Below are positions 1 through 64,000 of a stretch of 64,000 nt of DNA, piece by piece (position 1 is the stretch's first letter; every line of letters begins with the position of its first letter). Location: NCBI GenBank assembly GCA_965221955.1, contig CBDCTA010000017.1, positions 1 to 64,000 of the forward strand. Reading direction: 5' to 3'. The DNA comes from Gammaproteobacteria bacterium. GTDB taxonomy: Bacteria; Pseudomonadota; Gammaproteobacteria; UBA4575. The translations under genes were made by a program, and so were the position numbers. The notes beneath the pieces were generated by a model. The model ran no database searches and had not been told where the DNA came from. It worked only from the letters and a program-made list of their open reading frames with translations.

Positions 1-462
1 AATAGTTAGATTCTCTTTGTATACATGATTAACTTGCATCATGGGTGCACCACAGCATGCAGCTAAACATTCTTCTTCTTTCTTTAAATAAAATTTACCA
101 TCAGGCGTGCTTTCACCAACTTTAATGCCAAGTTTATTTTCTAGATGACTGACAATTTGATCTGCACCACGCAACATACAAGACAGATTTGTACACACAG
201 CGATCGTGTTTTTCCCAACTGGTTTAAGCTCAAACATGGAATAGAATGAAGCTACTTCATATACTGCAATGGGTGGCATATCCAAATACTCGGCAATCGC
301 ATCCATCTTATCTACTGGCAAATACCCTTCTTCATGTTGCAACGCACGCAATGCGCCTAACACGGCTGACTGTTGTTGATCGATAGGATACCTCGACATC
401 CAAGCATCAATTTCTTCACGTAGATGATCTGAAAGCACTGCGATTTTGGATGAATTATTCAT
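1..462 (-). CDS. nuoE: NADH-quinone oxidoreductase subunit E (3' end outside window)
   Basis: Manual translation from ATG at 462 (ATGA overlap with nuoD stop): [26 protein letters not shown]...[11 protein letters not shown]...[10 protein letters not shown], the 2Fe-2S cysteine motifs; position in the nuo operon. Confidence 0.93.
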
Positions 463-1713
463 CTGTCTATTTCTCCAAATACGATATCTTGCGTGCCAAT
501 AATAGCCACGACGTCTGCCAACATATGTCCGCGTGACATTTCATCTAATGAAGCAAGATGCGCAAAACCCGGTGCGCGAATTTTCATACGATAGGGTTTA
601 TTTGCACCATCCGATACCAAGTAAATTCCAAATTCACCTTTAGGATGCTCTACTGCTGCGTAGACTTCACCTTCAGGCAAACAATAACCCTCAGTAAATA
701 ATTTAAAATGATGAATCAGCTCCTCCATACCCATTTTCATTTCACCACGCGATGGTGGTGAAAATTTATGGTTATCTACCATCACGGGACCCGGGTTGGC
801 ACGTAACCATGCGATGCATTGTTTAATGATTTCGTTTGATTGACGCATTTCTTCAATACGCACTAAATAACGATCGTAACAATCTCCATTTACACCGACA
901 GGAATTTTAAAGTCGAGTTGATCATAGGTTTCATAAGGTTGTTTACGTCGCAGATCCCACTCCACTCCTGATCCACGCAACATGGGGGCCTGTAAAACCA
1001 AGTTGCTTGGCGCGTTCTGGACTCACAATGCCGATATCAACCGTGCGCTGCTTCCAAATGCGGTTGTCGGTTAACAGCGTTTCATATTCATCCACACAAC
1101 CTGGAAAACGCTGCGTGAAATCTTCAAGAAAATCTAACAAGGAACCTGTTCGTGCCGCATTTAATTTTTTTACATTTTTCTCATCATGCCAGCGCGACTC
1201 GACATACTTTGGCATTTCATCGGGCAAGTCACGGTATACACCACCGGGTCGATAATAAGTTGCATGTAATCGTGCGCCTGATACTGCTTCATAACAATCC
1301 ATTAAATCTTCACGTTCGCGAAATGTGTAGAGGAAAATGGTCATCGCTCCAATATCTAAACCATGTGCACCCAACCACAACAAATGATTCAGTATGCGTG
1401 TAATTTCATCAAACATGACGCGTACATATTGCGCACGCTCAGGCACTTCAATACCGGCTAACTTTTCTATGGCAAGAACGTATGCATGTTCGTTACTCAT
1501 CATAGAAACGTAATCCAGCCTATCCATATAACCAATGCTTTGGTTGTATGGTTTACTTTCGGCAAGTTTTTCAGTTGCTCGATGCAGCAAGCCAATATGT
1601 GGATCGGCGCGTTTAACTACTTCGCCTTCCATTTCGAGCACTAAACGCAAAACACCGTGTGCCGCAGGATGTTGCGGTCCAAAGTTCATCGTGTAATTAC
1701 GCAAATCAGACAT
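459..1713 (-). CDS. nuoD: NADH-quinone oxidoreductase subunit D (split by a 1-bp frameshift at the G-run 984-988)
   Basis: ORF 943..1767 ([19 protein letters not shown]) plus ORF 459..1001 (PMLRGSG...DIVFGEIDR); removing one G restores GFTGPMLRGSG. Confidence 0.95.
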
Positions 1714-2440
1714 CAGTTGGTTCCTCAACTGATTCATTTGCTTTTCCTTCTTCAAAACGATGATCATCGCGAATCACTTTGGGCACATTAACTCTCGGCT
1801 CAATTGAAACCGGTTGATAAATCACTCGCTTTTGATCTGGGTCATAACGCACTTCTACATGACCCACTAATGGAAAGTCTTTACGAAAAGGATGCCCGGT
1901 AAAACCGTAATCGGTGAGAATGCGGCGTAAATCAGGGTGCTCTTCAAACACAATACCAAACAAATCGAACGCTTCGCGCTCATACCAATTTGCGCAAGAC
2001 CAAATTTTAGTTACCGAAGGTAGAACCGGAAGATGGTTGTCTTCACAAAATACTTTGACACGAATTCTTATGTTATTTGCAATAGATAATAAATGATAGA
2101 CCACTGCATAACGAGGTTCGCTCATTTCAGTGTTTTGTTTTGCATCATCAAATGTAAATCGACCAAATGAAGCTTTTTCTACACCACGACTAAATCCTGA
2201 AGATGTGGCTGTCTCGGTATTCCATTCATCAGCTCCAAATTCTAAATAATCAACACCTGCCAGATCGATGAGTTGATCAAATTTAAATGCATCGGCTGTA
2301 TTCAACTGTGATAGAACAGCAATCAATTCATTAGGCTTGACGACAATTGTAATTTCGTCATGGTCAATCTCAATTGATTGCAACGAACTACTAAAGACAC
2401 GCTGTAACTCCGAATTAAGATGGTTGAGATTGTTTTGCAT
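1706..2440 (-). CDS. nuoC: NADH-quinone oxidoreductase subunit C
   Basis: [36 protein letters not shown] motifs. Confidence 0.96.
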
Positions 2441-2451
2441 AGCTTATGCAC

Positions 2452-2970
2452 TTATCGCTTTATAGTATTTGTGCGACGAATTTTATTTTGTAATTGCAAA
2501 ATTCCATACAACAATGCTTCAGCAGTGGGAGGACATCCAGGAACATATACATCTACAGGTATGATGCGATCACAGCCTCTCACTACTGAATAAGAATAGT
2601 GATAATAACCACCACCATTTGCACAAGAACCCATTGAGATCACCCATTTAGGATCTGCCATTTGATCGTAAACTTTGCGTAACGCGGGCGCCATTTTGTT
2701 TACTAAGGTCCCCGCTACAATCATGACATCAGATTGTCTTGGGCTGGGTCTAAACATAACACCGAAACGATCTAGATCATAACGCGCAGCACCAGCCTGC
2801 ATCATTTCAACTGCACAACATGCTAATCCAAACGTCATCGGCCACATTGAACCCGTGCGCGCCCAATTCACTAAATCATCAAGTTTTGTTGTAGCAAAGC
2901 CTTGCTCATTAAATCCTTGATCGTGAAAACTCTGTTCAAATGGACTCATTGGATTACTCATATTCGACAT
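2452..2970 (-). CDS. nuoB: NADH-quinone oxidoreductase subunit B
   Basis: [24 protein letters not shown] motifs. Confidence 0.97.
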
Positions 2971-3016
2971 TTTTAACCTTTAAACTATTCCTTTTTTAAA
3001 TCTTTCATTGGGAGCG

Positions 3017-3373
3017 CTAATCCCAATCGAGTGCACCTTTTTTCCATTCGTATATAAAACCAATAGTTAAAATAATTAAAAACACAGCCATTGAGATAAA
3101 ACCTATTAAACCTACTTCTCGTATAGCAACTGCCCATGGAAATAAAAACGCGATTTCTAAATCAAAAATAATAAACAGGATGGCAACGAGGTAATAACGC
3201 ACATCGAATTGCATACGCGCATCTTCAAATGCTTCAAAACCACATTCATAAGGAGAATCTTTTGCAGCGTCCGCTTTTCTCGGTCCTAGCTGCAGACCCA
3301 ACAATAAAGGGATAAGCCCCATCACCGAGGCAATTCCGATAAAAATTAAAACTGGAAGATAGTTTTCAATCAT
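3017..3373 (-). CDS. nuoA: NADH-quinone oxidoreductase subunit A
   Basis: [31 protein letters not shown]. Confidence 0.97.
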
Positions 3374-3725
3374 TATATTTTCTCGAGCAGATCATATTCT
3401 TATTCTTTATATTGATCTGAGTTTATATTTGATTTAGTTACTCAGTATATCTTGTCTGAACGCTTCGGTTTCATGAACGTTCTTAAATAATAGCCTCAGT
3501 CGTAAAATTGACAACGCATCTTTTGTACAGAAAGTAAACAAATCCATTTGTACTTCTACAAAGATTGTTAAACACTCAAGCCTCACAGCTTTTAGAAAGC
3601 TGACAATCATTTAAGCATCACAAATATTTGCTCATTCAACAATATACTTTTTGGCTCACTCTAAACTACGAATTTCGTCTAGCTGCGCCAATGCTTAATT
3701 TGCGTGTAGTACCCACACGCAAGTG

Positions 3726-3812
3726 TGGTGCCGATGGCCGGACTCGAACCGGCACGAGGTTGCCCTCACTAGCCCCTCAAGCTAGCGCGTCTACCAATTC
3801 CGCCACATCGGC
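3726..3812 (-). tRNA. tRNA-Leu(GAG)
   Basis: Reverse complement GCCGATGTGGCGGAATTGGTAGACGCGCTAGCTTGAGGGGCTAGT...GGTTCGAGTCCGGCCATCGGCACCA; long variable arm, CCA end; usual secG-tRNA-Leu-nuoA context. Confidence 0.96.
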
Positions 3813-4051
3813 CTGACCAATCCAGTATTTTAGCCTAAGGGGTGCATGCAGGAATCTTTTTTAGCTAATACTGATATAAAGCAAGGTAATTCCAGATACC
3901 CTAATGTTTTTGCCTTAAAGAATAATACTTTATCGAATTTATCTTCTGTATAGACAACATTAATAGATCATGGGATCATAATTGCAAAATTTTTAATGGT
4001 TATTGGCTAATGCCACCCATACTCAACACTCGGATTTAGAGGACAAGACTC

Positions 4052-4147
4052 ATGGATAATGAAGAATATAAAAAGTACGATATGGCCGCACTAATTGTAG
4101 GTGCTGTTATTGTTGTTTATGCCTTAGTAATGGCATTTGTATTTTAA
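4052..4147 (+). CDS. putative 31-aa single-pass small membrane protein
   Basis: MDNEEYKKYDMAALIVGAVIVVYALVMAFVF*, GAGG RBS upstream, hairpin just downstream; below the ORF-track size cut-off. Confidence 0.6.
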   Translation: MDNEEYKKYDMAALIVGAVIVVYALVMAFVF

Positions 4148-4166
4148 TTAGACTTTGATTTCAAAT

Positions 4167-4190
4167 GGGTGCTTTTTCTTTTAAGCACCC
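4167..4190. terminator. hairpin between the convergent small ORF and secG
   Basis: GGGTGCTT-N8-AAGCACCC inverted repeat. Confidence 0.55.
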
Positions 4191-4214
4191 TAATTTCAAC
4201 AAGCTATTTTAGCC

Positions 4215-4688
4215 CTACTCTGGAACGTCATCTGGAGTAACCTCCTCCAAAGCGCCCTTCACTTCTTCTTTAATAGACTCCAGGTTTTCTTGAGGTTGGC
4301 TTGGCAAGTCATCTGGAACATCACTCGGTAAATCATTAGACATTTCAGTAGTAGGCACATCATTTGTCTCAGGCACATCAGTATTTGAAACATCTGCTTC
4401 TGAGTTATCTACTGTAGTTTCCTCCACTGTGTCGATAACACTTTCTGCAACCGGGCGATTACTGGCTAAATGAGCAAGCCATAAACTGTTAACAAAAAAC
4501 AATACCGCAAGAACAGTGGTAATTTTAGTAAGAAATGATGCGGAGCCTTGTGCACCAAAAACGGTACCCGAAGCACCACTTCCAAATGCGGCACCGGCAT
4601 CAGCACCTTTACCATGCTGAATGAGTACCAAACCAATTATGGCAATTGCAAGTAAGACGTCTATGGCTACTAAAATGCTATATAACAT
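4215..4688 (-). CDS. secG: preprotein translocase subunit SecG with acidic C-terminal tail
   Basis: LIQHGKGADAGAAFGSGASGTVFG motif; downstream of tpiA. Confidence 0.95.
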   Translation of the reverse strand: MLYSILVAIDVLLAIAIIGLVLIQHGKGADAGAAFGSGASGTVFGAQGSASFLTKITTVLAVLFFVNSLWLAHLASNRPVAESVIDTVEETTVDNSEADVSNTDVPETNDVPTTEMSNDLPSDVPDDLPSQPQENLESIKEEVKGALEEVTPDDVPE

Positions 4689-4735
4689 TGTTATTTCTTA
4701 TAATTAAAAATGAATTCGAAAATGAGTTTACTGAC

Positions 4736-5488
4736 TTAATTTGCAGCAACCGCGATACCTATAAAATCTTCTGCTTTTAATGCAGCACCGCCGATTAAGC
4801 CACCATCAATATCAGGTTGCTGTAATAATTGTTGTGCGTTTTCAGGCTTCATACTGCCACCATAAAGAATTCGAATATTGGCCGCAATATCTTTATTTTT
4901 TGCATCTAGTGTTAAGCGAATTTCTTCATGTACTTCCTGGGCTTGCTCGGGGCTCGCCGTTTTGCCAGTACCAATTGCCCAAACGGGTTCATAAGCGATC
5001 ACAGCGTTGGCAAAAGCTTTTACTCCAAATAGATCAAGCACTGCGTTGATCTGGTTTGCAATTACAACTTCGGTATGACCTTCTTCACGTTCTTGTAGGG
5101 TTTCACCAACACATAAAATAGGTGTTAATCCATTCTTTACTACATGTGCAAATTTTGTTGCCACAGTTTCATTGCTATCTCCATAAATATGTCGACGCTC
5201 TGAATGGCCGATGATGTTATAAGTGCAACCAAATTCTTTAATCATGGCAGCCGCAACTTCTCCGGTGAAGGCGCCACTTTCTTGATCTGAACAATCTTGT
5301 GCACCTAAAGCAATATCAGAACCATTCAACAATTGCTGCACATGAGACAGGTATATATAAGGTGGGCATACTGCAAGCTCGGCATTTTTAACTTGGCCTT
5401 GCTGTTCACGAATACCAGAAACCAGCTCTGAGATGCTGCTCAATGATCCGTTTAATTTCCAGTTTCCTGCTACCAGTGGTCGACGCAT
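4736..5488 (-). CDS. tpiA: triosephosphate isomerase
   Basis: AGNWK, IGHSERR, AYEPVWAIGTG, YGGS. Confidence 0.98.
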   Translation of the reverse strand: MRRPLVAGNWKLNGSLSSISELVSGIREQQGQVKNAELAVCPPYIYLSHVQQLLNGSDIALGAQDCSDQESGAFTGEVAAAMIKEFGCTYNIIGHSERRHIYGDSNETVATKFAHVVKNGLTPILCVGETLQEREEGHTEVVIANQINAVLDLFGVKAFANAVIAYEPVWAIGTGKTASPEQAQEVHEEIRLTLDAKNKDIAANIRILYGGSMKPENAQQLLQQPDIDGGLIGGAALKAEDFIGIAVAAN

Positions 5489-5586
5489 AGTTTGGTGAAA
5501 TAGTCAGATAACGAAGGCGCGCAGCTTACCGATCACGGAAGCTTTAGGCAAATGTTATATTGGAGACTGGCGGATATACCGAAGGG

Positions 5587-6921
5587 CTAGCAAGCGGTGG
5601 CCACACTATCGGCTATTTGCTGGGCTAGCTGCTGAACTTTAGGTGCATCAACACCTTCCACCATCACTCGTACCAAAGGCTCGGTGCCAGAAGGTCTCAA
5701 AAGCACTCTGCCAGAATCTGCGAGATCAGACTCGGCATCTTTTACCGCTTGTTGAATTTGTGGTGTGTTTTCTAGATCAATTTTTTCCTGTATCGGGACA
5801 TTTATAAGAATCTGTGGATATTTACTCATTCCAGATTTCGCGGTTCGTAAACTGATCTGTTGATTGACCAAAACTTGTAACACCTGTAATGCCGAAATTA
5901 TTCCATCTCCAGTTGTGGTTCGATCTAAGCAAATAATATGCCCTGATGACTCACCACCTAATATCCATGAACGTTCTTTAAGCATTTCCATTACATAACG
6001 ATCACCAACCGCCGCACGGCCAAATTCAATATCGTTTTCACGCAAAGCATGTTCTAAACCCAAGTTACTCATCAATGTACCTACAACGCCACCGTGCAAA
6101 AGATTTTCACTTTTGCGTGCTTGTGCAATGATGTATAGCAGTTCATCACCATCAACAATCGCTCCAGTATCATCCACCATAATCAGGCGATCACCATCGC
6201 CATCGATCGCGATACCTAAATCTGCATGATGTTCGATTACAGCCATACGCAACGCTTTCGGATCGGTTGCGCCACAGTTTTCATTAATATTTAAACCATT
6301 TGGTTTGGAAGAAAGACTAATCACTTCTGCACCGAGTTCTGAAAAAACATTCGGTGCTATATGGTAAGTCGCGCCATGTGCGCAATCGACCACTAACTTT
6401 AAACCATTAAGTTTAATTCGCGTTGGAATAGTGCTTTTACAAAACTCAATATAACGTCCCGCTGCATCACTTACGCGTTCAACTTTTCCAAGTTTATCTG
6501 AAGATACAACCTCTAAAGGTTGGTCAAGTTGATTTTCAATTTCCAATTCAACAGAGTCAGGAAGTTTTTTACCTTCAGATGAAAAAAACTTTACACCATT
6601 ATCATAATAAGGATTGTGTGACGCACTGATGACAATACCCGCTGCAGCTCGCAAAGTACGCGTTAAATAGGCAATCGCAGGAGTTGGCATAGGCCCTAAC
6701 AAACGTGCGTTTACACCTGCAGCAGAAAGTCCTGCTTCTAAAACTGATTCGAACATATAGCCAGAAATACGCGTGTCTTTGCCAATCAACACCAAATCAT
6801 TTTTCTCATTGCATAAAACACGTCCAACAGCCCAACCAAGTTTGAGTACAAATTCTGGGGTCATCACACCGTCGCCTACACGACCACGAATGCCATCCGT
6901 ACCAAAGTATTTTCGTTCCAT
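5587..6921 (-). CDS. glmM: phosphoglucosamine mutase
   Basis: [22 protein letters not shown]; ATG 6921 preferred over upstream TTG. Confidence 0.97.
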
Positions 6922-7128
6922 AAAAGTTATTGCCAACTTATTGTCTGTTAGTGGATTTTATAGACTATTGGCTAAGAAAAGTAAGATATAAATCAGTTTA
7001 AGCGATGAAGACACACTTTTGAATGATGATTATGAGGCTAGCAAATGATAAACGGCCACAATGTACTACGGATGAGTACAAAACGGACCGTTTTAGAATT
7101 TAAAAACTCTAACTAATATTTATCAAAT

Positions 7129-9054
7129 TTAGTGTTCGCTCGCAGGCCCACCAATTGGACCTGTGTCTTTAGCATCATCTTTTGAGTTAGAAGCTGTAGT
7201 GCCAGAACGAGGTCCATCGTCATCCATCCAATCTTCCGGAGGACGAGGTTCTTTACCTGCCATAATGTCATCGATCTGTTCTTTATCGATGGTTTCATAT
7301 TTCATTAAGGCTTTAGCCATGACATGCAACTTATCCATATTTTCGACAAGTAATGTTTTAGCGCGATCATAGTTCATATCAATGATGCGTCGAATTTCTA
7401 AATCAATAGAGTTCGCGGTGTCATCAGAAACAGATTTATGTTGAGTCACTGAATGACCTAAGAACACTTCGCCATCTTCTTCACCATAAGCAAGTGGACC
7501 CATTTTTTCTGACAAGCCCCACTTTGTTACCATTGCTCGTGCAAGTTCAGTTGCACGTTCAATATCATTCGACGCTCCCGTCGTAACAGCCTCTTTACCA
7601 AAAATAAGTTCTTCGGCAAGTCGACCGCCAAATAAAGTTGAAATCTGACTTTCTAAACGTTGTTTGCTATGACTGTAGCGATCTTCTTCAGGTAAAAACA
7701 TGGTTACACCTAAAGCGCGCCCACGTGGAATGATCGTAACTTTATAAACTGGATCATGTTCTGGAACTAAACGTCCAACTATTGCGTGACCAGATTCATG
7801 ATAAGCCGTGTTCCTTTTCTCGTCTTCATCCATGACCATGGACTTACGTTCAGCACCCATAAGAATTTTATCTTTGGCGCGCTCAAACTCTTCCATATCA
7901 ACCGTGCGTTTATTTGCGCGTGCTGCAAACAATGCCGCTTCATTTACTAAGTTGGCAAGATCAGCACCAGAAAAACCTGGCGTACCACGTGCAATGTAAT
8001 CAGCACGAACATTTTTGCCCATTGGTACTTTGCGCATATGCACTTTAAGAATTTGCTCACGGCCACGAATATCAGGCAATGGCACCGTAACTTGACGATC
8101 AAATCTACCAGGACGAAGTAAAGCTGGATCTAATACATCAGGACGGTTAGTTGCTGCAATGACAATGACACCTTCATTACCATCAAAGCCATCCATTTCA
8201 ACCAATAATTGGTTAAGCGTTTGCTCACGCTCATCATGACCACCACCAAGACCTGCGCCACGATGTCGACCCACTGCATCAATCTCATCGATGAAAATAA
8301 TACAAGGTGAATGTTTCTTCGCTTGACTGAACATATCACGCACACGTGATGCACCTACACCGACAAACATTTCTACAAAGTCAGAACCCGAAATAGTAAA
8401 AAACGGAACTTTGGCCTCACCTGCAATGGCTTTCGCTAATAATGTTTTACCAGTACCTGGTGAACCCACCATCAACACGCCACGTGGAATTTTTCCGCCT
8501 AACTTTTGAAACTTGCCTGGATCACGCAAAAACTCGACTAGCTCTGAAACTTCTTCTTTAGCTTCTTCTACACCTGCAACATCATTAAAAGTTACTTTGA
8601 TTTGGTCTTCACCCATTAAGCGTGCTTTGCTTTTACCAAAAGACATTGCACCGCGACCAGAACCACCACCTTGCATTTGCCGCATGAAGAAAATCCACAC
8701 GCCAATTAATAGCAACATTGGGAACCAACTAATTAAAATATCCAATAGAAGCGATCGCGGCTTTGCTTCACCTGCTTCTACTTTCACATCATATTTAAGT
8801 AGAGTATCTAAAAGTTTGTTATCACCTGGGCTATTGGTTTCAAACTTCTCGCCATTCTGCATGACACCTGTAATTTGACGATTGTCAGGACTGATTAAAA
8901 CCGATTGAACATTGTTAGATCGAACTTCTTTAATGAACTCAGAGTAATCAAGTTCATTTGGTGTCTCTGGGCGTGGCGCAAAATTATTAAACACAGTCAT
9001 CAAGACGACCGCAATCACTGCCCAAAGCAATAAATTTTTAACCATGTCGTTCAA
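7129..9054 (-). CDS. ftsH: ATP-dependent zinc metalloprotease FtsH
   Basis: Two TM segments, GSPGTGKT Walker A, FIDEID, HESGH zinc motif. Confidence 0.98.
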
Positions 9055-9104
9055 AAGGTGTACCTCTACTTATAATTCAAACACTTAAACGTTTATCGAC
9101 CTTA

Positions 9105-9713
9105 CTATAACTTAATTTGAGTAGCCAGGGCATACATCTCTCGGCTACGTGACCTGGACGCCTCAGGCTTACGAATCAATACCTTACTGAACTTTGACCG
9201 TAACATTTTTACATAATCGTCAAATCCAGCACCTTGAAACACTTTTACCAGCAGACCGCCGTCAGGTGCTAAAACTTCTAGACTAAAATCAGCGGCTAAT
9301 TCTGCTAGATATATGGCCTTGGGCTGATCAACACTACTGATACCACTAATATTGGGGGCCATATCAGATAAAACAAGGTCTATAGGTTTTTGACCGACTA
9401 AATCACGTAAAGATTCGTAAATTTCTTGCTCTGTAAAGTCACCCTTAAGGAAATGCACATTATTTATAGCTTCCATATCCAATACATCGATAGCGATAAC
9501 CTTACCGGTTTTCCCCACATTTTTTGCAGCATATTGACTCCAACCACCCGGCGCTGCGCCTAAATCAACAATATTCATTCCAGACTGAATGAGATTATAT
9601 TTTTGATCGAGTTCTTCTAATTTATAAACTGCACGCGAACGCCATCCTTCTTTATGTGCGCGCTGCACAAAAGGATCATCTGAATGCTCTTTGTTCCACT
9701 CTTTACTGCGCAC
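9105..9713 (-). CDS. rlmE: 23S rRNA Um2552 methyltransferase
   Basis: RSRAVYKL, DLGAAPGGWSQ, SDMAPN; upstream of ftsH. Confidence 0.96.
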   Translation of the reverse strand: MRSKEWNKEHSDDPFVQRAHKEGWRSRAVYKLEELDQKYNLIQSGMNIVDLGAAPGGWSQYAAKNVGKTGKVIAIDVLDMEAINNVHFLKGDFTEQEIYESLRDLVGQKPIDLVLSDMAPNISGISSVDQPKAIYLAELAADFSLEVLAPDGGLLVKVFQGAGFDDYVKMLRSKFSKVLIRKPEASRSRSREMYALATQIKL

Positions 9714-9775
9714 GAGGAATTACCAGAACTTTCAGAAAAAGCGAAAAGAAGTTCTGATTTATTTTGATACTAGGC

Positions 9776-9837
9776 AAGAATATTTTTTAAAAACGGAGTT
9801 TACTAATTGGTAAATGAGTATTTTAAAAAATATTCTT
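9776..9837. repeat. 17-bp perfect AT-rich inverted repeat in the greA-rlmE spacer
   Basis: AAGAATATTTTTTAAAA (9776-9792) and TTTTAAAAAATATTCTT (9821-9837). Confidence 0.8.
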
Positions 9838-9871
9838 AACGACGTAGCAGGATAAATTCAGGACTTCCTGC

Positions 9872-10348
9872 TCATTCATAGCGGACTTCGACTATTTCAT
9901 ACTCTTTCTGCCCCGCCGGCGCCTCCACAACGGCAATATCCCCTTCTTCTTTACCAATCATGGCGCGTGCAATGGGCGAGGTAACCGAAATCATACCTTG
10001 TTTAATATCGGCTTCGTCTTCTCCAACAATAGTGTAAGTCACTTCTTCACCTGTTTCTTCATCGGCTAAATCTACTGTAGTACCAAACACAACTTTGCCG
10101 TTAGCATTTAACTTCGTCACATCAATGATTTCAGCATTAGATAGCTTACCTTCAATCTCTTTAATTCGGCCTTCTGCAAAAGATTGTTGTTCTCTTGCTG
10201 CGTGATATTCAGCATTTTCTTTTAAATCACCATGCGCACGAGCCGTAGCAATTGCCTCAATAATTTGAGGACGTTTTACATTTTTAAGTTCGTCTAATTC
10301 CGCGCGTAATTTTTCTGCGCCTTTAACTGTTAATGGAACTCTATTCAT
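9872..10348 (-). CDS. greA: transcription elongation factor GreA
   Basis: [26 protein letters not shown]. Confidence 0.98.
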
Positions 10349-10370
10349 ATCAAAAAATTATTAAAATTTA

Positions 10371-13300
10371 TTAATGCTTAGTTTGTTGGTGCAAATCTTG
10401 AAGCCTGTAAACCTGATACTGGTCTCGTTTTTGCATAGCATCTTTTAAAGCCCATGCACCAGCCATGGTTGTGGTGTAGCAAACCTTATGTTGTAAAGCT
10501 TCTCTTCTAATTGTAAATGAATCTGCAATAGCTTGCTTACCTTCTGTTGTATTCACAATGAGATCAATTTTACCATCTATAATCATGTCAACAATATGAG
10601 GACGCCCTTCTCTGACTTTATTCACAGGAGTGCATTGTATCCCTTGCTCTGCGAGGTACCTTGCAGTCCCTTTCGTTGCTACTAAAGTAAAACCCAACTC
10701 AACCAGATGTTTTGCAACTTCACTCGCTTGCTGTCTATCTTCCTTGCGCACACTGATTAATGCGCTCCCTGATTCAGGAAAGGTAGTACCTGCAGCAAAC
10801 TGTGATTTGCCAAAAGCTTCACCAAAAGTATCACCTACACCCATCACTTCACCGGTAGATTTCATCTCTGGCCCCAAAATAGGATCAACACCTAAAAATT
10901 TGATGAAAGGAAATACTGCTTCTTTAACAGAATAATATTTTGGCGTGATTTCTTCAGTTGCCCCCTGATGTTGAAGACTTTGCCCCACCATACAACGCGC
11001 TGCAATTTTCGCTAATGGGATCCCAATGGCTTTTGAAACAAAAGGCACAGTCCGTGAAGCACGTGGATTGACTTCGATTAAATAAACTTTTTCATTTTTG
11101 ATTGCGAACTGAATATTCATCAATCCTTTTACTTGTAAAGCTAGCGCAAGTTTTCGCGCTTGTTCACGCATTTCATTTTGTACTGATTCACTTAAGTTAT
11201 AAGGCGGCAAAGAACACGCGCTATCACCAGAGTGAATACCGGCTTGCTCAATATGTTGCATAATTCCACCAATCAAAACATCTTTGCCATCACATATTGC
11301 ATCCAAATCTACTTCTACCGCATCTGCAAGAAAATGGTCGATCAAAACCGGCGCATCATTTGAAACTTTTACTGCCTCACGCATATATCGTTCTAAATCA
11401 GCACGGTTATATACAATTTCCATTGCACGCCCACCCAACACATAGGAAGGTCGAACCACTACAGGATAACCAATTTCATCCGCGGCATTGACTGCTTGCT
11501 CTGTGCTGGTAGCGGTTGCATTAGGAGGTTGCAATAACTTTAATTCATTGACTAATTGCAAAAAGCGTTCGCGATCTTCTGCCAAATCAATCGAATCTGG
11601 AGTTGTTCCAACAATGGGAACTCCTGCTGCCTCTAAGTCTTGCGCGAGCTTTAATGGCGTTTGCCCGCCAAATTGAACAATCACACCTTGTGGTTGTTCG
11701 ATACGAACAATTTCTAAAACATCTTCTAAAGTTAACGGCTCGAAATATAAACGATCAGAAGTATCATAGTCAGTGGATACGGTTTCAGGATTACAGTTCA
11801 CCATGATGGTTTCATATCCATCTTCACGCATTGCAAAAGCCGCATGCACACAACAATAATCAAATTCGATCCCTTGACCAATTCTATTTGGCCCACCACC
11901 TAAAACGATGATTTTTTTCTTATCTGAAGGTTGTGCTTCACATTCTTCATCATAGCTTGAATACATATATGCGGTACTGGTCGCAAACTCTGCAGCACAG
12001 GTATCCACTCTCTTATATATAGGATGCACTTGCAGCTCAGCTCTCTTTGCGCGCACATCATTCTCACTACATTGTAGCAACTTGGAAATTCTTCTGTCAG
12101 AAAAACCTTTACGTTTTATGTGGCGCATCATTTGCGCATCGATATCATCAAGTTTCTTGTTCGAAAGCTCTGCTTCGAGATCAATGAGTTCTTTTAATTG
12201 GGCTAAAAACCAAGGATCAATTGCTGTAGAGGCATATAAATCTTCAACACTTTGACCTAAACGCATCGCATCTGCCACGTACCACGCACGATGTGGCCCT
12301 GGTTCACGCAACTCTGAAGTCAAAAGACTTAAATGTTCTTCGTCATACTCATCATGCATGGGGTCCAAACCATCGACACCAATTTCCAAACCACGCAATG
12401 CTTTTTGAAACGATTCTTGAAAAGTCCGCCCAATCGCCATGACTTCTCCAACTGATTTCATTTGCGTACTTAATTTAGCTTTTGCTTGCGGAAATTTTTC
12501 AAAAGTAAAACGAGGAATTTTTGTTACTACATAATCAATACTGGGTTCAAATGATGCGGGGGTTGCCCCTCCGGTAATTTCATTTTGCAATTCATCCAAG
12601 GTATAGCCCACTGCCAGTTTTGCAGCAATTTTTGCAATCGGAAATCCTGTTGCTTTTGAGGCCAATGCTGAAGAACGTGACACACGCGGATTCATTTCAA
12701 TGATGATCATGCGCCCATCTTTAGGGTTAATCGAAAACTGCACATTTGAACCACCGGTATCCACACCAATTTTGCGCAACACCGCTAACGATGCATTACG
12801 CATAATCTGATATTCCTTATCCGTTAAGGTTTGTGCAGGTGCAACAGTAATAGAATCACCTGTGTGCACACCCATAGGATCAAAGTTTTCAATGGAACAA
12901 ATAATGATGCAGTTGTCATTTTTATCCCGCACCACTTCCATTTCATATTCTTTCCAACCTAATAAAGATTCTTCTAATAAAACTTCTGTTGTAGGTGAAA
13001 GATCCAAACCATGTTCAACAATGGCTTTAAACTCTTCCAAGTTATACGCAATTCCGCCACCGCTTCCTCCCATGGTAAAAGAAGGTCGAATAATGGTTGG
13101 GAAACCTAAACTTGGTTGTTGTTGAATCGCTTCTTCTAAACTATGCGCAAGCGCAGAACGTGCAGACTTCAAACCAATTTCATCCATTGCTTTTCGAAAC
13201 AACTCACGATCTTCAGCCATATCGATCGCTTGTTTATTCGCACCAATCATCTGAACACTATATTTTTCTAAAACACCTTCACGATCTAAATCTAATGCAC

Positions 13301-13592
13301 AATTCAATGCTGTTTGCCCACCCATGGTGGGTAACAACACATCAGGCTTTTCTTTTTTGATAATTTCTGCAACGGTTTGCCACATGATAGGTTCGATATA
13401 AATAGCATCCGCCATTTCAGGATCCGTCATGATGGTTGCAGGATTCGAATTCACCAAAATGACGCGATAACCTTCTTCTTTTAACGCTTTACATGCCTGT
13501 GCACCGGAATAATCAAATTCACATGCTTGACCAATCACAATAGGTCCAGCACCAATGATTAAAATACTTTTTATGTCAGTACGCTTTGGCAT
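10371..13592 (-). CDS. carB: carbamoyl-phosphate synthase large subunit
   Basis: [30 protein letters not shown]; duplicated ATP-grasp halves; 1073 aa. Confidence 0.99.
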
Positions 13593-13597
13593 GTAAC

Positions 13598-14748
13598 TTA
13601 TCTACTAGCTTTGCTTTTAAATTCTTGCATCATCTTGATGAAATCTTCGAATAGAGGTTTAACATCTTGCGGACCTGGGACTTGCTTCCGGATGACCCTG
13701 AAAACTGTATGCAGGTTTTTGAGTATGACGAATGCCTTGCAAGGAACCATCAAATAAAGATCGATGTGTAGCTTCTAATTTTCAGGCAATGTTTTCTCAT
13801 CTACTGCGAAGCCGTGATTTTGACTACTGATCATCACTGTTTTGGTTTTTAAATCTTGAACAGGATGGTTTGCACCATGATGACCAAATTTCATTTTGAT
13901 GGTTTTTGCTCCACAGGCTAAGCCTAATAGTTGGTGACCCAAACAAATTCCAAAAGTAGGCACACCTTCTGCAATAATTTCCTGTATGGCTTGAATCGCA
14001 TAATCACAGGGCTCAGGATCACCGGGTCCATTAGAGAGAAAAACACCATCAGGTTTTTTATCAAGTACCTCACTCGCAGAGGTCTTAGCTGGAATCACTT
14101 CTATCTCACAACCCAAATCATGAAGAATTCGAAGAATGTTACGTTTCACTCCAAAGTCATACGCTAAGACTTTGAATTGCTTTTCATTTAGATTCGCTTG
14201 ATAGCCTTCAGTTAAATCCCAACAACCTTCATTCCATACGTATGGCTTTTTTGTAGTGACTTCTTTGGCTAAATCCATGCCTTTCAAACCAGGAAAAGCT
14301 TTGGCTGCAGCTAAAGCTTCTTCCTCATTTATTATGCTCACCCAGCCATAATCGCGCCATTTTGCGCACCTTTCTCTCTAAGAATTCTTGTAAGTCTTCG
14401 CGTATCAATATCCGCAATAGAAACTACATTATGTTTTTGCAAATAAGCTGATAAATCAGATTCTTGTCGCCAATTACTCACCTGTACTGGTAAGTCACGA
14501 ATCACCAACCCCGTGGCAAAAATTTGTGCAGATTCTTCATCTTCTGAGTTGGCACCCACATTACCAATATGCGGATAGGTCAGTGTGATAATTTGTTGTG
14601 CATAAGAAGGGTCAGTGAGAATTTCTTGATAGCCCGTCATGGACGTGTTGAAAACAACTTCCCCTACCGATAAACCCGATATACCAATGGAGCTTCCCCA
14701 AAAAAGACTCCCGTCTTCCAAAGCAAGCAAGGCGGGGTGTTGGCTCAA
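13598..14748 (-). CDS. carA: carbamoyl-phosphate synthase small subunit (three apparent frameshifts, near 14340, 13778 and 13678)
   Basis: ORFs 14338..14748 ([14 protein letters not shown]) and 13775..14341 (SNGPGDP, GICLGHQ), plus manually read C-terminal pieces [12 protein letters not shown]...FQGHPEAS and [10 protein letters not shown]...KASR*. Confidence 0.93.
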
Positions 14749-14798
14749 AAACTCATTCTCCTAATTCAAATTAACCCAAAACCACCAGGCGCAGATGT

Positions 14799-14833
14799 AA
14801 AAACGGGATGACCAAATGGTCATCCCGTAAAAA
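14799..14833 (-). promoter_or_regulatory. terminator/attenuator-like hairpin about 50 nt upstream of carA
   Basis: 11-bp perfect stem ACGGGATGACC-N4-GGTCATCCCGT followed by a T-run on the minus strand. Confidence 0.6.
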
Positions 14834-15005
14834 TCCTGTGTGATCGGTGTGGACCAAGAGAATTGTACTCAAATCATCGATTTAGTAAAACCAAGATTTT
14901 GGGATATTTGAATACCTACAAAATAAGAAGCAAGGTTTGAGCAATGTAATCGATTAAAAACTAACCATTGCTATCTACTTGTTAGCAATCATTAACGCTA
15001 ACGAA

Positions 15006-16199
15006 TCAAATATTACCACCCAGCTCTGTAGCCCATTTTATTGCTTGAAGATACGCTTTTTGATACGCAGAACGATCGATTAAATGCATGAGCTCATCCC
15101 AATTTCCTTGCTCATATAATTTAATATTTCGCAAAACAGCTCCCATTTCTCCTTCATGAGTATCTAAGGCTGAACTCATTTCTTCTGTTAACGGAAGTGT
15201 TTCCAATACTTCTTGTAAAGACATATCTAGCAATGCATCTAAAATTGAAAACAGACCCACAGCAAAATATTGGTCATTATTTGGTTTTTCACCTGCCAAT
15301 AATTCAGCCATTTTTGCTCTCATCATACCCATGAGCATTAACTCTTTAGGCTTTTCATCAGAGAGTCTTAACATCAACATTAAACTGGCCCATTTTCTCA
15401 CCTCATCTGTGCCAAGCAATGTCAGTGCGTGTTTAATCGATTCAATTTTTATGCGCAAAGCATAAAAAGCCGAATTCATATAACGAAGCAGATGGTATGC
15501 AAGGGTTGCATCATGCCCAATGAGATTTTCAAGCTCATCCATGCTGACTTCTGGATTCTGCAGCTCAGAAATAAGTTTAAGCACAATCATTCGATTACCT
15601 TCCACACGTTTTCCAATTATCACTTGTGGTTTGCAAAAGAAAAATCCTTGGAAATAATCAAATCCTAGATCTTTGCATTGCTCATACTTTTCTTGAGTCT
15701 CCACTCTTTCGGCTAACAGTTTTATGTTGTGTTTGCGTAATATGTCTACATGATTATTTAAGTCCGCATCACTAAGAATACTGACATCCAATTTTACGAA
15801 TTGTGAAATTTCTAACAAACGATCGAACTTAGGTGTATAAATAAAATCATTTAATGCGATACGATAACCAGTGCGCGCTAACTCTTCTAAACCCGTTTGC
15901 AGCGCCTCATCTGCAACTTCATTTTCCAACACCTCCAAAACAATTTGTTCTTGCATTTGCGGTAGCGGTAATTCACCCATTAGAAAACCGCGTGTCATAT
16001 TAATAAACGCAAAGCGATTTCCAACAATATTTTCTAAACCAATATCGACCAGAGCACTGATAATGACATCTGAAGTGGCCTTATCTTCATCCGAAACATC
16101 TGCCTGGTCCGTAGCTTTCTTACGATATAAAAGCTCGTATGCAAAAACATTCAGCTGATGATCATAAATAGGTTGCCGCGCAAGAAAAATAGTAGCCAT
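15006..16199 (-). CDS. EAL/HDOD domain protein (YuxH-like c-di-GMP signalling protein)
   Basis: FLARQPI..AYELLYR, LAERVET, YFQGFFFCKP, followed by a helical HDOD domain (LLRYMNSA, GLFSILDALL). Confidence 0.9.
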   Translation of the reverse strand: MATIFLARQPIYDHQLNVFAYELLYRKKATDQADVSDEDKATSDVIISALVDIGLENIVGNRFAFINMTRGFLMGELPLPQMQEQIVLEVLENEVADEALQTGLEELARTGYRIALNDFIYTPKFDRLLEISQFVKLDVSILSDADLNNHVDILRKHNIKLLAERVETQEKYEQCKDLGFDYFQGFFFCKPQVIIGKRVEGNRMIVLKLISELQNPEVSMDELENLIGHDATLAYHLLRYMNSAFYALRIKIESIKHALTLLGTDEVRKWASLMLMLRLSDEKPKELMLMGMMRAKMAELLAGEKPNNDQYFAVGLFSILDALLDMSLQEVLETLPLTEEMSSALDTHEGEMGAVLRNIKLYEQGNWDELMHLIDRSAYQKAYLQAIKWATELGGNI

Positions 16200-16345
16200 T
16201 TGTCTTTTTTTGATACTGCATAGGTATTGCAGCTAATTGAATAAAAATTAACTATCACTAATTAAACGGCAAATGTTGATTATTCTTTAAAAATTAATCA
16301 CGTGTTGGTGATATATAGGTATTTGACCTAGCGAGTATTGGGATA

Positions 16346-16498
16346 TGAGCGCAAGGATGCGCGAATAGGATACTCATCAGAGCCGATGCAGCAATATAGT
16401 TAGAGGGATTCAAAAATATCTGCTTTCGGCCAATTAGTGAGCCCATGGATGGGCGAATATGAGTTACAACATGGATGTTGTATCAGATTAAAGTCAGA
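16346..16498 (+). repeat. two tandem ~92-bp units, each with two stem-loops (GGA hexaloops); the first is followed by a truncated palindromic site at 16416-16437
   Basis: TGAGCGCAAGGATGCGCGAATAGGA... (16346) versus TGAGCCCATGGATGGGCGAATATGA... (16438); both align to the reverse complement of 17155-17214. Confidence 0.8.
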
Positions 16499-16508
16499 CT
16501 AAATTAAA

Positions 16509-16536
16509 ATGTCCGCTTACGGCCAATAGCGGACAT
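16509..16536. repeat. 28-bp palindromic site P1
   Basis: ATGTCCGCT-TACGGCCAAT-AGCGGACAT, 11 bp beyond the stop of the 165-aa gene. Confidence 0.88.
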
Positions 16537-16547
16537 CCCATATAAAG

Positions 16548-17045
16548 TTATTTTCTAATAGTCTTTATAGAATTAGTAATACCCTTTGCTCCAAAAATAA
16601 GAAAAAGGGCAATTATAAGCTCAAAAAAGGTAGTTACCATCGAGGCTTTGTTCTCTAATAAGGCAAGCGGTGAATATAACTTTTCTTCACTGATAAATAG
16701 TGAATACAAAAACCAGAACACAAGGTCAGAAAGAACAAAAAATAAAAGATAAGTCCCCAAGAGTATAAAACCAAGATGATAAAAATTATCTGAATTAAAG
16801 TTATGTTTAGGCTCGTCTTCCAATTTGAATGGATATATTCTTTTCGCAATCGTAAGAGGAAATTTCCAAAGCAGTATGGATATAAATATAGCTAACCCGC
16901 TGACTAGGAAAATGTAGCCATACTTGCGAAATGTTATTGAGTCATTTACTAGCCATAAGGCTGAAACTAATTCTCTAACTGTAGTAAGTATTAGCGCAAT
17001 TGCTAATAATCTTGCTGCTACAGCAATTATTTGTTCTGGTTTCAT
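16548..17045 (-). CDS. hypothetical 4-TM membrane protein (cassette-like cargo gene)
   Basis: 165-aa ORF with four hydrophobic stretches and a GGAG RBS; AT-rich by eye; bracketed by P1 and P2. Confidence 0.8.
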   Translation of the reverse strand: MKPEQIIAVAARLLAIALILTTVRELVSALWLVNDSITFRKYGYIFLVSGLAIFISILLWKFPLTIAKRIYPFKLEDEPKHNFNSDNFYHLGFILLGTYLLFFVLSDLVFWFLYSLFISEEKLYSPLALLENKASMVTTFFELIIALFLIFGAKGITNSIKTIRK

Positions 17046-17076
17046 AATACAGCTCCCTAATACTTACTTTGTATTA

Positions 17077-17104
17077 ATGTCCGCTTTGGGTCGAAAGCAG
17101 TCAT
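17077..17104. repeat. 28-bp palindromic site P2
   Basis: ATGTCCGCT-TTGGGTCGAA-AGCAGTCAT, 31 bp upstream of the ATG at 17045. Confidence 0.88.
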
Positions 17105-17128
17105 AATTATAGACGCAATCTGATATTC

Positions 17129-17226
17129 CCAACCTGTTCTCCATTCTAGTTCAACTGACTCTAATCTGTTGCATCGTCCCTGATGGACATCCTATTCGCG
17201 CATCCTTGCGCTCACCTCCCTGCGCT
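17129..17226 (-). repeat. conserved 'platform' repeat with GGA hairpins
   Basis: 17129-17185 is colinear with 40384-40441; 17189-17214 is a perfect 26-bp inverted copy of 16346-16371. Confidence 0.85.
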
Positions 17227-17250
17227 TATACTTTGAGCCGAAAAAAAACT

Positions 17251-17697
17251 TTATTTAAGCATCGCCTCCAACCTAGAAGCACTGAAACCACTCATTTTTT
17301 GATTACCAACCAAGATTAACGGAACACCACTGCCACCTAGTTGCTTATATTTTCTATTTGCACTTTCACTTTTTTCAATATCATATTCTTTGTACTTAAT
17401 CCCATTACTTTGCATATATCGTCGAGCTTCAGCACAGTATCCACACCAACTTGTTGAATACATTATTACTTTCTTTTGTTTAGCCAGTTTCTTTGTTTTT
17501 ATATCACTTGCTTTTGAATACGCTGAATCACTTAAACCATCAGCATTGTTAACATTCGTATCAATCTCAACTTGCTCTGCTTTGGGCAGGGGCTTATCTG
17601 TGAAGATGACTCGACCGTTTTCGTCAACCGATTTATAGATTTCTGCACATAACACTGTAGGCAACAAAATAACGAGAGGCAAAAATAACTTTTTCAT
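17251..17697 (-). CDS. secreted DUF4124 plus glutaredoxin-like domain protein
   Basis: Signal peptide, AEIYKSVDENGRVIFTDKP (DUF4124-like), CGYC redox motif, GVPLI. Confidence 0.85.
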   Translation of the reverse strand: MKKLFLPLVILLPTVLCAEIYKSVDENGRVIFTDKPLPKAEQVEIDTNVNNADGLSDSAYSKASDIKTKKLAKQKKVIMYSTSWCGYCAEARRYMQSNGIKYKEYDIEKSESANRKYKQLGGSGVPLILVGNQKMSGFSASRLEAMLK

Positions 17698-17699
17698 TT

Positions 17700-17924
17700 T
17701 CAATATCCTTGCTCTTCCAGTTCTTTCTTACGTTGCTCGGCAGAATCCATTATCGTTTGTTCAACACCATTAGCTTTATCCAAAGCCGTTTCGTATCCTT
17801 TAAAAACATTATCGTCACTTAACTTTCCAGACTCTGGCTTTTCTTTTTCAGCCACATAAGATTGATCGCTACACCCTATAACAAGCAGTGAAAAAAGTAG
17901 TATTGTTGAAGCGAGATATTTCAT
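17700..17924 (-). CDS. small hypothetical lipoprotein
   Basis: Lipobox-like LVIGC after a hydrophobic signal. Confidence 0.7.
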   Translation of the reverse strand: MKYLASTILLFSLLVIGCSDQSYVAEKEKPESGKLSDDNVFKGYETALDKANGVEQTIMDSAEQRKKELEEQGY

Positions 17925-17948
17925 ATACATAACCAACCTGTATAGAAA

Positions 17949-18269
17949 TTATAGGTCCAACCAAAGCTTCTTAGGTTGCCGCATGCCGGCTATTTTGCAC
18001 CCTTGCTGACCATAACCGTATGGGAAAAGCCCATATACATACTTGCGCGTCGCTTTCTCAGGCCCCAACTCTTCTTTTAGCTGTTTAAGTATTTTACGTA
18101 ATTCCGGAACTGCGCCATGATCAGAATAGTATTCTCGAATAAGTCGAATTAAATTCCAACGTTCTTCTGTGAGCTCAACGTTTTCTTTTTTTGCAATAAA
18201 CTCTGCAATTTCTTCTGTCCAATCGTCCGGATCAAGAAGAAAACCATCAGCGTCAGTATTAATATCCAT
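17949..18269 (-). CDS. DsrC/TusE family protein lacking the terminal cysteine (RspA-like)
   Basis: TDADGFLLDPDDWTEEIA, LTEERW, LFPYG..QQGCKIAG; ends KKLWLDL. Confidence 0.85.
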   Translation of the reverse strand: MDINTDADGFLLDPDDWTEEIAEFIAKKENVELTEERWNLIRLIREYYSDHGAVPELRKILKQLKEELGPEKATRKYVYGLFPYGYGQQGCKIAGMRQPKKLWLDL

Positions 18270-18273
18270 TTTA

Positions 18274-18636
18274 TTAACTTTTACTAAAGAACAAATAACC
18301 TGCGAATGCAATGAGAATGAAAGAGAATATCTTTTTAAAATTAGCAGTTGAAACATGCTCTAACAAATGCGGGCCAATTTGCGCACCAATGATTCCACCC
18401 AAACCTAATGCAATGGCAATTTTAAAATCTACATTAGCAAACTTAGAATGCGCAAACACAGCAGAAGCAGAAATGATTAAAATCGCAAGGAACGAAGTAC
18501 CTACAGCTTTTTGTGCGGTATATCCAAGTGCAATGAGCAATGGCACCATGAGAAAACCACCACCAAGCCCAGTGAAAGAAGCAGCAATACCGATGAATAA
18601 ACCCGAAAACAATAGAATTGCATAGTTGAGTGCCAT
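18274..18636 (-). CDS. TauE/SafE family sulfur-compound transporter, half-size (120 aa)
   Basis: GLGGGFLMVP, AVGTS, GGIIGAQIG motifs; a single repeat unit. Confidence 0.85.
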   Translation of the reverse strand: MALNYAILLFSGLFIGIAASFTGLGGGFLMVPLLIALGYTAQKAVGTSFLAILIISASAVFAHSKFANVDFKIAIALGLGGIIGAQIGPHLLEHVSTANFKKIFSFILIAFAGYLFFSKS

Positions 18637-18662
18637 AATGACTTCCTTTACGTTTACCTAAG

Positions 18663-20043
<1,381 letters not shown>

Positions 20044-20099
20044 TTAAAGCATCCTTATTAAATTAGGGCTGCAGTGTACACGAAACTTTAAGCAATGGA

Positions 20100-21224
20100 T
20101 CATTCTTCCCAGAATTTCAAATTATCAAAAAAACCTTTTACGTTGTCTGTCCACGAATGAGACTTAGGACTATGTCGATCGCCGCCTTTTTCAATATCTT
20201 TTGAAAATTCTTCTATAAGCTCTTTTTGTTTTTTAGTTAAGTTCACGGGTGTCTCAACAATTGCGGTGCACAGCATGTCACCGGTTGCACCACCACGCAC
20301 AGGTTTAACCCCTTTGCCACGTAATCTAAACAAACGACCCGATTGGGTTTCACTAGGAATTTTTAATTTCACCTTACCATTAAGTGTTGGCACTTCAATT
20401 TCACCGCCCAACGCCGCCATGCTAAAGCTGATCGGCACTTGGCAAAGAAGATTATTATCCTCTCGTGTAAATAACTCATGTGGCCGCACATTGATCTCGA
20501 CATAAAGATCCCCTGGCGGTCCATTGTTTGGACCAGCTTCACCTTCACCCGACAAACGTATTCGGTCTCCAGTATCTACTCCTGCAGGAACTTTTATGGA
20601 TAATTTTTTATTTTGTTTGGATCGACCTGAACCATGACAATAGTCACAAGGAACTTTAATTGTTTTTCCTTTTCCTCTGCACTTTGGACAGGTTTGTTGA
20701 ATAGAAAAGAAACCTTGTTGCATGCGCACTTGACCTACACCATCACATGTCTCACAAGTGTCGATAGATGAGTTTGGTGCAGCACCTGAACCATCACATT
20801 TTTCACAAGTACTTTGCTTTGGAATATCTATAGTCGATTCGGCACCGAAGACTGCCTCTTCAAGGCTTACTTCTAAGCCATACTGTAAATCTGCGCCACG
20901 ATATACACGTTGTCCTCCACCACGGCCTCCACCGAAGATATCCCCAAAAATATCACCAAAGATATCACCAAAATCAGCCGAGCCACCCCCCATGCCACCC
21001 TGTACACCTGCATGACCGAATTGATCATAGGCTTGACGTTTACTAGGATCACCTAAAACTTCATACGCTTCTTTGGCTTCTTTGAACTTCGCTTCGGCTT
21101 CTTGATCACCAGGATTACGATCAGGATGATATTTCATTGCTAAACGTCGGAAGGTTTTTTTTAAATCTCCTTCACTCGCCGTGCGCTCTACCCCAAGCAC
21201 TTCGTAATAATCTCTTTTTTCCAT
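20100..21224 (-). CDS. dnaJ: chaperone DnaJ
   Basis: HPD J-domain, four CxxCxGxG repeats. Confidence 0.98.
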
Positions 21225-21252
21225 ATTGTTAGATTTTTTTTGGCTAAATATG

Positions 21253-21285
21253 AAAAATCCGAGGTCGTTCGCACTCCCTCGGATT
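21253..21285 (-). terminator. terminator-like hairpin between dnaK and dnaJ
   Basis: AATCCGAGG...CCTCGGATT stem followed by a T-run on the minus strand. Confidence 0.6.
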
Positions 21286-21314
21286 GGTTAGTTAAATTTT
21301 AAGTTTGTTAAAAG

Positions 21315-23243
21315 CTATTTATTATCGTCTACTTCTTCAAACTCTGCGTCTACTACATCATCATCTGCAGCAGCACCTGCATCTTGTGCGCCAGCTCCAC
21401 CACTCGCATCGCCACCGCCTGCATCATTTTGTGCATACATGCGCTCCGCTAATTTACTCGAAGCTTCTGCCAATGCTTGTGTCTTCGTTTCGATAATATC
21501 TTTATCGTCTTTATCTAACACTTCTTTAAGATCTTTAATAGCATTTTCAATTTGCATACGTTCTTCTTGCTCAACTTTATCACCCATCTCCTCGAGTGAT
21601 TTTTCAGTAGCATGAATCATTTGATCAGCAGTGTTACGTGTGGCAACAAGCTCACTAAACTTCTTATCTTCTTCTGCATGTGCTTCCGCATCTTTAACCA
21701 TGTTTTCAATTTCATCATCTGATAAACCACTAGAGGCTTTAATCACGATGGATTGTTCTTTACCTGTGGCTTTATCTTTAGCCGAAACATTCAAGATACC
21801 ATTTGCATCAATATCAAAGGATACTTCGATTTGCGGCACACCTCGCTGTGCTGGAGGAATATCCGTTAAATCAAAACGACCTAATGATTTATTTCCAGTT
21901 GCTTGCTCACGCTCACCTTGCAACACATGTACGGTAACCGCAGTTTGATTATTTTCTGCAGTTGAAAACACTTGTTGTGCATTAGTAGGAATCGTGGTGT
22001 TCTTTTCAATCAATTTGGTCATCACACCACCTAAGGTTTCAATTCCTAATGAAAGTGGAGTAACGTCTAGTAGCAATACATCTTTAACATCACCGCCTAA
22101 TACACCGGCTTGAATTGCAGCACCCACTGCAACGGCTTCGTCAGGGTTTACATCTTTACGTGGTTCTTTACCGAAAAAGCCTTGTACTGTTTCTTGTACT
22201 TTCGGCATACGCGTTTGACCACCCACTAATATCACATCATCAATATCCGATGCAGATAAACCAGCATCTTTTAATGCTTGCTTACATGGTGGAATCGTAC
22301 GCTGTACAAGTTCATCAACAAGTGATTCAAGCTTGGCGCGCGTTAATTTAATATTTAAATGTTTAGGGCCTGATGCATCCGCAGTGATATAAGGAAGATT
22401 CACTTCAGTTTGTTGACCAGAAGAGAGTTCAATCTTAGCTTTTTCTGCTGCTTCTTTAAGCCTTTGCAAGGCAAGTGGGTCATTATGCAAATCGAAACCT
22501 TGGTCTTTCTTAAACTCATCAGCAAGATAATCGATTAAACGCATATCGAAATCTTCACCACCTAGGAAGGTATCACCATTAGTAGATAACACTTCAAACT
22601 GATGTTCACCGTCGACTTCTGCAATTTCGATAATTGAAATATCAAAAGTACCGCCACCTAAGTCATACACCGCAATTTTGCTATCGCCGCGTTTTTTGTC
22701 CATACCATAAGCCAATGCAGCTGCAGTCGGCTCATTGATAATTCGCTTTACTTCTAGTCCAGCGATTTTGCCGGCATCTTTTGTAGCTTGTCTTTGTGAG
22801 TCATTAAAATATGCAGGCACAGTGATCACTGCTTCGGTTACTTCTTCACCAAGATAATCTTCTGCAGTTTTTTTCATTTTCATTAGTACACGCGCAGAAA
22901 TTTCAGGTGGGGCCATTTTTTTGCCACCCACTTCTACCCATGCATCGCCATTGTCGGCTTTAATAATGTTATACGGCACAAGCTTGATATCTTTTTGTAC
23001 CGCATCTTCTTCATAACGCCGGCCAACTAATCGTTTAATGGCGTATAAAGTGTTATTAGGATTTGTGACCGACTGACGTTTTGCCGCTTGACCAACAAGC
23101 ACTTCGTCGTCATCCGTAAATGCCACAATGGAAGGTGTGGTTCGATCGCCTTCACTATTCTCAATCACTTTAGGTGTAGTACCTTCCATGACCGCTACAC
23201 ACGAGTTGGTGGTACCTAAATCAATTCCAATGATTTTACCCAT
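21315..23243 (-). CDS. dnaK: chaperone DnaK
   Basis: [25 protein letters not shown] tail. Confidence 0.99.
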
Positions 23244-23310
23244 CGTTGTTCTCCAAAATTCTCAAAATTTAGTTAGTTAACATTTAATCAAAAACATATT
23301 TATGCTTATT

Positions 23311-23337
23311 AATTGGGCCTAAAAAACGGTTTTCAAG
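23311..23337 (-). promoter_or_regulatory. putative sigma32 promoter of dnaK
   Basis: Minus strand CTTGAAAACCGTTTTTTAGGCCCAATT resembles CTTGAA-N13-15-CCCCATNT. Confidence 0.65.
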
Positions 23338-23402
23338 CATAAAATGGTAAATAAATTCACTTTTTATGTTTCTTTGATATACCACGCCAGCCCTCAGCCA
23401 CA

Positions 23403-23957
23403 TTATCCTGCGGCTTTAGAAACAATCACCATAGCGGGGCGAATCAGCCGTCCATGTAGGGTATAGCCCTTCTGCATAACGGTTAGCACTGTATTAGGCT
23501 CATGCTCCGTACTTTCCTGCATCGTCATCGCTTCGTGTAAATTAGGATCAAACGCCTTACCGGTTGGATCAATTTCTTCTATAGAAAACTTCTCAAAAGC
23601 GTTGCTTAACATTTTCAGCGTTAATTCAGTGCCTTCTTTTAACTTTTCAAGATCTATATCATCGGTATTTAAACCCAACTCTAAGCTATCTTTGACTTGT
23701 AGCAATTCATTCGCAAACTTCTCATTTGCATATTTATGGGCATTCGAAACATCACGTTCGGTGCGCTTACGCAAATTTTCCATTTCGGCTTGAGTGCGAA
23801 TCATTTTATCTTGATACTCGGCTACTTGCTGTTGCGCTTCCTCAAGCTGTTGCTCAAGCCCATTCAAAGAATGGTCTTGTGATTCTTGATCAGATTCCTT
23901 CACGTCGGATTCATCCATATCTGCATTTTGTTCAGTTTCTTGTTCAGTATTTGGCAT
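23403..23957 (-). CDS. grpE: nucleotide exchange factor GrpE
   Basis: AEMENLRKR, FDPNLHEAM, QKGYTLHGRLIRPAMV. Confidence 0.97.
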   Translation of the reverse strand: MPNTEQETEQNADMDESDVKESDQESQDHSLNGLEQQLEEAQQQVAEYQDKMIRTQAEMENLRKRTERDVSNAHKYANEKFANELLQVKDSLELGLNTDDIDLEKLKEGTELTLKMLSNAFEKFSIEEIDPTGKAFDPNLHEAMTMQESTEHEPNTVLTVMQKGYTLHGRLIRPAMVIVSKAAG

Positions 23958-24029
23958 AAAGTTCTATGCTAATGTGTAGGCAAATAGTAATTATTCAAGT
24001 CTACAATGACAAAATTTTTAAACGTATTT

Positions 24030-25088
24030 CTAGCTGTGACTATTAAGTGCTTCGCCTAAAAGCTTAGCAGTTAGATCCACAATGGGTATTACTCTTTCGT
24101 AAGACATGCGCGTGGGTCCAACTACTGCTAATACGCCCATAATCTCATCATCTACCGTATAGGGTGAGGTCACTACGCTGCAATCATCCAAGGCTTTGTG
24201 CCCCGATTCCTGGCCAATAAATATTTGTATACCTTCCGCACATATACATCGATCTAACAAGTTTAAAAACTCTCGCTTTTGATTAAAAGCATCAAATAAT
24301 CCTCGTAATTTATAGATATCTGACAACTCTTCGTATTCCATCAAATTGGTTTGTCCGACAACTACATAATCTGGTTTACCGCTATTCGTGTCAGAAAATA
24401 TTTTTTCACCCATCTCTACTGCTGAACGCATGAGCTCATTCATATTTTCACGTACATGGTCGAGTTCTTGCAAAATTTTCTGACGTGCTACAATTAAGTC
24501 TTGGCCAGCACATAATTCATTTAAGTAGTTTGCAGCTTGTTGTAGCTCTGATGGACTGTATTCGCGATCGGTGTGAATAATACGATTCTGAACTTCTTTT
24601 TGATTCACAATCAAAATAGCTAACACGCGTTGATCTGATAAAGGTAAAAACTCTATCTGTCTTAATTCAACACGCTCATGTTTCGGCAAAGTAACTACAC
24701 CTGCCATACTGGTTAATCCAGAAAGTAAGCCTGATGCGCTTTCAACCAAACCACTCATACTTAAATTTGGCTGCAAATCTTTTGACACGCGTTTCACCAC
24801 ATCAGAAGTAAGTGGTTGCACAGTTAGCATTGTGTCTACAAATAACCGATAACCTTTAGTAGTTGGTACGCGACCCGAAGAAGTATGTGGAGACTCAACA
24901 AAACCCAACTCTTCTAAATCTGCCATTACATTTCGAATGGTAGCTGGACTGACATCTAAATCGGACATTTTTGCCAGATTGCGTGAACCCATGGGGTGGC
25001 CATCTGAAATATAACTTTGCACCAACACTTTTAATAAGTGCTGCGCACGTTCATTCAGCGATTTACTAAGATCTTCACTTGAACTCAT
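24030..25088 (-). CDS. hrcA: heat-inducible transcription repressor HrcA
   Basis: SPATIRNVMADLEELG, PHTSSGRVPT, VVGPTRM. Confidence 0.97.
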   Translation of the reverse strand: MSSSEDLSKSLNERAQHLLKVLVQSYISDGHPMGSRNLAKMSDLDVSPATIRNVMADLEELGFVESPHTSSGRVPTTKGYRLFVDTMLTVQPLTSDVVKRVSKDLQPNLSMSGLVESASGLLSGLTSMAGVVTLPKHERVELRQIEFLPLSDQRVLAILIVNQKEVQNRIIHTDREYSPSELQQAANYLNELCAGQDLIVARQKILQELDHVRENMNELMRSAVEMGEKIFSDTNSGKPDYVVVGQTNLMEYEELSDIYKLRGLFDAFNQKREFLNLLDRCICAEGIQIFIGQESGHKALDDCSVVTSPYTVDDEIMGVLAVVGPTRMSYERVIPIVDLTAKLLGEALNSHS

Positions 25089-25139
25089 AGTTTGAAGACA
25101 GCATTCGTAGTCACCAGATACAGTGGTTAGGCTAAAAAT

Positions 25140-25166
25140 TTAGCACTCAAGACTAGAGAGTGCTAA
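25140..25166. promoter_or_regulatory. CIRCE operator
   Basis: Exact TTAGCACTC-N9-GAGTGCTAA, about 50 bp upstream of hrcA. Confidence 0.96.
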
Positions 25167-25295
25167 AAGTATAATTACAGCCTCACCATTACATGTCAAG
25201 AAAGTGTACTTGTTCCAGGGCTTGAGGCTCTCAGCCCATGGTGTCACTAGATAATCCATGATAGCTTTAATAAAAATCAAAGACATAGACCCATC

Positions 25296-26177
25296 GTGAG
25301 CCAATTTTCCAAAATCAGTATTCTCTCCAAACCTGATGATCCCAACATTGCTGACACCGTTCGCGCTTTGTACCAATATTTACAGGCACGAAACGTAGAA
25401 ATTTATGCAGATTCAGTTTCTGCATCTTTCCTAGATAAAGAACCCAGCAATCCTGAGGAGCTTGCAAGCAATAGTGATCTTGCCATTGTAGTAGGCGGTG
25501 ACGGAACCATTTTGCATGCCGCACATAGTTTGATTGAAAAAGAAATCCCTTTACTCGGTATAAACTTGGGGAGACTTGGATTTCTAGCAGAGATAAAGCC
25601 TAAGGATATTGAAGAGCAGCTCGACCAAATTCTTGCAGGCGACTATTCAGAAGAACGCCGTATTGTTTTACAAGCAAGTTTAATCCGTGAAGGTGACTCG
25701 ATTGGTACATGTTATGCCATTAATGATGTAGTAGTGCATGCTAAACAGATGGTACGCATGATCGAAATTGAATCACGTGTCAATGATAAATATGTAAACA
25801 CGCTTCGCGCAGATGGATATATCGTTGCCACACCAACGGGTTCTACAGCTTATGCTTTATCTGGTGGCGGTCCTATTTTACATCCCAGCATTGATGCTTT
25901 TGTTTTAGTTCCCATTTGTCCACATACCTTAAGTAATCGACCCATTGTAGTGGATGCCAATAGTCGAGTAGAAATTCTATTGTCCGAAGAGAACCGTCAC
26001 ACTGCTCTCGCATCTGTGGATGGCCAAATTGATATGGATTTTATGCCAGGTGATACCGTTGTAATCGAAAGAGCTAAACACGACTTAAGGCTCATTCAGC
26101 CTAAACATTATGACTACTTTGATGTATTGCGCGTAAAATTACGTTGGAGTGCTTCACCAGATAGCCATAAAAACTAA
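25296..26177 (+). CDS. nadK: NAD kinase
   Basis: GGDGT, GINLGRLGFL, NDVV, TPTGSTAYALSGGGP. Confidence 0.97.
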   Translation: MSQFSKISILSKPDDPNIADTVRALYQYLQARNVEIYADSVSASFLDKEPSNPEELASNSDLAIVVGGDGTILHAAHSLIEKEIPLLGINLGRLGFLAEIKPKDIEEQLDQILAGDYSEERRIVLQASLIREGDSIGTCYAINDVVVHAKQMVRMIEIESRVNDKYVNTLRADGYIVATPTGSTAYALSGGGPILHPSIDAFVLVPICPHTLSNRPIVVDANSRVEILLSEENRHTALASVDGQIDMDFMPGDTVVIERAKHDLRLIQPKHYDYFDVLRVKLRWSASPDSHKN

Positions 26178-26204
26178 TAGCTACTCATAGCTTTTCACAA
26201 GCCT

Positions 26205-27878
26205 ATGCTCAAATCCATTTTTATTAAAAACTTTGCCATTATTGATGAGTTAGAGTTAGATTTTTTTGATGGAATGAGCGTGCTTACAGGAGAAACTGGT
26301 GCAGGCAAATCTATTATTATTGATGCACTTAACCTCGCACTCGGTAATCGAGCAGATCGTTCCGTTGCGCGCTTAGAAAATAAAAACGTAGAAGTAATCG
26401 CTACACTTGATACTAACAGCAGCGAAGAAGCTGCAACCTGGCTTAAAGAACATGATCTCGATAACGATGATGAATGTGTTTTACGTCGTGTAATTAATGA
26501 AGATGGTAAATCTAAAGCTTATATCAACAGTACACCCTCATCAGCAACGGCTTTACGCAACCTTGGAAGCTTGTTTGTTGATGTGTATGGTCAACATGAG
26601 CATCAATCTTTAATGCGTACAGATATGCAACGCCAACTACTAGATGATTTTGCAGGAAACCGCAAAGACATTGACAAACTAAACTCGGTATATCGTCTTT
26701 GGCAAAGCTTAAAAAACCAATTGGAACTTGCCGAAACAAGCCAAGAAGATACCCAGGCAAAATTAGACTTGTTGCGTTATCAGTTTCAAGAACTAGAATC
26801 ATTGGACTTGCAAGATAATGAATTTGAAGAAATCAATGAAAGATTTATTCGCCTAAATAATTCTAAAGAGCTTAATGAAACAAGTTTGCGTATTTCGCAA
26901 CAACTTGCCGGTGATGATGAATCATCTGTTTACGACATGCTCAGCTCATCAATAAATGATATTGAAAAATATGCAGAACTTGACACACAACTAGAAGAAC
27001 CTTTAGATGCCTTACGTAATATTCATATACAAACTAAAGAAGTTGCCAATAGTTTGCGCAATTATTCTGAAAAAGTTTCTTCTGACCCTCAAGAATTACA
27101 AATTTTAGAAGATCGTATTACCGCTATTGAAGAAATTTCTCGAAAACATAAAGTAAAGCCACAAGAGCTCACTCTTATGCGTAAATCTATTGAAGAAGAG
27201 CTTAAAAACTTGGAAAGCGGTCACGAAGATCCTGAAAAAATCAAAATTTCCATGCAAGAAGCTGAACAATCTTATCGCACGATTGCAAAAAGAATTAGCA
27301 CAAGTCGCAAAAAAGCCGCTAACGAGTTAAATGAAAAAATAACAGAGTCAATGCAATCGCTTGGGATGCAAGGAGGCCGTTTTCATATTTCTGTAGAAGC
27401 AAAGAAATCAACTGCATTATCATTGAATGGTTTAGACGAAATACAATTTCTTGTGCATACTAATCCTGGCCAATCACTACGCCCCTTAAATAAAGTAGCA
27501 TCAGGCGGAGAACTTTCAAGATTAAGTCTTGCCATACAAATGGCAACCTCAAATAATTTGAAAATACCCACCTTGATTTTTGATGAAGTTGACACCGGTG
27601 TGGGTGGCGCAACCGCCGAAATGGTGGGTAAACATTTACGCAAACTAAGTAATAATGCACAAGTATTTTGTGTAACACACTTACCACAAGTCGCTGCACA
27701 ATCCCACCATCATTACAAAGTAGACAAGTTTGAAAAAAATGAATCGATTGCTACAAATATTTCGCATCTTACTGAAGAAGCTCGTATTGAAGAGATCGCT
27801 CGAATGCTAGGTGGCGTTGAACTAACTAAAAACACTCAGGAGCATGCCAAAGAAATGCTTCGACAAAGCAAACATTAA
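26205..27878 (+). CDS. recN: DNA repair protein RecN
   Basis: TGETGAGKS, ASGGELSR, IFDEVDTGVGG, VTHLPQVAA. Confidence 0.97.
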   Translation: MLKSIFIKNFAIIDELELDFFDGMSVLTGETGAGKSIIIDALNLALGNRADRSVARLENKNVEVIATLDTNSSEEAATWLKEHDLDNDDECVLRRVINEDGKSKAYINSTPSSATALRNLGSLFVDVYGQHEHQSLMRTDMQRQLLDDFAGNRKDIDKLNSVYRLWQSLKNQLELAETSQEDTQAKLDLLRYQFQELESLDLQDNEFEEINERFIRLNNSKELNETSLRISQQLAGDDESSVYDMLSSSINDIEKYAELDTQLEEPLDALRNIHIQTKEVANSLRNYSEKVSSDPQELQILEDRITAIEEISRKHKVKPQELTLMRKSIEEELKNLESGHEDPEKIKISMQEAEQSYRTIAKRISTSRKKAANELNEKITESMQSLGMQGGRFHISVEAKKSTALSLNGLDEIQFLVHTNPGQSLRPLNKVASGGELSRLSLAIQMATSNNLKIPTLIFDEVDTGVGGATAEMVGKHLRKLSNNAQVFCVTHLPQVAAQSHHHYKVDKFEKNESIATNISHLTEEARIEEIARMLGGVELTKNTQEHAKEMLRQSKH

Positions 27879-27879
27879 A

Positions 27880-28371
27880 ATGAATTATTTAAAAATCTTA
27901 ACTATTATATTCTCACTCATCTTTTTGACTGCATGTGGAAGCAGATTGCTAACCGTACATAAGATTGATGTGCAACAAGGCAATGCCTTAGACTCCGAAA
28001 AGGTAGACAAAATCACAATTGGGATGAGCCAAGAGCAAGTTAGGTATGTATTAGGTAGCCCAATAATTTCCGACAGCTTTCACCCTGATCGATGGGATTA
28101 TGTTTACTTTTTTCTTCCAGGTTACGGCGAAAAACAGCGCAAACAGCTGACACTAATATTTGACCGTGGCGAAGTCATCGAAATTGCAAAACATAATATT
28201 ATTGAAGGTAGCGGTGCCGGACTTAAAAACGAGGAAGAGGGTAGTGGTAACGATGTCAATAAAGAAGAAGAACATCTCAGTGAACGAGAGAAGAAAGAGC
28301 TTGAGAAAGCTGAAAAACAAGCCTCTTCTTTAGAAGAAGCTTTGGAAACCAATAAAAATCCAGATAATTAA
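27880..28371 (+). CDS. bamE: outer membrane assembly lipoprotein BamE with charged C-terminal extension
   Basis: Lipobox LTAC, IDVQQGN, GMSQEQVRYVLGSP, RWDYVY; ATG 27880 chosen. Confidence 0.9.
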   Translation: MNYLKILTIIFSLIFLTACGSRLLTVHKIDVQQGNALDSEKVDKITIGMSQEQVRYVLGSPIISDSFHPDRWDYVYFFLPGYGEKQRKQLTLIFDRGEVIEIAKHNIIEGSGAGLKNEEEGSGNDVNKEEEHLSEREKKELEKAEKQASSLEEALETNKNPDN

Positions 28372-28448
28372 ACAAGAGCAAAAAAATTAAATATGCTCAA
28401 CAAATAAAATTACTCTTTCATGAAAATTAGCATTTCATCAGTGTAGAG

Positions 28449-28877
28449 TTACTCGCAATCCCCTATTCGTTGACCTACCCACTTGGTGCTCATTGTCACC
28501 ATTTGACCATTAAAGTCCGCCTGCATATCCATACCCCCCGTAATCGAATCACCAGAAGATTGTGCATGCCCATTACCAGTCATGGTAACACCTTGGTTGG
28601 CACAATTAATCGTCCACTGCATTGAATTTGCATCTACACTTGAATTGGTCACTTCGCAACCATCAGTATCATCCATCATAGTGTCAGGTGATATTTCAGA
28701 CTCATCAATGCATTCTTGTGAAACATTTTCGTGCGTGCCCCCTGGGCTGGTGACAACGCTTTTAGTCTCCCACAAACCAGGCTCAACCTGCATACCACTA
28801 GCAGTGACAATGCCTAATAAACTTAGACTGAAATAAATACAAATGATTGTAATAAGTTTATTAGTTAATTTTGACAT
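28449..28877 (-). CDS. DUF3617-like secreted protein
   Basis: PGLWETK, paired cysteines, C-terminal RIGDC. Confidence 0.75.
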   Translation of the reverse strand: MSKLTNKLITIICIYFSLSLLGIVTASGMQVEPGLWETKSVVTSPGGTHENVSQECIDESEISPDTMMDDTDGCEVTNSSVDANSMQWTINCANQGVTMTGNGHAQSSGDSITGGMDMQADFNGQMVTMSTKWVGQRIGDCE

Positions 28878-28959
28878 AAATAAACCTTGGTTAAACAAAA
28901 TCTTAAGTTACTTCATCAAACAAGCACATGCGTATTGGCACAAGTGTTTATTGAATTTC

Positions 28960-29256
28960 TTAAACTTCTTTTTGCAAATCTGCACGCGCACGACGTGCTT
29001 GCATTGGATCCACAATCAGTGGTCGATAAATTTCCACCCTATCATGCTCTTGCAATACTTGGTCCAATTGAACAATTTTACCATATATACCAAATGAATT
29101 TTTTAAGAGATCAATCTCCCCATATTTCTGCATAATCCCTGAGATTTCTATGGCTTGCCCAACATTACATTTTATAGGCACTTGTATTGTTATCACTTCC
29201 TGTTTGTCTGGAAGAGCGTATACAACAAACACAGAAATAAATTTTACATCAACCAT
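28960..29256 (-). CDS. ratB: RnfH/RatB family ubiquitin-like protein
   Basis: VVYALP, GIYGK, DRVEIYRPLIVDP..ARRARA. Confidence 0.9.
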   Translation of the reverse strand: MVDVKFISVFVVYALPDKQEVITIQVPIKCNVGQAIEISGIMQKYGEIDLLKNSFGIYGKIVQLDQVLQEHDRVEIYRPLIVDPMQARRARADLQKEV

Positions 29257-29680
29257 AAAGTTGACTCGCTCTTTGAGTAAATGCGGAAACTAATTTATTT
29301 GCAACTTGGGTAAAGATAGGACCCAGCGTTACTGAATACAAACGGTTTGAAAATGAAAATTCCATATCTAGCTCCACTTTACAAGACTTTTCATCCAACG
29401 TCTGAAATTTCCAAGTACCAATTAAATGTTTAAATGGGCCTTTAACTAAACGCATTACTATCTCTTTATTTTCTTCTAATTCATTACAAGTAGTAACGGA
29501 AGCGTGAATGCCTCGTTTAGCAAAACTCATAGTAGCTTCTATTTCTTCTACACTTTCCTTATGCACAGTCGTTTCTACACACCAAGGCACAAACTCTGGA
29601 TAGGAAGCTACATCATTCACCAAACGAAACATCTGTGCTGCAGTATATGGCAGCAATGCACTGCGTTGAACCTTAGTCAT
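29249..29680 (-). CDS. ratA: RatA/PasT (Coq10-like START domain) protein
   Basis: MFRLVNDVASYPEFVPWC, GPFKHL.G.W.F, AFTQRA.QLYG. Confidence 0.92.
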   Translation of the reverse strand: MTKVQRSALLPYTAAQMFRLVNDVASYPEFVPWCVETTVHKESVEEIEATMSFAKRGIHASVTTCNELEENKEIVMRLVKGPFKHLIGTWKFQTLDEKSCKVELDMEFSFSNRLYSVTLGPIFTQVANKLVSAFTQRASQLYG

Positions 29681-29685
29681 AAAAA

Positions 29686-31083
29686 TTACGTAAGGTTAAA
29701 CTTCTCCAAAATACCTAAAACATGCAAGAAAATAATTATCACGCCAATAGGGGTGACATATCTCGCTAAAAAGCGCCACAAATTATACGCACCAGCGTGT
29801 TTAATTTTTAATTCATCATGTCGTGACTCTTCTGTCATTATCCAGGCTGCAAAAATACAAATTAAAATTCCACCAAGTGGCAGCATGATGTTTGAAGTTA
29901 AATAATCCAACAAATCAAAAAATGATTTACCCTCTAAAAACGTACCATTAAATACTTCAATTTTTTTCCAATTATTAAATGAGTAAACCGTACCCAGACC
30001 AAATATCCAAGTCACTACACCACAAATTATGGAAGACGTTAGTCGCGAAATAGAAAATTTTTCGATCAGCCAAGCTACTGCAGGTTCAATCAATGAGATT
30101 GCCGATGTCCATGCCGCGAACACTAATAAAACAAAGAAAATTGTGCCGAAAATTAAACCACCGGTCATTTGCCCAAACGCAAGCGGTAAGGTATTAAAAA
30201 TTAAACCTGGCCCTTGCCCTGCTTCTAAACCATTTGCTAATACAATTGGGAAAATAGCCATACCCGCTAAAATTGCAACTAAGGTGTCTGCAATCGCTAC
30301 TTGAAAGCTTGTCGTAGCAATGGAAGCGTTATCAGGCAAATAGGACCCATACATCATGATGGCCCCCATTCCTAGGCTTAAGCTAAAAAATGCCTGACCC
30401 ATTGCTTTTAACACCACCTCAGGGCTGAGTTTGCTGAAATCAGGGGCAAACAAAAATTTTAAACTCGCAATGAAATCGCCATGCAGCATGGCATAGCCGA
30501 TCATTACAATAATGAGTAAAAATAAAGTCGGCATGAGTATGCGTACTGCACTTTCTAGGCCTTTACTCACCCCGCGGACGACCACGATCATCGTCAGCAC
30601 AATAAACAAGGTATGCCAAAATAAAAGACGGTTCGGATTTGAAATTAGATTCGTAAATATTTCACCGGCTTTTTCAGCGGTTGCCCCTGTAAACGTTCCT
30701 CTTGCAGTGTCCAATACATATGAAAGTGCCCATCCAGCGATCACACTGTAATAAGAAAGAATCAAGAAACCTGCGAGCACTCCCATCAAACCAAGTAGGC
30801 GCCATGCTCCACTGCGGCCTTCATCTTGTGCTAACAAAGACATTGTATTAACTGGACTACTACGACCACGCCTTCCAATGAGCACTTCTGACATCATCAC
30901 TGGAATTCCAAAAAGTGCGATACAGATTAAATACAGTAAAACAAAAGCACCGCCACCATTTTCCCCTGCCATGTAAGGAAACTTCCAAATATTGCCCAAA
31001 CCCACTGCAGAACCGGCAGCCGCCAGCACGAAGGCAAAACGTGATGACCAGTAACCGTGGATAGAAGTTCTTATTGCTGCCAT
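29686..31083 (-). CDS. sodium-dependent transporter, NSS family
   Basis: AAAGSAVGLGNIWKFPY..GENGGGAF, GQAFFSLSLG. Confidence 0.93.
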   Translation of the reverse strand: MAAIRTSIHGYWSSRFAFVLAAAGSAVGLGNIWKFPYMAGENGGGAFVLLYLICIALFGIPVMMSEVLIGRRGRSSPVNTMSLLAQDEGRSGAWRLLGLMGVLAGFLILSYYSVIAGWALSYVLDTARGTFTGATAEKAGEIFTNLISNPNRLLFWHTLFIVLTMIVVVRGVSKGLESAVRILMPTLFLLIIVMIGYAMLHGDFIASLKFLFAPDFSKLSPEVVLKAMGQAFFSLSLGMGAIMMYGSYLPDNASIATTSFQVAIADTLVAILAGMAIFPIVLANGLEAGQGPGLIFNTLPLAFGQMTGGLIFGTIFFVLLVFAAWTSAISLIEPAVAWLIEKFSISRLTSSIICGVVTWIFGLGTVYSFNNWKKIEVFNGTFLEGKSFFDLLDYLTSNIMLPLGGILICIFAAWIMTEESRHDELKIKHAGAYNLWRFLARYVTPIGVIIIFLHVLGILEKFNLT

Positions 31084-31189
31084 ATGCTACTCACTCAACT
31101 GCTTTCTAAAAATTTAACTTCTTCTTGTAAATTATTGACATAAATAGATTATTATCGAATGCTTTGAGCAAATACACCATAATATCGAC

Positions 31190-31663
31190 ATGGCCAAGCC
31201 TAAGCATAAAACAGATAACACCATAGCCGTTAACAAAAAAGCCCGACATGATTATTTTATCGAGGAAAAAATTGAGGCAGGCTTAGTCTTAGAGGGCTGG
31301 GAAGTCAAAAGTCTACGCTCAAAAAGTGTGCAACTAAAAGAAAGCTACGTGCTGGTTAAAAATAGGGAGGCATGGCTATTAGGTGCTCACATTAGCCCAT
31401 TACCTTCAGCCTCTACACATAAATCAACCGACCCCACTCGTACACGTAAACTGCTTTTACACAAAAACGAATTAGCAAGGCTCATTGGTGCAGTCGAGCG
31501 AAAAGGATACACGATCGTACCTTTATCGATGTACTGGAAAAAAGGTAAGGCCAAGCTTGAAATTGGAATCGCGAAAGGCAAGCAGAAACAAGATAAACGC
31601 GCCAGTATCAAAGAACGAGACTGGCAACGAGACAAACAAAGAATTTTAAAACACAACCGATAA
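31190..31663 (+). CDS. smpB: SsrA-binding protein
   Basis: [34 protein letters not shown]. Confidence 0.98.
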
Positions 31664-31753
31664 GCCGAGCGCAATAACTGTTCTATTTTCAAGCAATACT
31701 TTCTTAAATTAGGTTAACCAAAGTATTTGCTAAGAAGTTATTTTAGCAGTAAA

Positions 31754-31978
31754 TTATTTTACTCCGCAGTTAAACACACCTGTCTTTGCTTCTTTTTGAG
31801 TCGCTTCAACACATTCCTCATATGAGCCGAATTCTCCGATCTCTCTGGAAGTTGATGAATTAGGCTTATCGTAGACCTCACCAACCCAATTACCGCCCGC
31901 TGTGCCTCCATCATCACCACAACCAAAAATAAAAAGTGATAAGGCAAATAAAGTGCAAACAAAAAGCTTATGTAACAT
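31754..31978 (-). CDS. small hypothetical lipoprotein
   Basis: Signal ending IFGC, two further cysteines; GGAG upstream. Confidence 0.65.
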   Translation of the reverse strand: MLHKLFVCTLFALSLFIFGCGDDGGTAGGNWVGEVYDKPNSSTSREIGEFGSYEECVEATQKEAKTGVFNCGVK

Positions 31979-32097
31979 GAAATCTCTCCACAATTAGGCG
32001 CAGTCTAGTTGCGCTTAAAGCTTGGGTTAGTTAGAAAGAGCAAAATGTAGCGAAATTCTAGCAAGTCGGCAACTGCTAAGAGCATGCATAAATTGAC

Positions 32098-32814
32098 TTA
32101 TTCAGCGTTTTCTTCAAGCCATACACAGCCTGACTCGCTTTCCTGCTGAATTTTATTTAGAAAGGCTTCATGCGCTTGTAACTCGCTCTCATCTGCATAA
32201 ATCACTTTGAGAGCCTCGCGGTCCCCATCAAGCCCTGCTCTTGATCGCTTACGTTGAGCTGCGTTATCAGCATTTGCAGATAAACTGAGAGTAGCTTGTC
32301 CACCGGTTAACGCTAAATATACATCTGCGAGTATCTGCGCATCTAGTAACGCACCGTGAAGCTCACGATGTGAATTATCGATTTCATACCGTTTACAAAG
32401 CGCATCTAGATTATTTTTTTGACCAGGATGCATCTTTCTTGCCATCTCAAGCGAATCAGTCACTTTACAGCAACTATTAATATCCGTAACGCTATGACCC
32501 ACTAGCGCTAATTCCGCATTGATAAACCCAACATCAAAACTTGCGTTGTGAATGATCAACTCAGTGTCTGCTATGAATTCAATAAAATCATCCGCAATAC
32601 TATGAAATTTAGGTTTGTCAGCAAGAAATTCTAAACTAATTCCATGCACTTCTTGTGCACCTGCATCGATCTCGCGCTCTGGATTAAGAAATTGATGAAA
32701 TTTTTGGTCTGTTGTGCGTCTGTGTAAAATCTCAACACAACCAATTTCAATAATTCGGTGCCCTTGCAAGACTTCTAAACCCGTAGTTTCAGTATCCAGA
32801 ACAACTTGACGCAT
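32098..32814 (-). CDS. dnaQ: DNA polymerase III epsilon subunit
   Basis: LDTETTG, HNASFD, HGALLDA. Confidence 0.97.
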   Translation of the reverse strand: MRQVVLDTETTGLEVLQGHRIIEIGCVEILHRRTTDQKFHQFLNPEREIDAGAQEVHGISLEFLADKPKFHSIADDFIEFIADTELIIHNASFDVGFINAELALVGHSVTDINSCCKVTDSLEMARKMHPGQKNNLDALCKRYEIDNSHRELHGALLDAQILADVYLALTGGQATLSLSANADNAAQRKRSRAGLDGDREALKVIYADESELQAHEAFLNKIQQESESGCVWLEENAE

Positions 32815-32848
32815 AAATCAATCCAAAAATTAAACGTGTATCGAACAA

Positions 32849-33295
32849 CTACAATAACAAATTATCGATCGCTTCATTCGCTAATTGATCCACTATTTCA
32901 TTTTCTGCATGACCACTATGCCCTTTCACCCATTCCCAAGTCACGCTATGTTTTTCAACCAACTTATCCAATTGTTTCCATAAATCTTCATTCTTAACCG
33001 GTTTTTTAGCAGCGGTTTTCCAACCATTGCGTTTCCAATTCGCCATCCACTGCTGAATTCCATCCATTAAATAGCGCGAATCTGTTGTTATATGTACGTT
33101 GCAAGGGCGTGTGAGTTTTTCCAAGGCAGACACTGCAGCCTGTAACTCCATGCGATTATTGGTCGTGAGCTCTTCAGCCCCCTGAAGTAAAGTTTCTTTC
33201 CCTCCATAGCGCAAAATAGCGCCCCAGCCCCCTGGCCCAGGATTCCCCCTACAGGCTCCGTCAGTGAAGATTTCGACGCGTTGTTCTGTTGGCAT
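32849..33295 (-). CDS. rnhA: ribonuclease HI
   Basis: [28 protein letters not shown]. Confidence 0.97.
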
Positions 33296-34043
33296 GCTGT
33301 CTTGCACTTGGTTCAGTTACATTCACTGGAATAATACGACGACGAGGCCGCCACGGTTGTGGCAGTGGTGTAAGAGTGAGTTCTCGTTTTTTTGCCACAA
33401 ATATCTGCAAACCACCAAAACTTCCAAAACCGACACGTTCAGCTTTGCTAATGAATTGCATACGTTGTTGAAAACGTAAATTTTGAATGGGCGGGCGCAT
33501 GCCCACATGTTCAATACTCATGACTTTAAAATCGAGTAATGAAAGCCAGTCTTTTATTCTCCTTGCAGTATAAAAATGTCCTGCCCAGGGTGCGCGCTGA
33601 CTACGCATGAAAATTAATTTGCTAAATCCCATCATGCTAATCGGATTAAAACCAATCATGACCAAATGTCCTTCAGAAATTAATACGCGATGTATTTCAC
33701 GCAACACCTGATGGGGCTCAGGCGAAAAATCTAAAGTATGCGGCAAAACAATGAGGTCCAAAGTGTCTTGAGAAAAGGGTAACGCTAAAGGGTTAGCCGC
33801 AACATTCCCTTGCTTAGTATCTAGCGTCATGTAAATTTTCTGACCGATTGTACTACTCGATAGTAAATCAAGCTCTTCTGATAAACCGCCAATCTGTAAA
33901 GCATGATAACCAAACAAACTAGGGAGTAATTGTTCTAATTTAGCCTGTAGCTCTTTGTATAAAATTTGTCCTGCTGGTGTTATATACCAGCCCTGCAATT
34001 GCTGTGTATATTTTGCATAATTAAACTGCACAGATTCTTTCAT
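33261..34043 (-). CDS. YafS-like class I SAM-dependent methyltransferase
   Basis: [17 protein letters not shown]...[16 protein letters not shown]; upstream of rnhA. Confidence 0.88.
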
Positions 34044-34179
34044 GTGTTTTATTTTACCTTAAAACAAACATTTGTAACGTAAACTTTTCATACTAGATAA
34101 AGACCGCAGTAAATTTAATAAATTCATTTTTAAATTTAGTTGTTGAACTATTTATACAGTGTATTTATGCTTCGCGGCG

Positions 34180-35601
34180 ATGAAGAAGAAGCTATTCAAT
34201 AAAAATGCTTTAGTCATAAGTATATTGGCTTTTTTTATCGTCGCATGTTCACACGCCCCAACAAAATCTGATCTTACGAATATAACGAATACTAGCAAAA
34301 TAGTTTTTACCACAACGACACAAAAACCAGATTTAATTATTCCACCAGCAAGTAATTTACTTAATCACAACATAACTAAAAATAACACAAAAGATCGTCT
34401 TATTTGGGAACATATAAGTGACAGTCTTGAACTCACGAAATTTTATTCCCACCCGCACGTTATCAAACAACAAGAAAAATATTTAGCTGAAAGCGAATAT
34501 TTATCTATAGTCAGTAAACGCTCAGAGCCATTTATTCATTTTGTTTTAACTGAAGTTAAAAAGCGCAAGATGCCAGCCGAGCTTGCGATTTTACCTATCG
34601 TTGAGAGTGGCTATTATCCTCGCGCCCGCTCGCGCGCAAAGGCTGAGGGTTTGTGGCAAATCATGCCGTATACCGGCAAGGAATTAGGGCTCAAACACAC
34701 GTATCAATACGATGGGCGTCACGATGTATATGCTGCGACTTCTGCAGCTCTCGATTATCTAGAACAAATGCATCGCCGTTTTGATGGTGACTGGTTACTA
34801 GCTCTAGCGGCTTATAATGCAGGTCCGCATCGCGTTAAGCGCGCGCTTCAACACTCAATACATTCGAAAAACGAAAATTCATATTGGGATTTGCATTTGC
34901 CTCGCGAAACACGTCAATACATTCCAAAAATTTTGGCATTAAGTGCAATCGTTCAGAACGAAGAATTTAGTGACACCTTATTGTACCCAATTGCTGATAA
35001 GCCTTACTTACAAACCATCCAGCTTTCGAAACGAATTTCTCCAGCTAAGTTAGTCCATGCTACAGATGTAAGTGAAAGTGAAATAAAATTACTTAACCCT
35101 GCATTACGAAATTTGAACACCCCAATCCATGCTGGATATCACTTGCTTGTACCAAAGCATGACGCCGAATTTTTATCTCTTGCAATTGAAAAGATGCCAG
35201 AAGATACGCAACCTGTTTTAGCAAAACATATAATCAATCGCGGTGAATCGTTAAGTACTATCGCACATCGTTACGGCACTAGTGTAATTGCTTTACGTGA
35301 GGCAAATAATTTATATAGCAACACCATTGTGGCTGGACACTCATTATTCGTGCCTTCGACATCAGATGCAGAAATTATTAAATCCTCCAACAAACCAAAA
35401 CAACCAAAATCTCCCATACAACGCTCTGCCAACAATACGAACAAATCAATCGCAGAACCCTATATGTATGTTGTCGCCATGGGGGATAGCTTTTGGAAAA
35501 TTGCCCATCGCAATAACACTACAGTTCAACGCCTATATAAAATCAATGGTCGAAATGGTGATGAACCTCTACTCCCAGGTGAGACCATTCTGGTTGATTA
35601 G
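34180..35601 (+). CDS. mltD: LysM-containing lytic transglycosylase (MltD-like)
   Basis: PIVES, GLWQ, LAAYNAG, ETRQYIPK, two LysM domains, lipobox IVAC. Confidence 0.9.
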   Translation: MKKKLFNKNALVISILAFFIVACSHAPTKSDLTNITNTSKIVFTTTTQKPDLIIPPASNLLNHNITKNNTKDRLIWEHISDSLELTKFYSHPHVIKQQEKYLAESEYLSIVSKRSEPFIHFVLTEVKKRKMPAELAILPIVESGYYPRARSRAKAEGLWQIMPYTGKELGLKHTYQYDGRHDVYAATSAALDYLEQMHRRFDGDWLLALAAYNAGPHRVKRALQHSIHSKNENSYWDLHLPRETRQYIPKILALSAIVQNEEFSDTLLYPIADKPYLQTIQLSKRISPAKLVHATDVSESEIKLLNPALRNLNTPIHAGYHLLVPKHDAEFLSLAIEKMPEDTQPVLAKHIINRGESLSTIAHRYGTSVIALREANNLYSNTIVAGHSLFVPSTSDAEIIKSSNKPKQPKSPIQRSANNTNKSIAEPYMYVVAMGDSFWKIAHRNNTTVQRLYKINGRNGDEPLLPGETILVD

Positions 35602-35951
35602 CTTGTAAACCCTGCCCTCGCCCTGTTGCTTGGATGCTCTATGCCTGCTAAAACTGTGGATTCCTTACATAATCCACTGATTTTAATGGCATTACGTCCC
35701 TAAAATTAGATAACTCGTCGCGCTTTTTGCCAGCACTTATGGTGGCACTTGCTAGGTCTGTAGTATGCTCCAAGACCTTGAAATACCAATACAATCGCCG
35801 TGGAAATCACCTTCGCAAAGACGAAGTACATAGACCTGGAATCGTCATTATCCGCCATGAAGCAAATGGACCTTCTTAGCATTGCCCTAAAAGCAAATGA
35901 TAGACGCACGAGTTTTCTAAAACTTCTCGCCTACATATAACCAAAATTCAA

Positions 35952-37477
35952 ATGCTCAGAGAAAATAAAATCGACATGAAGTGGTTTGCATTGAGCTTGC
36001 TGGGTGTAGTGTTAGTCGCCACAGTATTATGGAACTTGAGCATTTCCCCATTGATTACCCAAGTTACGATAATTGTTTTAATTTCTATAATTTCGCTCAG
36101 CTGGGCTTTTCTGGGTACACCTTCTTCCAGCAATCCACAATCTAAGCACAACGATATTTCATATAGATTTGAATCGCGCAATAGTGATCGTAGTGTTGGT
36201 CTTAAACTACAAGGGTTAGGTCAACTCAATTTAGCTTTTGAAAAATTTAAACAATGTCCACATAACCATGACACGGCAAATTTAATTTATAACTTAGCAA
36301 GCGATTTTCAAATCAAAGGTGAACCAGAAAATGCTAAAAAAGCATTTTTATACATTGCAAATTTTGCAGCCAAACTTCAAAGACATTCAGGAGCGAATTG
36401 CATCCTTTAACAGCGATCTTATCTTACTTAGAACCTAACGAAGAACAGGTAGATGCCATTTCTGTAATTGCAGCACTACTTCAAACTCAACAAAATGCAC
36501 CTGAAAATACGGAAGCGAACCTACTTCTAGCGGACCAATCTACTATTATCGAAAAAGCGATTGAAACAGATAAAACGTTAATCATCGCCCCTGATGCAGA
36601 GCCAGAAGAGGAGGAAGTAATTGCTGGCGAACTCAACGAATATCCTTCGCTTTACGGCAGTCGCTATAAAGTTAATAGTGTTCTAGGTCAGGGTACAACT
36701 GGGGCAGTATTTAAGGGCAAAGATATTGTTACTGATCAAATAGTAGCCATTAAAGTACTCAACCTATCCGATGAATTAGAAGAAAACCAACTAGACGAAT
36801 ATAAATTCCGTTTTCATCGAGAAATCGAAACTGCTGGCAATTTAAGCCACCCTAATATCGTTAAAATACTGGATAGCGGCGAAACCGAAGGCTATGCCTA
36901 TATTGCCATGGAATACGTAGATGGCATTAATTTACGCAATTATGCACGCGCTGATCAATTACTCCACCCTAGGACTGTGCTCAAAATAATTGCCCAGTGT
37001 GCTGATGCACTTGCCTATTCTCACAAGCAAGACCTAATCCACCGTGATATCAAACCAGCAAATATCATATATAACAAAACCGATGATTACGTTAAGCTTA
37101 CGGACTTTGGTATAGCAAGAATTCCTGATTCTACACGAACTCGTGCAGGGTCTATTTTGGGAACGCCTTTATATATGTCACCAGAGCAACTTGCGGGGGA
37201 GAAATTAGATGCACGCTCTGATCTATATTCTTTAGGAGTCACTCTATACCATTTACTAACTGGCTCACCGCCGTTTCGACCTAAAACTATGGCCGAGTTA
37301 ATGCGCTCTATCACACAAGAACAACACAAAGATATTGCTGAAATTAATCCTGACATACCTTCGTGCATTGCATGGTCAGTAAATAAAGCCTTAGAAAAAG
37401 ATCCTGATAAACGCTTCCAGTCAGCTGCAAGCATGGCCAACAAACTTCGCGAATGCGAGATGATGATAGATAATTAA
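35952..37477 (+). CDS. membrane-anchored Hanks-type Ser/Thr kinase (ORFs 35952..36410 and 36398..37477 are probably one frameshifted gene)
   Basis: N-terminal 2 TM plus TPR-like LGQLNLAFEKF...LIYNLA; kinase motifs GQGTTG, VAIK, HRDIKPAN, DFG, GTPLYMSPE; an intermediate frame reads QPNFKDIQERI across the junction. Confidence 0.85.
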
Positions 37478-37478
37478 T

Positions 37479-38306
37479 ATGGATCTTAAAGGCATCTTAG
37501 ATATCGCAGGTCGCTCGAACACAGGGTTGGTACGTTCTAATAACGAAGACAAAATTGGTGAAGATCAAGAAATTGGTTTAGTCGTACTTGCTGATGGTAT
37601 GGGGGGTTACAAAAGCGGTGAAGTTGCAAGTGAAATTGCAGTCAACACGATTCTTGAAGAACTCCGTAAATCCGTACCTGATTTAACGCCTGGCGAAATA
37701 GATGAGCAAACAGGCTATACAAAAGAAAGTTTAGCAGCGAGAAATTCAATCGTAAAAGCGAATGAAGCGATTTTTTCCATGAGTAGCAGCGAAGCTCAGT
37801 ATCGCGGCATGGGAACAACATTAGTCATGGGTATTTTTTACGATAACCAAATTACCATTGCACACGTTGGTGACTCAAGAATGTATCGTTACCGTGATAA
37901 TAAATTACAACAAATAACAGTTGACCATACCTTACTACAAGAATTAGTTGACCGTGGTTTTTACACACAAGAAGAAGCAAACACCTCGCTGAATAAAAAC
38001 TTAGTCACTCGAGCACTAGGCATTGAAGGCAGCATTGCGGTAGACATCAAAGAAGATTTGGCGATGCCTGGCGATATCTATTTGCTGTGTTCCGACGGTC
38101 TGACAGATATGGTCGATGATCAGGAAATTCATGCCACCGTAACGGCGTTTAGGGATAATCTTGATCAGTTGGCTGACAAGCTTGTCGCGATAGCCAATAA
38201 CAATGGAGGCCGGGACAATGTCTCGGTTTTATTAGCGCAACCTAATAAAGAATTCCCCGGAAAGAAAAACTGGAAGTCAAAGTTCGGTAAGTTATTAGCG
38301 AAGTAA
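37479..38306 (+). CDS. PP2C (Stp1-like) Ser/Thr phosphatase
   Basis: RSNNED, LADGMGG, AHVGDSR, CSDGL, GGRDN. Confidence 0.94.
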   Translation: MDLKGILDIAGRSNTGLVRSNNEDKIGEDQEIGLVVLADGMGGYKSGEVASEIAVNTILEELRKSVPDLTPGEIDEQTGYTKESLAARNSIVKANEAIFSMSSSEAQYRGMGTTLVMGIFYDNQITIAHVGDSRMYRYRDNKLQQITVDHTLLQELVDRGFYTQEEANTSLNKNLVTRALGIEGSIAVDIKEDLAMPGDIYLLCSDGLTDMVDDQEIHATVTAFRDNLDQLADKLVAIANNNGGRDNVSVLLAQPNKEFPGKKNWKSKFGKLLAK

Positions 38307-38309
38307 GTT

Positions 38310-39203
38310 ATGAGTACGCCTAAGTTAATTGTAAGCATTGATGAAAAAGTTGTAGATGAAGTTCCTATCGAAAAGGAAACCATAACAATTGGTAGACGCA
38401 CTGATAATGATATTTGCTTAGATAACCTAGCAATCAGCGGTTATCATTCTCAAATTAGCACAGTCTTAGATGACTGTTTTTTAGAAGATTTAAATAGCAC
38501 GAATGGCACATTCGTAAATTCCAAAATCGTAAAAAAGCATGCGCTTAAAGATGGCGATATTATCGATATCGGCAATCATAGAATTAAATATGTGAACCAT
38601 CTTGCCACCACTTCAGCAAATAATGAGTTTGAAAAAACTCTTATCATGACTGCAAACTCAGAAAGGAATAACAACCTATCTGATGAACAAGACATAAGCA
38701 ATTTAGAAAAAGAAATTAATTCACTTGAAGAAGATATAGTCGATGCAACAAACGAAGATGAAGTAAATGATCTTTTAGATTCAGCAATAAACTCATCTCG
38801 CGAAGATATTGATAAAGTAATTTCTAGCCCTAAAGATCACTCTCTTGAACTTTCTGAAGAAGATGATGGTGACACCCAAGAAACAGAAGATGCCAAAATT
38901 GATACTGAATTTAATTCACAACCACCTGCTACTGTAAGTATCGGGCGAATTCAAATTCTAAATGGTAAAAATAGTGGTAAAGAAATCACCTTAGACAAAT
39001 CTTTAACAACAGTAGGCAAACCTGATGTTGCAGTCGTTGGTATCACAAAACGTAATCAAGGCTATTTTATTATCCACATTGATGGTAATCCTGATACACC
39101 TTCAAAACTAAACGGCGAAGCAATTGTTGGCAAAGCCCAACCTATAGAAGACCACGACATCATTGATGTTGCAGGAATTAAGTTAGAATTCTTTGTCGAA
39201 TGA
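38310..39203 (+). CDS. tandem FHA-domain protein with acidic linker
   Basis: IGRRTDND, ISGYH, DLNSTNGT (canonical FHA), plus a degenerate C-terminal FHA. Confidence 0.92.
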   Translation: MSTPKLIVSIDEKVVDEVPIEKETITIGRRTDNDICLDNLAISGYHSQISTVLDDCFLEDLNSTNGTFVNSKIVKKHALKDGDIIDIGNHRIKYVNHLATTSANNEFEKTLIMTANSERNNNLSDEQDISNLEKEINSLEEDIVDATNEDEVNDLLDSAINSSREDIDKVISSPKDHSLELSEEDDGDTQETEDAKIDTEFNSQPPATVSIGRIQILNGKNSGKEITLDKSLTTVGKPDVAVVGITKRNQGYFIIHIDGNPDTPSKLNGEAIVGKAQPIEDHDIIDVAGIKLEFFVE

Positions 39204-39232
39204 TTGCAGCGATACTTGGACAGATCTAAATG

Positions 39233-39257
39233 AAAGCCAGCGTATGCTGGCTTTTTT
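39233..39257 (+). terminator. rho-independent terminator of the kinase/PP2C/FHA operon
   Basis: AAAGCCAGC-GTAT-GCTGGCTTTTTT. Confidence 0.85.
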
Positions 39258-39261
39258 GATG

Positions 39262-39289
39262 ATGACTGCTTTAGGCCAATAGCAGTCAT
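39262..39289. repeat. 28-bp palindromic site P3
   Basis: ATGACTGCT-TTAGGCCAAT-AGCAGTCAT. Confidence 0.88.
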
Positions 39290-39358
39290 TCAATCCAATG
39301 AATTTTCAGTATGAAATACTGATAAATAAATTAAGCCCAATAGTTATTAATTTATATC

Positions 39359-40199
39359 TCATTTAATCTCAGATAAAAGATCAGGATTTGTGACTAGCTT
39401 TCTTACCCCCATGAGCATGATCTTCTTTAAATACATTATCATTACACCACTTTCCAAGTGTATTAATATCTAACTTGGCGCACTTAGGACGAACACTCCA
39501 AGTGACTTGTAGTGGAGAGCAGACCTGTTCTGTGTATTTAGGACCTGTCGTAGAACCCAAGAATTCTATGGGCTTCCCTGTATTGGCTGGAATCATCTTA
39601 GCTTGATGCAAACCATTTACTTTATTTCCTTCATAAGATATGTCATTAAAATCAAGTGCAGAATTATCATTCACAAGCGTAAATACTTGCGTCTCAACTC
39701 GTAGATTTGGATTTGCACAACTCTCTGATAAGCATGATCCCAAGCCTTGGCCTGGCATTACATCACATGAACTATGTACCCAATGTACTTCAATCGTGTC
39801 TCCAGGATTTAAACCTTTACATACCGTGTCTCCAGGTGGCATCAATTCTGTTTTGCTGAGTGATTGACTTATATTGCACTTATATCCTCCTCCAGATCCG
39901 TTTTCACCATCACCCGCAAAAATTGAGAATGCCTCTGCCTTATGTTCCGCATTATTATGGAAATGTATATTGCACAAATTCATTTCTTTATAATTGGGCG
40001 CTAATGCAAAAACTCTTTTGTTTGTACCAACAACGCTATCAATATCTCTAGGTGTTTGTGGCCCATAGCCTTGACATGCAGTCGCTTTGATATCATTTGA
40101 ATGTAATTCAGCATCAGGGAGCTCTTCTTCACCGATACAAACTATTGGTAGTGAAATTAAGAGAGATGTAATTAATGTTTTAATATTTAGATGCCTCAT
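39359..40199 (-). CDS. secreted delta-class carbonic anhydrase-like protein (C-terminal 1-bp frameshift at the C-run 39406-39410)
   Basis: GPQTPRDI, CNIHFH..AEHK, IEVHWVHS, GSTTGP, CSPLQVTWSVR, DHAHG; removing one base gives HAHGVRKLVTNPDLLSEIK*. Confidence 0.82.
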
Positions 40200-40235
40200 T
40201 TTTAGTTCCTAATAGTATTTAAAGTTTATTCGATA

Positions 40236-40360
40236 ATGTTCGCTTTGGGTCGATAGAAATTTGCTCCTCGACAATTGCTTCCTGCATTGCTCTACCTTCT
40301 GCATCCATGCAGTCGTACAATTTCTGCACTTCCACCCTCCATGGTGGTCGTAGCAGTCAT
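40236..40360. repeat. palindromic site P4, split by a ~95-bp GGA-hairpin insert
   Basis: ATGTTCGCTTTGGGTCGATAG (40236-40256) ... TAGCAGTCAT (40351-40360); the insert shares GCACTTCCACCCTCCATGGYGGTCGT with 56335-56360. Confidence 0.8.
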
Positions 40361-40383
40361 TTTGAGCCTATACTTTGAATTCT

Positions 40384-40441
40384 CCAACCTGATCATATTT
40401 CTAAATCACTTAACTCTAATCTGTTCACATCATCCAAGATG
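40384..40441 (-). repeat. second copy of the conserved 'platform'
   Basis: CCAACCTG-N7-TTCTA-N2-TCA-N4-ACTCTAATCTGTT..CATC-N6-GATG, colinear with 17129-17185. Confidence 0.85.
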
Positions 40442-40447
40442 CGTCTC

Positions 40448-42169
40448 TTATTCGCGTGTCCCTACGCTCACTTCCATTCGCTCAGGTGGGGCCAACTTAG
40501 GAACCGCTGCTAATAATTTCTTTGTGTATTCATGCTGAGGATTCGTCAACACTTGCTCCACCTCGCCTTGCTCTACAATTTTACCTTGATACATCACTGC
40601 TACACGGTCGGCAAAATAGGCCACGACGGACATGTTGTGGGTAATAAACAAGTAACTGATTCCAAATCGTGCTTGAAGATCATTTAATAAATCCAAAATT
40701 TGTGCTTGCACTGAAACATCTAATGCACTAGTCGGTTCATCACAAATAATTATTTTTGGATTTACTGCTAAGGCTCTGGCAATACATATGCGCTGGCGTT
40801 GACCGCCCGAAAATTCATGTGGATATCGTAAGTGTGCATCTTTTGATAAACCCACTTGTTCTAATAATTCCAACACACGCTTTTTTCTACCTTCAGAATT
40901 TGGCACTACATTTAATGCCTTCATTCCTTCTTCAATAATATCACCCACCAACATGCGTGGATTCATCGAAGAGTAAGGGTCTTGAAAAACGATTTGCAAA
41001 TTGGTGCGTTGTTCTAATAATTGTTTTTTATCAATTTTATGAATCGGCAAGCCTAAATAATGCACCTCTCCCGAAGTGGGCTGCACTAATCGCAAAACTC
41101 CTTTACCAACAGTAGTTTTGCCACTGCCTGACTCACCAACTAAGGCGACTGTATGACTAGGTGGAATTTCTAATGAAACGCCATCTACAGCTTTCACATA
41201 ACCCACTGTGTGTTTAAAAATTCCTTTTTTAATTGGAAAATGCACTTTCAAGTCATCTATCTTTAATGTTTCGTCTTGCTTACTTGCATGAGTGCTTTGA
41301 GAACTATCATGCTGTTTGTCTATTCCATTACTTGCAAGTAATGGCTTGCCTCGTTTCTCCATCGCTGGCAATGCCGCAAACAAGTCCCAGCTATATTGAT
41401 GTTGCGGTGAAGAGAAAAAGATTTCATTACTAGATTGCTCTACAATTTTTCCTTGCTTCATTACTGCTACATGATCTGCTACTTGTTTCACCACGGCTAA
41501 ATCATGAGTAATGAACAAAATAGCCATTTTGAATTTTTCTTGTAGTTCATTAATCAAATCCAAAACCCGTGCTTGAATGGTTACATCCAAAGCCGTAGTA
41601 GGTTCATCTGCAATAAGAAGTTTTGGTTCACAAGCTAAGGCTATCGCAATCATTACACGCTGTTTCATTCCTCCAGACAACTCATGCGCAAACGTGTCAA
41701 TAGTGTGCGATGGATCTTTGATATTCACCGCATCGAGCAAATCTAAAGCTCGTTGCCACGCCTGTTTTTTGCTCATATTTTTATGACGGATGAGTACTTC
41801 AGAAATTTGTTTCCCAACTTTTACAACTGGATTAAGTGATGTCATCGGTTCTTGGAAAATCATCGAAATTCCACTGCCACGAATATCACGCATTTCACGC
41901 TCAGGTAACGTCAGCAAATCTTTGCCATCAAAATATACTGACCCTGACGTAACCCGCGCGGCCTCAGGAAGTAGACGAATTACGGATAATGCCGATACAG
42001 ATTTGCCACTACCTGATTCACCCACCAGAGCAAACGTTTCACCACGTTGCACCTCAAAACTAATATTATCTACTGCGGTAACTTTGCGTTGTCCAGTATC
42101 AAACACCGTTGTTAAATTTTCTACTCTCAACAAAGGTTGCTTTTGATCAGTAGTATTTTCGCTGCTCAT
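40448..42169 (-). CDS. peptide ABC transporter, fused double ATPase
   Basis: Two GESGSGK Walker A motifs, LSGGMKQR and [12 protein letters not shown]. Confidence 0.95.
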
Positions 42170-42190
42170 TCTGATATATAGATTATTTAA

Positions 42191-43597
42191 TTATCGTTTT
42201 GCGATTCTAGGATCTAATGCATCACGTACAACATCGGCAAACAAATTAGCAAATAACACCAAAGTAAACATGAAAAATAATGAAGCTGCTAATGACCACC
42301 ACACCACTGGCTCACGCGCCATTTCAAGACGCGCACTATTGATCATATTGCCCCAACTATTCATTGTCGGGTCCACTCCAATGTTGATATAGGACAACAC
42401 TGCTTCTGCTAACACCAAGCCACTGAAATCCAGCACCAATGTGATCAAAACAATATGCATCATATTGGGCAAAATATGTCGAAAAATGGTTTGCCCTGAA
42501 CTCACACCAAACGCTGAAGCCGCTTGCACAAAATCCACTTCTCTTAATTTAAGTGTTTCAGCACGAAGCAACCGGCATAGTCCAGTCCAACTCGTTAATC
42601 CCAAAATAAGACATAGAAACAAGAGTCGAAGATCAGCACGTTGCGTCAAACTTGCAAATTCTTCTGCATGCTTACCCATATAAACATTTAGCATGAGAAC
42701 GGCTGCAGCTATCAGCAACACACCAGGTATGGAATTTAATGTGGTGTACAAATACTGAATAACATCATCAATCCAACCACGGAAATATCCCGCCATAATT
42801 CCAAGCGTGATGGCAAACGGCAGCATCAACAATGTTGTTAATGTGCCGATTACTACTCCGGTGCGAATACTCTTTAAAGCTTGATATAAAACATCTTCAC
42901 CAACCTTATCTGTACCTAGCACATGGTACTTTGTTGCCCACTCTGAACCGATCATTATCACTAGCAAAATTATTGCCAATGTAATCGCTGCTGTTCTCCA
43001 TGGAATTTCAGACTCTCCACGAGCTATAGTTTTAACAACATTGGCAAAGGTATTTTTGGTGCGAAAAACTAAAACAAAAGACAATAAAAGCATTAGGACA
43101 ATCCAAATCACAACAGCTTTTATCGAACCCGTCATTGCTAAATTAAAAATGTCAGTATTTTTTTCAGTCGCAGGGTCGTCTAAATGTTTGCCTCCCCAAA
43201 CTAAACGCGGATACTCTCTTTGTTTGGTTCCGTCTGCTAATTGCACCGTCTCTTTTGCAAACAAATACGCAGCAAAAGGTGCTGAATAAGTTTTTTCTGT
43301 ACTATTTCGTATTTCCAAAACCATACGATCAAATACACTATGAATTTCACCACTATATTGTGAATCATCGGTTGAATTTTCTAGTTTTGGATGAAAATGA
43401 ATGGAATCTAAAATGGCAATACCGATGTATAGCAGCAACACCATCATTGAGATCACACCTGCTTTATTACGCACCACTTGTCTCCATGGCTGGCGTAAAT
43501 GGGGTTTACGCATCGCATACACGAAAAAAGCAATGATGATAAACACCAACGCAAAGATAAGCAGATCAGTAATCAGGAAAACAGGCTTACCAAACAT
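42191..43597 (-). CDS. peptide ABC transporter permease (DppC/OppC-like)
   Basis: LGTDKVGED, EAA-like FVQAASAFG, HILPN, DALDPR. Confidence 0.92.
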   Translation of the reverse strand: MFGKPVFLITDLLIFALVFIIIAFFVYAMRKPHLRQPWRQVVRNKAGVISMMVLLLYIGIAILDSIHFHPKLENSTDDSQYSGEIHSVFDRMVLEIRNSTEKTYSAPFAAYLFAKETVQLADGTKQREYPRLVWGGKHLDDPATEKNTDIFNLAMTGSIKAVVIWIVLMLLLSFVLVFRTKNTFANVVKTIARGESEIPWRTAAITLAIILLVIMIGSEWATKYHVLGTDKVGEDVLYQALKSIRTGVVIGTLTTLLMLPFAITLGIMAGYFRGWIDDVIQYLYTTLNSIPGVLLIAAAVLMLNVYMGKHAEEFASLTQRADLRLLFLCLILGLTSWTGLCRLLRAETLKLREVDFVQAASAFGVSSGQTIFRHILPNMMHIVLITLVLDFSGLVLAEAVLSYINIGVDPTMNSWGNMINSARLEMAREPVVWWSLAASLFFMFTLVLFANLFADVVRDALDPRIAKR

Positions 43598-43617
43598 GAT
43601 CTAATTCACCCTCATAA

Positions 43618-44595
43618 CTAGTTCAACCTAACCCGAGGATCAACAATGGTGTACGAAATATCAGTCAGCAGTAAACCGATGATGTATAAAAATGCACCTA
43701 GAAAAACCATCGACCGTACAATTGAAAAGTCCTGTCGGTTAATTGCATCAATGGTATAGCTACCTAAACCAGGAATCCCAAAGAACGACTCCGTAATTAA
43801 ACTACCCATGAACAAAAGCGGCAGAATAACCACGACACCAGTAAGAATTGGAATTAATGCGTTCCTCAATACATGTTTGAATAACACCATTTGTTCTGAA
43901 ATACCTTTAGCACGCGCGGTGCGCACATAATCTTTATTAATTTCTTCCAAAAAGATCGTGCGATACCAACGTGTACTCGAACCAATACCTCCGACAATAC
44001 CAATCAGCACCGGAAGTACTAGAAACTTAATTCCAAATACGCCTTCTTCGAATCCAGAAATGGGTACTACACGCAAAATTTTACCCATAATGAATTGGCC
44101 ACCAATGATGTAAAACAAACTGGAAATCGACATCAACGCTACACATATAACGACCGCCCAATAATCAATATAGGTTCCACGAAAAAAAGCGATCAACAAA
44201 GCAAGCGTGATCGTTACCAATAAACCTATAATTAATTGTGGTACCGCAATTGCTAAGCTTGGCCACATACGCTGACTGATATCAAAACTAATATCACGGC
44301 CACTATCTGAACGTCCAAAATCAAATACAAACAAACGTATCGATTTTGTATAAAAAATAGTTTTTGTTATTTTTTCTGAACCTTCTTCTTCTGCATTATA
44401 AAAAAGTGGGTAGTGATAACCGCGTTCTGATTTCCAATCCTGAATTTGTTCTTCAGTGACATGCTTTTGCCCTAAAAACATGCGTGCCATATCATCAGGT
44501 GAATTCACAACGAAAAATAATAAAAAAGTAAGGATGTTTACACCGATTAATATTGGGATTGCATATAAAATGCGGCGGATGATATACGCAATCAT
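43618..44595 (-). CDS. peptide ABC transporter permease (DppB/OppB-like)
   Basis: DYVRTARAKG, HVLRNALIP, DPRVR. Confidence 0.94.
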   Translation of the reverse strand: MIAYIIRRILYAIPILIGVNILTFLLFFVVNSPDDMARMFLGQKHVTEEQIQDWKSERGYHYPLFYNAEEEGSEKITKTIFYTKSIRLFVFDFGRSDSGRDISFDISQRMWPSLAIAVPQLIIGLLVTITLALLIAFFRGTYIDYWAVVICVALMSISSLFYIIGGQFIMGKILRVVPISGFEEGVFGIKFLVLPVLIGIVGGIGSSTRWYRTIFLEEINKDYVRTARAKGISEQMVLFKHVLRNALIPILTGVVVILPLLFMGSLITESFFGIPGLGSYTIDAINRQDFSIVRSMVFLGAFLYIIGLLLTDISYTIVDPRVRLN

Positions 44596-46817
44596 TTCAA
44601 TGCACTCCGTTCGCGCTTTCTAAACGCAATAACTGCAGGAATAAACGAAATTAATAAAAATATTCCAAGATAAACCAATGGCCAATAATTAGGTTTATTC
44701 CATTCTTGCCGCTTGATTGCGCGCTCCTTGGCATTCACACGCTTATATTTGAGCGTATTATTTGCCATTAAATTAGGCTTCACATTCTTATACCAATCAT
44801 GAAAAAGCGAAAATGCTTTAGGATGAAATCCCCACAACCAGGGAGCATCTTGTTGAGCGATTTTTGTCATTTTTTTAATAATCGCTAAACGCTCTGGGCC
44901 ATTCTTAATATTCTTCATTTTTTCAAATAAGCGATCAAATTCAGGATTTGAATAATTTGCCGCATTTTCACCATGGTATTCTACTTTTCCATTAGGCCCA
45001 TATAATAGAAAAAAGAAATTTTCTGGATCTGGGTAATCTGCATTCCACCCCCATTGAAATATCTGGCTCGTTCCGTTACGCATTTTTTCTTGAAAACGAT
45101 TATAGTCCGTTGCACGAATTACCAATTGAATACCAATTTTCTGGTACTGTTTACGCATCCAATTTAATTGTGCTTTCGCATCTGGTCCTGCTGCGGGCGT
45201 ATCAAAATTAAGCACTAATTGTTTTTTTGTTTTTGGATCAATGCCACCTGCATAACCGGCTTCTACCATCAATTTTTTTGCGATTTCAATATTCTTTCTT
45301 TTAGGCTCTCCAAACTTCCATTCATAAACATATGGATTCACACCCTCTTCGCCTTCAACATTTCCAAAAATCCCTGGTGGAATTGGCCCTTGTGAAGCAA
45401 CACCTCGTCCGTTAGCAAATATTGAAATATATTCTTCATAATCCACCGCAATGGAAATTGCGCGACGCAACAAACGTGCAGATTCTGAGTCACCCCCTAC
45501 AATCGGGTCTAGCATATTAAAACCCATATAAAAGATAGAAGTTGTTACAGCTGTCTCCAGCTGGATTCCTTTATCAATCATTAAGTCGGTCAGTTGCAAA
45601 TCTCCTGTTGAGCCAAATTGAATGGCTTGATCAAAACTGTCGGATGACACACCTGATGTATCGTAATAACCTTGCAAAAACTTATTCCAATATGGAATAT
45701 TTTCTTTCTCAAGACTGTAGACTGCTTTAGCAACCATTGGCAGTTTCTTACCAGCATCTTTCAGCAATCCCTTCGCTTTGTCATCAGGCTCACCTTCAGA
45801 CGGGTAACGCTCATCATGAAAGTTTGGGTTCTTTTCCATCACCATACGTAAGTTGGGATTATTTTCTGTAAGCATGTATGGCCCAGTACCCACCGGATAC
45901 CAATTCAACGAAATATTGCGTTCTTCCATTCCATCTTGTGCATAAAATTTTTCTGCCTCCCATGGCATTGGAGAAAAAAATGGCATGGCCATCCAATAGA
46001 TAAGTTGCGGATACTTCCCTTTAATTCGAATACGATATGTATAGCGATCTACTACACTCACACCTTTTAGTTTTATCTCACGTAAATCGTGCCAACCTAC
46101 ATTAGGACTAGGATACATTTCGGAAACTTGTTTACGAAATTCATCAAATCCTAAAATATATTCACGCATTACACCTGCAATAGGTGAATGCAAGTATGGA
46201 TTCGCGATTCTTTTAATTTGATATACATAATCTTCAGCAGTCAGTTCACGTGTTCCTGTTTCTTCAAAGTCACTCAATACATGAATATCCTCTAAATCTT
46301 TTTCAGATACATCAAGATATTTGGAATTACCTTTTTCATCACCAGCAAATGCAGGATGTGGTTGAAACATGATGCCTTTAGCGATTTTAATGGTGTACTC
46401 AGAATACGCGATGCTATCAATCGCATTTTCATCTACTAAAACTTCATTTTCTGCATAGTACCGAACTTCAGGCATCTGACTTGCAGTTAGAGGAATCAAT
46501 GTATAAGGACGTAGCAAGTAATGATATTGCAAGGGAGGTTCATAAATTTGTGCAATGAACTGATATTCATTTGCACTGTATGAGCTAACTGGATCTAATC
46601 GCTTCGGTCGCTCACTGAATGATGAATAAATTACCTCTACATTTTCACCATTCTCTGCATCATCGCTTGGATAAGGATTATTCCAAGCACCATCACTACA
46701 TGCATTAAGTAAAAATGCTAGAAAAAAATAAATGAAAACTATCGAACGACTGTTCACAGGATGGTTTAATGTATAATCTATCCGAGAAAGACTATTCTTC
46801 CCTGAAATATAATTCAT
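44592..46817 (-). CDS. ABC transporter substrate-binding protein, family 5
   Basis: LDPVSSY, QIYEP, PVGTGPY, GWNADYPDPENF; start uncertain. Confidence 0.9.
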   Translation of the reverse strand: MNYISGKNSLSRIDYTLNHPVNSRSIVFIYFFLAFLLNACSDGAWNNPYPSDDAENGENVEVIYSSFSERPKRLDPVSSYSANEYQFIAQIYEPPLQYHYLLRPYTLIPLTASQMPEVRYYAENEVLVDENAIDSIAYSEYTIKIAKGIMFQPHPAFAGDEKGNSKYLDVSEKDLEDIHVLSDFEETGTRELTAEDYVYQIKRIANPYLHSPIAGVMREYILGFDEFRKQVSEMYPSPNVGWHDLREIKLKGVSVVDRYTYRIRIKGKYPQLIYWMAMPFFSPMPWEAEKFYAQDGMEERNISLNWYPVGTGPYMLTENNPNLRMVMEKNPNFHDERYPSEGEPDDKAKGLLKDAGKKLPMVAKAVYSLEKENIPYWNKFLQGYYDTSGVSSDSFDQAIQFGSTGDLQLTDLMIDKGIQLETAVTTSIFYMGFNMLDPIVGGDSESARLLRRAISIAVDYEEYISIFANGRGVASQGPIPPGIFGNVEGEEGVNPYVYEWKFGEPKRKNIEIAKKLMVEAGYAGGIDPKTKKQLVLNFDTPAAGPDAKAQLNWMRKQYQKIGIQLVIRATDYNRFQEKMRNGTSQIFQWGWNADYPDPENFFFLLYGPNGKVEYHGENAANYSNPEFDRLFEKMKNIKNGPERLAIIKKMTKIAQQDAPWLWGFHPKAFSLFHDWYKNVKPNLMANNTLKYKRVNAKERAIKRQEWNKPNYWPLVYLGIFLLISFIPAVIAFRKRERSALK

Positions 46818-46918
46818 AAGCAGCGCTATTATAGACTGTTTAATAAAAAAAGTAGTTCAATCTAAGCTTATCTACTAATATTACTTAACTTTAATACTAA
46901 TACTTTACGGAAAAACGC

Positions 46919-47704
46919 ATGGGATTCTTAGCAGGAAAACGCGCCTTAATTGTCGGCATCGCAAGTAATCGCTCTATCGCCTGGGGTATCGCCGAGGCCA
47001 TGAAACGTGAAGGTGCAGAATTAGCCTTCACCTATCAAAATGAAAAACTCAAACCTCGAGTAGAAAAATTTGCTGCGGAATGCGGTGCAGAAATCATACT
47101 GCCCTGCGACTTAGGGAGTGATAGCGATATCACCCAATTATTTGAGGAGTTAGGAAAATCCTGGGATAAATTAGATATTCTTGTTCACTCTGCAGCATTT
47201 GCCCCTAAAGAAGAATTAGCCGGTGACTTTGTAGAGCTCACCACACGAGAAGGATCGAAAATTGCTCATGATATAAGCAGCTATAGCCTTACCGCACTAG
47301 CTAAGGCTGCAAGACCCATGATGCAAGGCACCCATGGCGCTATCATCTCTCTTTCTTATATGGGTGCTGTACGTGCAATGCCAAACTACAATGTCATGGG
47401 CCTCGCCAAAGCCAGCCTAGAAGCCAACATCCGCTATATGGCGTACGCCTTGGGCCCAGATGGTATTCGTGTGAACGGTATTTCTGCAGGCCCTATCCGA
47501 ACCTTAGCGGCAGCAGGCATTGGCGATTTCAGAAAAATGCTCGACCATGTTGAACAAAATGCCCCGCTGCGTAAAAACGTAACCATTGAAGAAGTAGGAA
47601 ATACTGCTGCATTTTTATGCAGCGACCTAGCAAGCGGAATAACGGGTGAAATCACCTACGTGGATGCCGGATACAATATTGTCGGTATGACAGGATACGC
47701 CTAG
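46919..47704 (+). CDS. fabI: enoyl-ACP reductase FabI
   Basis: [34 protein letters not shown]. Confidence 0.97.
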
Positions 47705-47727
47705 AACTCTTAAGGCTTTTTCGTCAG

Positions 47728-48075
47728 TTAACAATTTGAAATCACAAAAAACTTTTTAAACGATTCTTGTATCGTCCATGTTGTTTTAATTCCTTTATCG
47801 AAGGAAGCAATATCACCTGCTTGAAGTGTAACTTCTCCACCTTGTGCAAATTCGATTAAGAGCTTGCCCTCTAAAACATGAATAATTTCATCACCAGGAA
47901 ATTCATATTCAAAAGTTAATGGCTCACATTTCCATAAACCCGAATATGTAGGCTCACCACTTGAATTAGCTTGCCCTAACCAATGCACCTCCCCTGCTTG
48001 TTTATCGCCAACCATAAATGGCTCATAAGCATTTGTTGAAGTATTTGATTTCAAGTAGTTGACTTTATTATTCAT
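47728..48075 (-). CDS. cupin domain protein (DUF861/EutQ-like)
   Basis: GLWKCEP..FEY...DE.IHVLEG, GD..F.KG..TW. Confidence 0.8.
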   Translation of the reverse strand: MNNKVNYLKSNTSTNAYEPFMVGDKQAGEVHWLGQANSSGEPTYSGLWKCEPLTFEYEFPGDEIIHVLEGKLLIEFAQGGEVTLQAGDIASFDKGIKTTWTIQESFKKFFVISNC

Positions 48076-48167
48076 AATTTTTCCTTCAGTAAATTAATTA
48101 CTTTTAATTTTTATATTAGCAGATTAGAGGAGTACAATACTTTAATCCTACTTTAAGGAGATGTCAC

Positions 48168-48602
48168 ATGTCTGAATCAAATCAAACACCCTGGCACCTT
48201 TGGTTGGTTGGCATAATCGCTTTGCTTTGGAACGCTATTGGCGCACTTGATTACTATATGTCACAGACTAAAAACGAAGCGTATATGAGCATGTTCACCC
48301 CTGAACAGCTGGAATTTTTTTATAGCTTTCCGCCTTGGTCAATTGCGTTATGGGCCATTGCAGTTTGGGGAGGGTTATTAGGATCTATTCTCTTGTTATT
48401 CCGTAAACGTGCAGCTGTACCAGTATTTTTAATATCATTAATATGCATGGTAATTAACACTATATATATTTATGGATTTACAAATGGCATGGAAGTTATG
48501 GGTGATCCATTATCATTAATATTTAGCGTAGTGATTTTTATTGTTGCAGTATTTTTATACTTTTACTCTAAAAAATTAAGTTCTCGAAATATCCTTACTT
48601 AA
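48168..48602 (+). CDS. hypothetical 4-TM membrane protein
   Basis: PWHLWLVG..ALLWN.IGA.DY; AAGGAG RBS. Confidence 0.8.
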   Translation: MSESNQTPWHLWLVGIIALLWNAIGALDYYMSQTKNEAYMSMFTPEQLEFFYSFPPWSIALWAIAVWGGLLGSILLLFRKRAAVPVFLISLICMVINTIYIYGFTNGMEVMGDPLSLIFSVVIFIVAVFLYFYSKKLSSRNILT

Positions 48603-48619
48603 AAACATAAGAAATTAGT

Positions 48620-48937
48620 ATGCCTGAATTTATTTTTGCTTATCATGGTGGGAAATCACCAGAAACACCTGAAGAAGGAGCAAAGGAAATAGAAAAATGG
48701 AATAAATGGATAGCAGATCTCGGCGATCAAATGATTAATCCTGGTTCACCGGTAGGGATGTCTAAAACAGTAAGCATAGATGGAGTCGAAAACCATGGTG
48801 GAGCAAACCCCTTAATGGGCTACTCCATCATCAAGGCAGATAATATGGAAGCTGTACTAGAAATTGCTAAAAGTTGCCCCTTCTTAAACATGGAAACCGC
48901 AACCGTTGAAGTTGCGGAAATTATGCAGCTTCCTTAA
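48620..48937 (+). CDS. YciI/DGPF-like protein
   Basis: W..W...LG, GYSII.A......IAKSCP, VEVAEI pattern. Confidence 0.7.
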   Translation: MPEFIFAYHGGKSPETPEEGAKEIEKWNKWIADLGDQMINPGSPVGMSKTVSIDGVENHGGANPLMGYSIIKADNMEAVLEIAKSCPFLNMETATVEVAEIMQLP

Positions 48938-48976
48938 AAGTTGATTTTTACTATCCAGTATTTAGTCGCAAATACT

Positions 48977-49207
48977 TTACTTTCGATAAACTTCTAAAAT
49001 ACGGAATTCAAAGTCTTCAATTTGATGTAATGCAACATCAAATTGTATCGCTAGCTTTTCAGCAAAGTCTAAAGCTTTCTTTTTGGTCTCCTCTTCGTTG
49101 CCGTCTTCCATGCAAAAAATCTGAGTTAATTTCCAGCCTTGCTGTTTAATTATCCCAGTATCTTGAGGCTCTAAGGTTTTAATTTTTGCACTTCCATTCG
49201 ATTCCAT
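48977..49207 (-). CDS. hypothetical protein
   Basis: 76-aa ORF with AGGT RBS, directly after the His/Asp-rich gene. Confidence 0.55.
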   Translation of the reverse strand: MESNGSAKIKTLEPQDTGIIKQQGWKLTQIFCMEDGNEEETKKKALDFAEKLAIQFDVALHQIEDFEFRILEVYRK

Positions 49208-49219
49208 AGCACCTAATCC

Positions 49220-49723
49220 TTACTCCCAAAATTTCCACCATTTTCTGCTGTGCTCTTCTCTAGAGGCTTGACCTTGCTCTGAGCCCTTACCTAATTCCTT
49301 TCTTTCCTGCTCAGCTTTTTTCGCTTTCTGTTTTTCTAAACCTTTTGAATCCTCATATTCATCATCGTCGTCATGATCATCTCGATCATCATCGTAGTCA
49401 TCCTCATCATCATAATCGTCGTCGTCGTCGTCGTCATGATCATCGTCTTTTTTACCTTTATGATCACGATCTTTTTTATGCTTTCTATCATGATCATGGT
49501 CCTCATCGTCATCATCATGATCGTCATCGTCACTATCGTCATCATCATGTTTCATCATTTTATCTTTATGCTTGTGATCTTTTTTCACATGCTCTTTGTC
49601 TGGCTTACCTTTTTTATCTTTGTGACTTCCAGCCTGAACAACAGAAAAAGCTAGAAAAAATGAGAACAACAAAACTAAAATAATTTGCATTAGTGAATTT
49701 TGTTTTCTATTGTGACTTTGCAT
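49220..49723 (-). CDS. secreted His/Asp/Lys-rich low-complexity protein
   Basis: Signal peptide, HDDDD-type repeats, C-terminal GLEKQ...KELGKGSEQGQ...RKWWKFWE. Confidence 0.8.
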   Translation of the reverse strand: MQSHNRKQNSLMQIILVLLFSFFLAFSVVQAGSHKDKKGKPDKEHVKKDHKHKDKMMKHDDDDSDDDDHDDDDEDHDHDRKHKKDRDHKGKKDDDHDDDDDDDYDDEDDYDDDRDDHDDDDEYEDSKGLEKQKAKKAEQERKELGKGSEQGQASREEHSRKWWKFWE

Positions 49724-49725
49724 CG

Positions 49726-50145
49726 TTACACTCCTGGATTTTTAGGCATTAAAGATTTCGCATTATTAATTCTTTGAATTAATGGTGCACATAATGGCAT
49801 TAAGTCTTCATCAATAAACTGCTTTGAAGGCTTATGTTTATAAACATATTTATTAATGAGATCGACATACATCTGACAAATTGCAATTTCATTTTCATAA
49901 TTTCTAACGCTTCTAGAGTAGATCGCAGCTAGTTCAAAATGTTCCGGTGAAGGAACTTCTCCAGCGGACTCAGAACGAGCAATTTCCTCTCTACATGCAT
50001 TTACGGCTTGGAGTAAATCTGATTCACCTACATCTTCTGCTGCAATTGATTTCTCTTCATTCTTTCTACCTTTTTCAAAGATGTTGGTAAGTGTAAAACT
50101 ACTTTTGCGAATGAGAGAGTTAATAAGTGTGTCTAAAACGGACAT
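49726..50145 (-). CDS. hypothetical protein
   Basis: 139-aa ORF, probably co-transcribed with the His/Asp-rich gene (2-bp gap). Confidence 0.65.
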   Translation of the reverse strand: MSVLDTLINSLIRKSSFTLTNIFEKGRKNEEKSIAAEDVGESDLLQAVNACREEIARSESAGEVPSPEHFELAAIYSRSVRNYENEIAICQMYVDLINKYVYKHKPSKQFIDEDLMPLCAPLIQRINNAKSLMPKNPGV

Positions 50146-50322
50146 CTTCGACGCAATACTTGTTATGTAAGTGGTTGAATATTATCTATAAATTATTTGA
50201 AGTGAGATGAATCTAAGGGATTAATGGTAGAAATTACGGATAAATTGAGCATAAACTCAATAAATACTTGACGATAGTCAACTATCCCAAGACTATTCAG
50301 TTACTCAAAATCCATTAGGGCC

Positions 50323-50532
50323 TTATAACACCTCGTCTATCGGTGCACCTTCATCGCACTTTTTACATTCAAGTTTATAACCAAGCATTTTTTTACGCCC
50401 TTCATTAGTTAGTACCCATGGGCGACTTACCATAGGCGGATTATGTCGAACATGTTGAAAATGTCCGCACTCAAGTTCCGCTACCCAATGGCTTTCATCA
50501 TCGAGGTGATATCCCTCTATTCTCTGCTTCAT
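50323..50532 (-). CDS. DUF3565 family protein
   Basis: GYHLDDESHWVAELECGHFQHVRHNPP..RPWV, C-terminal CKKC. Confidence 0.85.
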   Translation of the reverse strand: MKQRIEGYHLDDESHWVAELECGHFQHVRHNPPMVSRPWVLTNEGRKKMLGYKLECKKCDEGAPIDEVL

Positions 50533-50541
50533 AAGAGTTCG

Positions 50542-50907
50542 TTAACTTGCTAACCAAGTTTCCGCTTCATCTTCTTCATCTAAATCAAATGCTTTGATTT
50601 TGAGCCCTGGAATCAACGCGCCTTCAATTTCACTAGCTTTTTTCACCCATTTTTTATCCACCAGCACTGCCGCACGATCAAATTTCTTAATAAATTTATA
50701 TGCTTCTGGTAAACGCGAAAATTCCACACCCATCGCACCCAATGTTGGAATCTCAAAATCGGTTATGCGATATAACATCTTTCCATGCTCAATATCTCGG
50801 GCACTACTAAATAATTCATCAAGCGCGACTCTCATTTCATCCTTACCTAATTTTCCACCAAATTCGATGTCTATTCGATTTTCACCATTTCTAACCACTT
50901 CAAACAT
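50542..50907 (-). CDS. SpoIIAA-like (STAS/SEC14) protein
   Basis: FDRAAVL.DKKWV, EGALIPGL.IKAF...EEDEAETWL; ATG 50907 chosen. Confidence 0.8.
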   Translation of the reverse strand: MFEVVRNGENRIDIEFGGKLGKDEMRVALDELFSSARDIEHGKMLYRITDFEIPTLGAMGVEFSRLPEAYKFIKKFDRAAVLVDKKWVKKASEIEGALIPGLKIKAFDLDEEDEAETWLAS

Positions 50908-50962
50908 AACAGTCACCAACATGTAAAAACTAAATGCTACTTTATGTAAGATTGGGTCTGTC

Positions 50963-50976
50963 CTGACATAAATCAA
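50963..50976 (+). promoter_or_regulatory. putative FNR-type box upstream of the cupin gene
   Basis: CTGAC-N4-ATCAA centred about 41 bp upstream of the ATG at 51010, with TAGAAT at 50998-51003. Confidence 0.4.
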
Positions 50977-51009
50977 TGCGTATATTAGAAATCTGCATAG
51001 AATTATTGC

Positions 51010-51339
51010 ATGGCAACACACCACGCAAGCCCAGGTGAAATTGTTGACCTACAAACGTGGGCGGCTGATTTACCCAAAGAACACACTAAGGCTATTGTCA
51101 AAACTGACGATATGGAGTTAATTAGACTGGTGTTCCCTGCAGGCAAAGGATTACCTGATCATAAGGTCGATGGCCCCATTACCGTACACTGCATAGCTGG
51201 GAAAATAGCGGTCACTGCAATGGGCAAAACTCAAGAACTGAATTACGACCAATTATTACATCTACCGCCAGGTGAAGCGCACTCCTTAAAAGCGGTTTTA
51301 GATTCTGTGGTGTTATTAACGATAATTTTTAAAAATTAA
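51010..51339 (+). CDS. cupin domain protein
   Basis: LPDHKVDGPITVHC..G, L.LPPGEAHSL.A. Confidence 0.85.
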   Translation: MATHHASPGEIVDLQTWAADLPKEHTKAIVKTDDMELIRLVFPAGKGLPDHKVDGPITVHCIAGKIAVTAMGKTQELNYDQLLHLPPGEAHSLKAVLDSVVLLTIIFKN

Positions 51340-51414
51340 CAGCCACTTATAAAAGTGTATATAACATATATATACATTTACCTTCACATACATCACACTC
51401 AGTGGAAGTTTAGC

Positions 51415-51567
51415 TTATTTACTGGTAAGAATTTCAATCTTCCAAGTCATATTAGTGCGACGGCTAACTAATTTGCAGCTTTTGTTATCAATTTTTGTAA
51501 CCCGATAGCGTTTAAGCAGATTTTTCAAATAATCTTCACCAGAATCGCTTCCTTTTAATAACTTCAT
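51415..51567 (-). CDS. putative 50-aa basic small protein
   Basis: MKLLKGSDSGEDYLKNLLKRYRVTKIDNKSCKLVSRRTNMTWKIEILTSK*, AAGGA RBS; below the ORF-track cut-off. Confidence 0.55.
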   Translation of the reverse strand: MKLLKGSDSGEDYLKNLLKRYRVTKIDNKSCKLVSRRTNMTWKIEILTSK

Positions 51568-51745
51568 AAACCAACATCCTTGTTGTTGTAGAAGTCTAGT
51601 TTCTCAAATACTTCCCAGAAATATTGTGAAAAACACAACGATTTTTGAAGCCGTTTATCGGTTAACCATAATTAAGGAAACTCAATTCACAAATTCAGCA
51701 AAAATACAGGCCCGGATAGTTTCATTTTTTTATTTGTTAGGCTTA

Positions 51746-52159
51746 CTAACAAGATGACATATCTTTAGATAACTCTGCAACAAATTTACCGTTTTTATCT
51801 AGGTATCTGTATACCATAATAACGCCAAGTTTCTTGAAACTATCTAATCCCTCCTTACTACAAAGTGGCGCAATAATCGCGTCATACAAAAGTTTATCTA
51901 CTTCATTAACATCAAGCTCTTCTACAGTTAGATTTACAAGCGTATTGTTGTAGATAATGTAGTTAGCTGTAGTCGCTGCACCATCCAACCTTGTTTCCTC
52001 ATCCAATGCTTTTGGAGATGACTCATTGATCTGCTTAACTGCTTTAGTTAATTCCGTTGACAGTTTACGTTGATGTTTTGTTTGGAGTTCCTGTGCATGT
52101 GTAATTTGGTTAACCACATTTAATACACACATCACTAAAATAAGACCAAATAATTTCAT
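51746..52159 (-). CDS. hypothetical secreted protein
   Basis: Signal peptide; P..LDEETRLD, a conserved-looking Cys pair, YRYLDKNG. Confidence 0.75.
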   Translation of the reverse strand: MKLFGLILVMCVLNVVNQITHAQELQTKHQRKLSTELTKAVKQINESSPKALDEETRLDGAATTANYIIYNNTLVNLTVEELDVNEVDKLLYDAIIAPLCSKEGLDSFKKLGVIMVYRYLDKNGKFVAELSKDMSSC

Positions 52160-52324
52160 TTATTTATACCTTTTAATGAGAATTTCTTGAATGGATACAA
52201 GTGAATATATAGGAGCACTGATCTTAAACGCCAAATAGCTTTCAGACCAATGCTTGAGCATTGAAATCATCACATATGGCTTGCTTTTGCAGATAGAATG
52301 AAAACAAACTTGCGCAAGATTTCT

Positions 52325-53038
52325 TTACATCACACTCGTAATAAATCGCATGATTGATATCGCAGCTTCTTTAGGTTGCGTTTGTAACAACATATGGGGA
52401 GTGTCAAAATATTCCACCGTTACATTTTTACCTTTTTCTTGAATCCACTTCATCGAACTTTCATACACCAAGCGATCTTTTTTTGCTCTAAGATACAAAA
52501 TAGGCAACTCACTCTGCTCTAAAATATTCGTCACATCCACAGCTGCAATTTCTCGTAAGCGATAAAAATACACTTCGCGTGTGAGCTCACGCGTTGCAGC
52601 TTGAATATTCTGAATTAATTTTGCATCCGACACGCCATTGGTAAGCATAGTTTTAATCCACGCCGCTGGAGTTTCTTTTTGCAAGTGTTTGGGTTTTAAG
52701 AAAGGTCGAATAAACTTAGTGAACAATACCTGAGGATTTTTCACAAATGAAACGCACAAAATAATGCCTTTTAAGTTTTCATCTGTGTATTTTGAAAGCA
52801 TCATCGCTAACGGCCCACCAAAAGATTCACCTAAAATGACATATGGCGAATTCGGCAACTCATCTTTTAAGTAATGACACAAATCAGAATACGTCATCAC
52901 CTTATCACTAGGGTAAGAGAGAACGATGCTATTAACAGAATCAGATAATTCTTTATGAAGCGGAGAAAACAAACGACCCGAACCATCGAAGCCAGGAAGT
53001 AAAACGAGCGTTGGTTTCAATATTTCGCTAGTGCCCAC
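52325..53038 (-). CDS. alpha/beta-fold hydrolase
   Basis: LLPGFDGSG oxyanion region, GESFGG nucleophile elbow, DRLV, PHMLLQ. Confidence 0.88.
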   Translation of the reverse strand: MGTSEILKPTLVLLPGFDGSGRLFSPLHKELSDSVNSIVLSYPSDKVMTYSDLCHYLKDELPNSPYVILGESFGGPLAMMLSKYTDENLKGIILCVSFVKNPQVLFTKFIRPFLKPKHLQKETPAAWIKTMLTNGVSDAKLIQNIQAATRELTREVYFYRLREIAAVDVTNILEQSELPILYLRAKKDRLVYESSMKWIQEKGKNVTVEYFDTPHMLLQTQPKEAAISIMRFITSVM

Positions 53039-53224
53039 TTTTGGTTAATAACAATAAGTAAATAAAACTAAATATTAATCACTGATCTTTACTTTTACAC
53101 CACTAATCCCTAGATAAAATCAGTTAACGGCAAAGCCGCATACTCTTACCCAATAGTGAAATCAACAAAAATGAATAGAGATTCATTACGTTGAGCGGCA
53201 CGAATCCAAATCAGGAGTCGGAAA

Positions 53225-54163
53225 ATGGATAAAATCAAATTTGTATTGGTTACGGGATTATTTTTTATTGCCTCAATACTTCTCACTGCATGCGGCGGTG
53301 GTGGCGGTGGAGGTTCTTCCAGCAGTGGCCCAGGAACCGGTGAAGTAAGCTTTGCGATAACCGACTCACCTGTTTCCAATGCAGTAAGCGTTGTTATTCT
53401 TGTTGCAGGAATAGAACTGAATCCTGAAAACGGTGAACGCATTAGCTATACCTTTGATGAACCCAAGTCCATCGACTTATTACAATTACAAGGGAACGAG
53501 TTCGAACAGCTTATTACCGATGAAACCGTAGTTGCAGGAAAATATACTTGGGCACGGTTAGATGTGATTGCAGAACAAGGTAATGACCAAGACTCGTATA
53601 TTATTTTAAATGATAACAGTCGCTTTTCTTTACGCATTCCCAGCAACGAACAATCAGGCTTAAAAGTAAACACCAATTTTGATGTAGAACAAAATGGTTC
53701 TACGTATTACACCATCGATTTTGATTTAAAAAAATCAGTACATGACCCACAAGGTACACCGGATTACATCCTTCGCCCTACGTTACGCTTAGTAAAAAAT
53801 GAACTCGTGGGTTCTATTTCAGGTACCGTTGACCCAGAATTAGTTATGGCAGAGAACTGTGTAGACTCTGGCGGGCAAGATGATGCGGTGTATGTCTATA
53901 GTGGTTTACAAGTTTCTCCTGATGACATTGATGGCATCGACCCAGAACCGGTAAGCACCGCTAATGTAACGTTAGATCCCAATGATGGTATGTATAAATA
54001 CACCGCAGGGTTTCTTGAGCAAGGTGATTACACTGTAGCATTTACTTGCCAAGCATCAAACGACATGCCAGATGTGGACGATGCCATTGAATTTGTAATG
54101 CCAATGGATGCACCCGTAGTTGCAGGTGAAACGACAACCGTTAATTTTGTTGTGGTGCAGTAA
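53225..54163 (+). CDS. DUF4382-like lipoprotein
   Basis: Lipobox LTAC plus Gly/Ser linker, ITDSP, IDLLQL, IDFDL.KS, YILRPTLRL. Confidence 0.82.
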   Translation: MDKIKFVLVTGLFFIASILLTACGGGGGGGSSSSGPGTGEVSFAITDSPVSNAVSVVILVAGIELNPENGERISYTFDEPKSIDLLQLQGNEFEQLITDETVVAGKYTWARLDVIAEQGNDQDSYIILNDNSRFSLRIPSNEQSGLKVNTNFDVEQNGSTYYTIDFDLKKSVHDPQGTPDYILRPTLRLVKNELVGSISGTVDPELVMAENCVDSGGQDDAVYVYSGLQVSPDDIDGIDPEPVSTANVTLDPNDGMYKYTAGFLEQGDYTVAFTCQASNDMPDVDDAIEFVMPMDAPVVAGETTTVNFVVVQ

Positions 54164-54169
54164 AATTAT

Positions 54170-56002
54170 CAAAAAGCCCATTGATTTTCTAGATTTTCTA
54201 CAATTTTTTCGCCTAATGTTTTCTCTAATTCTGATTTATAGTCATTGTTAAGAATTGAGGTTTGTGGATTATCATAAAGCATTTGTAAAACAACCTATAA
54301 TTTTGATAGTTCAATATCGTATCGGCCCATTCTTTCAATCCAGCAATATACTTGTTGTTACTGTAACACTAGGGATATCTATCAATTAGAACATTTATTG
54401 CATCTACATAAATATTAATATCTATTAAATCTTCAATTGTACAATCTTCACCAATAGAATCAATATTAAGTATTAAATTTACAATACCTGTCACTTTCCT
54501 AACTCTTTACGTAAATTTTCTCCTCCAGGATCACAGTCAACTAGATACGCTACTGAGTACCAAGAGCATCTAACTTTGGTAAATCTTTTGACTTTACATT
54601 TGCTAACCCAGGAACAATTTGAAAACCTAGATGCTCTACACTTGCTTCCTAAAAAGAGTTGTAATAAAATCATTTCTGTTATCCCCTCAACAACTAGAGC
54701 TTTACGTGTTGGGAAAAATGCAAGTGTTTTTGCGCCCATACCTATCAATATAGGCATAAACCCAAGATCTTTACTTGCCCAAAATTTATTGATTATTTTG
54801 CTTTCAAGATCAACCTCATTTGTTGAAGACACCATCTAACAGAGTTCCTAAATCTTCAGGCAGGCAGCCTGCAGAATGTGTTTAAACAATTTTTGAGGCA
54901 ATCTTTTGCCTTGCAAACATTTGTATCAAAGCTTGGCCATCATAATGTAAATGTTGTTCAGCCTCGTCAACTAAAAGATTGGCAATAGTTAAATCTCGTG
55001 AAGTAAATGCTCTCAATGCAACAAACTGCCTAAGGCCATCACTTCTTTCAGTTAAGGTTGAAATCTTTTTCGAATCTGCATATTTAATATGAATTTTTAA
55101 AAGTTCGCTTTCCACATAAAATGCTACTTCTATATAGACTGTGACCATGTTTTTCTAAATACTTTTTCTAAATTTCGATTTGCATCTTCTATAATCTGTT
55201 GTATTTCCGCAGATGATTTTTTCTTAATAGCATCATTTAAATACTTAAATCTTCACCATTACTATTAGATCCAATGGCTTTGGAGGAGCTGATACAACTT
55301 GATCAACGACATACTCCTTTTAATTCTCTTTGTTCATTTGTGAAATCAAGTATTGCCGGCAACCTTTGCTTAAGTATATTTTCAGCAAATTTTGTTGGAT
55401 TTAGTTTCTTTTCCAACTCAGCAGTTTCTTTTAATTTATCAGGTAATTCTTTTGCTGCAGCAGGTGCTTTTTTTGATAAATGAGTCTCCAAAAAATAGAA
55501 GAGAGACTTTCCATACTATTTGTAACACCAGTGCCTAGATCCTCAGCTTCTGTAGCTATTTGTTTTGCTAAAGTTTCTTTATATATTTTCGTTGACCTTT
55601 TCAAGATCCTTTATTACTTGTTTACTTTTTAATACAACTTCAATGTCTTTTGGTCTCTATGAGAAATTTCACGTACATTTGGTTTAGGATCAAACACGTA
55701 GCTCCTTTGACCATTCTTACTTTTTTCGACACGAAGCCAAGTAGAAACGTTTAAATTTGCGTCCTTGAATCAGATTCATTTAAGTAATAATTGCCAACTA
55801 TCCTAGTTTCATCGTGGTCTCCCCTGGGAATATCTAATGGGTTGATAGGTTCATTATTATCTAAATGTTGAATTGCCTGTAGCACGGTACTTTTCCCAGC
55901 CTCATTCCGACCAAGTAATGCAATTAATTTGCCTGTTAAGGCAAGTTTTGACGCTTGCCTAAATCTTCTAAATCCACAAATTTCGACTGAAAATAATTCC
56001 CT
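54170..56002 (-). pseudogene. fragmented OLD-family ATP-dependent nuclease (ABC ATPase plus TOPRIM)
   Basis: Fragments in several frames: ICGFRRF...LLGRNEAGKST (Walker A), SDGLRQF, LVDEAEQHLH (Walker B), THSAGCLP, VVEGITE (TOPRIM Glu), LVDCDPGG (DxD); ends approximate. Confidence 0.75.
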
Positions 56003-56060
56003 TTACTAATTTTTAACTCGTTAATTTAATATTGTTGGTTTTAACCCAACCAATAGATTT

Positions 56061-56249
56061 TTATAACAGCGCATTACATCACACTGAGAAGCGCAAGATA
56101 TTTTCAGATTAAGGCGAGCAGTGTTTGAGCATAGCGAGTTTGCGAAGCCGCTGAAAATATCGAGCATCGCAAGATCAAGTGATGTTAGCTCAAATGGTTT
56201 TGGGAACTGCCGTAACAAAAGTTCCTCGACCCTGGGTTCGAGAACCCAG
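56061..56249. repeat. structured non-coding element with nested inverted repeats (MITE/REP-like)
   Basis: ACATCAC/GTGATGT (56076/56179), GATATTTTCAG/CTGAAAATATC (56097/56151), GGAACT/AGTTCC, CTGGGTTC/GAACCCAG (56232-56249). Confidence 0.55.
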
Positions 56250-56319
56250 CAACAAAATAAAAACAACAACCATGCTATTCCCCCTCAACCTTCGTTTAAA
56301 AACTCTTCCGCAACAGAAA

Positions 56320-57639
56320 TTATGCTCCTGCAAAGCACTTCCACCCTCCATGGCGGTCGTTCTTAAAGCCCGTGCTTGCTTGCAATATACCAGTCTCTCC
56401 CTCCGTCCTTCCAATAATCACCGCCCCACATGAATCACTAAACACATTCACTGCGGTTCTGCACATATCCAACACTCTATCCACCGCCAATATCAAACCA
56501 ATCCCTTCCGCTGGCAAACCTATAGCAGCCAAGATAATCGCAATGGCCACTAAACTTGCAGAAGGAATGCCTGCTACACCAATGGAGGTCATGAGCGCCA
56601 AAATAACAATCGTTACTTGCATACCTATAGTTAAATCCAGCCCATACGCTTGTGCAATAAAAATGGCTGCAACACATTCATACAATGCAGTGCCATCCAT
56701 ATTCACTGTGGCACCGAGTGGTAATACAAAACTGGTAACCCTATTTGAAACCCCTGCACGGTCCTCCACACAATCAATCGTCACCGGAAGCGTTGCGGAA
56801 GAGGATGCAGTAGAAAACGCAGTGAGTAACGCCGGCGCCATGGCTTGGTAATGTTTTAGCGGACTGACACCACCCACAAAACGCAATAACAATGGCATAA
56901 CGATCACAATATGGATGAGCAGTGCGATAATTACAGTAAAGAAAAATACTAACAGCGGTTTAAACGCATCAAAGCCTGAAACCGTGACCACTTTTGCAAC
57001 GAGTGCAAACACTCCGATGGGCGCAAATTTCATTACTAAATCTGTAATGAGCATCATCACATCAAACACACCTTGCCAAAACGTTTGCAGCACTTTTTGT
57101 GTGTCGAGTTTTATGCGCGTCATAAAAAAACCAAACAACAAGCTGAAAAAGATGATGCCGAGCATTTGACCTTCTGCGGCGGCATGCACAATGTTAGTAG
57201 GAATCATGCGTAGGAAAATGCCTACAACATCTCCTGCTGTTTTACCTTCAACTTTTTCCATCACCTCACTGGTGTCTGCACTGAGGCCCAACATATCTTT
57301 TGCAGGCTCGCCATCTACTATGCCGGGTTGAACCACATTGACGACTGCAATACCAATTAAAATTGCGAAGGTGCTGGTGAGCACATAGTAACCAAGTGTT
57401 TTGCCTCCTAAACGCCCAAATGATTCACCTGAACCTAAGTTGCTGACCCCCATAATGATGGAGGAGACAATCAACGGCACGATGATCATCTTCAAGGCAT
57501 TGAGGAAAAGTTTGCCGACGAAATCGAAAACTGAAACGAGTGATATACCGAAAATGCTTGTATCAGGGCTAACTAACCAACCGACAAGCACGGCAAGGAG
57601 CAGTGCGATTAAAATTTGCCAATGGAGCTTAAGCTGCAT
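56320..57639 (-). CDS. dicarboxylate/amino acid:cation symporter (DAACS, GltP-like)
   Basis: AFSTASSSATLP, PLGATVNMDGTA, DRVLDMCRTAVNV. Confidence 0.95.
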   Translation of the reverse strand: MQLKLHWQILIALLLAVLVGWLVSPDTSIFGISLVSVFDFVGKLFLNALKMIIVPLIVSSIIMGVSNLGSGESFGRLGGKTLGYYVLTSTFAILIGIAVVNVVQPGIVDGEPAKDMLGLSADTSEVMEKVEGKTAGDVVGIFLRMIPTNIVHAAAEGQMLGIIFFSLLFGFFMTRIKLDTQKVLQTFWQGVFDVMMLITDLVMKFAPIGVFALVAKVVTVSGFDAFKPLLVFFFTVIIALLIHIVIVMPLLLRFVGGVSPLKHYQAMAPALLTAFSTASSSATLPVTIDCVEDRAGVSNRVTSFVLPLGATVNMDGTALYECVAAIFIAQAYGLDLTIGMQVTIVILALMTSIGVAGIPSASLVAIAIILAAIGLPAEGIGLILAVDRVLDMCRTAVNVFSDSCGAVIIGRTEGETGILQASTGFKNDRHGGWKCFAGA

Positions 57640-57696
57640 GGGGGCCTAGTATATAGAAAAACGATCTAGAAGACCTGACAATACTAGAAATTAGAT

Positions 57697-59610
57697 TTAT
57701 TGAGATATGACTTGGCTTTCGAAGATTTTGACATCGCCTTCGGCTTTGATGGCATCAATCACTGCTGAAAATTCACGACGACCATAATTTACGCGCTGCG
57801 AAAGTTGTTGAGCTTTAGCGTCGTCCACCTCTGCTGATCCAGGCGTAACCGCACTTAATTCAATCAGCGCAAAACTACCATCTGCTTGCGCAACACCTTC
57901 TGCACTGGTTTTACCTTCTGCAGGTTTTGGCATTGAGAAGGCACGATCACTAATTTGAAATGGCACGCGATTGTCGTCACGGCGGATTGCGCCATGCCCA
58001 ACCACTTCTAAGTTATTTTCACTCGCGAGTGTATCTAGACTTGCGCCGCCTTTGAGTTTTAAGAATAGTTCAGAACCTTGTTTGCTCGCATTCTCTGCTG
58101 CTTTGCGAATCCTTAACAAATTTTTAATATCATCGCTTATCTCTGCAAGCGGTTGTTGTTCTGATACTTTATGTTCCGTCACACGAAATGCGATGGCATG
58201 ACCATCTGCTACTTGAATTAAATCACTGTTCAGTTTTTCAACCAGCACGTCATCTGAAAAGGCTAGGTTTTTAATTTTCGGATAAGCAAAAATGCCATCA
58301 TTATCATTAGAAGTTAAGAATTCCGTTTGTTTGATAGGTAAATCAAAACTTTCTGAGGCTTCTTCTAAGTCATCCGGTTGTTCAACCACGAGGTTCGCGA
58401 TTTCATCTGCAATTTCAATAAAGCGTGCTTGCGCAAGTTGGCCTTTGCGTTCGTTGATAATTTTTTCACGAACAGATTCAAATGGCTGTTGTTTTGGTTC
58501 TTCAATTTCTACGAGTTGTAGTATTTGCACGCCCTGCTCTGTACGCACAGGTTTACTATTCTCTCCAATTTCAAGAGCAAATAATGCATCTTCTAAATCT
58601 TTGCTCGTGAAATCGCCTGGTGCGATAAAGCCCATGTCACCACCTTTTTCTGCCGACAAGGTATCTTCAGAATGTTGTTTCGCGAGTTCAGCAAAATCTG
58701 CGCCGTCTTTTAATTGTTGAACAAGACCATTTGCCTTTTCCATGGCTTCGTCCCACTCAATGGCATCTGCACCAAGCTCGCTAGGTACCTTAAACATAAT
58801 ATGACGTGCTTTGCGCAACTCTGCTGACATATAACGCTCAAGCTGAGCTTCGTAAATGCTTTTTGCCTCATCCGTACTTACATTGATGCTATCGGCAATG
58901 TCTTGCTCTTTGAGTTCTACGTAAGCCAATTTCACTTGCTCAGGCGTTTGAAAGAACTGTTGGTTTTCGTTGTAATACTTTTCAATTTCTTCTTCGCTTA
59001 CTGTAACTTCATCTGGTTGTACGCTGACTAATGCATATTTAAAGTCACGTGTTTGTTCTGTGATGGATTGAAAGCGTTGTAGTTCTGACTTGGGGATAAA
59101 AGACGAAGCGGCTAAAGCGTTTTCGAATTGGCGAAGCTTATCCTCTTCACGTAATTCATTTTCCCATTGCGCTTGATTCAAACGTTGTGAATCCAGTAAG
59201 CGTTTATATAGTTCTGGGTCAAACTTGCCGTCTTTTTGAAACTGTGGAATTTGTTGAATGCGTTTAATTAAACCGGTATCGCTAATTGCAAACCCTGCAT
59301 CATCCACTTCCTGGCGCAACAGTTCGGTTTGCACCATGTCTTGAACCACTTGCTGACGCAAGATGTTTTCATCTGGGTATTGCTGTTGATAATTTTCACC
59401 CAGAATGGATTGCAACATTTGTTTGCGTTGCTGAACTTGTTGGTTTAATTGTGCTGAAGTGATGTCATTACCATTAATCGTAGCGACAGGTCGCGCAGGG
59501 CCGCCACCAAAGTATTCTCCAATGCCCCATAGAGCAAAGGACAAAATTAAAAGGCCAATAATGATATAGGCCACCCAACTGGTGGCCCTATCTCGAATAT
59601 CTTGCAACAT
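57697..59610 (-). CDS. ppiD: peptidyl-prolyl isomerase PpiD (SurA N-terminal plus parvulin domain)
   Basis: N-terminal TM, RHIMF, FAELAKQHSED..SA.KGGDMG; follows hupB and tRNAs. Confidence 0.92.
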   Translation of the reverse strand: MLQDIRDRATSWVAYIIIGLLILSFALWGIGEYFGGGPARPVATINGNDITSAQLNQQVQQRKQMLQSILGENYQQQYPDENILRQQVVQDMVQTELLRQEVDDAGFAISDTGLIKRIQQIPQFQKDGKFDPELYKRLLDSQRLNQAQWENELREEDKLRQFENALAASSFIPKSELQRFQSITEQTRDFKYALVSVQPDEVTVSEEEIEKYYNENQQFFQTPEQVKLAYVELKEQDIADSINVSTDEAKSIYEAQLERYMSAELRKARHIMFKVPSELGADAIEWDEAMEKANGLVQQLKDGADFAELAKQHSEDTLSAEKGGDMGFIAPGDFTSKDLEDALFALEIGENSKPVRTEQGVQILQLVEIEEPKQQPFESVREKIINERKGQLAQARFIEIADEIANLVVEQPDDLEEASESFDLPIKQTEFLTSNDNDGIFAYPKIKNLAFSDDVLVEKLNSDLIQVADGHAIAFRVTEHKVSEQQPLAEISDDIKNLLRIRKAAENASKQGSELFLKLKGGASLDTLASENNLEVVGHGAIRRDDNRVPFQISDRAFSMPKPAEGKTSAEGVAQADGSFALIELSAVTPGSAEVDDAKAQQLSQRVNYGRREFSAVIDAIKAEGDVKIFESQVISQ

Positions 59611-59708
59611 GATTACGTTACTTTTTCTACTTTTCTCACTATTCAGCTGTCACACATGCATTCTGGTAATGCATGCTGATGGGTCGCTATTTATTTTTTG
59701 GGAATAAA

Positions 59709-59785
59709 TGGCGGAGTGGACGGGATTCGAACCCGCGACCCCCGGCGTGACAGGCCGGTATTCTAACCAGCTGAACTACCACTCC
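59709..59785 (-). tRNA. tRNA-Asp(GTC)
   Basis: GGAGTGGTAGTTCAGCTGGTTAGAATACCGGCCTGTCACGCCGG...GTTCGAATCCCGTCCACTCCGCCA. Confidence 0.97.
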
Positions 59786-59793
59786 GTCATGCT

Positions 59794-59869
59794 TGGTGGG
59801 TGCTGAGGGATTCGAACCCCCGACATCCGCCTTGTAAGGGCGACGCTCTACCAGCTGAGCTAAGCACCC
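59794..59869 (-). tRNA. tRNA-Val(TAC)
   Basis: GGGTGCTTAGCTCAGCTGGTAGAGCGTCGCCCTTACAAGGCG...TTCGAATCCCTCAGCACCCACCA. Confidence 0.97.
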
Positions 59870-59880
59870 CAAAAGGCGCG

Positions 59881-60153
59881 CTAGTTTACGGCATCCTTCA
59901 AACCTTTGCCAGCCTTGAAGCTAGGTACTTTTGAAGCTGCAATTTGGATTGTCTCGCCGGTACGAGGGTTACGGCCTGTGCGGGCATTACGTTGCTTCAC
60001 CTGAAAGGTTCCAAAGCCTACTAATGAGACCGTATCACCACTTTTCAGTGTATTCGTGATGGAATCTATAACCGCATCCAGTGCACGTGCACCATCCGCT
60101 TTAGAAAGGCCTGCCGCTTCTGCTACGGCTTCTGCTAGTTCCGATTTATTCAT
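59881..60153 (-). CDS. hupB: DNA-binding protein HU
   Basis: [20 protein letters not shown]; downstream of lon. Confidence 0.96.
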
Positions 60154-60415
60154 TGAGCCATGCTCCCCTATATAGGTTGATACAGCCGGTTATAGCTGTA
60201 CGTTGACATAAATGTAAGAGACGGGTGTTCGCAAATCTCTGAGTGACCACACGAGATAGGCAAAGAACAGATTGTTGGTCGTTGTATATTGATGATCGCG
60301 TAGTTATTTAGATCATTGAACGCAAGTGTTATACCAAGCGCTTCCGAGGCGAGTCAACCAAGGAAACGCCTTTATTTACAACAAATTTACTTGAGAAAAC
60401 TCAACGAGTGTGCCT

Positions 60416-62860
60416 TCAATGAGCCTGAACTGGCTTGTTTTTAGCTCCGCCTTTTTTGCGTTTTGTTTGCATGCTATCGATCGTATCCGCATCATCAAGT
60501 GGTTCTGGCATCTTTACCAGTGCAACTTGAAGCACTTCATCAATCCACTGAACTGGAATGATTTCAAGCTTTTGCTTGATATTCTTCGGAATCTCACTTA
60601 AATCTTTTTCGTTTTCTTTAGGAATCAAAACGGTTTTGATTTCACCACGGTGAGCGGCCAAAAGCTTCTCTTTTAAGCCACCAATTGGTAGCACTTCTCC
60701 ACGTAAAGTGATCTCTCCGGTCATGGCAACATCTGCACGCACCGGGATTTTAGTAAGTGATGAAACGATCGCTGTAGTCATGCCAATACCTGCACTTGGG
60801 CCATCTTTCTTCACCGCACCCTCTGGCACGTGGATGTGAATATCGGCTTTTTCATAAAAATCCGACTCGATGCCAAGCACTGCTGCACGGCTGCGTACCA
60901 CGGTGTGGGCCACTTGAATGGATTCTTGCATAACATCTTCCAGCTGACCGGTGCGACTGGTTTTACCTTTACCTGGCACCACAACGGCTTCGATGGTCAG
61001 TAATTCACCACCGACTTCCGTCCATGCCAATCCGGTAACTTGACCGACTTGGTCATTATCTTCCGCTAAGCCGTAACGGAAACGTTTTACGCCAAGATAT
61101 TTTTCTAAGCTGCGTGGTGTGATAGTAATTTTAGATTTATCTTTACCTTTATCTAAGATAATTGACTTCACTACTTTGCGACAAATTTTTGAAATTTCGC
61201 GTTCTAAGTTACGCACACCGGCTTCACGGGTGTAATACCGAATAATGTCACGCACAGTTGATTCTGAAATTTGAATTTCATCTTCTTTAAGACCGTTCGC
61301 TTTCAGCGCTTTTGGCACAAGATAGCGAATCGCAATATTTTTCTTTTCATCTTCGGTATAACCCGGCAAACGAATCACTTCCATACGGTCTAACAAAGGA
61401 CCAGGAATATTCAATGTATTTGCGGTCGCCACAAACATGACATCGGATAAATCGTAATCTACTTCTAAGTAATGATCTGCAAACGTATGGTTTTGCTCTG
61501 GATCGAGCACTTCCAACATCGCCGATGCGGGATCGCCTCGAAAATCCATCGCCATTTTGTCTATTTCATCTAACAAAAATAACGGATTGCGCACTTCAAC
61601 CTTAGATAGATTCTGAATAATTTTACCCGGCAGTGATCCAATATAGGTTCTGCGGTGACCGCGAATCTCCGCTTCATCACGCACACCCCCTAAAGACATA
61701 CGCGAGAACTTGCGATTAGTTGCTCGCGCAATGGATTTACCAATTGAAGTTTTACCAACACCTGGAGGTCCAACTAAACAAAGAATCGGTCCTTTAGACT
61801 TTTTAACTCGTTGCTGTACGGCTAGGTATTCAAGAATTCGCTCTTTTACTTTTTCAAGCCCGTAATGATCTTCTTCTAAGATTTCTTCGGCTTTTACAAG
61901 ATCATTGCGTACCTTTGACTTTTTCTTCCAAGGCACACTTACAAGCCAATCAATATAGTTGCGCACCACCGTGGCCTCAGCAGACATGGGTGACATCATC
62001 TTTAATTTGTTTAGTTCGGTATCCGCTTTTTCTTTCGCCTCTTTCGACATACCTGCTTTTTCAATCTTCTCAGCCAGTTCATCGACTTCATTAGGCGCTT
62101 CTTCCAATTCACCCAGCTCTTTTTGAATGGCTTTCATTTGCTCATTCAAATAATACTCACGCTGAGATTTTTCCATTTGTTGTTTAACACGACCACGGAT
62201 ACGTTTTTCAATTTGTAAAACGTCTAACTCGCCTTCGATTAAACTAATAAGGTGTTCTAAACGAAGCTGTACAGTTCTGATTTCCAACACATGTTGCTTT
62301 TCATCTAGCTTTAACGACATGTGTGCCGCAATGGTATCTGCAAGACGTGAAGGTTCATCAATACCTGCTAACGAAGTTAAAACTTCCGGGGGTACTTTTT
62401 TGTTTAGCTTTACGTATTGTTCAAATAAATTGGTTACAGAGCGTGCCAATACTTCAAGTTCTTTATCGTCTTCTGTGTCATCACTTTCAATTAAAGCAAT
62501 ATTAGCACTGTAAAATTCTTGATCATCTAAATAACGTGTAACTTCTGCACGCTCTACACCTTCTACTAGCACTTTGATCGTGCCATCAGGAAGTTTAAGT
62601 AATTGCAGAATGGTTGAGAGTGTTCCGATTTGGTGGATCTCATCAATCTGTGGATCATCAATTTCAGCACTCTTTTGTGCAACCAATAAAATTTGTTTGT
62701 TATCCGACATCGCCGCATCCAACGCTTGAATGGATTTTTCACGGCCGACAAACAAAGGAATGACCATGTGCGGATACACCACGACATCGCGTAGTGGTAG
62801 CACGGGTACTGTCTGGTTAGACATTATTGGGGTGTCCTTTGATATTGAATCTTCACTCAT
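60416..62860 (-). CDS. lon: Lon protease
   Basis: [29 protein letters not shown]. Confidence 0.99.
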
Positions 62861-62945
62861 ATGTTTCGCTTACCTATTTAGGTGATGATTTAGTTGAATA
62901 AATCAATTAATAATGAAGTTAAGAGATATGGGTTGATACATCAAA

Positions 62946-62974
62946 ATATGGGGATATTTTGAAGGGAATTCAAG
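62946..62974 (-). promoter_or_regulatory. putative sigma32 promoter of lon
   Basis: Minus strand CTTGAA-N15-CCCCATAT. Confidence 0.75.
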
Positions 62975-63039
62975 GTCAGCAAGGCTGACTGTGTACATAA
63001 TTGAGCTCAAAAGAGTCAATTTGCTCAAAATTTGAACAT

Positions 63040-64000
63040 TTAGTCGTCCGACGCAGCCTTTTCGTATTCACTGCCTTCATAAATCAGATACGGCTTCGAA
63101 TCGCCCAAAATCACGCCCTCATCGACCACTACCTTACTGATGCTATCTTGCGAAGGTAAGTCGTACATAGTGTCGAGTAAAACGTTTTCTAGAATGGTTC
63201 GTAGACCTCTAGCACCAGTTTTACGATCCATGGCTTTGCGTGCCACGGCGTACAAGGCGTTTTCACGAAACTCGATATCCACGCCTTCCATTTCAAACAA
63301 GCGTTTGTATTGTTTGGTGATTGCATTTTTAGGTTCGGTAAGAATGCGTACCAAAGCTTCTTCATTTAGCTCTTCAAGAGTTGCCACAACGGGCAAGCGA
63401 CCCACAAACTCTGGAATCAATCCATAACGGATTAGGTCTTCCGGTTCTACGTTATGCAGAATCTCACCAATGTTTTCACGATTGTCTTTACTACGCACTT
63501 CTGCAGCGAAGCCAATGCCGCCTTTTTCAGTACGATCACGAATGACTTTATCTAAACCTGCAAACGCACCACCACAAATAAATAAAATGTTACTGGTATC
63601 TACTTGTAAAAATTCTTGTTGTGGATGTTTTCTACCACCTTGAGGAGGAACCGATGCAATGGTGCCCTCAATTAATTTAAGTAAAGCTTGTTGTACACCT
63701 TCACCTGAAACATCGCGTGTAATCGAAGGGTTGTCAGACTTGCGAGAAATTTTATCGATCTCATCGATGTAAACAATTCCAGTTTGCGCTTTATCTACAT
63801 CGTAATCACACTTCTGTAATAACTTTTGGATAATATTTTCTACATCTTCACCAACATAACCTGCTTCAGTAAGTGTGGTTGCATCAGCAATCGTAAATGG
63901 AACATTTAGCAAACGCGCTAAGGTTTCTGCAAGTAATGTTTTACCTGAACCAGTAGGACCTACTAAAAGAATATTACTCTTTGCAAGTTCAACTGCATTC
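63040..64000 (-). CDS. clpX: ATP-dependent Clp protease ATPase ClpX (5' end outside window)
   Basis: [15 protein letters not shown] at the window edge, [20 protein letters not shown] loop, TGARGLR. Confidence 0.98.

Follow-up and report, generated by a model that had tools for sequence, protein, structure and literature searches.

Introduction

Among the closest described counterparts of the loci considered here are the dif modules of Acinetobacter Rep_3/OrfX plasmids, accessory genes located between 28-bp sites (pdif) that are served by XerC and XerD. Other counterparts are integron arrays, with their attC consensus that has conserved AAC and GTT triplets, and the REP and BIME elements, which, like the present sites, are extragenic palindromes with conserved linkers of two lengths and doublets of about 100–110 bp, with copy numbers from the tens to the hundreds and a frequent location at gene 3' ends; REPIN doublets are also about 100–110 bp in size. 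In engineered recombinase-mediated cassette exchange, two incompatible sites are employed, each recombining with its own kind.

Here we consider two loci in a 64,000-nucleotide stretch of DNA (the window) from a system of marine Gammaproteobacteria. As in dif modules, accessory genes lie between 28-bp sites, homology between copies stops at the sites, the modules are found in different contexts, and gene-bearing segments alternate with short linkers, as C and D modules do; set beside them are two spacer classes, A and B, that do not cross. Unlike the modules of Acinetobacter plasmids, the present system is chromosomal, with 41 clusters, fixed gene polarity, T elements at the ends and A and B sites of ambiguous relative orientation, the arms of the sites bear no resemblance to dif, and the enzyme that acts on them is only putative. 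Likeness to integrons extends to densely arranged accessory cassettes, mostly of a single gene and uniformly oriented, that turn over rapidly between close strains, and to a composite inter-cassette site of about 100–110 bp made of two palindromic ‘simple sites’; however, IntI and the AAC/GTT signature are missing, there are many loci versus one platform, each cassette has two different sites, and each linker may hold a promoter. Unlike REP and REPIN-RAYT elements, the sites have stems without covariation and an invariant loop of 10 nt, no RAYT is present in the five genomes searched, and the units, which flank accessory genes in strict polarity, mark the gain and loss of cassettes. Engineered cassette exchange, in which orientation-preserving swaps are allowed and self-excision is forbidden, would fit the conserved ends and the differing cargo, but that is a laboratory design, while the enzyme of the present system is putative.

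Results

Two Classes of Sites

A sequence-only reading of the window had proposed a non-integron cassette system in which single genes are bracketed by palindromic 28-bp sites; the core of this interpretation holds, while several details fail. The letters of P1, P2, and P3 (Table 1) are exactly as had been given, P4, now classed as B-type, is interrupted by an insert as described, the truncated site at 16416 is present and consists of a left arm and an A spacer, the distances of P2 and P4 from the cargo ATG (put at 31 and 36 bp) are correct, and the sites are, as had been noted, neither attC nor dif. The pattern derived from these sites occurs in the window at three places (six matches on both strands, versus 0.05 expected), and none of 100 shuffled windows reaches six matches. 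With up to one mismatch allowed, it matches the genome 131 times in forward and 130 times in reverse orientation, the reversed pattern giving no match. The window sites belong to a set of about 129 sites (67 A and 62 B) in a genome of 2.69 Mb, forming 41 clusters, the largest of 21, 20, 8, 7, 7, 6, 6, and 5 sites.

Each site is a palindrome of two 9-bp arms and a 10-bp spacer, the latter being TTCGGCCAAT in class A and TTGGGTCGTT in class B. Position 3 of the spacer is C in 64 of the 67 A sites and G in 59 of the 62 B sites, it never shows the letter of the other class, and crossed spacer types number zero among the 129 sites. In other genera, the consensus is unchanged at every one of the 28 positions, those of the spacers among them. 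The single asymmetric spacer that had been described, in one orientation everywhere, resolves into these two classes, and both orientations occur genome-wide (A+ 39, A- 28, B+ 33, B- 29), while the orientation relative to the cargo gene is fixed, as proposed. Of the 10 spacer positions, the consensus of A+ shares 6 with B+ and 5 with the reverse of B, leaving the relative orientation of the two classes ambiguous, and, as all sites are nearly identical, a crossover cannot be placed inside a site.

Co-variation of the arms, another element of the original proposal, is not borne out. The two arms agree in their variable triplets in 29 of 67 A sites, versus 23.1 expected if they were independent, and in 12 of 62 B sites, versus 12.9 expected. 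The arms of P2, taken for a hybrid of two arm types, turn out to be the normal state of B sites. As the arms do not covary, yet the consensus of all positions is kept across genera, A and B are best read as protein-binding sites, not as hairpins. The excision of circles that had been envisaged (P2 with P1, P4 with P3) would require recombination between sites of different spacers, and, as no A/B hybrids occur, excision by P1 and P2 is unlikely.

Cassettes, Arrays, and T Elements

A cassette carries a single gene or, in some cases, a pair, preceded at about 30 bp by a B-type site and closely followed by an A-type site; cassettes are either solitary or arrayed, with up to 21 sites in the largest array. 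The expectation that sites bracket ORFs in a fixed orientation is supported: the longest ORF runs from B to A in 50 of the 65 inter-site intervals and in the opposite direction in 6, the remaining intervals having mixed site orientation (5) or no ORF of at least 40 aa (4). ORFs often occupy about 90% of the interval. The accessory cargo is diverse, with 40 Pfam families hit by the 48 proteins scanned, including globin, M23, GNAT, delta-CA, M48, OsmC, and HAD; no recombinase is found among the matches listed (25 of the 40 families).

In arrays, neighboring cassettes are joined by a B-linker-A unit of about 100–111 bp, in which the starts of B and A lie 72/73 bp apart in 11 of the 21 units, 82/83 bp in nine, and 59 bp in one, a spacing phased by about 10 bp (helical phasing). 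A conserved motif resembling TTGGAA - 17 nt - TAAAAT, a possible promoter, is located between A and B, making it doubtful that the cassettes are promoterless, as had been claimed. A promoter scan of a stretch with six B sites gave a call beside two of them and no call at the window locus. Together, these signals hint weakly that the linker may carry a promoter reading through B into the cargo gene.

The ends of each locus are formed by inverted T elements that fold into hairpins and directly adjoin the 3' ends of convergent flanking genes, T- being on the left and T+ on the right where a locus is bounded on both sides. Their hairpins show compensatory changes (56 and 40 double-change cells, while slid controls do not exceed 22 and 6), and none of 500 shuffles attains the observed level of pairing. 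A probable role of T elements is insulation or termination of the genes beside them. The larger mosaic, of inverted T elements and of a conserved linker after each B site, had been missed in the sequence-only reading.

The Two Loci of the Window

Table 1. Features of the two cassette loci, in window coordinates.
Locus	Feature	Position	Strand	Basis
1	T element, outer copy, left end, two hairpins	16346..16403	-	nhmmer, model from genome copies
1	Truncated A-type site: left arm ATATCTGCT and spacer TTCGGCCAAT, without right arm	16416..16434	+	Sequence read
1	T element, inner copy, 11 bp from P1	16437..16497	-	nhmmer
1	P1, A-type 28-bp site, spacer TACGGCCAAT, 3' side of cargo	16509..16536	+	Read and pattern
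1	Cargo gene 1, 165 aa, putative membrane protein (sequence-only reading)	16548..17045	-	ORF
1	P2, B-type site, spacer TTGGGTCGAA, 31 bp upstream of cargo ATG	17077..17104	+	Read and pattern
1	Linker L after P2, with conserved ATTCCAACC motif	17105..17154	+	Consensus downstream of 62 B sites
1	T element, right end	17155..17215	+	nhmmer
2	P3, A-type site, 3' side of delta-CA gene	39262..39289	+	Read and pattern
2	Cargo gene 2, delta carbonic anhydrase, 272 aa	39381..40199	-	ORF; Pfam PF10563 CA_like, E 1.1e-75
2	P4, B-type site split in spacer (40236-40256 and 40354-40360)	40236..40360	+	Read; repeat family
2	X element, repeat of about 96 bp inside P4 spacer	40258..40350	+	nhmmer
2	Linker L after P4	40361..40409	+	Repeat family; B-site downstream consensus
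2	T element, right end	40410..40471	+	nhmmer

At locus 1, the outer left T element pairs with positions 17167-17220, as a 54-nt inverted repeat that is 85% complementary. The same half-site is also present beside a T element at the array of the xerD locus, and a double T followed by an A site is likewise found at the orthologous locus of the genus relative G010. A copy of cargo gene 1, 78% identical and with the same site edges, is part of an array on contig C5 (C5:3077-3669), while no match for this gene in the 14 genus relatives is found among the matches listed. On the strand of the cargo gene, ATTCCAACC in the linker is a possible -35 element.

At locus 2, the naming of the cargo as delta-CA stands, while the lower coordinate given for its ORF, 39359, does not (Table 1). 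The insert in P4 belongs to a repeat family of its own, X, for which nhmmer gives 13 hits across the genome, and in G010 an X element occupies the same spacer position of a B-like site, at the end of the xerD-locus array. The T element at the right end provides the stop and the last codons of a convergent gene for a 573-aa protein (40448-42169).

Cassette Turnover and Comparison with Relatives

Cassettes are gained and lost between haplotypes that are 99% identical, with break points at the sites. One example is presented by contigs C14 and C23, whose flanks are 99.0 and 99.5% identical and whose arrays, of 4.1 and 12.5 kb, have only one cassette in common. The ends of a 1,059-bp indel between the two share only the 28-bp A site (25 or 26 positions identical), and at the B end of the difference the contigs are identical through the site and 4 bp further, and unrelated beyond. 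In two paralogous cassette pairs, homology ends at the outer edges of the A and B sites, exactly so for the window's copy and 1–7 bp off for C5/C26; two further pairs begin or end at a site edge. In both the haplotypes and the paralogous pairs, cargo boundaries coincide with sites, as the original proposal would have it.

Empty and cargo-swapped alleles, also anticipated, were found at two hot spots. The FHA/ABC locus (locus 2 of the window) is empty in 4 of 14 genus relatives, with gaps of 19–45 bp, in a comparison of filled and empty alleles from species that are only about 75% identical; the empty alleles possess no site and no T element, instead of the single site predicted. In at least four relatives (G002, G003, G004, and G005), the same locus contains different cargo accompanied by A, B, or T elements. 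G002, G004, and G005 retain the junction between T and the 573-aa gene, and G002 also retains the flank-to-A junction at P3, with divergence starting just past the site. The second hot spot is the locus beside xerD, with three cassettes in G010, one in G014, and none in G001. Overall, sites are present in 20 of the 41 genomes searched (the window's own genome, G000, counted), in 18 of the 24 others of the family, and in 13 of the 14 other genomes of the genus, the reversed control giving zero.

Candidate Enzymes

A recombinase or RAYT whose distribution tracks the sites, as had been suggested, was not found in the genomes searched. The integron integrase model TIGR02249 stays below cut-off in G000 and in all five complete or near-complete site-bearing relatives. 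The closed genome of G010, with 72 sites, encodes as tyrosine recombinases only XerC, XerD, and one integrase of 406 aa. Extra integrases of different genomes are 21–59% identical, thus not representing one family, and were rejected as a shared site enzyme. The sole serine recombinase (540 aa), with prophage-like neighbors, was also rejected, as its presence in only 4 of 41 genomes does not track the sites. XerC and XerD are universal, and the canonical dif of the genome (C4:59807) is unlike A or B. Y1/RAYT and Transposase_31 are present in none of five genomes, TnpB in none of 20 site-bearing genomes, and IS110, rve, and DDE_Tnp_1 in neither G000 nor G010. No multi-copy ORF of at least 120 aa is found, apart from contigs that duplicate one another.

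Discussion

Both genes of the window appear to be members of a family-wide set of small, swappable chromosomal gene cassettes, resembling those of integrons, without the integron enzyme or site signature. We give this reading, jointly with recombination of like sites, about an even chance of being correct as a whole. A and B would be double-stranded binding sites of a putative dimeric recombinase, and recombination would only occur between sites of the same spacer. One exchange would result in insertion or deletion of a cassette along with one site, and two exchanges, one at A and one at B, would swap the cargo with its orientation kept. By analogy with dif modules, such pairing of like sites (A with A, B with B) seems the most likely mode.

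RecA-driven exchange at repeats is a serious rival, even if we are inclined to doubt it. A, B, linker, T, and X would in this case be modules of a REP/BIME-like extragenic mosaic with roles in expression, as terminators or insulators, as mRNA ends, or as operators flanking a portable promoter, and the near-identical repeats would be portable homology arms, supporting RecA double crossovers with relatives' DNA and direct-repeat deletions, so that cassettes would be gained, lost, and swapped with no dedicated recombinase. RecA-dependent or slippage events would place break points at repeats just as readily, repeats of about 100 bp or more are long enough for RecA, and such length is provided by both the B-linker-A units and the T-plus-site ends (over 100 bp). 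The compensatory changes in T hairpins, the promoter-like motif, the 10-bp phasing, which suits two operators, and the absence of a candidate recombinase from the closed, site-rich genome of G010, or of one shared across the carriers, are all consistent with such a mosaic. However, it leaves unexplained the perfect inverted arms and the exactly two invariant spacer classes found across genera, and the ends of the 1,059-bp indel, sharing just 28 bp, are a poor substrate for RecA. Solitary cassettes have an A site at the 3' end, where no promoter is present to be regulated, A and B arms show none of the compensatory change of REP stems, RAYT, the companion of REP and BIME elements, is missing from the five genomes, and a fixed polarity with one unit per intergenic gap over 20-site arrays is untypical of REP.

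It is improbable, in our estimate, that the T-A-cargo-B-linker-T unit moves as a whole, in the manner of MITEs, via its inverted ends of about 100 bp and a transposase acting in trans, with arrays formed by nested or adjacent insertions and subsequent loss of internal T ends. The T- and T+ elements bounding the loci would be so explained, as would the tail of T retained in the internal linker, the cargo-less degenerate units (T - site - linker - T, at C22:45729-45933 and C29:575437-575615), and the empty alleles free of both T and sites, which suggest that a whole unit was inserted once. But no transposase family was found in G000 or G010, nor any multi-copy ORF of at least 120 aa outside mutually duplicate contigs, and at FHA/ABC four species keep the T junction but differ in cargo, suggesting that the platform stays and the content moves. 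More improbable still are divergent integron remnants, attC clusters served by an IntI whose gene would lie on a plasmid, on a phage, or on a contig left unbinned. Runs of short, co-oriented ORFs with the composite of two ‘simple sites’ after each, and cargo types such as GNAT, DUFs, and small enzymes are indeed typical of integron cassettes, and the composite unit, as single-stranded DNA, folds into a long imperfect hairpin (z -3.7 and -4.0 versus shuffles). This pairing of B with A has no support from covariation, though, the AAC and GTT triplets are absent from the expected consensus places in either orientation, IntI is below cut-off in all six genomes, and the sites form many clusters, not one array beside intI. 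An Rfam search gave no match.

Swappable cassettes may not be the only vehicle of the delta-CA cargo. Relatives G006, G008, and G009 have homologues of this gene elsewhere, each at a different locus, and the 4–5 kb examined around each contain none of the A, B, T, or X elements, suggesting that this gene also moves, or once moved, by other means.

Two classes of palindromic sites

The 28-bp palindromic sites noticed beside two accessory genes of the window belong to a large set in the source genome (assembly GCA_965221955.1; 2.69 Mb in 29 contigs, 96.6% complete, with 4.3% contamination), and this set falls into two classes, A (P1 and P3) and B (P2 and P4), each with a 10-bp spacer between 9-bp arms. 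Reading of the window sequence bore out the positions and letters that the sequence-only reading had assigned to P1, P2, and P3, and P4 is of the same type as P2, with a spacer split by an insert (as placed by nhmmer). The degenerate pattern that had been proposed for the sites occurs at 3 places in the window, versus 0.05 expected, and its 6 two-strand matches were reached by 0 of 100 shuffles. With up to one mismatch, it produced 131 forward and 130 reverse matches across the source genome, the reversed control producing 0. A looser scan returned 139 candidate 28-mers, 10 of them unclassed and 129 classed by spacer: A sites carry TTCGGCCAAT (39 forward, 28 reverse; consensus ATGTCYGCT TTCGGCCAAT AGCGGACAT), and B sites carry TTGGGTCGTT (33 forward, 29 reverse; consensus ATGTCCGCT TTGGGTCGTT AGCRGWCAT). 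The 129 sites form 41 clusters, with 21, 20, 8, 7, 7, 6, 6, 5, 4, 3, 3, and 3 members in the largest, followed by seven clusters of two and 22 single sites.

The two classes remain distinct. Spacer position 3 is a C in 64 of the 67 A sites and a G in 59 of the 62 B sites, the letter of the other class being found in neither, and the B-like T at spacer position 6 is seen in at most a few A sites. All 28 bp, spacers included, are kept across genera. Within a site, the variable arm triplets are identical in 29 of 67 A sites (23.1 expected) and in 12 of 62 B sites (12.9 expected), and no covariation was found between B arms and A arms within the B-linker-A units. Such sequence conservation combined with uncompensated variation of the arms points to probable recognition by a protein as duplex DNA, rather than as a hairpin. 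A dispersed uptake signal was also considered and dismissed, as 113 of the 139 genomic copies of ATGTCCGCT are inside called sites.

Arrays and associated elements

Along the arrays A and B alternate. A linker of 45 or 55 bp separates B from the A that comes next, and the distance from B start to A start, in 21 units, is 72/73 bp in 11, 82/83 bp in 9, and 59 bp in one. An element of approximately 60–75 bp, T (64 nhmmer matches in the source genome), closes both the solitary cassettes and the ends of arrays, and its orientation is inverted between the ends, with T-A on one side and B-linker-T on the other. T is composed of two hairpins with compensatory changes, set by hand, as RNAalifold run on the T alignment gave no structure. 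Hairpin H1 has 81.6% of cells paired, with two-sided changes in 40 cells versus at most 6 in slid controls, and H2 has 74.9% paired, with such changes in 56 cells versus at most 22; for each, the observed pairing was reached by 0 of 500 shuffles. Between A and B, a conserved motif is present (TTGGAA, 17 nt, and a TAAAAT-like sequence) that reads into the gene, and its conservation would be consistent with a putative promoter. In a promoter scan of one stretch, 2 of the 6 B sites had a linker promoter called next to them (5 promoters in total versus 10.8 expected from shuffles), and none was called at the window locus.

A separate hairpin-rich repeat of approximately 96–115 bp, X, has 13 nhmmer matches in the source genome. 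It occupies the same position of a B-type spacer in P4 of the window and at the end of the xerD-locus array of the closed genome G010, it adjoins an A-type half-site at the array of contig C23, and it is also present in G013, a genome with no A or B sites. This repeated placement at one position of the B-type spacer or at an A half-site makes X look like a small mobile element aimed at the A/B sites. No Rfam match was found for the sites, T, or X.

Location and composition of features (C4–C26, contigs of the source genome G000; G010 and G019, closed genomes of other carriers; L, sequence stretches from these or other genomes)
Feature	Location	Composition or remarks
Locus 1	window	T, half-site, T, P1 (A), 165-aa gene, P2 (B), linker, T
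Locus 2	window	P3 (A), delta carbonic anhydrase gene, P4 (B, X-split), linker, T
P1	window 16509-16536	A
P2	window 17077-17104	B
P3	window 39262-39289	A
X splitting P4	window 40258-40350	
X, C23 copy	C23:10646-10760	
X, G010 copy	L105 ~14150-14265	
Paralogous cassettes	window 16509-17104; C5:3669-3077	78% identity, from first base of P1 to last base of P2
Paralogous cassettes	C5:756-1534; C26:70422-69643	86% identity, ends 1–7 bp from site edges
397-aa gene left of locus 1	window 15006-16199	
Phased repeats	window 49334-49563	9-bp phase, ATC/GTC-rich, 13 overlapping copies
tRNA gene	C26:69336-69423	just ahead of an array
Direct repeat	C26:69392-69670; C26:75027-75305	279 bp, 90% identical, brackets the array; contains tRNA 3' end and an A site
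Canonical dif-like site	C4:59807, minus strand	ACTTCGCATAA TATATA TTATGTTAAAT
Serine recombinase	C26:85307-86926	540 aa, resolvase domain
Prophage-like block (L139)	C26:80000-91000	serine recombinase, 162-aa ORF, 500-aa terminase-like, 440-aa ParB-like/methylase-like (functions read from translations)
Tyrosine recombinases, G019	L152 (G019:C1:1248459-1258604)	378, 377, and 374 aa on one strand; A/B array between first and second
A site, Pseudomonas schmalbachii isolate	L074 4847-4874 (1.24-Mb contig)	exact; B-like half-site ~370 bp off

Cassettes and their cargo

The expectation of the sequence-only reading that the sites bracket accessory ORFs in a fixed orientation held at the genome scale. 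In 65 intervals of 150–3000 bp between neighboring sites, scored by the longest ORF, the ORF ran from B to A in 50 and from A to B in 6; the sites were of mixed orientation in 5, and an ORF of at least 40 aa was absent in 4. Some of the 65 intervals are doubled between contigs representing two versions of one locus. Many intervals are 85–96% occupied by the ORF. The 48 cargo proteins scanned matched 40 Pfam families, including globins, M23 and M48 peptidases, GNAT acetyltransferases, the delta carbonic anhydrase, DUF1428, a Na/H exchanger, OsmC, and HAD, among others, and none of the 25 families listed (of the 40 matched) was a recombinase. Paralogous cassettes are found in different contexts, with homology ending at the outer edges of the sites, as exemplified by the two pairs in the table, and two further pairs begin or stop at a site edge. 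No multi-copy ORFs of at least 120 aa were found in the source genome except on mutually duplicated contigs, and insertion sequences are practically absent from the two most closely checked genomes.

The tRNA gene just ahead of the array on C26, together with the direct repeat around that array, resembles the boundaries of a genomic island inserted at a tRNA gene. The phased repeats of the window, on the minus strand, would encode an Asp/His-rich low-complexity stretch.

Turnover of cassettes

Cassette turnover is visible between haplotypes that are 99% identical. Contigs C14 and C23 of the source genome represent two versions of a locus adjoining xerD and dsbC, with flanks of 99.0% identity over 4,317 bp and 99.5% over 10,848 bp, with arrays of 4.1 and 12.5 kb, and with a common array stretch of 1.49 kb (98.7%). 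One difference is an extra 1,059 bp in C14. It comprises one A site and a two-gene cassette, whose genes are an HxlR-like regulator (by reading of the sequence) and a 205-aa ORF; the 28-bp site is the sole sequence common to the two ends of the indel. Another is at the B end, where identity between the haplotypes extends across the site and 4 bp more, beyond which they are unrelated. At a third junction, the same cassette abuts unrelated sequence across a site, with its spacer inverted in one haplotype. Other regions in two versions are C19/C3 and C24/C6, with common ORF runs at 60% identity or more. The doubling, which inflates some of the site and cassette counts, fits the presence of two strains in one bin, with the 4.3% contamination. 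The "joints" at site edges seen in assembled contigs of five public runs have sides of 22–38 letters, as repeats yield, and nothing was drawn from these or from the parts without cover in the runs.

Between species, one example is the locus of the delta carbonic anhydrase cassette, at the junction of convergent FHA and ABC ATPase genes, where the sequence-only reading proposed a search for empty single-site alleles or swapped cargo. Empty alleles do exist, in 4 of 14 genus relatives (G009, G012, G013, and G014; gap of 19–45 bp), and what is missing from them is the single remaining site, as both the site and T are absent. Swapped cargo was seen in G002, G003, G004, and G005, which possess other cargo with A, B, or T elements, and further relatives have 0.8–3 kb of content without recognizable sites. 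G000 (the source genome), G002, G004, and G005 all have the same T-ABC gene junction, and the junction of the flank with A is common to G000 and G002, which diverge just past the site. With T and A junctions kept and the cargo differing, the platform is old and fixed, and its content changing. Another example is the xerD locus, with three cassettes in G010, one in G014, and none in G001, and at the counterpart of window locus 1, G010 has the same double T and A, followed by two different cassettes. The delta carbonic anhydrase gene is accessory; homologues of 70–74% identity are found at three other loci, in G006, G008, and G009, with no A, B, T, or X within 4–5 kb around them. Some cassettes are 82–90% identical to sequences in genomes of other species, versus 75–81% for core stretches. 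In at least nine genus relatives, the 397-aa gene to the left of locus 1, described earlier as an EAL-HDOD gene, is separated from the flanking genes, either on a different contig or at a great distance, so the whole junction is rearranged in the source genome.

Candidate enzymes

XerC and XerD are the sole recombinases common to all carriers; one array is located beside xerD and others are located elsewhere. Scores for the integron integrase model (TIGR02249, cut-off of 265 bits) stayed below cut-off in the source genome and in 5 of 5 site-bearing relatives with complete or near-complete genomes, the best pieces in the source genome (83 and 46 bits) both being in XerD, and the best matches skipping model positions 189–236. 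Among 5 genomes, closed G010 and G019 included, neither the Y1 HUH/RAYT family (PF01797) nor Transposase_31 was found. TnpB was found in 0 of 20 site-bearing genomes, and searches for IS110, rve, and DDE_Tnp_1 found them in neither the source genome nor closed G010.

In an initial comparison, a 540-aa serine recombinase appeared in all 3 site-rich genomes and in neither of the 2 site-free ones. Clear homologues (E of 1e-248 or better) are present in 4 of 41 genomes (G000, G010, G011, and G019), with weak partial matches in two site-free genomes of other families. It is rejected as a general enzyme, being absent from the closed carriers G001, G014, and G022, and no A or B motif was found near it; it may be relevant in the genomes carrying it. 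Outside the source genome, the prophage-like block to which it belongs is common to G010, G011, and G019 only. The extra tyrosine recombinases near arrays, several within a few kb in G019, are 21–59% identical and thus not one family. The group tabulated for G019 has the appearance of a recombinase trio into which cassettes have inserted, an arrangement peculiar to this genome.

Relationship to known systems and possible mechanism

Integrons are the textbook way for bacteria to stockpile and shuffle single genes, and the likeness is apparent in the single-ORF cassettes, in their one orientation, and in the recombination site at the 3' end (here 50 of 65 from B to A). The attC sites of integrons have conserved R'' (AAC at its end) and R' (GTT at its start) boxes at their two ends. 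Such an AAC-first and GTT-last arrangement is absent from the A/B consensus in either orientation of the B-linker-A unit. Folded as an attC-like hairpin, in which B pairs with A, the unit does better than shuffles, but this reading was rejected for want of covariation. Integrons possess a single array next to intI and attI, while here 129 sites are in 41 clusters on many contigs, and IntI, a tyrosine recombinase with a specific extra domain, is below cut-off. With IntI, the attC signature, and the single array all lacking, the A/B system is not an integron. To our knowledge, apart from integrons, only the Acinetobacter dif modules are widely discussed as cassettes bounded by sites. Their sites resemble the chromosomal dif, with a XerC arm, a 6-bp spacer, and a XerD arm (PMC13141974). 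The source genome has one 0-mismatch match to the dif motif, the canonical site on C4. A length of 28 bp permits an 11-6-11 reading of A and B, with arms matching the genome's own dif in 4 of 11 and 5 of 11 positions (by hand alignment), so little that A and B are not dif-like, and the likeness of sites lends no support to XerC/XerD as the enzyme. In dif modules the flanking sites are inversely oriented and C/D alternate. Here A and B alternate along the arrays, their relative orientation being ambiguous (spacer 6/10 in one sense, 5/10 in the other); dif modules reside on Rep_3/OrfX plasmids of Acinetobacter, and the A/B sites on chromosomes of uncultured marine Gammaproteobacteria. The REP/BIME repeats come with a cognate RAYT, found here in none of 5 genomes, and their stems are kept as hairpins by compensatory change, as in the T hairpins, whereas the A/B arms vary independently. 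A MITE or a transposon of the terminal-inverted-repeat kind would be expected to combine inverted ends with a target-site duplication and a matching transposase. The T ends are inverted, and none of six transposase-type families tried (Y1/RAYT, IS110, rve, DDE_Tnp_1, Transposase_31, and TnpB) was found in the source genome or G010. No description of these sites was found in the literature searched, and neither of the two spacer-bearing motifs occurs in the papers that one of the searches listed.

The spacers kept across genera, the two uncrossed classes, the fixed places with respect to the gene, and the lasting platforms with changing cargo fit recombination sites that require spacer identity. 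An exchange between A and A, or between B and B, would add or remove a cassette and a single site, which matches the 1,059-bp indel, and one exchange at A plus one at B would swap the cargo and keep its direction. Excision by the two sites flanking one gene, as the sequence-only reading had it, is disfavored because A and B do not cross. We give site-specific cassette exchange between like sites about an even chance, its main weakness being that no enzyme was found among the families searched. A serious rival, which we judge less likely, is general recombination at the repeats; the step of approximately 10 bp in B-A spacing and the TTGGAA/TAAAAT-like motif are compatible with general recombination and with site-specific exchange alike. 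We rate the A/B system as a new instance of the site-bounded cassette kind. Somewhat more doubtfully than the exchange itself, it may be proposed as a third natural cassette system beside integrons and dif modules, with fixed chromosomal platforms closed by T, two mutually incompatible 28-bp sites, and natural two-site exchange, served by a recombinase outside IntI, dif-type Xer, RAYT, IS110, TnpB, and common DDE families, or by XerC/XerD acting on a second, unrelated class of sites. Should there be a dedicated enzyme, the A/B system would represent a new form of site-specific recombination that uses two incompatible sites, and it could serve directly as a cassette-exchange tool; if there is none, conserved repeats alone would give integron-like genome plasticity. 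Either way, these observations bear on the acquisition of accessory functions by streamlined marine genomes.

Distribution

The exact pattern was found in 20 of 41 genomes searched, the source genome included, with controls at 0 throughout. Besides the source genome, the carriers include 13 of 14 relatives in its genus and 18 of 24 in its family; beyond the family, 1 of 16 genomes has the pattern. Five genera of the family do not have it, with genomes of 1.5–1.8 Mb. The family, of uncultured marine Gammaproteobacteria, possesses tens to more than 100 cassettes at dozens of chromosomal loci, with sites of a new sequence class, and in closed genomes of this group the sites are chromosomal. In a species-representative collection, the exact A-type pattern was found in 97 stretches, nearly all from uncultured marine Gammaproteobacteria or from bins labeled "Thiotrichales," with a few bins under other labels and one copy in a Pseudomonas isolate. 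The latter, P. schmalbachii, of high GC content, was rejected as a cultured carrier, as it has a single site copy, no IntI, and a different gene arrangement; the site may be a transferred remnant, chance being very unlikely for 26 specified bases. Along the closed chromosome of G019 (2.76 Mb), as judged from the matched sequences listed, the sites are mostly on the plus strand at 0.13–0.28 Mb, on the minus strand at 0.30–1.77 Mb, and on the plus strand at 1.78–2.45 Mb, with some mixing, which suggests a link with replication direction or gene-strand bias.

Follow-up and report, generated by a model that had tools for sequence, protein, structure and literature searches.

Gene Content and Features of the Two Loci

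The window, i.e., the whole 64,000-nt stretch of DNA that was analyzed, contained two loci, near 17 and 40 kb, at which a small cassette bounded by 28-bp palindromic sites was found behind a flanking host gene. Locus A (17 kb) comprised the following features:

17251..17703, minus strand: flanking host gene A, glutaredoxin with DUF4124; co-oriented with module M, its stop lying 36 nt ahead of the module
17144..17215, minus strand: module M, copy A, 72 nt, starting with GTGAGC (covariance model R1, 81.4 bits; nhmmer model positions 1–140; pair counts)
17198–17211, minus strand: hairpin 1 of M copy A, loop AGGA
17170–17187, minus strand: hairpin 2 of M copy A, loop GGGA
17172–17175 / 17182–17185, minus strand: stem of hairpin 2, copy A
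17129..17185, minus strand: platform of the original prediction, copy A, consisting of hairpin 2 of M, the variable tail of M and further blocks (repeat D10; gapped pattern)
17158–17170, minus strand: AACAGATTAGAGT block, copy A
17105..17143, minus strand: spacer of the long (140-nt) form, with the CAGGTTGG box at 31 nt from the 28-bp site
17129–17136, minus strand: CAGGTTGG box, copy A
17077..17104, minus strand: 28-bp palindromic site (P2), S2 type; the minus strand reads ATGACTGCTTTCGACCCAAAGCGGACAT (repeats D5 and D9)
16548..17045, minus strand: cassette A gene, 165-aa membrane protein of no Pfam family
16509..16536, unstranded: 28-bp site (P1), downstream end of cassette A (repeats D5 and D17)
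16437..16508, plus strand: module M′, inverted, short (100-nt) form, abutting P1 (R1, 91.7 bits)
16416–16436: 21-nt half site preceding M′
16345..16416, plus strand: module M″, outer second inverted copy (repeat I1; profile)

A 78%-identical copy of the whole of cassette A was present in an array on contig C5 (3077–3669). The outer module M″ formed a 54-nt inverted repeat (85%) with positions 17167–17220. In genome G016, the same glutaredoxin gene was followed by a half site and M, without a cassette.

Locus B (40 kb) was organized as follows:

40448..42169, minus strand: flanking host gene B, ABC transporter ATPase of the oligopeptide type
40399..40471, minus strand: module M, copy B (R1, 75.7 bits)
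40428–40431 / 40438–40441, minus strand: stem of hairpin 2, copy B
40384..40440, minus strand: platform of the original prediction, copy B (D10; gapped pattern)
40413–40425, minus strand: AACAGATTAGAGT block, copy B
40384–40391, minus strand: CAGGTTGG box, copy B
40236..40360, minus strand: split 28-bp S2 site with its left arm at 40351–40360 (P4) and its right part at 40236–40253 (D7 and D9)
40254–40350: element N, an insertion of ~97 nt in the center of the split site, with GGA-loop hairpins, flanked by a CGACC direct repeat
39381..40199, minus strand: cassette B gene, delta carbonic anhydrase (PF10563, 254 bits)
39262..39289, unstranded: 28-bp site (P3), downstream end of cassette B (D5 and D17)

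The ABC ATPase frame takes its final codons and its stop from the first 23 nt of M copy B, and the native C-terminus of this protein has been replaced by the start of M. The delta carbonic anhydrase gene was found at other places in three congeners. No copy of M was present beside P3 at the far end of the locus.

The original prediction described a 57-bp platform lying at a fixed distance outside the upstream sites of both cassettes and regarded the two loci as homologous structures and not chance palindromes. The likeness was genuine: the letters were confirmed at 17129–17185 and 40384–40440, and the distances to the neighboring sites were 24 nt (17104 to 17129) and 23 nt (40360 to 40384), as claimed. 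The 42-nt gapped pattern CCAACCTG-N7-TTCTA-N2-TCA-N4-ACTCTAATCTGTT, made from the conserved blocks of the prediction, had matches without mismatches in the 64-kb window at 17129–17170 and 40384–40425 only (2 matches against 0 expected; any match in 0 of 100 shuffles), and in the repeat listing of the window the same pair appeared as D10 (42 nt, 76% ungapped). The two loci are indeed homologous structures. The similarity was, however, longer than 57 bp, as it extended over 141 nt in blastn (71%, E = 4e-13), and the unit profile (nhmmer) covered 17215–17076 and 40471–40346. Both copies lie behind a host gene, as predicted, but the ABC ATPase frame ends inside the repeat, at 40448; likewise P4 is only the 10-nt left arm of the split site. 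What had been described as a 57-bp platform is the inner portion of a dispersed end unit of 100–140 nt.

Architecture of the End Unit

The end unit consisted of the 72-nt module M, an optional spacer, and one 28-bp palindromic site. M begins with (TA)GTGAGC, contains two short covarying hairpins with NGGA loops, and continues with AACAGATTARAGT. The spacer of ~38 nt, carrying CAGGTTGG ~30 nt ahead of the 28-bp site, was restricted to the long form of 140 nt; the short form was 100 nt in length. The site itself is an asymmetric palindrome with two nearly identical arms and an 11-6-11 layout. The CCAACCTG block belongs to the inter-site spacer common to the array repeats and is not part of M. 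The tetranucleotide before M showed a loose preference only: TA stood ahead of GTGAGC in 15 of the 30 copies taken from other species, and the dinucleotide in this genome was GT or TA.

Spacing between the start of M and an intact 28-bp site was quantized, with values of 67–73 nt in 23 of the 63 copies and 105–113 nt in a further 10, which bears out on the genome scale the positional link between platform and site. The central polarity of the site relative to M was the same in 34 of 39 cases (table read by eye). An intact site was absent within 260 nt of 24 of the 63 copies; in at least six of these the site was split by element N, and the rest were truncated. About 16 of the 63 copies were fused directly to a 21-nt half site (flanks read by eye), and two empty M-site-M elements of ~180–216 nt were found.

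Hairpin 1 was recovered by RNAalifold; hairpin 2 was placed by eye and then tested. NGGA loops were present in hairpin 1 of 42 and in hairpin 2 of 43 of the 54 copies. Stem pairing in alignment A2 (35 of 54 copies) reached 85.4% of cells against 74.8% in shuffled alignments, a value attained by none of 500 shuffles, and double-change cells numbered 58 against 22 in the shuffles; slid controls gave at most 46%. Folding of single sequences was uninformative (z-scores of −0.24 and −1.64). Stem mismatches of G-T and A-C type numbered 24 and 37 over all pairs, and 7 and 6 in the core of hairpin 2. This asymmetry carried no strand signal; thus, RNA folding on the GGA strand gains no support from it.

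Copy Number, Range and Genomic Position

Iterative nhmmer searches yielded 217 unit matches in the genome, of which 63 included M and 54 began at model position 7 or lower. Three complete congeners contained at least 23, 33, and 68 copies of M according to covariance model R1 (lower bounds; 150 candidates scored per genome). Repeats were detected by BLAST in all 14 congeners and in one of the four other genomes of the family; M was found by model R1 in none of 149 other sampled families. The end unit is a dispersed repeat restricted to the genus and the family. As to the 28-bp site alone, its sequence was conserved in Gamma-, Alpha-, and Betaproteobacteria, Nitrospinota, and Nitrospirota. A plasmid collection searched with one array repeat gave no match. 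Rfam at the gathering score identified three tRNAs only in the whole window, and relaxed searches of both loci returned chance-level matches only.

Genes around the copies were called with a crude ORF picker (at least 60 aa, longest first). M was located directly behind the stop codon of a flanking chromosomal gene and co-oriented with it in 49 of 60 copies (p = 8e-7), the other 11 not being co-oriented; in G004, G013, and G017, 23 of the 30 copies with the highest scores had the same orientation. The start of M ranged from 25 nt before to ~130 nt after the stop of the upstream gene. The same face of the 28-bp site pointed away from the host gene, toward variable cassette DNA, where one or many small genes with further 28-bp sites between them were found; of the 59 genes beyond the site, only 24 shared the orientation of M. 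In the arrays, every small gene had its own repeat pair, and all pointed the same way; each gene was flanked by 28-bp sites in inverse orientation, and the paired inverted palindromes lay ~45 nt apart in extragenic DNA. The islands were often closed by a second, inverted end unit. There were 16 convergent M pairs spaced 0.18–12.6 kb, and no direct repeat indicating target-site duplication was found around any of them. The 74 cargo ORFs scanned were diverse accessory genes, with no recombinase or transposase among them.

Comparison Across Species and Haplotypes

M was found at the same ABC-ATPase codons in G000, G005, G006, G007, and G008. The cargo behind it differed in four of these genomes; in G006 the contig ends there. 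The empty site was present in G012, G015, G016, and G017, where the two flanking genes are 18–44 nt apart without M. Of the 12 congeners that could be compared, 7 lacked M at the orthologous site, which indicates that M itself was inserted. The five species with M at the ATPase may go back to one ancestral insertion and, if so, are not independent.

Contigs C14 and C23 of this assembly represent two haplotypes with 99.0–99.5% identical flanks and the same end units. Their arrays, 4.06 and 12.4 kb in length, respectively, contained differing cassettes, and all breakpoints fell within a few bases of 28-bp sites. M was also found where gene order varies between species. Thus, M remains in place while the cassettes differ between species and haplotypes, which is how a capture site should behave.

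Contigs of four DNA runs over positions 15000–19000 gave fragmentary cover of ~2–4×, and the repeats drew more contigs than the flanks. Apparent joints from 16536 to 17076 in these contigs were rejected since they derive from other cassettes sharing the sites. The comparison of haplotypes and species suggests that cassettes move; neither a circle nor a junction was seen.

M probably serves a multi-locus cassette system that lacks an integron integrase as its docking or boundary end on the host side. Gain, loss, and replacement of cassettes would proceed by cutting and rejoining of DNA at the 28-bp sites; M itself would be a polar arm that was inserted together with its site and has since stayed where it is. 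The hairpins of M are most likely protein-binding elements in single-stranded form. M may serve as an accessory or boundary element for recombination, or its GGA-loop hairpins may act in the 3′ untranslated RNA of the upstream gene; the latter role is considered because M lies on the sense strand of that gene.

Possible RNA, Promoter and Selfish-Repeat Explanations

The hairpins could also be read as an RNA element, a possibility that we hold tentatively. M would then form the 3′ UTR of the preceding gene or a cassette leader, its NGGA hairpins would bind CsrA, and the ~60 copies together with element N would tie genes to Csr or act as a CsrA sponge. CsrA is reported to recognize hairpin loops that contain GGA (PMC13443453, PMC4894983). 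The frequency of NGGA loops, the covarying stems, and the orientation of M relative to the upstream genes (both in this genome and in the three congeners) are consistent with this explanation, and so is element N, which is likewise built of GGA-loop hairpins with unrelated stems. On the same side, one csrA gene was present in the genome, and CsrB and RsmZ were unmatched there at E ≤ 0.1. The absence of any excess of G-U over A-C in the stems argues against an RNA, as does the lack of an Rfam family match: the CsrB score on element N was 7.6 bits (E = 6), and the RsmY matches, of 17.8–24.9 bits, stayed below the cut-off of 57 and had similarly weak counterparts in 10 of 14 control genomes. Moreover, an inverted far-end M would be antisense in any transcript running through the cassette. 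M resembles the RNAs CsrB, RsmY, and RsmZ in its repeated short hairpins with GGA loops; it differs from them in scoring below the Rfam thresholds, in having only two hairpins per copy, and in being embedded behind protein genes. An RNA function is compatible with the docking end, and the two are not exclusive.

The original prediction also suggested that the platform supplies a promoter or leader. In this explanation, which we consider rather doubtful, the CAGGTTGG box at the CCAACCTG end of the platform would be the −35 element, and the −10 element would overlap the first two bases of the 28-bp site; such a promoter would let each cassette be transcribed independently. In 42 units, a GGTTGG box preceded the site by exactly 30 nt, and the register TTGGxA-17-xAAAAT, found in 32 of the 53 boxed units (37 of the 53 scoring 8–9 of 12), makes a weak cassette promoter conceivable. 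However, the consensus scan detected no sigma-70-type site in the window copies: locus A had 0 sites against 3.9 expected, and locus B had one, unrelated, against 5.1. Window copy B would score 7 of 12 (hand count), and the A run before the site may simply extend the palindrome.

It is unlikely, but conceivable, that M is a selfish mosaic repeat of the BIME/ERIC/Correia kind. Such a non-autonomous element would pile up behind genes, where it is least harmful; its link to the 28-bp site would result from a shared preference or from M targeting the site, and it would have no role in capture. BIME/REP, ERIC, and Correia-type repeats are modular palindrome and motif combinations that occur behind genes, in high copy and lineage-specifically, and this description fits M. 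The copy number, the modular make-up (M, spacer, site, N), and the truncated copies agree with it, as do the two empty M-site-M elements and the presence of M at places with interspecies differences in gene order. The joins of M to a half site are what insertion into a site would leave. The fixed and quantized spacing to the site, the fixed polarity to the site center, and the persistence of M at one position with differing cargo behind it speak against a selfish origin. M differs from these repeats in being tied to a site that bounds exchangeable cassettes, and neither target-site duplications nor a transposase candidate, including RAYT, accompany it.

Search for an Enzyme

In the genome, the integron integrase model IntI (TIGR02249; cut-off 265 bits) matched XerD (83 bits) and XerC (77 bits) best. 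IntI exceeded the cut-off in only 1 of 15 genus genomes, where it was located beside canonical attC sites. A Y1 transposase/RAYT (PF01797) was absent from this genome and present in 1 of 15 genus genomes; two complete genomes were without it. No such repeats were found within 1.5 kb of the two Y1 genes of G004. Serine recombinase was encoded in 4 of 15 genus genomes. None of these three enzymes was linked to the repeats. XerC and XerD were the only tyrosine/serine recombinases present in all 15 genus genomes, and the genome's own dif-like site (contig C4, 59807) is unlike the 28-bp site. XerD, encoded 1 kb from the largest array, was rejected as a dedicated enzyme: it is the housekeeping gene, followed by dsbC. 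In G002, one weak site-like match lies on the far side of intI.

The original prediction compared the platform to an integron attI with Pc. This comparison was correct insofar as M separates the host gene from the variable cassettes, keeps a fixed distance to the site at both loci of the window, and stays while the cargo differs. It failed for a single resident platform next to intI: about 60 copies were found per genome (63 here), in both orientations and at both island ends, and no integron integrase was encoded. The true integrons of G002 and G016 have a very different cassette-site sequence, and the unit profile found none of the present repeats among their cassettes. A single integron-type platform in the strict sense is refuted by the copy number and the absence of IntI, so that an explanation of this kind is highly improbable.

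Equally improbable is a REPIN/RAYT system, in which a REP-associated tyrosine transposase would have spread the 28-bp palindrome pairs as REP doublets, with M as a linked mosaic motif: the paired inverted extragenic palindromes resemble such doublets, but the distribution of Y1 genes, the occurrence of the site sequence in several phyla, and the single orientation of arrays with one repeat pair per small gene contradict it. A MITE of a DDE transposon was rejected because the inverted pairs (I1; 16 pairs) had no flanking direct repeat.

Comparison with Known Systems and Significance

To our knowledge, gene-cassette capture is known almost only from integrons, the other case being the Acinetobacter dif modules. 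Integrons possess one integrase, one attI, and folded attC sites. The docking ends described here share with them small, mostly single-gene accessory cassettes that all point the same way, each with a composite repeat behind it that is built from two simple sites in inverse relation, as well as a fixed host-side element next to changing cassettes and arrays that differ between close strains. In contrast to integrons, IntI is lacking here, the sites differ in sequence and are without the core motifs of the true integrons of G002 and G016, and it is the sequence of the site, not just its fold, that is conserved across phyla. Instead of one attI, there are dozens of docking ends per genome on the 3′ ends of genes, often at both ends of an island.

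The Acinetobacter dif modules (pdif, XerC/XerD) are bounded by 28-bp sites of alternating orientation, an arrangement also found here; in both cases no dedicated recombinase gene is carried and many sites occur per replicon. Host XerC/XerD are reported as the presumed enzymes of the dif modules (PMC7399989, PMC6449649, PMC12907356), and here they are the only tyrosine/serine recombinases common to all 15 genus genomes. The present site, however, is unlike the genome's own dif and has two nearly identical arms, the sites are chromosomal and form long arrays, and the M arm is lacking in dif modules.

Like the accessory sequences of cer and psi and the accessory subsites of res, M has a fixed length and a fixed polarity and flanks a recombination core site on one side. 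The former are bound as double-stranded DNA by known proteins; M, in contrast, shows hairpin covariation, is a mobile repeat, and occurs in inverted pairs, not direct repeats.

Taken together, the data allow a speculative joint reading of a non-integron, distributed system. Dozens of mobile docking ends (M with its site) would lie on the 3′ ends of genes, and cassettes would be exchanged via the Xer-like (11-6-11) 28-bp site common to several phyla, by a host enzyme (XerC/XerD being the only universal candidates) or by an unrecognized one; the GGA-loop hairpins would couple captured genes and their neighbors to CsrA.

A limited keyword search of the open-access literature revealed no description of such repeats or arrays, and a search of the same literature with a sequence string gave unrelated primer matches only. 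The genome displays the logic of a cassette system in which the integron integrase is missing: the host-side end is fixed, the single-gene cassettes are exchangeable, and near-identical strains differ in their arrays. Dozens of chromosomal positions show this logic, and a genus-specific repeat marks each of them. For annotation, M accounts for odd C-terminal extensions, for breaks between contigs, and for numerous small ORFs that are spurious. Should the exchange prove real and the responsible enzyme be found, this would be a second general route for the trade of accessory genes among marine bacteria, and what defines a cassette docking site would become an experimental question.

Structure of the Platform and the End Unit

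A platform of about 57 bp, located outside both cassettes, had been predicted in the window. The relevant features are as follows.

17129–17185, minus strand: predicted platform, locus A
40384–40440, minus strand: predicted platform, locus B
16548–17045: cassette of locus A, gene of a 165-aa membrane protein
39381–40199: cassette of locus B, delta carbonic anhydrase gene
40254–40350, minus strand: element N, a second hairpin repeat

Both copies were confirmed: the conserved-block pattern matched 17129–17170 and 40384–40425 with 0 mismatches as its only matches in the window, 100 shuffles yielded no match, and a repeat search of the window paired the 17129 and 40384 stretches (pair D10). As predicted, the platform was separated from the neighboring 28-bp site by 24 nt at locus A and 23 nt at locus B, and was located behind a host gene encoding a glutaredoxin/DUF4124 protein and an oligopeptide-type ABC ATPase, respectively. 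The similarity is real; the proposed length of 57 bp, however, was not retained, blastn aligning 141 nt (71%, E value 4e-13) and the iterated profile covering 17215–17076 and 40471–40346 on the minus strand. The predicted platform is a composite of hairpin 2 and the AACAGATTAGAGT block of a 72-nt outer module, M, plus the CAGGTTGG box of a spacer. M, the optional spacer, and one 28-bp palindromic site constitute an end unit of 100–140 nt, a structural description that we hold with high confidence. Locus A was a convergent M pair, both copies forming a 54-nt inverted repeat with 85% identity (16340–16393/17167–17220, I1).

Parts of module M
Part 1 (minus strand of the window): starts with GTGAGC
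Part 2: hairpin 1, e.g., GCGCA-AGGA-TGCGC
Part 3: GAATAWGAG, between hairpins 1 and 2
Part 4: hairpin 2, e.g., CATC-AGGGAC-GATG or TGCAAC-AAGGAT-GTTGCA
Part 5: AACAGATTARAGT, then a variable tail

In 15 of 30 M copies from other species GTGAGC was preceded by TA, which places TAG and TGA stop codons at the start of the module. Stem pairs 7–16 (AU 13, GC 10, CG 3) and 34–43 (AU 16, UA 14) covaried. In the stems, 85.4% of cells were paired versus 74.8% in shuffled alignments (value reached by 0 of 500), 58 cells were changed on both sides versus 22 in shuffles, and the slid-partner control gave at most 46% pairing. NGGA loops were present in hairpin 1 of 42 and hairpin 2 of 43 of the 54 M copies.

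The 28-bp site directly followed M (67–73 nt from its start) in 23 of 63 copies; in 10 it was found after the spacer, at 105–113 nt, with the CAGGTTGG box at about 79–82 nt in 8 of these, and in 6 more it was farther away. In the remaining 24 copies, an intact site was absent within 260 nt; in at least 6 of these, including copy B of the window, it was split by another repeat. According to our reading of the table, the central polarity of the site after M was the same in 34 of 39 cases, reverse in 3, and ambiguous in 2.

According to our reading of the flanks, some 16 of 63 M copies directly abutted a partial 28-bp site consisting of its first 21 nt, with junctions (slash) of the type …CCCAAAG/TGTGAGC or …GGCCAATTA/GTGAGC (window 16416–16436; contigs C29:132250–132278 and C14:4192–4214 of the same genome, G000, among others). 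These joins look as they would if M, together with its site, always entered an older site at the same point.

Copy Number and Distribution

The genome G000 (2.69 Mb, 29 contigs, 96.6% complete, 4.3% contamination) contained 217 profile matches to the end unit, 63 of which included M and 54 began at model position 7 or earlier; 35 of these 54 were used to build a covariance model of M, R1. The exact 13-mer ACTCTAATCTGTT occurred three times in G000, each time within an M copy. In three complete congeneric genomes, R1 found at least 23, 33, and 68 copies; with 150 candidates scored per genome, the counts are lower bounds. In a class-wide sample of 151 genomes, with each family represented once, only G000 and one congener had R1 matches, and none of the 149 other families did. 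In a BLAST search with the locus as query, all 14 of the 14 congeners and one of four further genomes from the family gave matches to the repeats. Among the matches listed for species-representative genomes, full M modules were found at only seven loci, in a few gammaproteobacterial MAGs.

Genomic Position of M

Position counts were based on gene calls by our own crude ORF picker; 3 of the 63 M copies, with no gene within 400 nt, were excluded from the orientation count. The gene behind the 5′ end of M was co-oriented with it in 49 of 60 copies (binomial p = 8e-7) and, in the three complete congeners, in 23 of the 30 best-scoring of 124 copies (p = 0.005). M started from 25 nt before to about 130 nt after the stop of this gene, frequently overlapping it. 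The gene beyond the site was co-oriented with M in 24 and opposed in 35 of 59 cases. Sixteen adjacent convergent M pairs enclosed 0.18–12.6 kb, two of them holding nothing but a site; no direct repeats flanking these 16 pairs were found.

Fixed End and Variable Cargo

In most congeners, an FHA-domain gene adjoined the ABC ATPase gene of locus B, the gap being 18–44 nt with nothing between in G012, G015, G016, and G017. In G000, G005, G006, G007, and G008, M was fused to the same last ATPase codons, the native C-terminus being replaced, while different DNA followed.

Cargo behind the ATPase-linked M
G000: delta carbonic anhydrase
G005: 217-aa ORF
G006: contig ends
G007: array of at least three cassettes
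G008: LysR-type gene on the other strand

At locus B, G009, G011, and G013 had an unrelated gene (product of about 156 aa) without M, and G010 and G014 had other fillings; the carbonic anhydrase gene was located elsewhere in G009, G011, and G012. At locus A of G016, no cassette was present: a half site, M, and then the next core gene directly followed the same glutaredoxin gene; in G013, a site and another small gene were present without M. The flanks of locus A (HDOD/EAL gene on the left, glutaredoxin gene on the right) were not neighbors in G014, G016, and G017, and its island (window 15000–19300 compared) was a point where gene order varied across species.

Contigs C14 and C23 of G000 were two versions of one locus, with flanks 99.0–99.5% identical and the same end units on both sides, enclosing 4.06 and 12.4 kb with one 1.5-kb block in common. 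All breakpoints (C14 positions 4317, 5854, 7345, and 8380) were within a few bases of profile-found 28-bp sites. This pair provides the best evidence that DNA may be exchanged at the 28-bp sites while the end units stay, a reading made from sequence comparison. The haplotypes C14:1–16000 and C23:3228–27587 indicate strain heterogeneity within the assembly.

Arrays of 28-bp Sites

Several contigs carried arrays in which each small gene was followed by site 1, a spacer, and site 2, all in one orientation; contig C5 had eleven such junctions.

Parts of an array junction
Site 1: ATGTCCGCTATTGGCCGAAAGCAGACAT type
Spacer: about 45 nt, carrying a GGTTGG box
Site 2: ATGACTGCTAACGACCCAAAGCGGACAT type

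Site 1 resembles the reverse complement of site 2; thus, inversely oriented sites bound each gene. The CAGGTTGG box was not confined to M-bearing units: in 42 array repeats, it preceded the second site by 30 nt. The 74 ORFs of arrays and M-bounded islands had varied accessory functions (delta carbonic anhydrase of locus B, globin, OsmC, Na/H exchanger, M48 peptidase, HSP20, GNAT, cyanase, PPK2, cation efflux protein) or no Pfam family, and none encoded a recombinase or transposase. Cassette A, sites included, had a copy with 78% identity in the C5 array.

The exact 18-nt site 2 word occurred in at least 122 places in the species-representative genome collection. Among the matches listed, it was found, mostly with a matching left arm, in MAGs labelled Thiotrichales, Woeseiaceae, Nitrospinaceae, and Nitrospirota as well as Alpha- and Betaproteobacteria and Xanthomonadales. 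In Nitrospinaceae and Micavibrio MAGs (public records L107, L067, L089, and L056 set), both site types abutted without a spacer as a composite of about 56 nt, the inner arms of which vary yet remain complementary; a Woeseiaceae MAG of this set had a GGTTGGAA motif between the sites.

Element N and Other Repeats

Element N contained several GGA-loop hairpins, e.g., CTGCATGGATGCAG and CCACCATGGAGGGTGG on the minus strand. At locus B it was located in the center of the 28-bp site, with a CGACC direct repeat on the flanks; the order of M and a site split by N recurred at several loci. N was also found at window 56300–56360, with a fragment in the last codons of a 439-aa gene (56320–57639), and at C22:41243–41478, C22:168228–168360, and C3:28530–28664 of G000. 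On the plus strand, window 49334–49563 is an extended, imperfect series of 9-nt repeats (ATCATCGTC type), the minus strand of which probably encodes an acidic or histidine-rich segment.

Candidate Recombinases

The largest array had a tyrosine recombinase at a distance of 1 kb, the housekeeping XerD, followed by dsbC. XerC, XerD (present on each of the two haplotype contigs), and a single phage-type integrase were the only tyrosine recombinases of G000; one large serine recombinase was encoded, and no Y1 transposase was found in this genome. Among 15 genus genomes, IntI was above the cut-off in one, Y1 in one, and serine recombinase in four; of the enzymes compared, only XerC and XerD were present in all 15. 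True integrons of G002 and G016 had cassette sites of a different kind from the 28-bp sites, and the end-unit profile found no such repeats on their cassettes; G002 had one weak site-like match on the far side of intI. No such repeats were found near the Y1 genes of G004.

The canonical dif-like site of G000 (C4:59807–59834), the sole match of the genome to the dif consensus at ≤5 mismatches, was unlike the 28-bp site. An M copy was within 4 kb of xerD or xerC at 6 of 8 xerC/xerD loci in the four genomes for which the positions of both are known, orthologous loci being non-independent (G000 C23:9235–10853; G013 C1:1265001/1269085 and 1814032/1816580; G017 C1:423421/426771 and C2:247745/251048; G004 C1:1904168/1906753). 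This proximity is a lead only.

Possible Action of M

The covariation of the M stems argues for action as a single strand. One possibility is that M serves recombination at the neighboring 28-bp site as a polar arm, with an accessory or boundary role; the fixed spacing and polarity fit this reading. We know of no parallel for a recombination accessory arm with GGA loops.

M as an RNA element with GGA-loop hairpins also fits, and is compatible with the recombination-arm reading: M shares the sense strand of the preceding gene, CsrA recognizes GGA in hairpin loops (PMC13443453 and PMC4894983), and G000 encoded one csrA gene, with no CsrB or RsmZ matches found. However, G-T versus A-C mismatches in the stems gave no strand signal, and Rfam hints were at chance level. 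The best RsmY-model match in this genome (C29:520150–520229, 24.9 bits, below the cut-off of 57) may be the real Csr/Rsm small RNA of the organism or chance.

A promoter is conceivable for the GGTTGG box only: a TTGGxA-17-xAAAAT register was present in 32 of 53 boxed units, although a promoter consensus scan found no site in either window copy.

Relation to Known Systems

The original prediction interpreted the platform as a resident capture or expression platform analogous to attI plus Pc of integrons, and was supported in part: we lean towards a docking end, with the end unit marking the host side of a cassette system. The integron platform and Acinetobacter dif modules are closest to this system in logic; mosaic extragenic repeats are closest to the end unit in form. 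The system does not fit the defining features of any of the three, and a limited literature search found no published description of such repeats or arrays. We class the platform as a lineage-specific mosaic repeat that probably forms the end of the cassette system on the host side.
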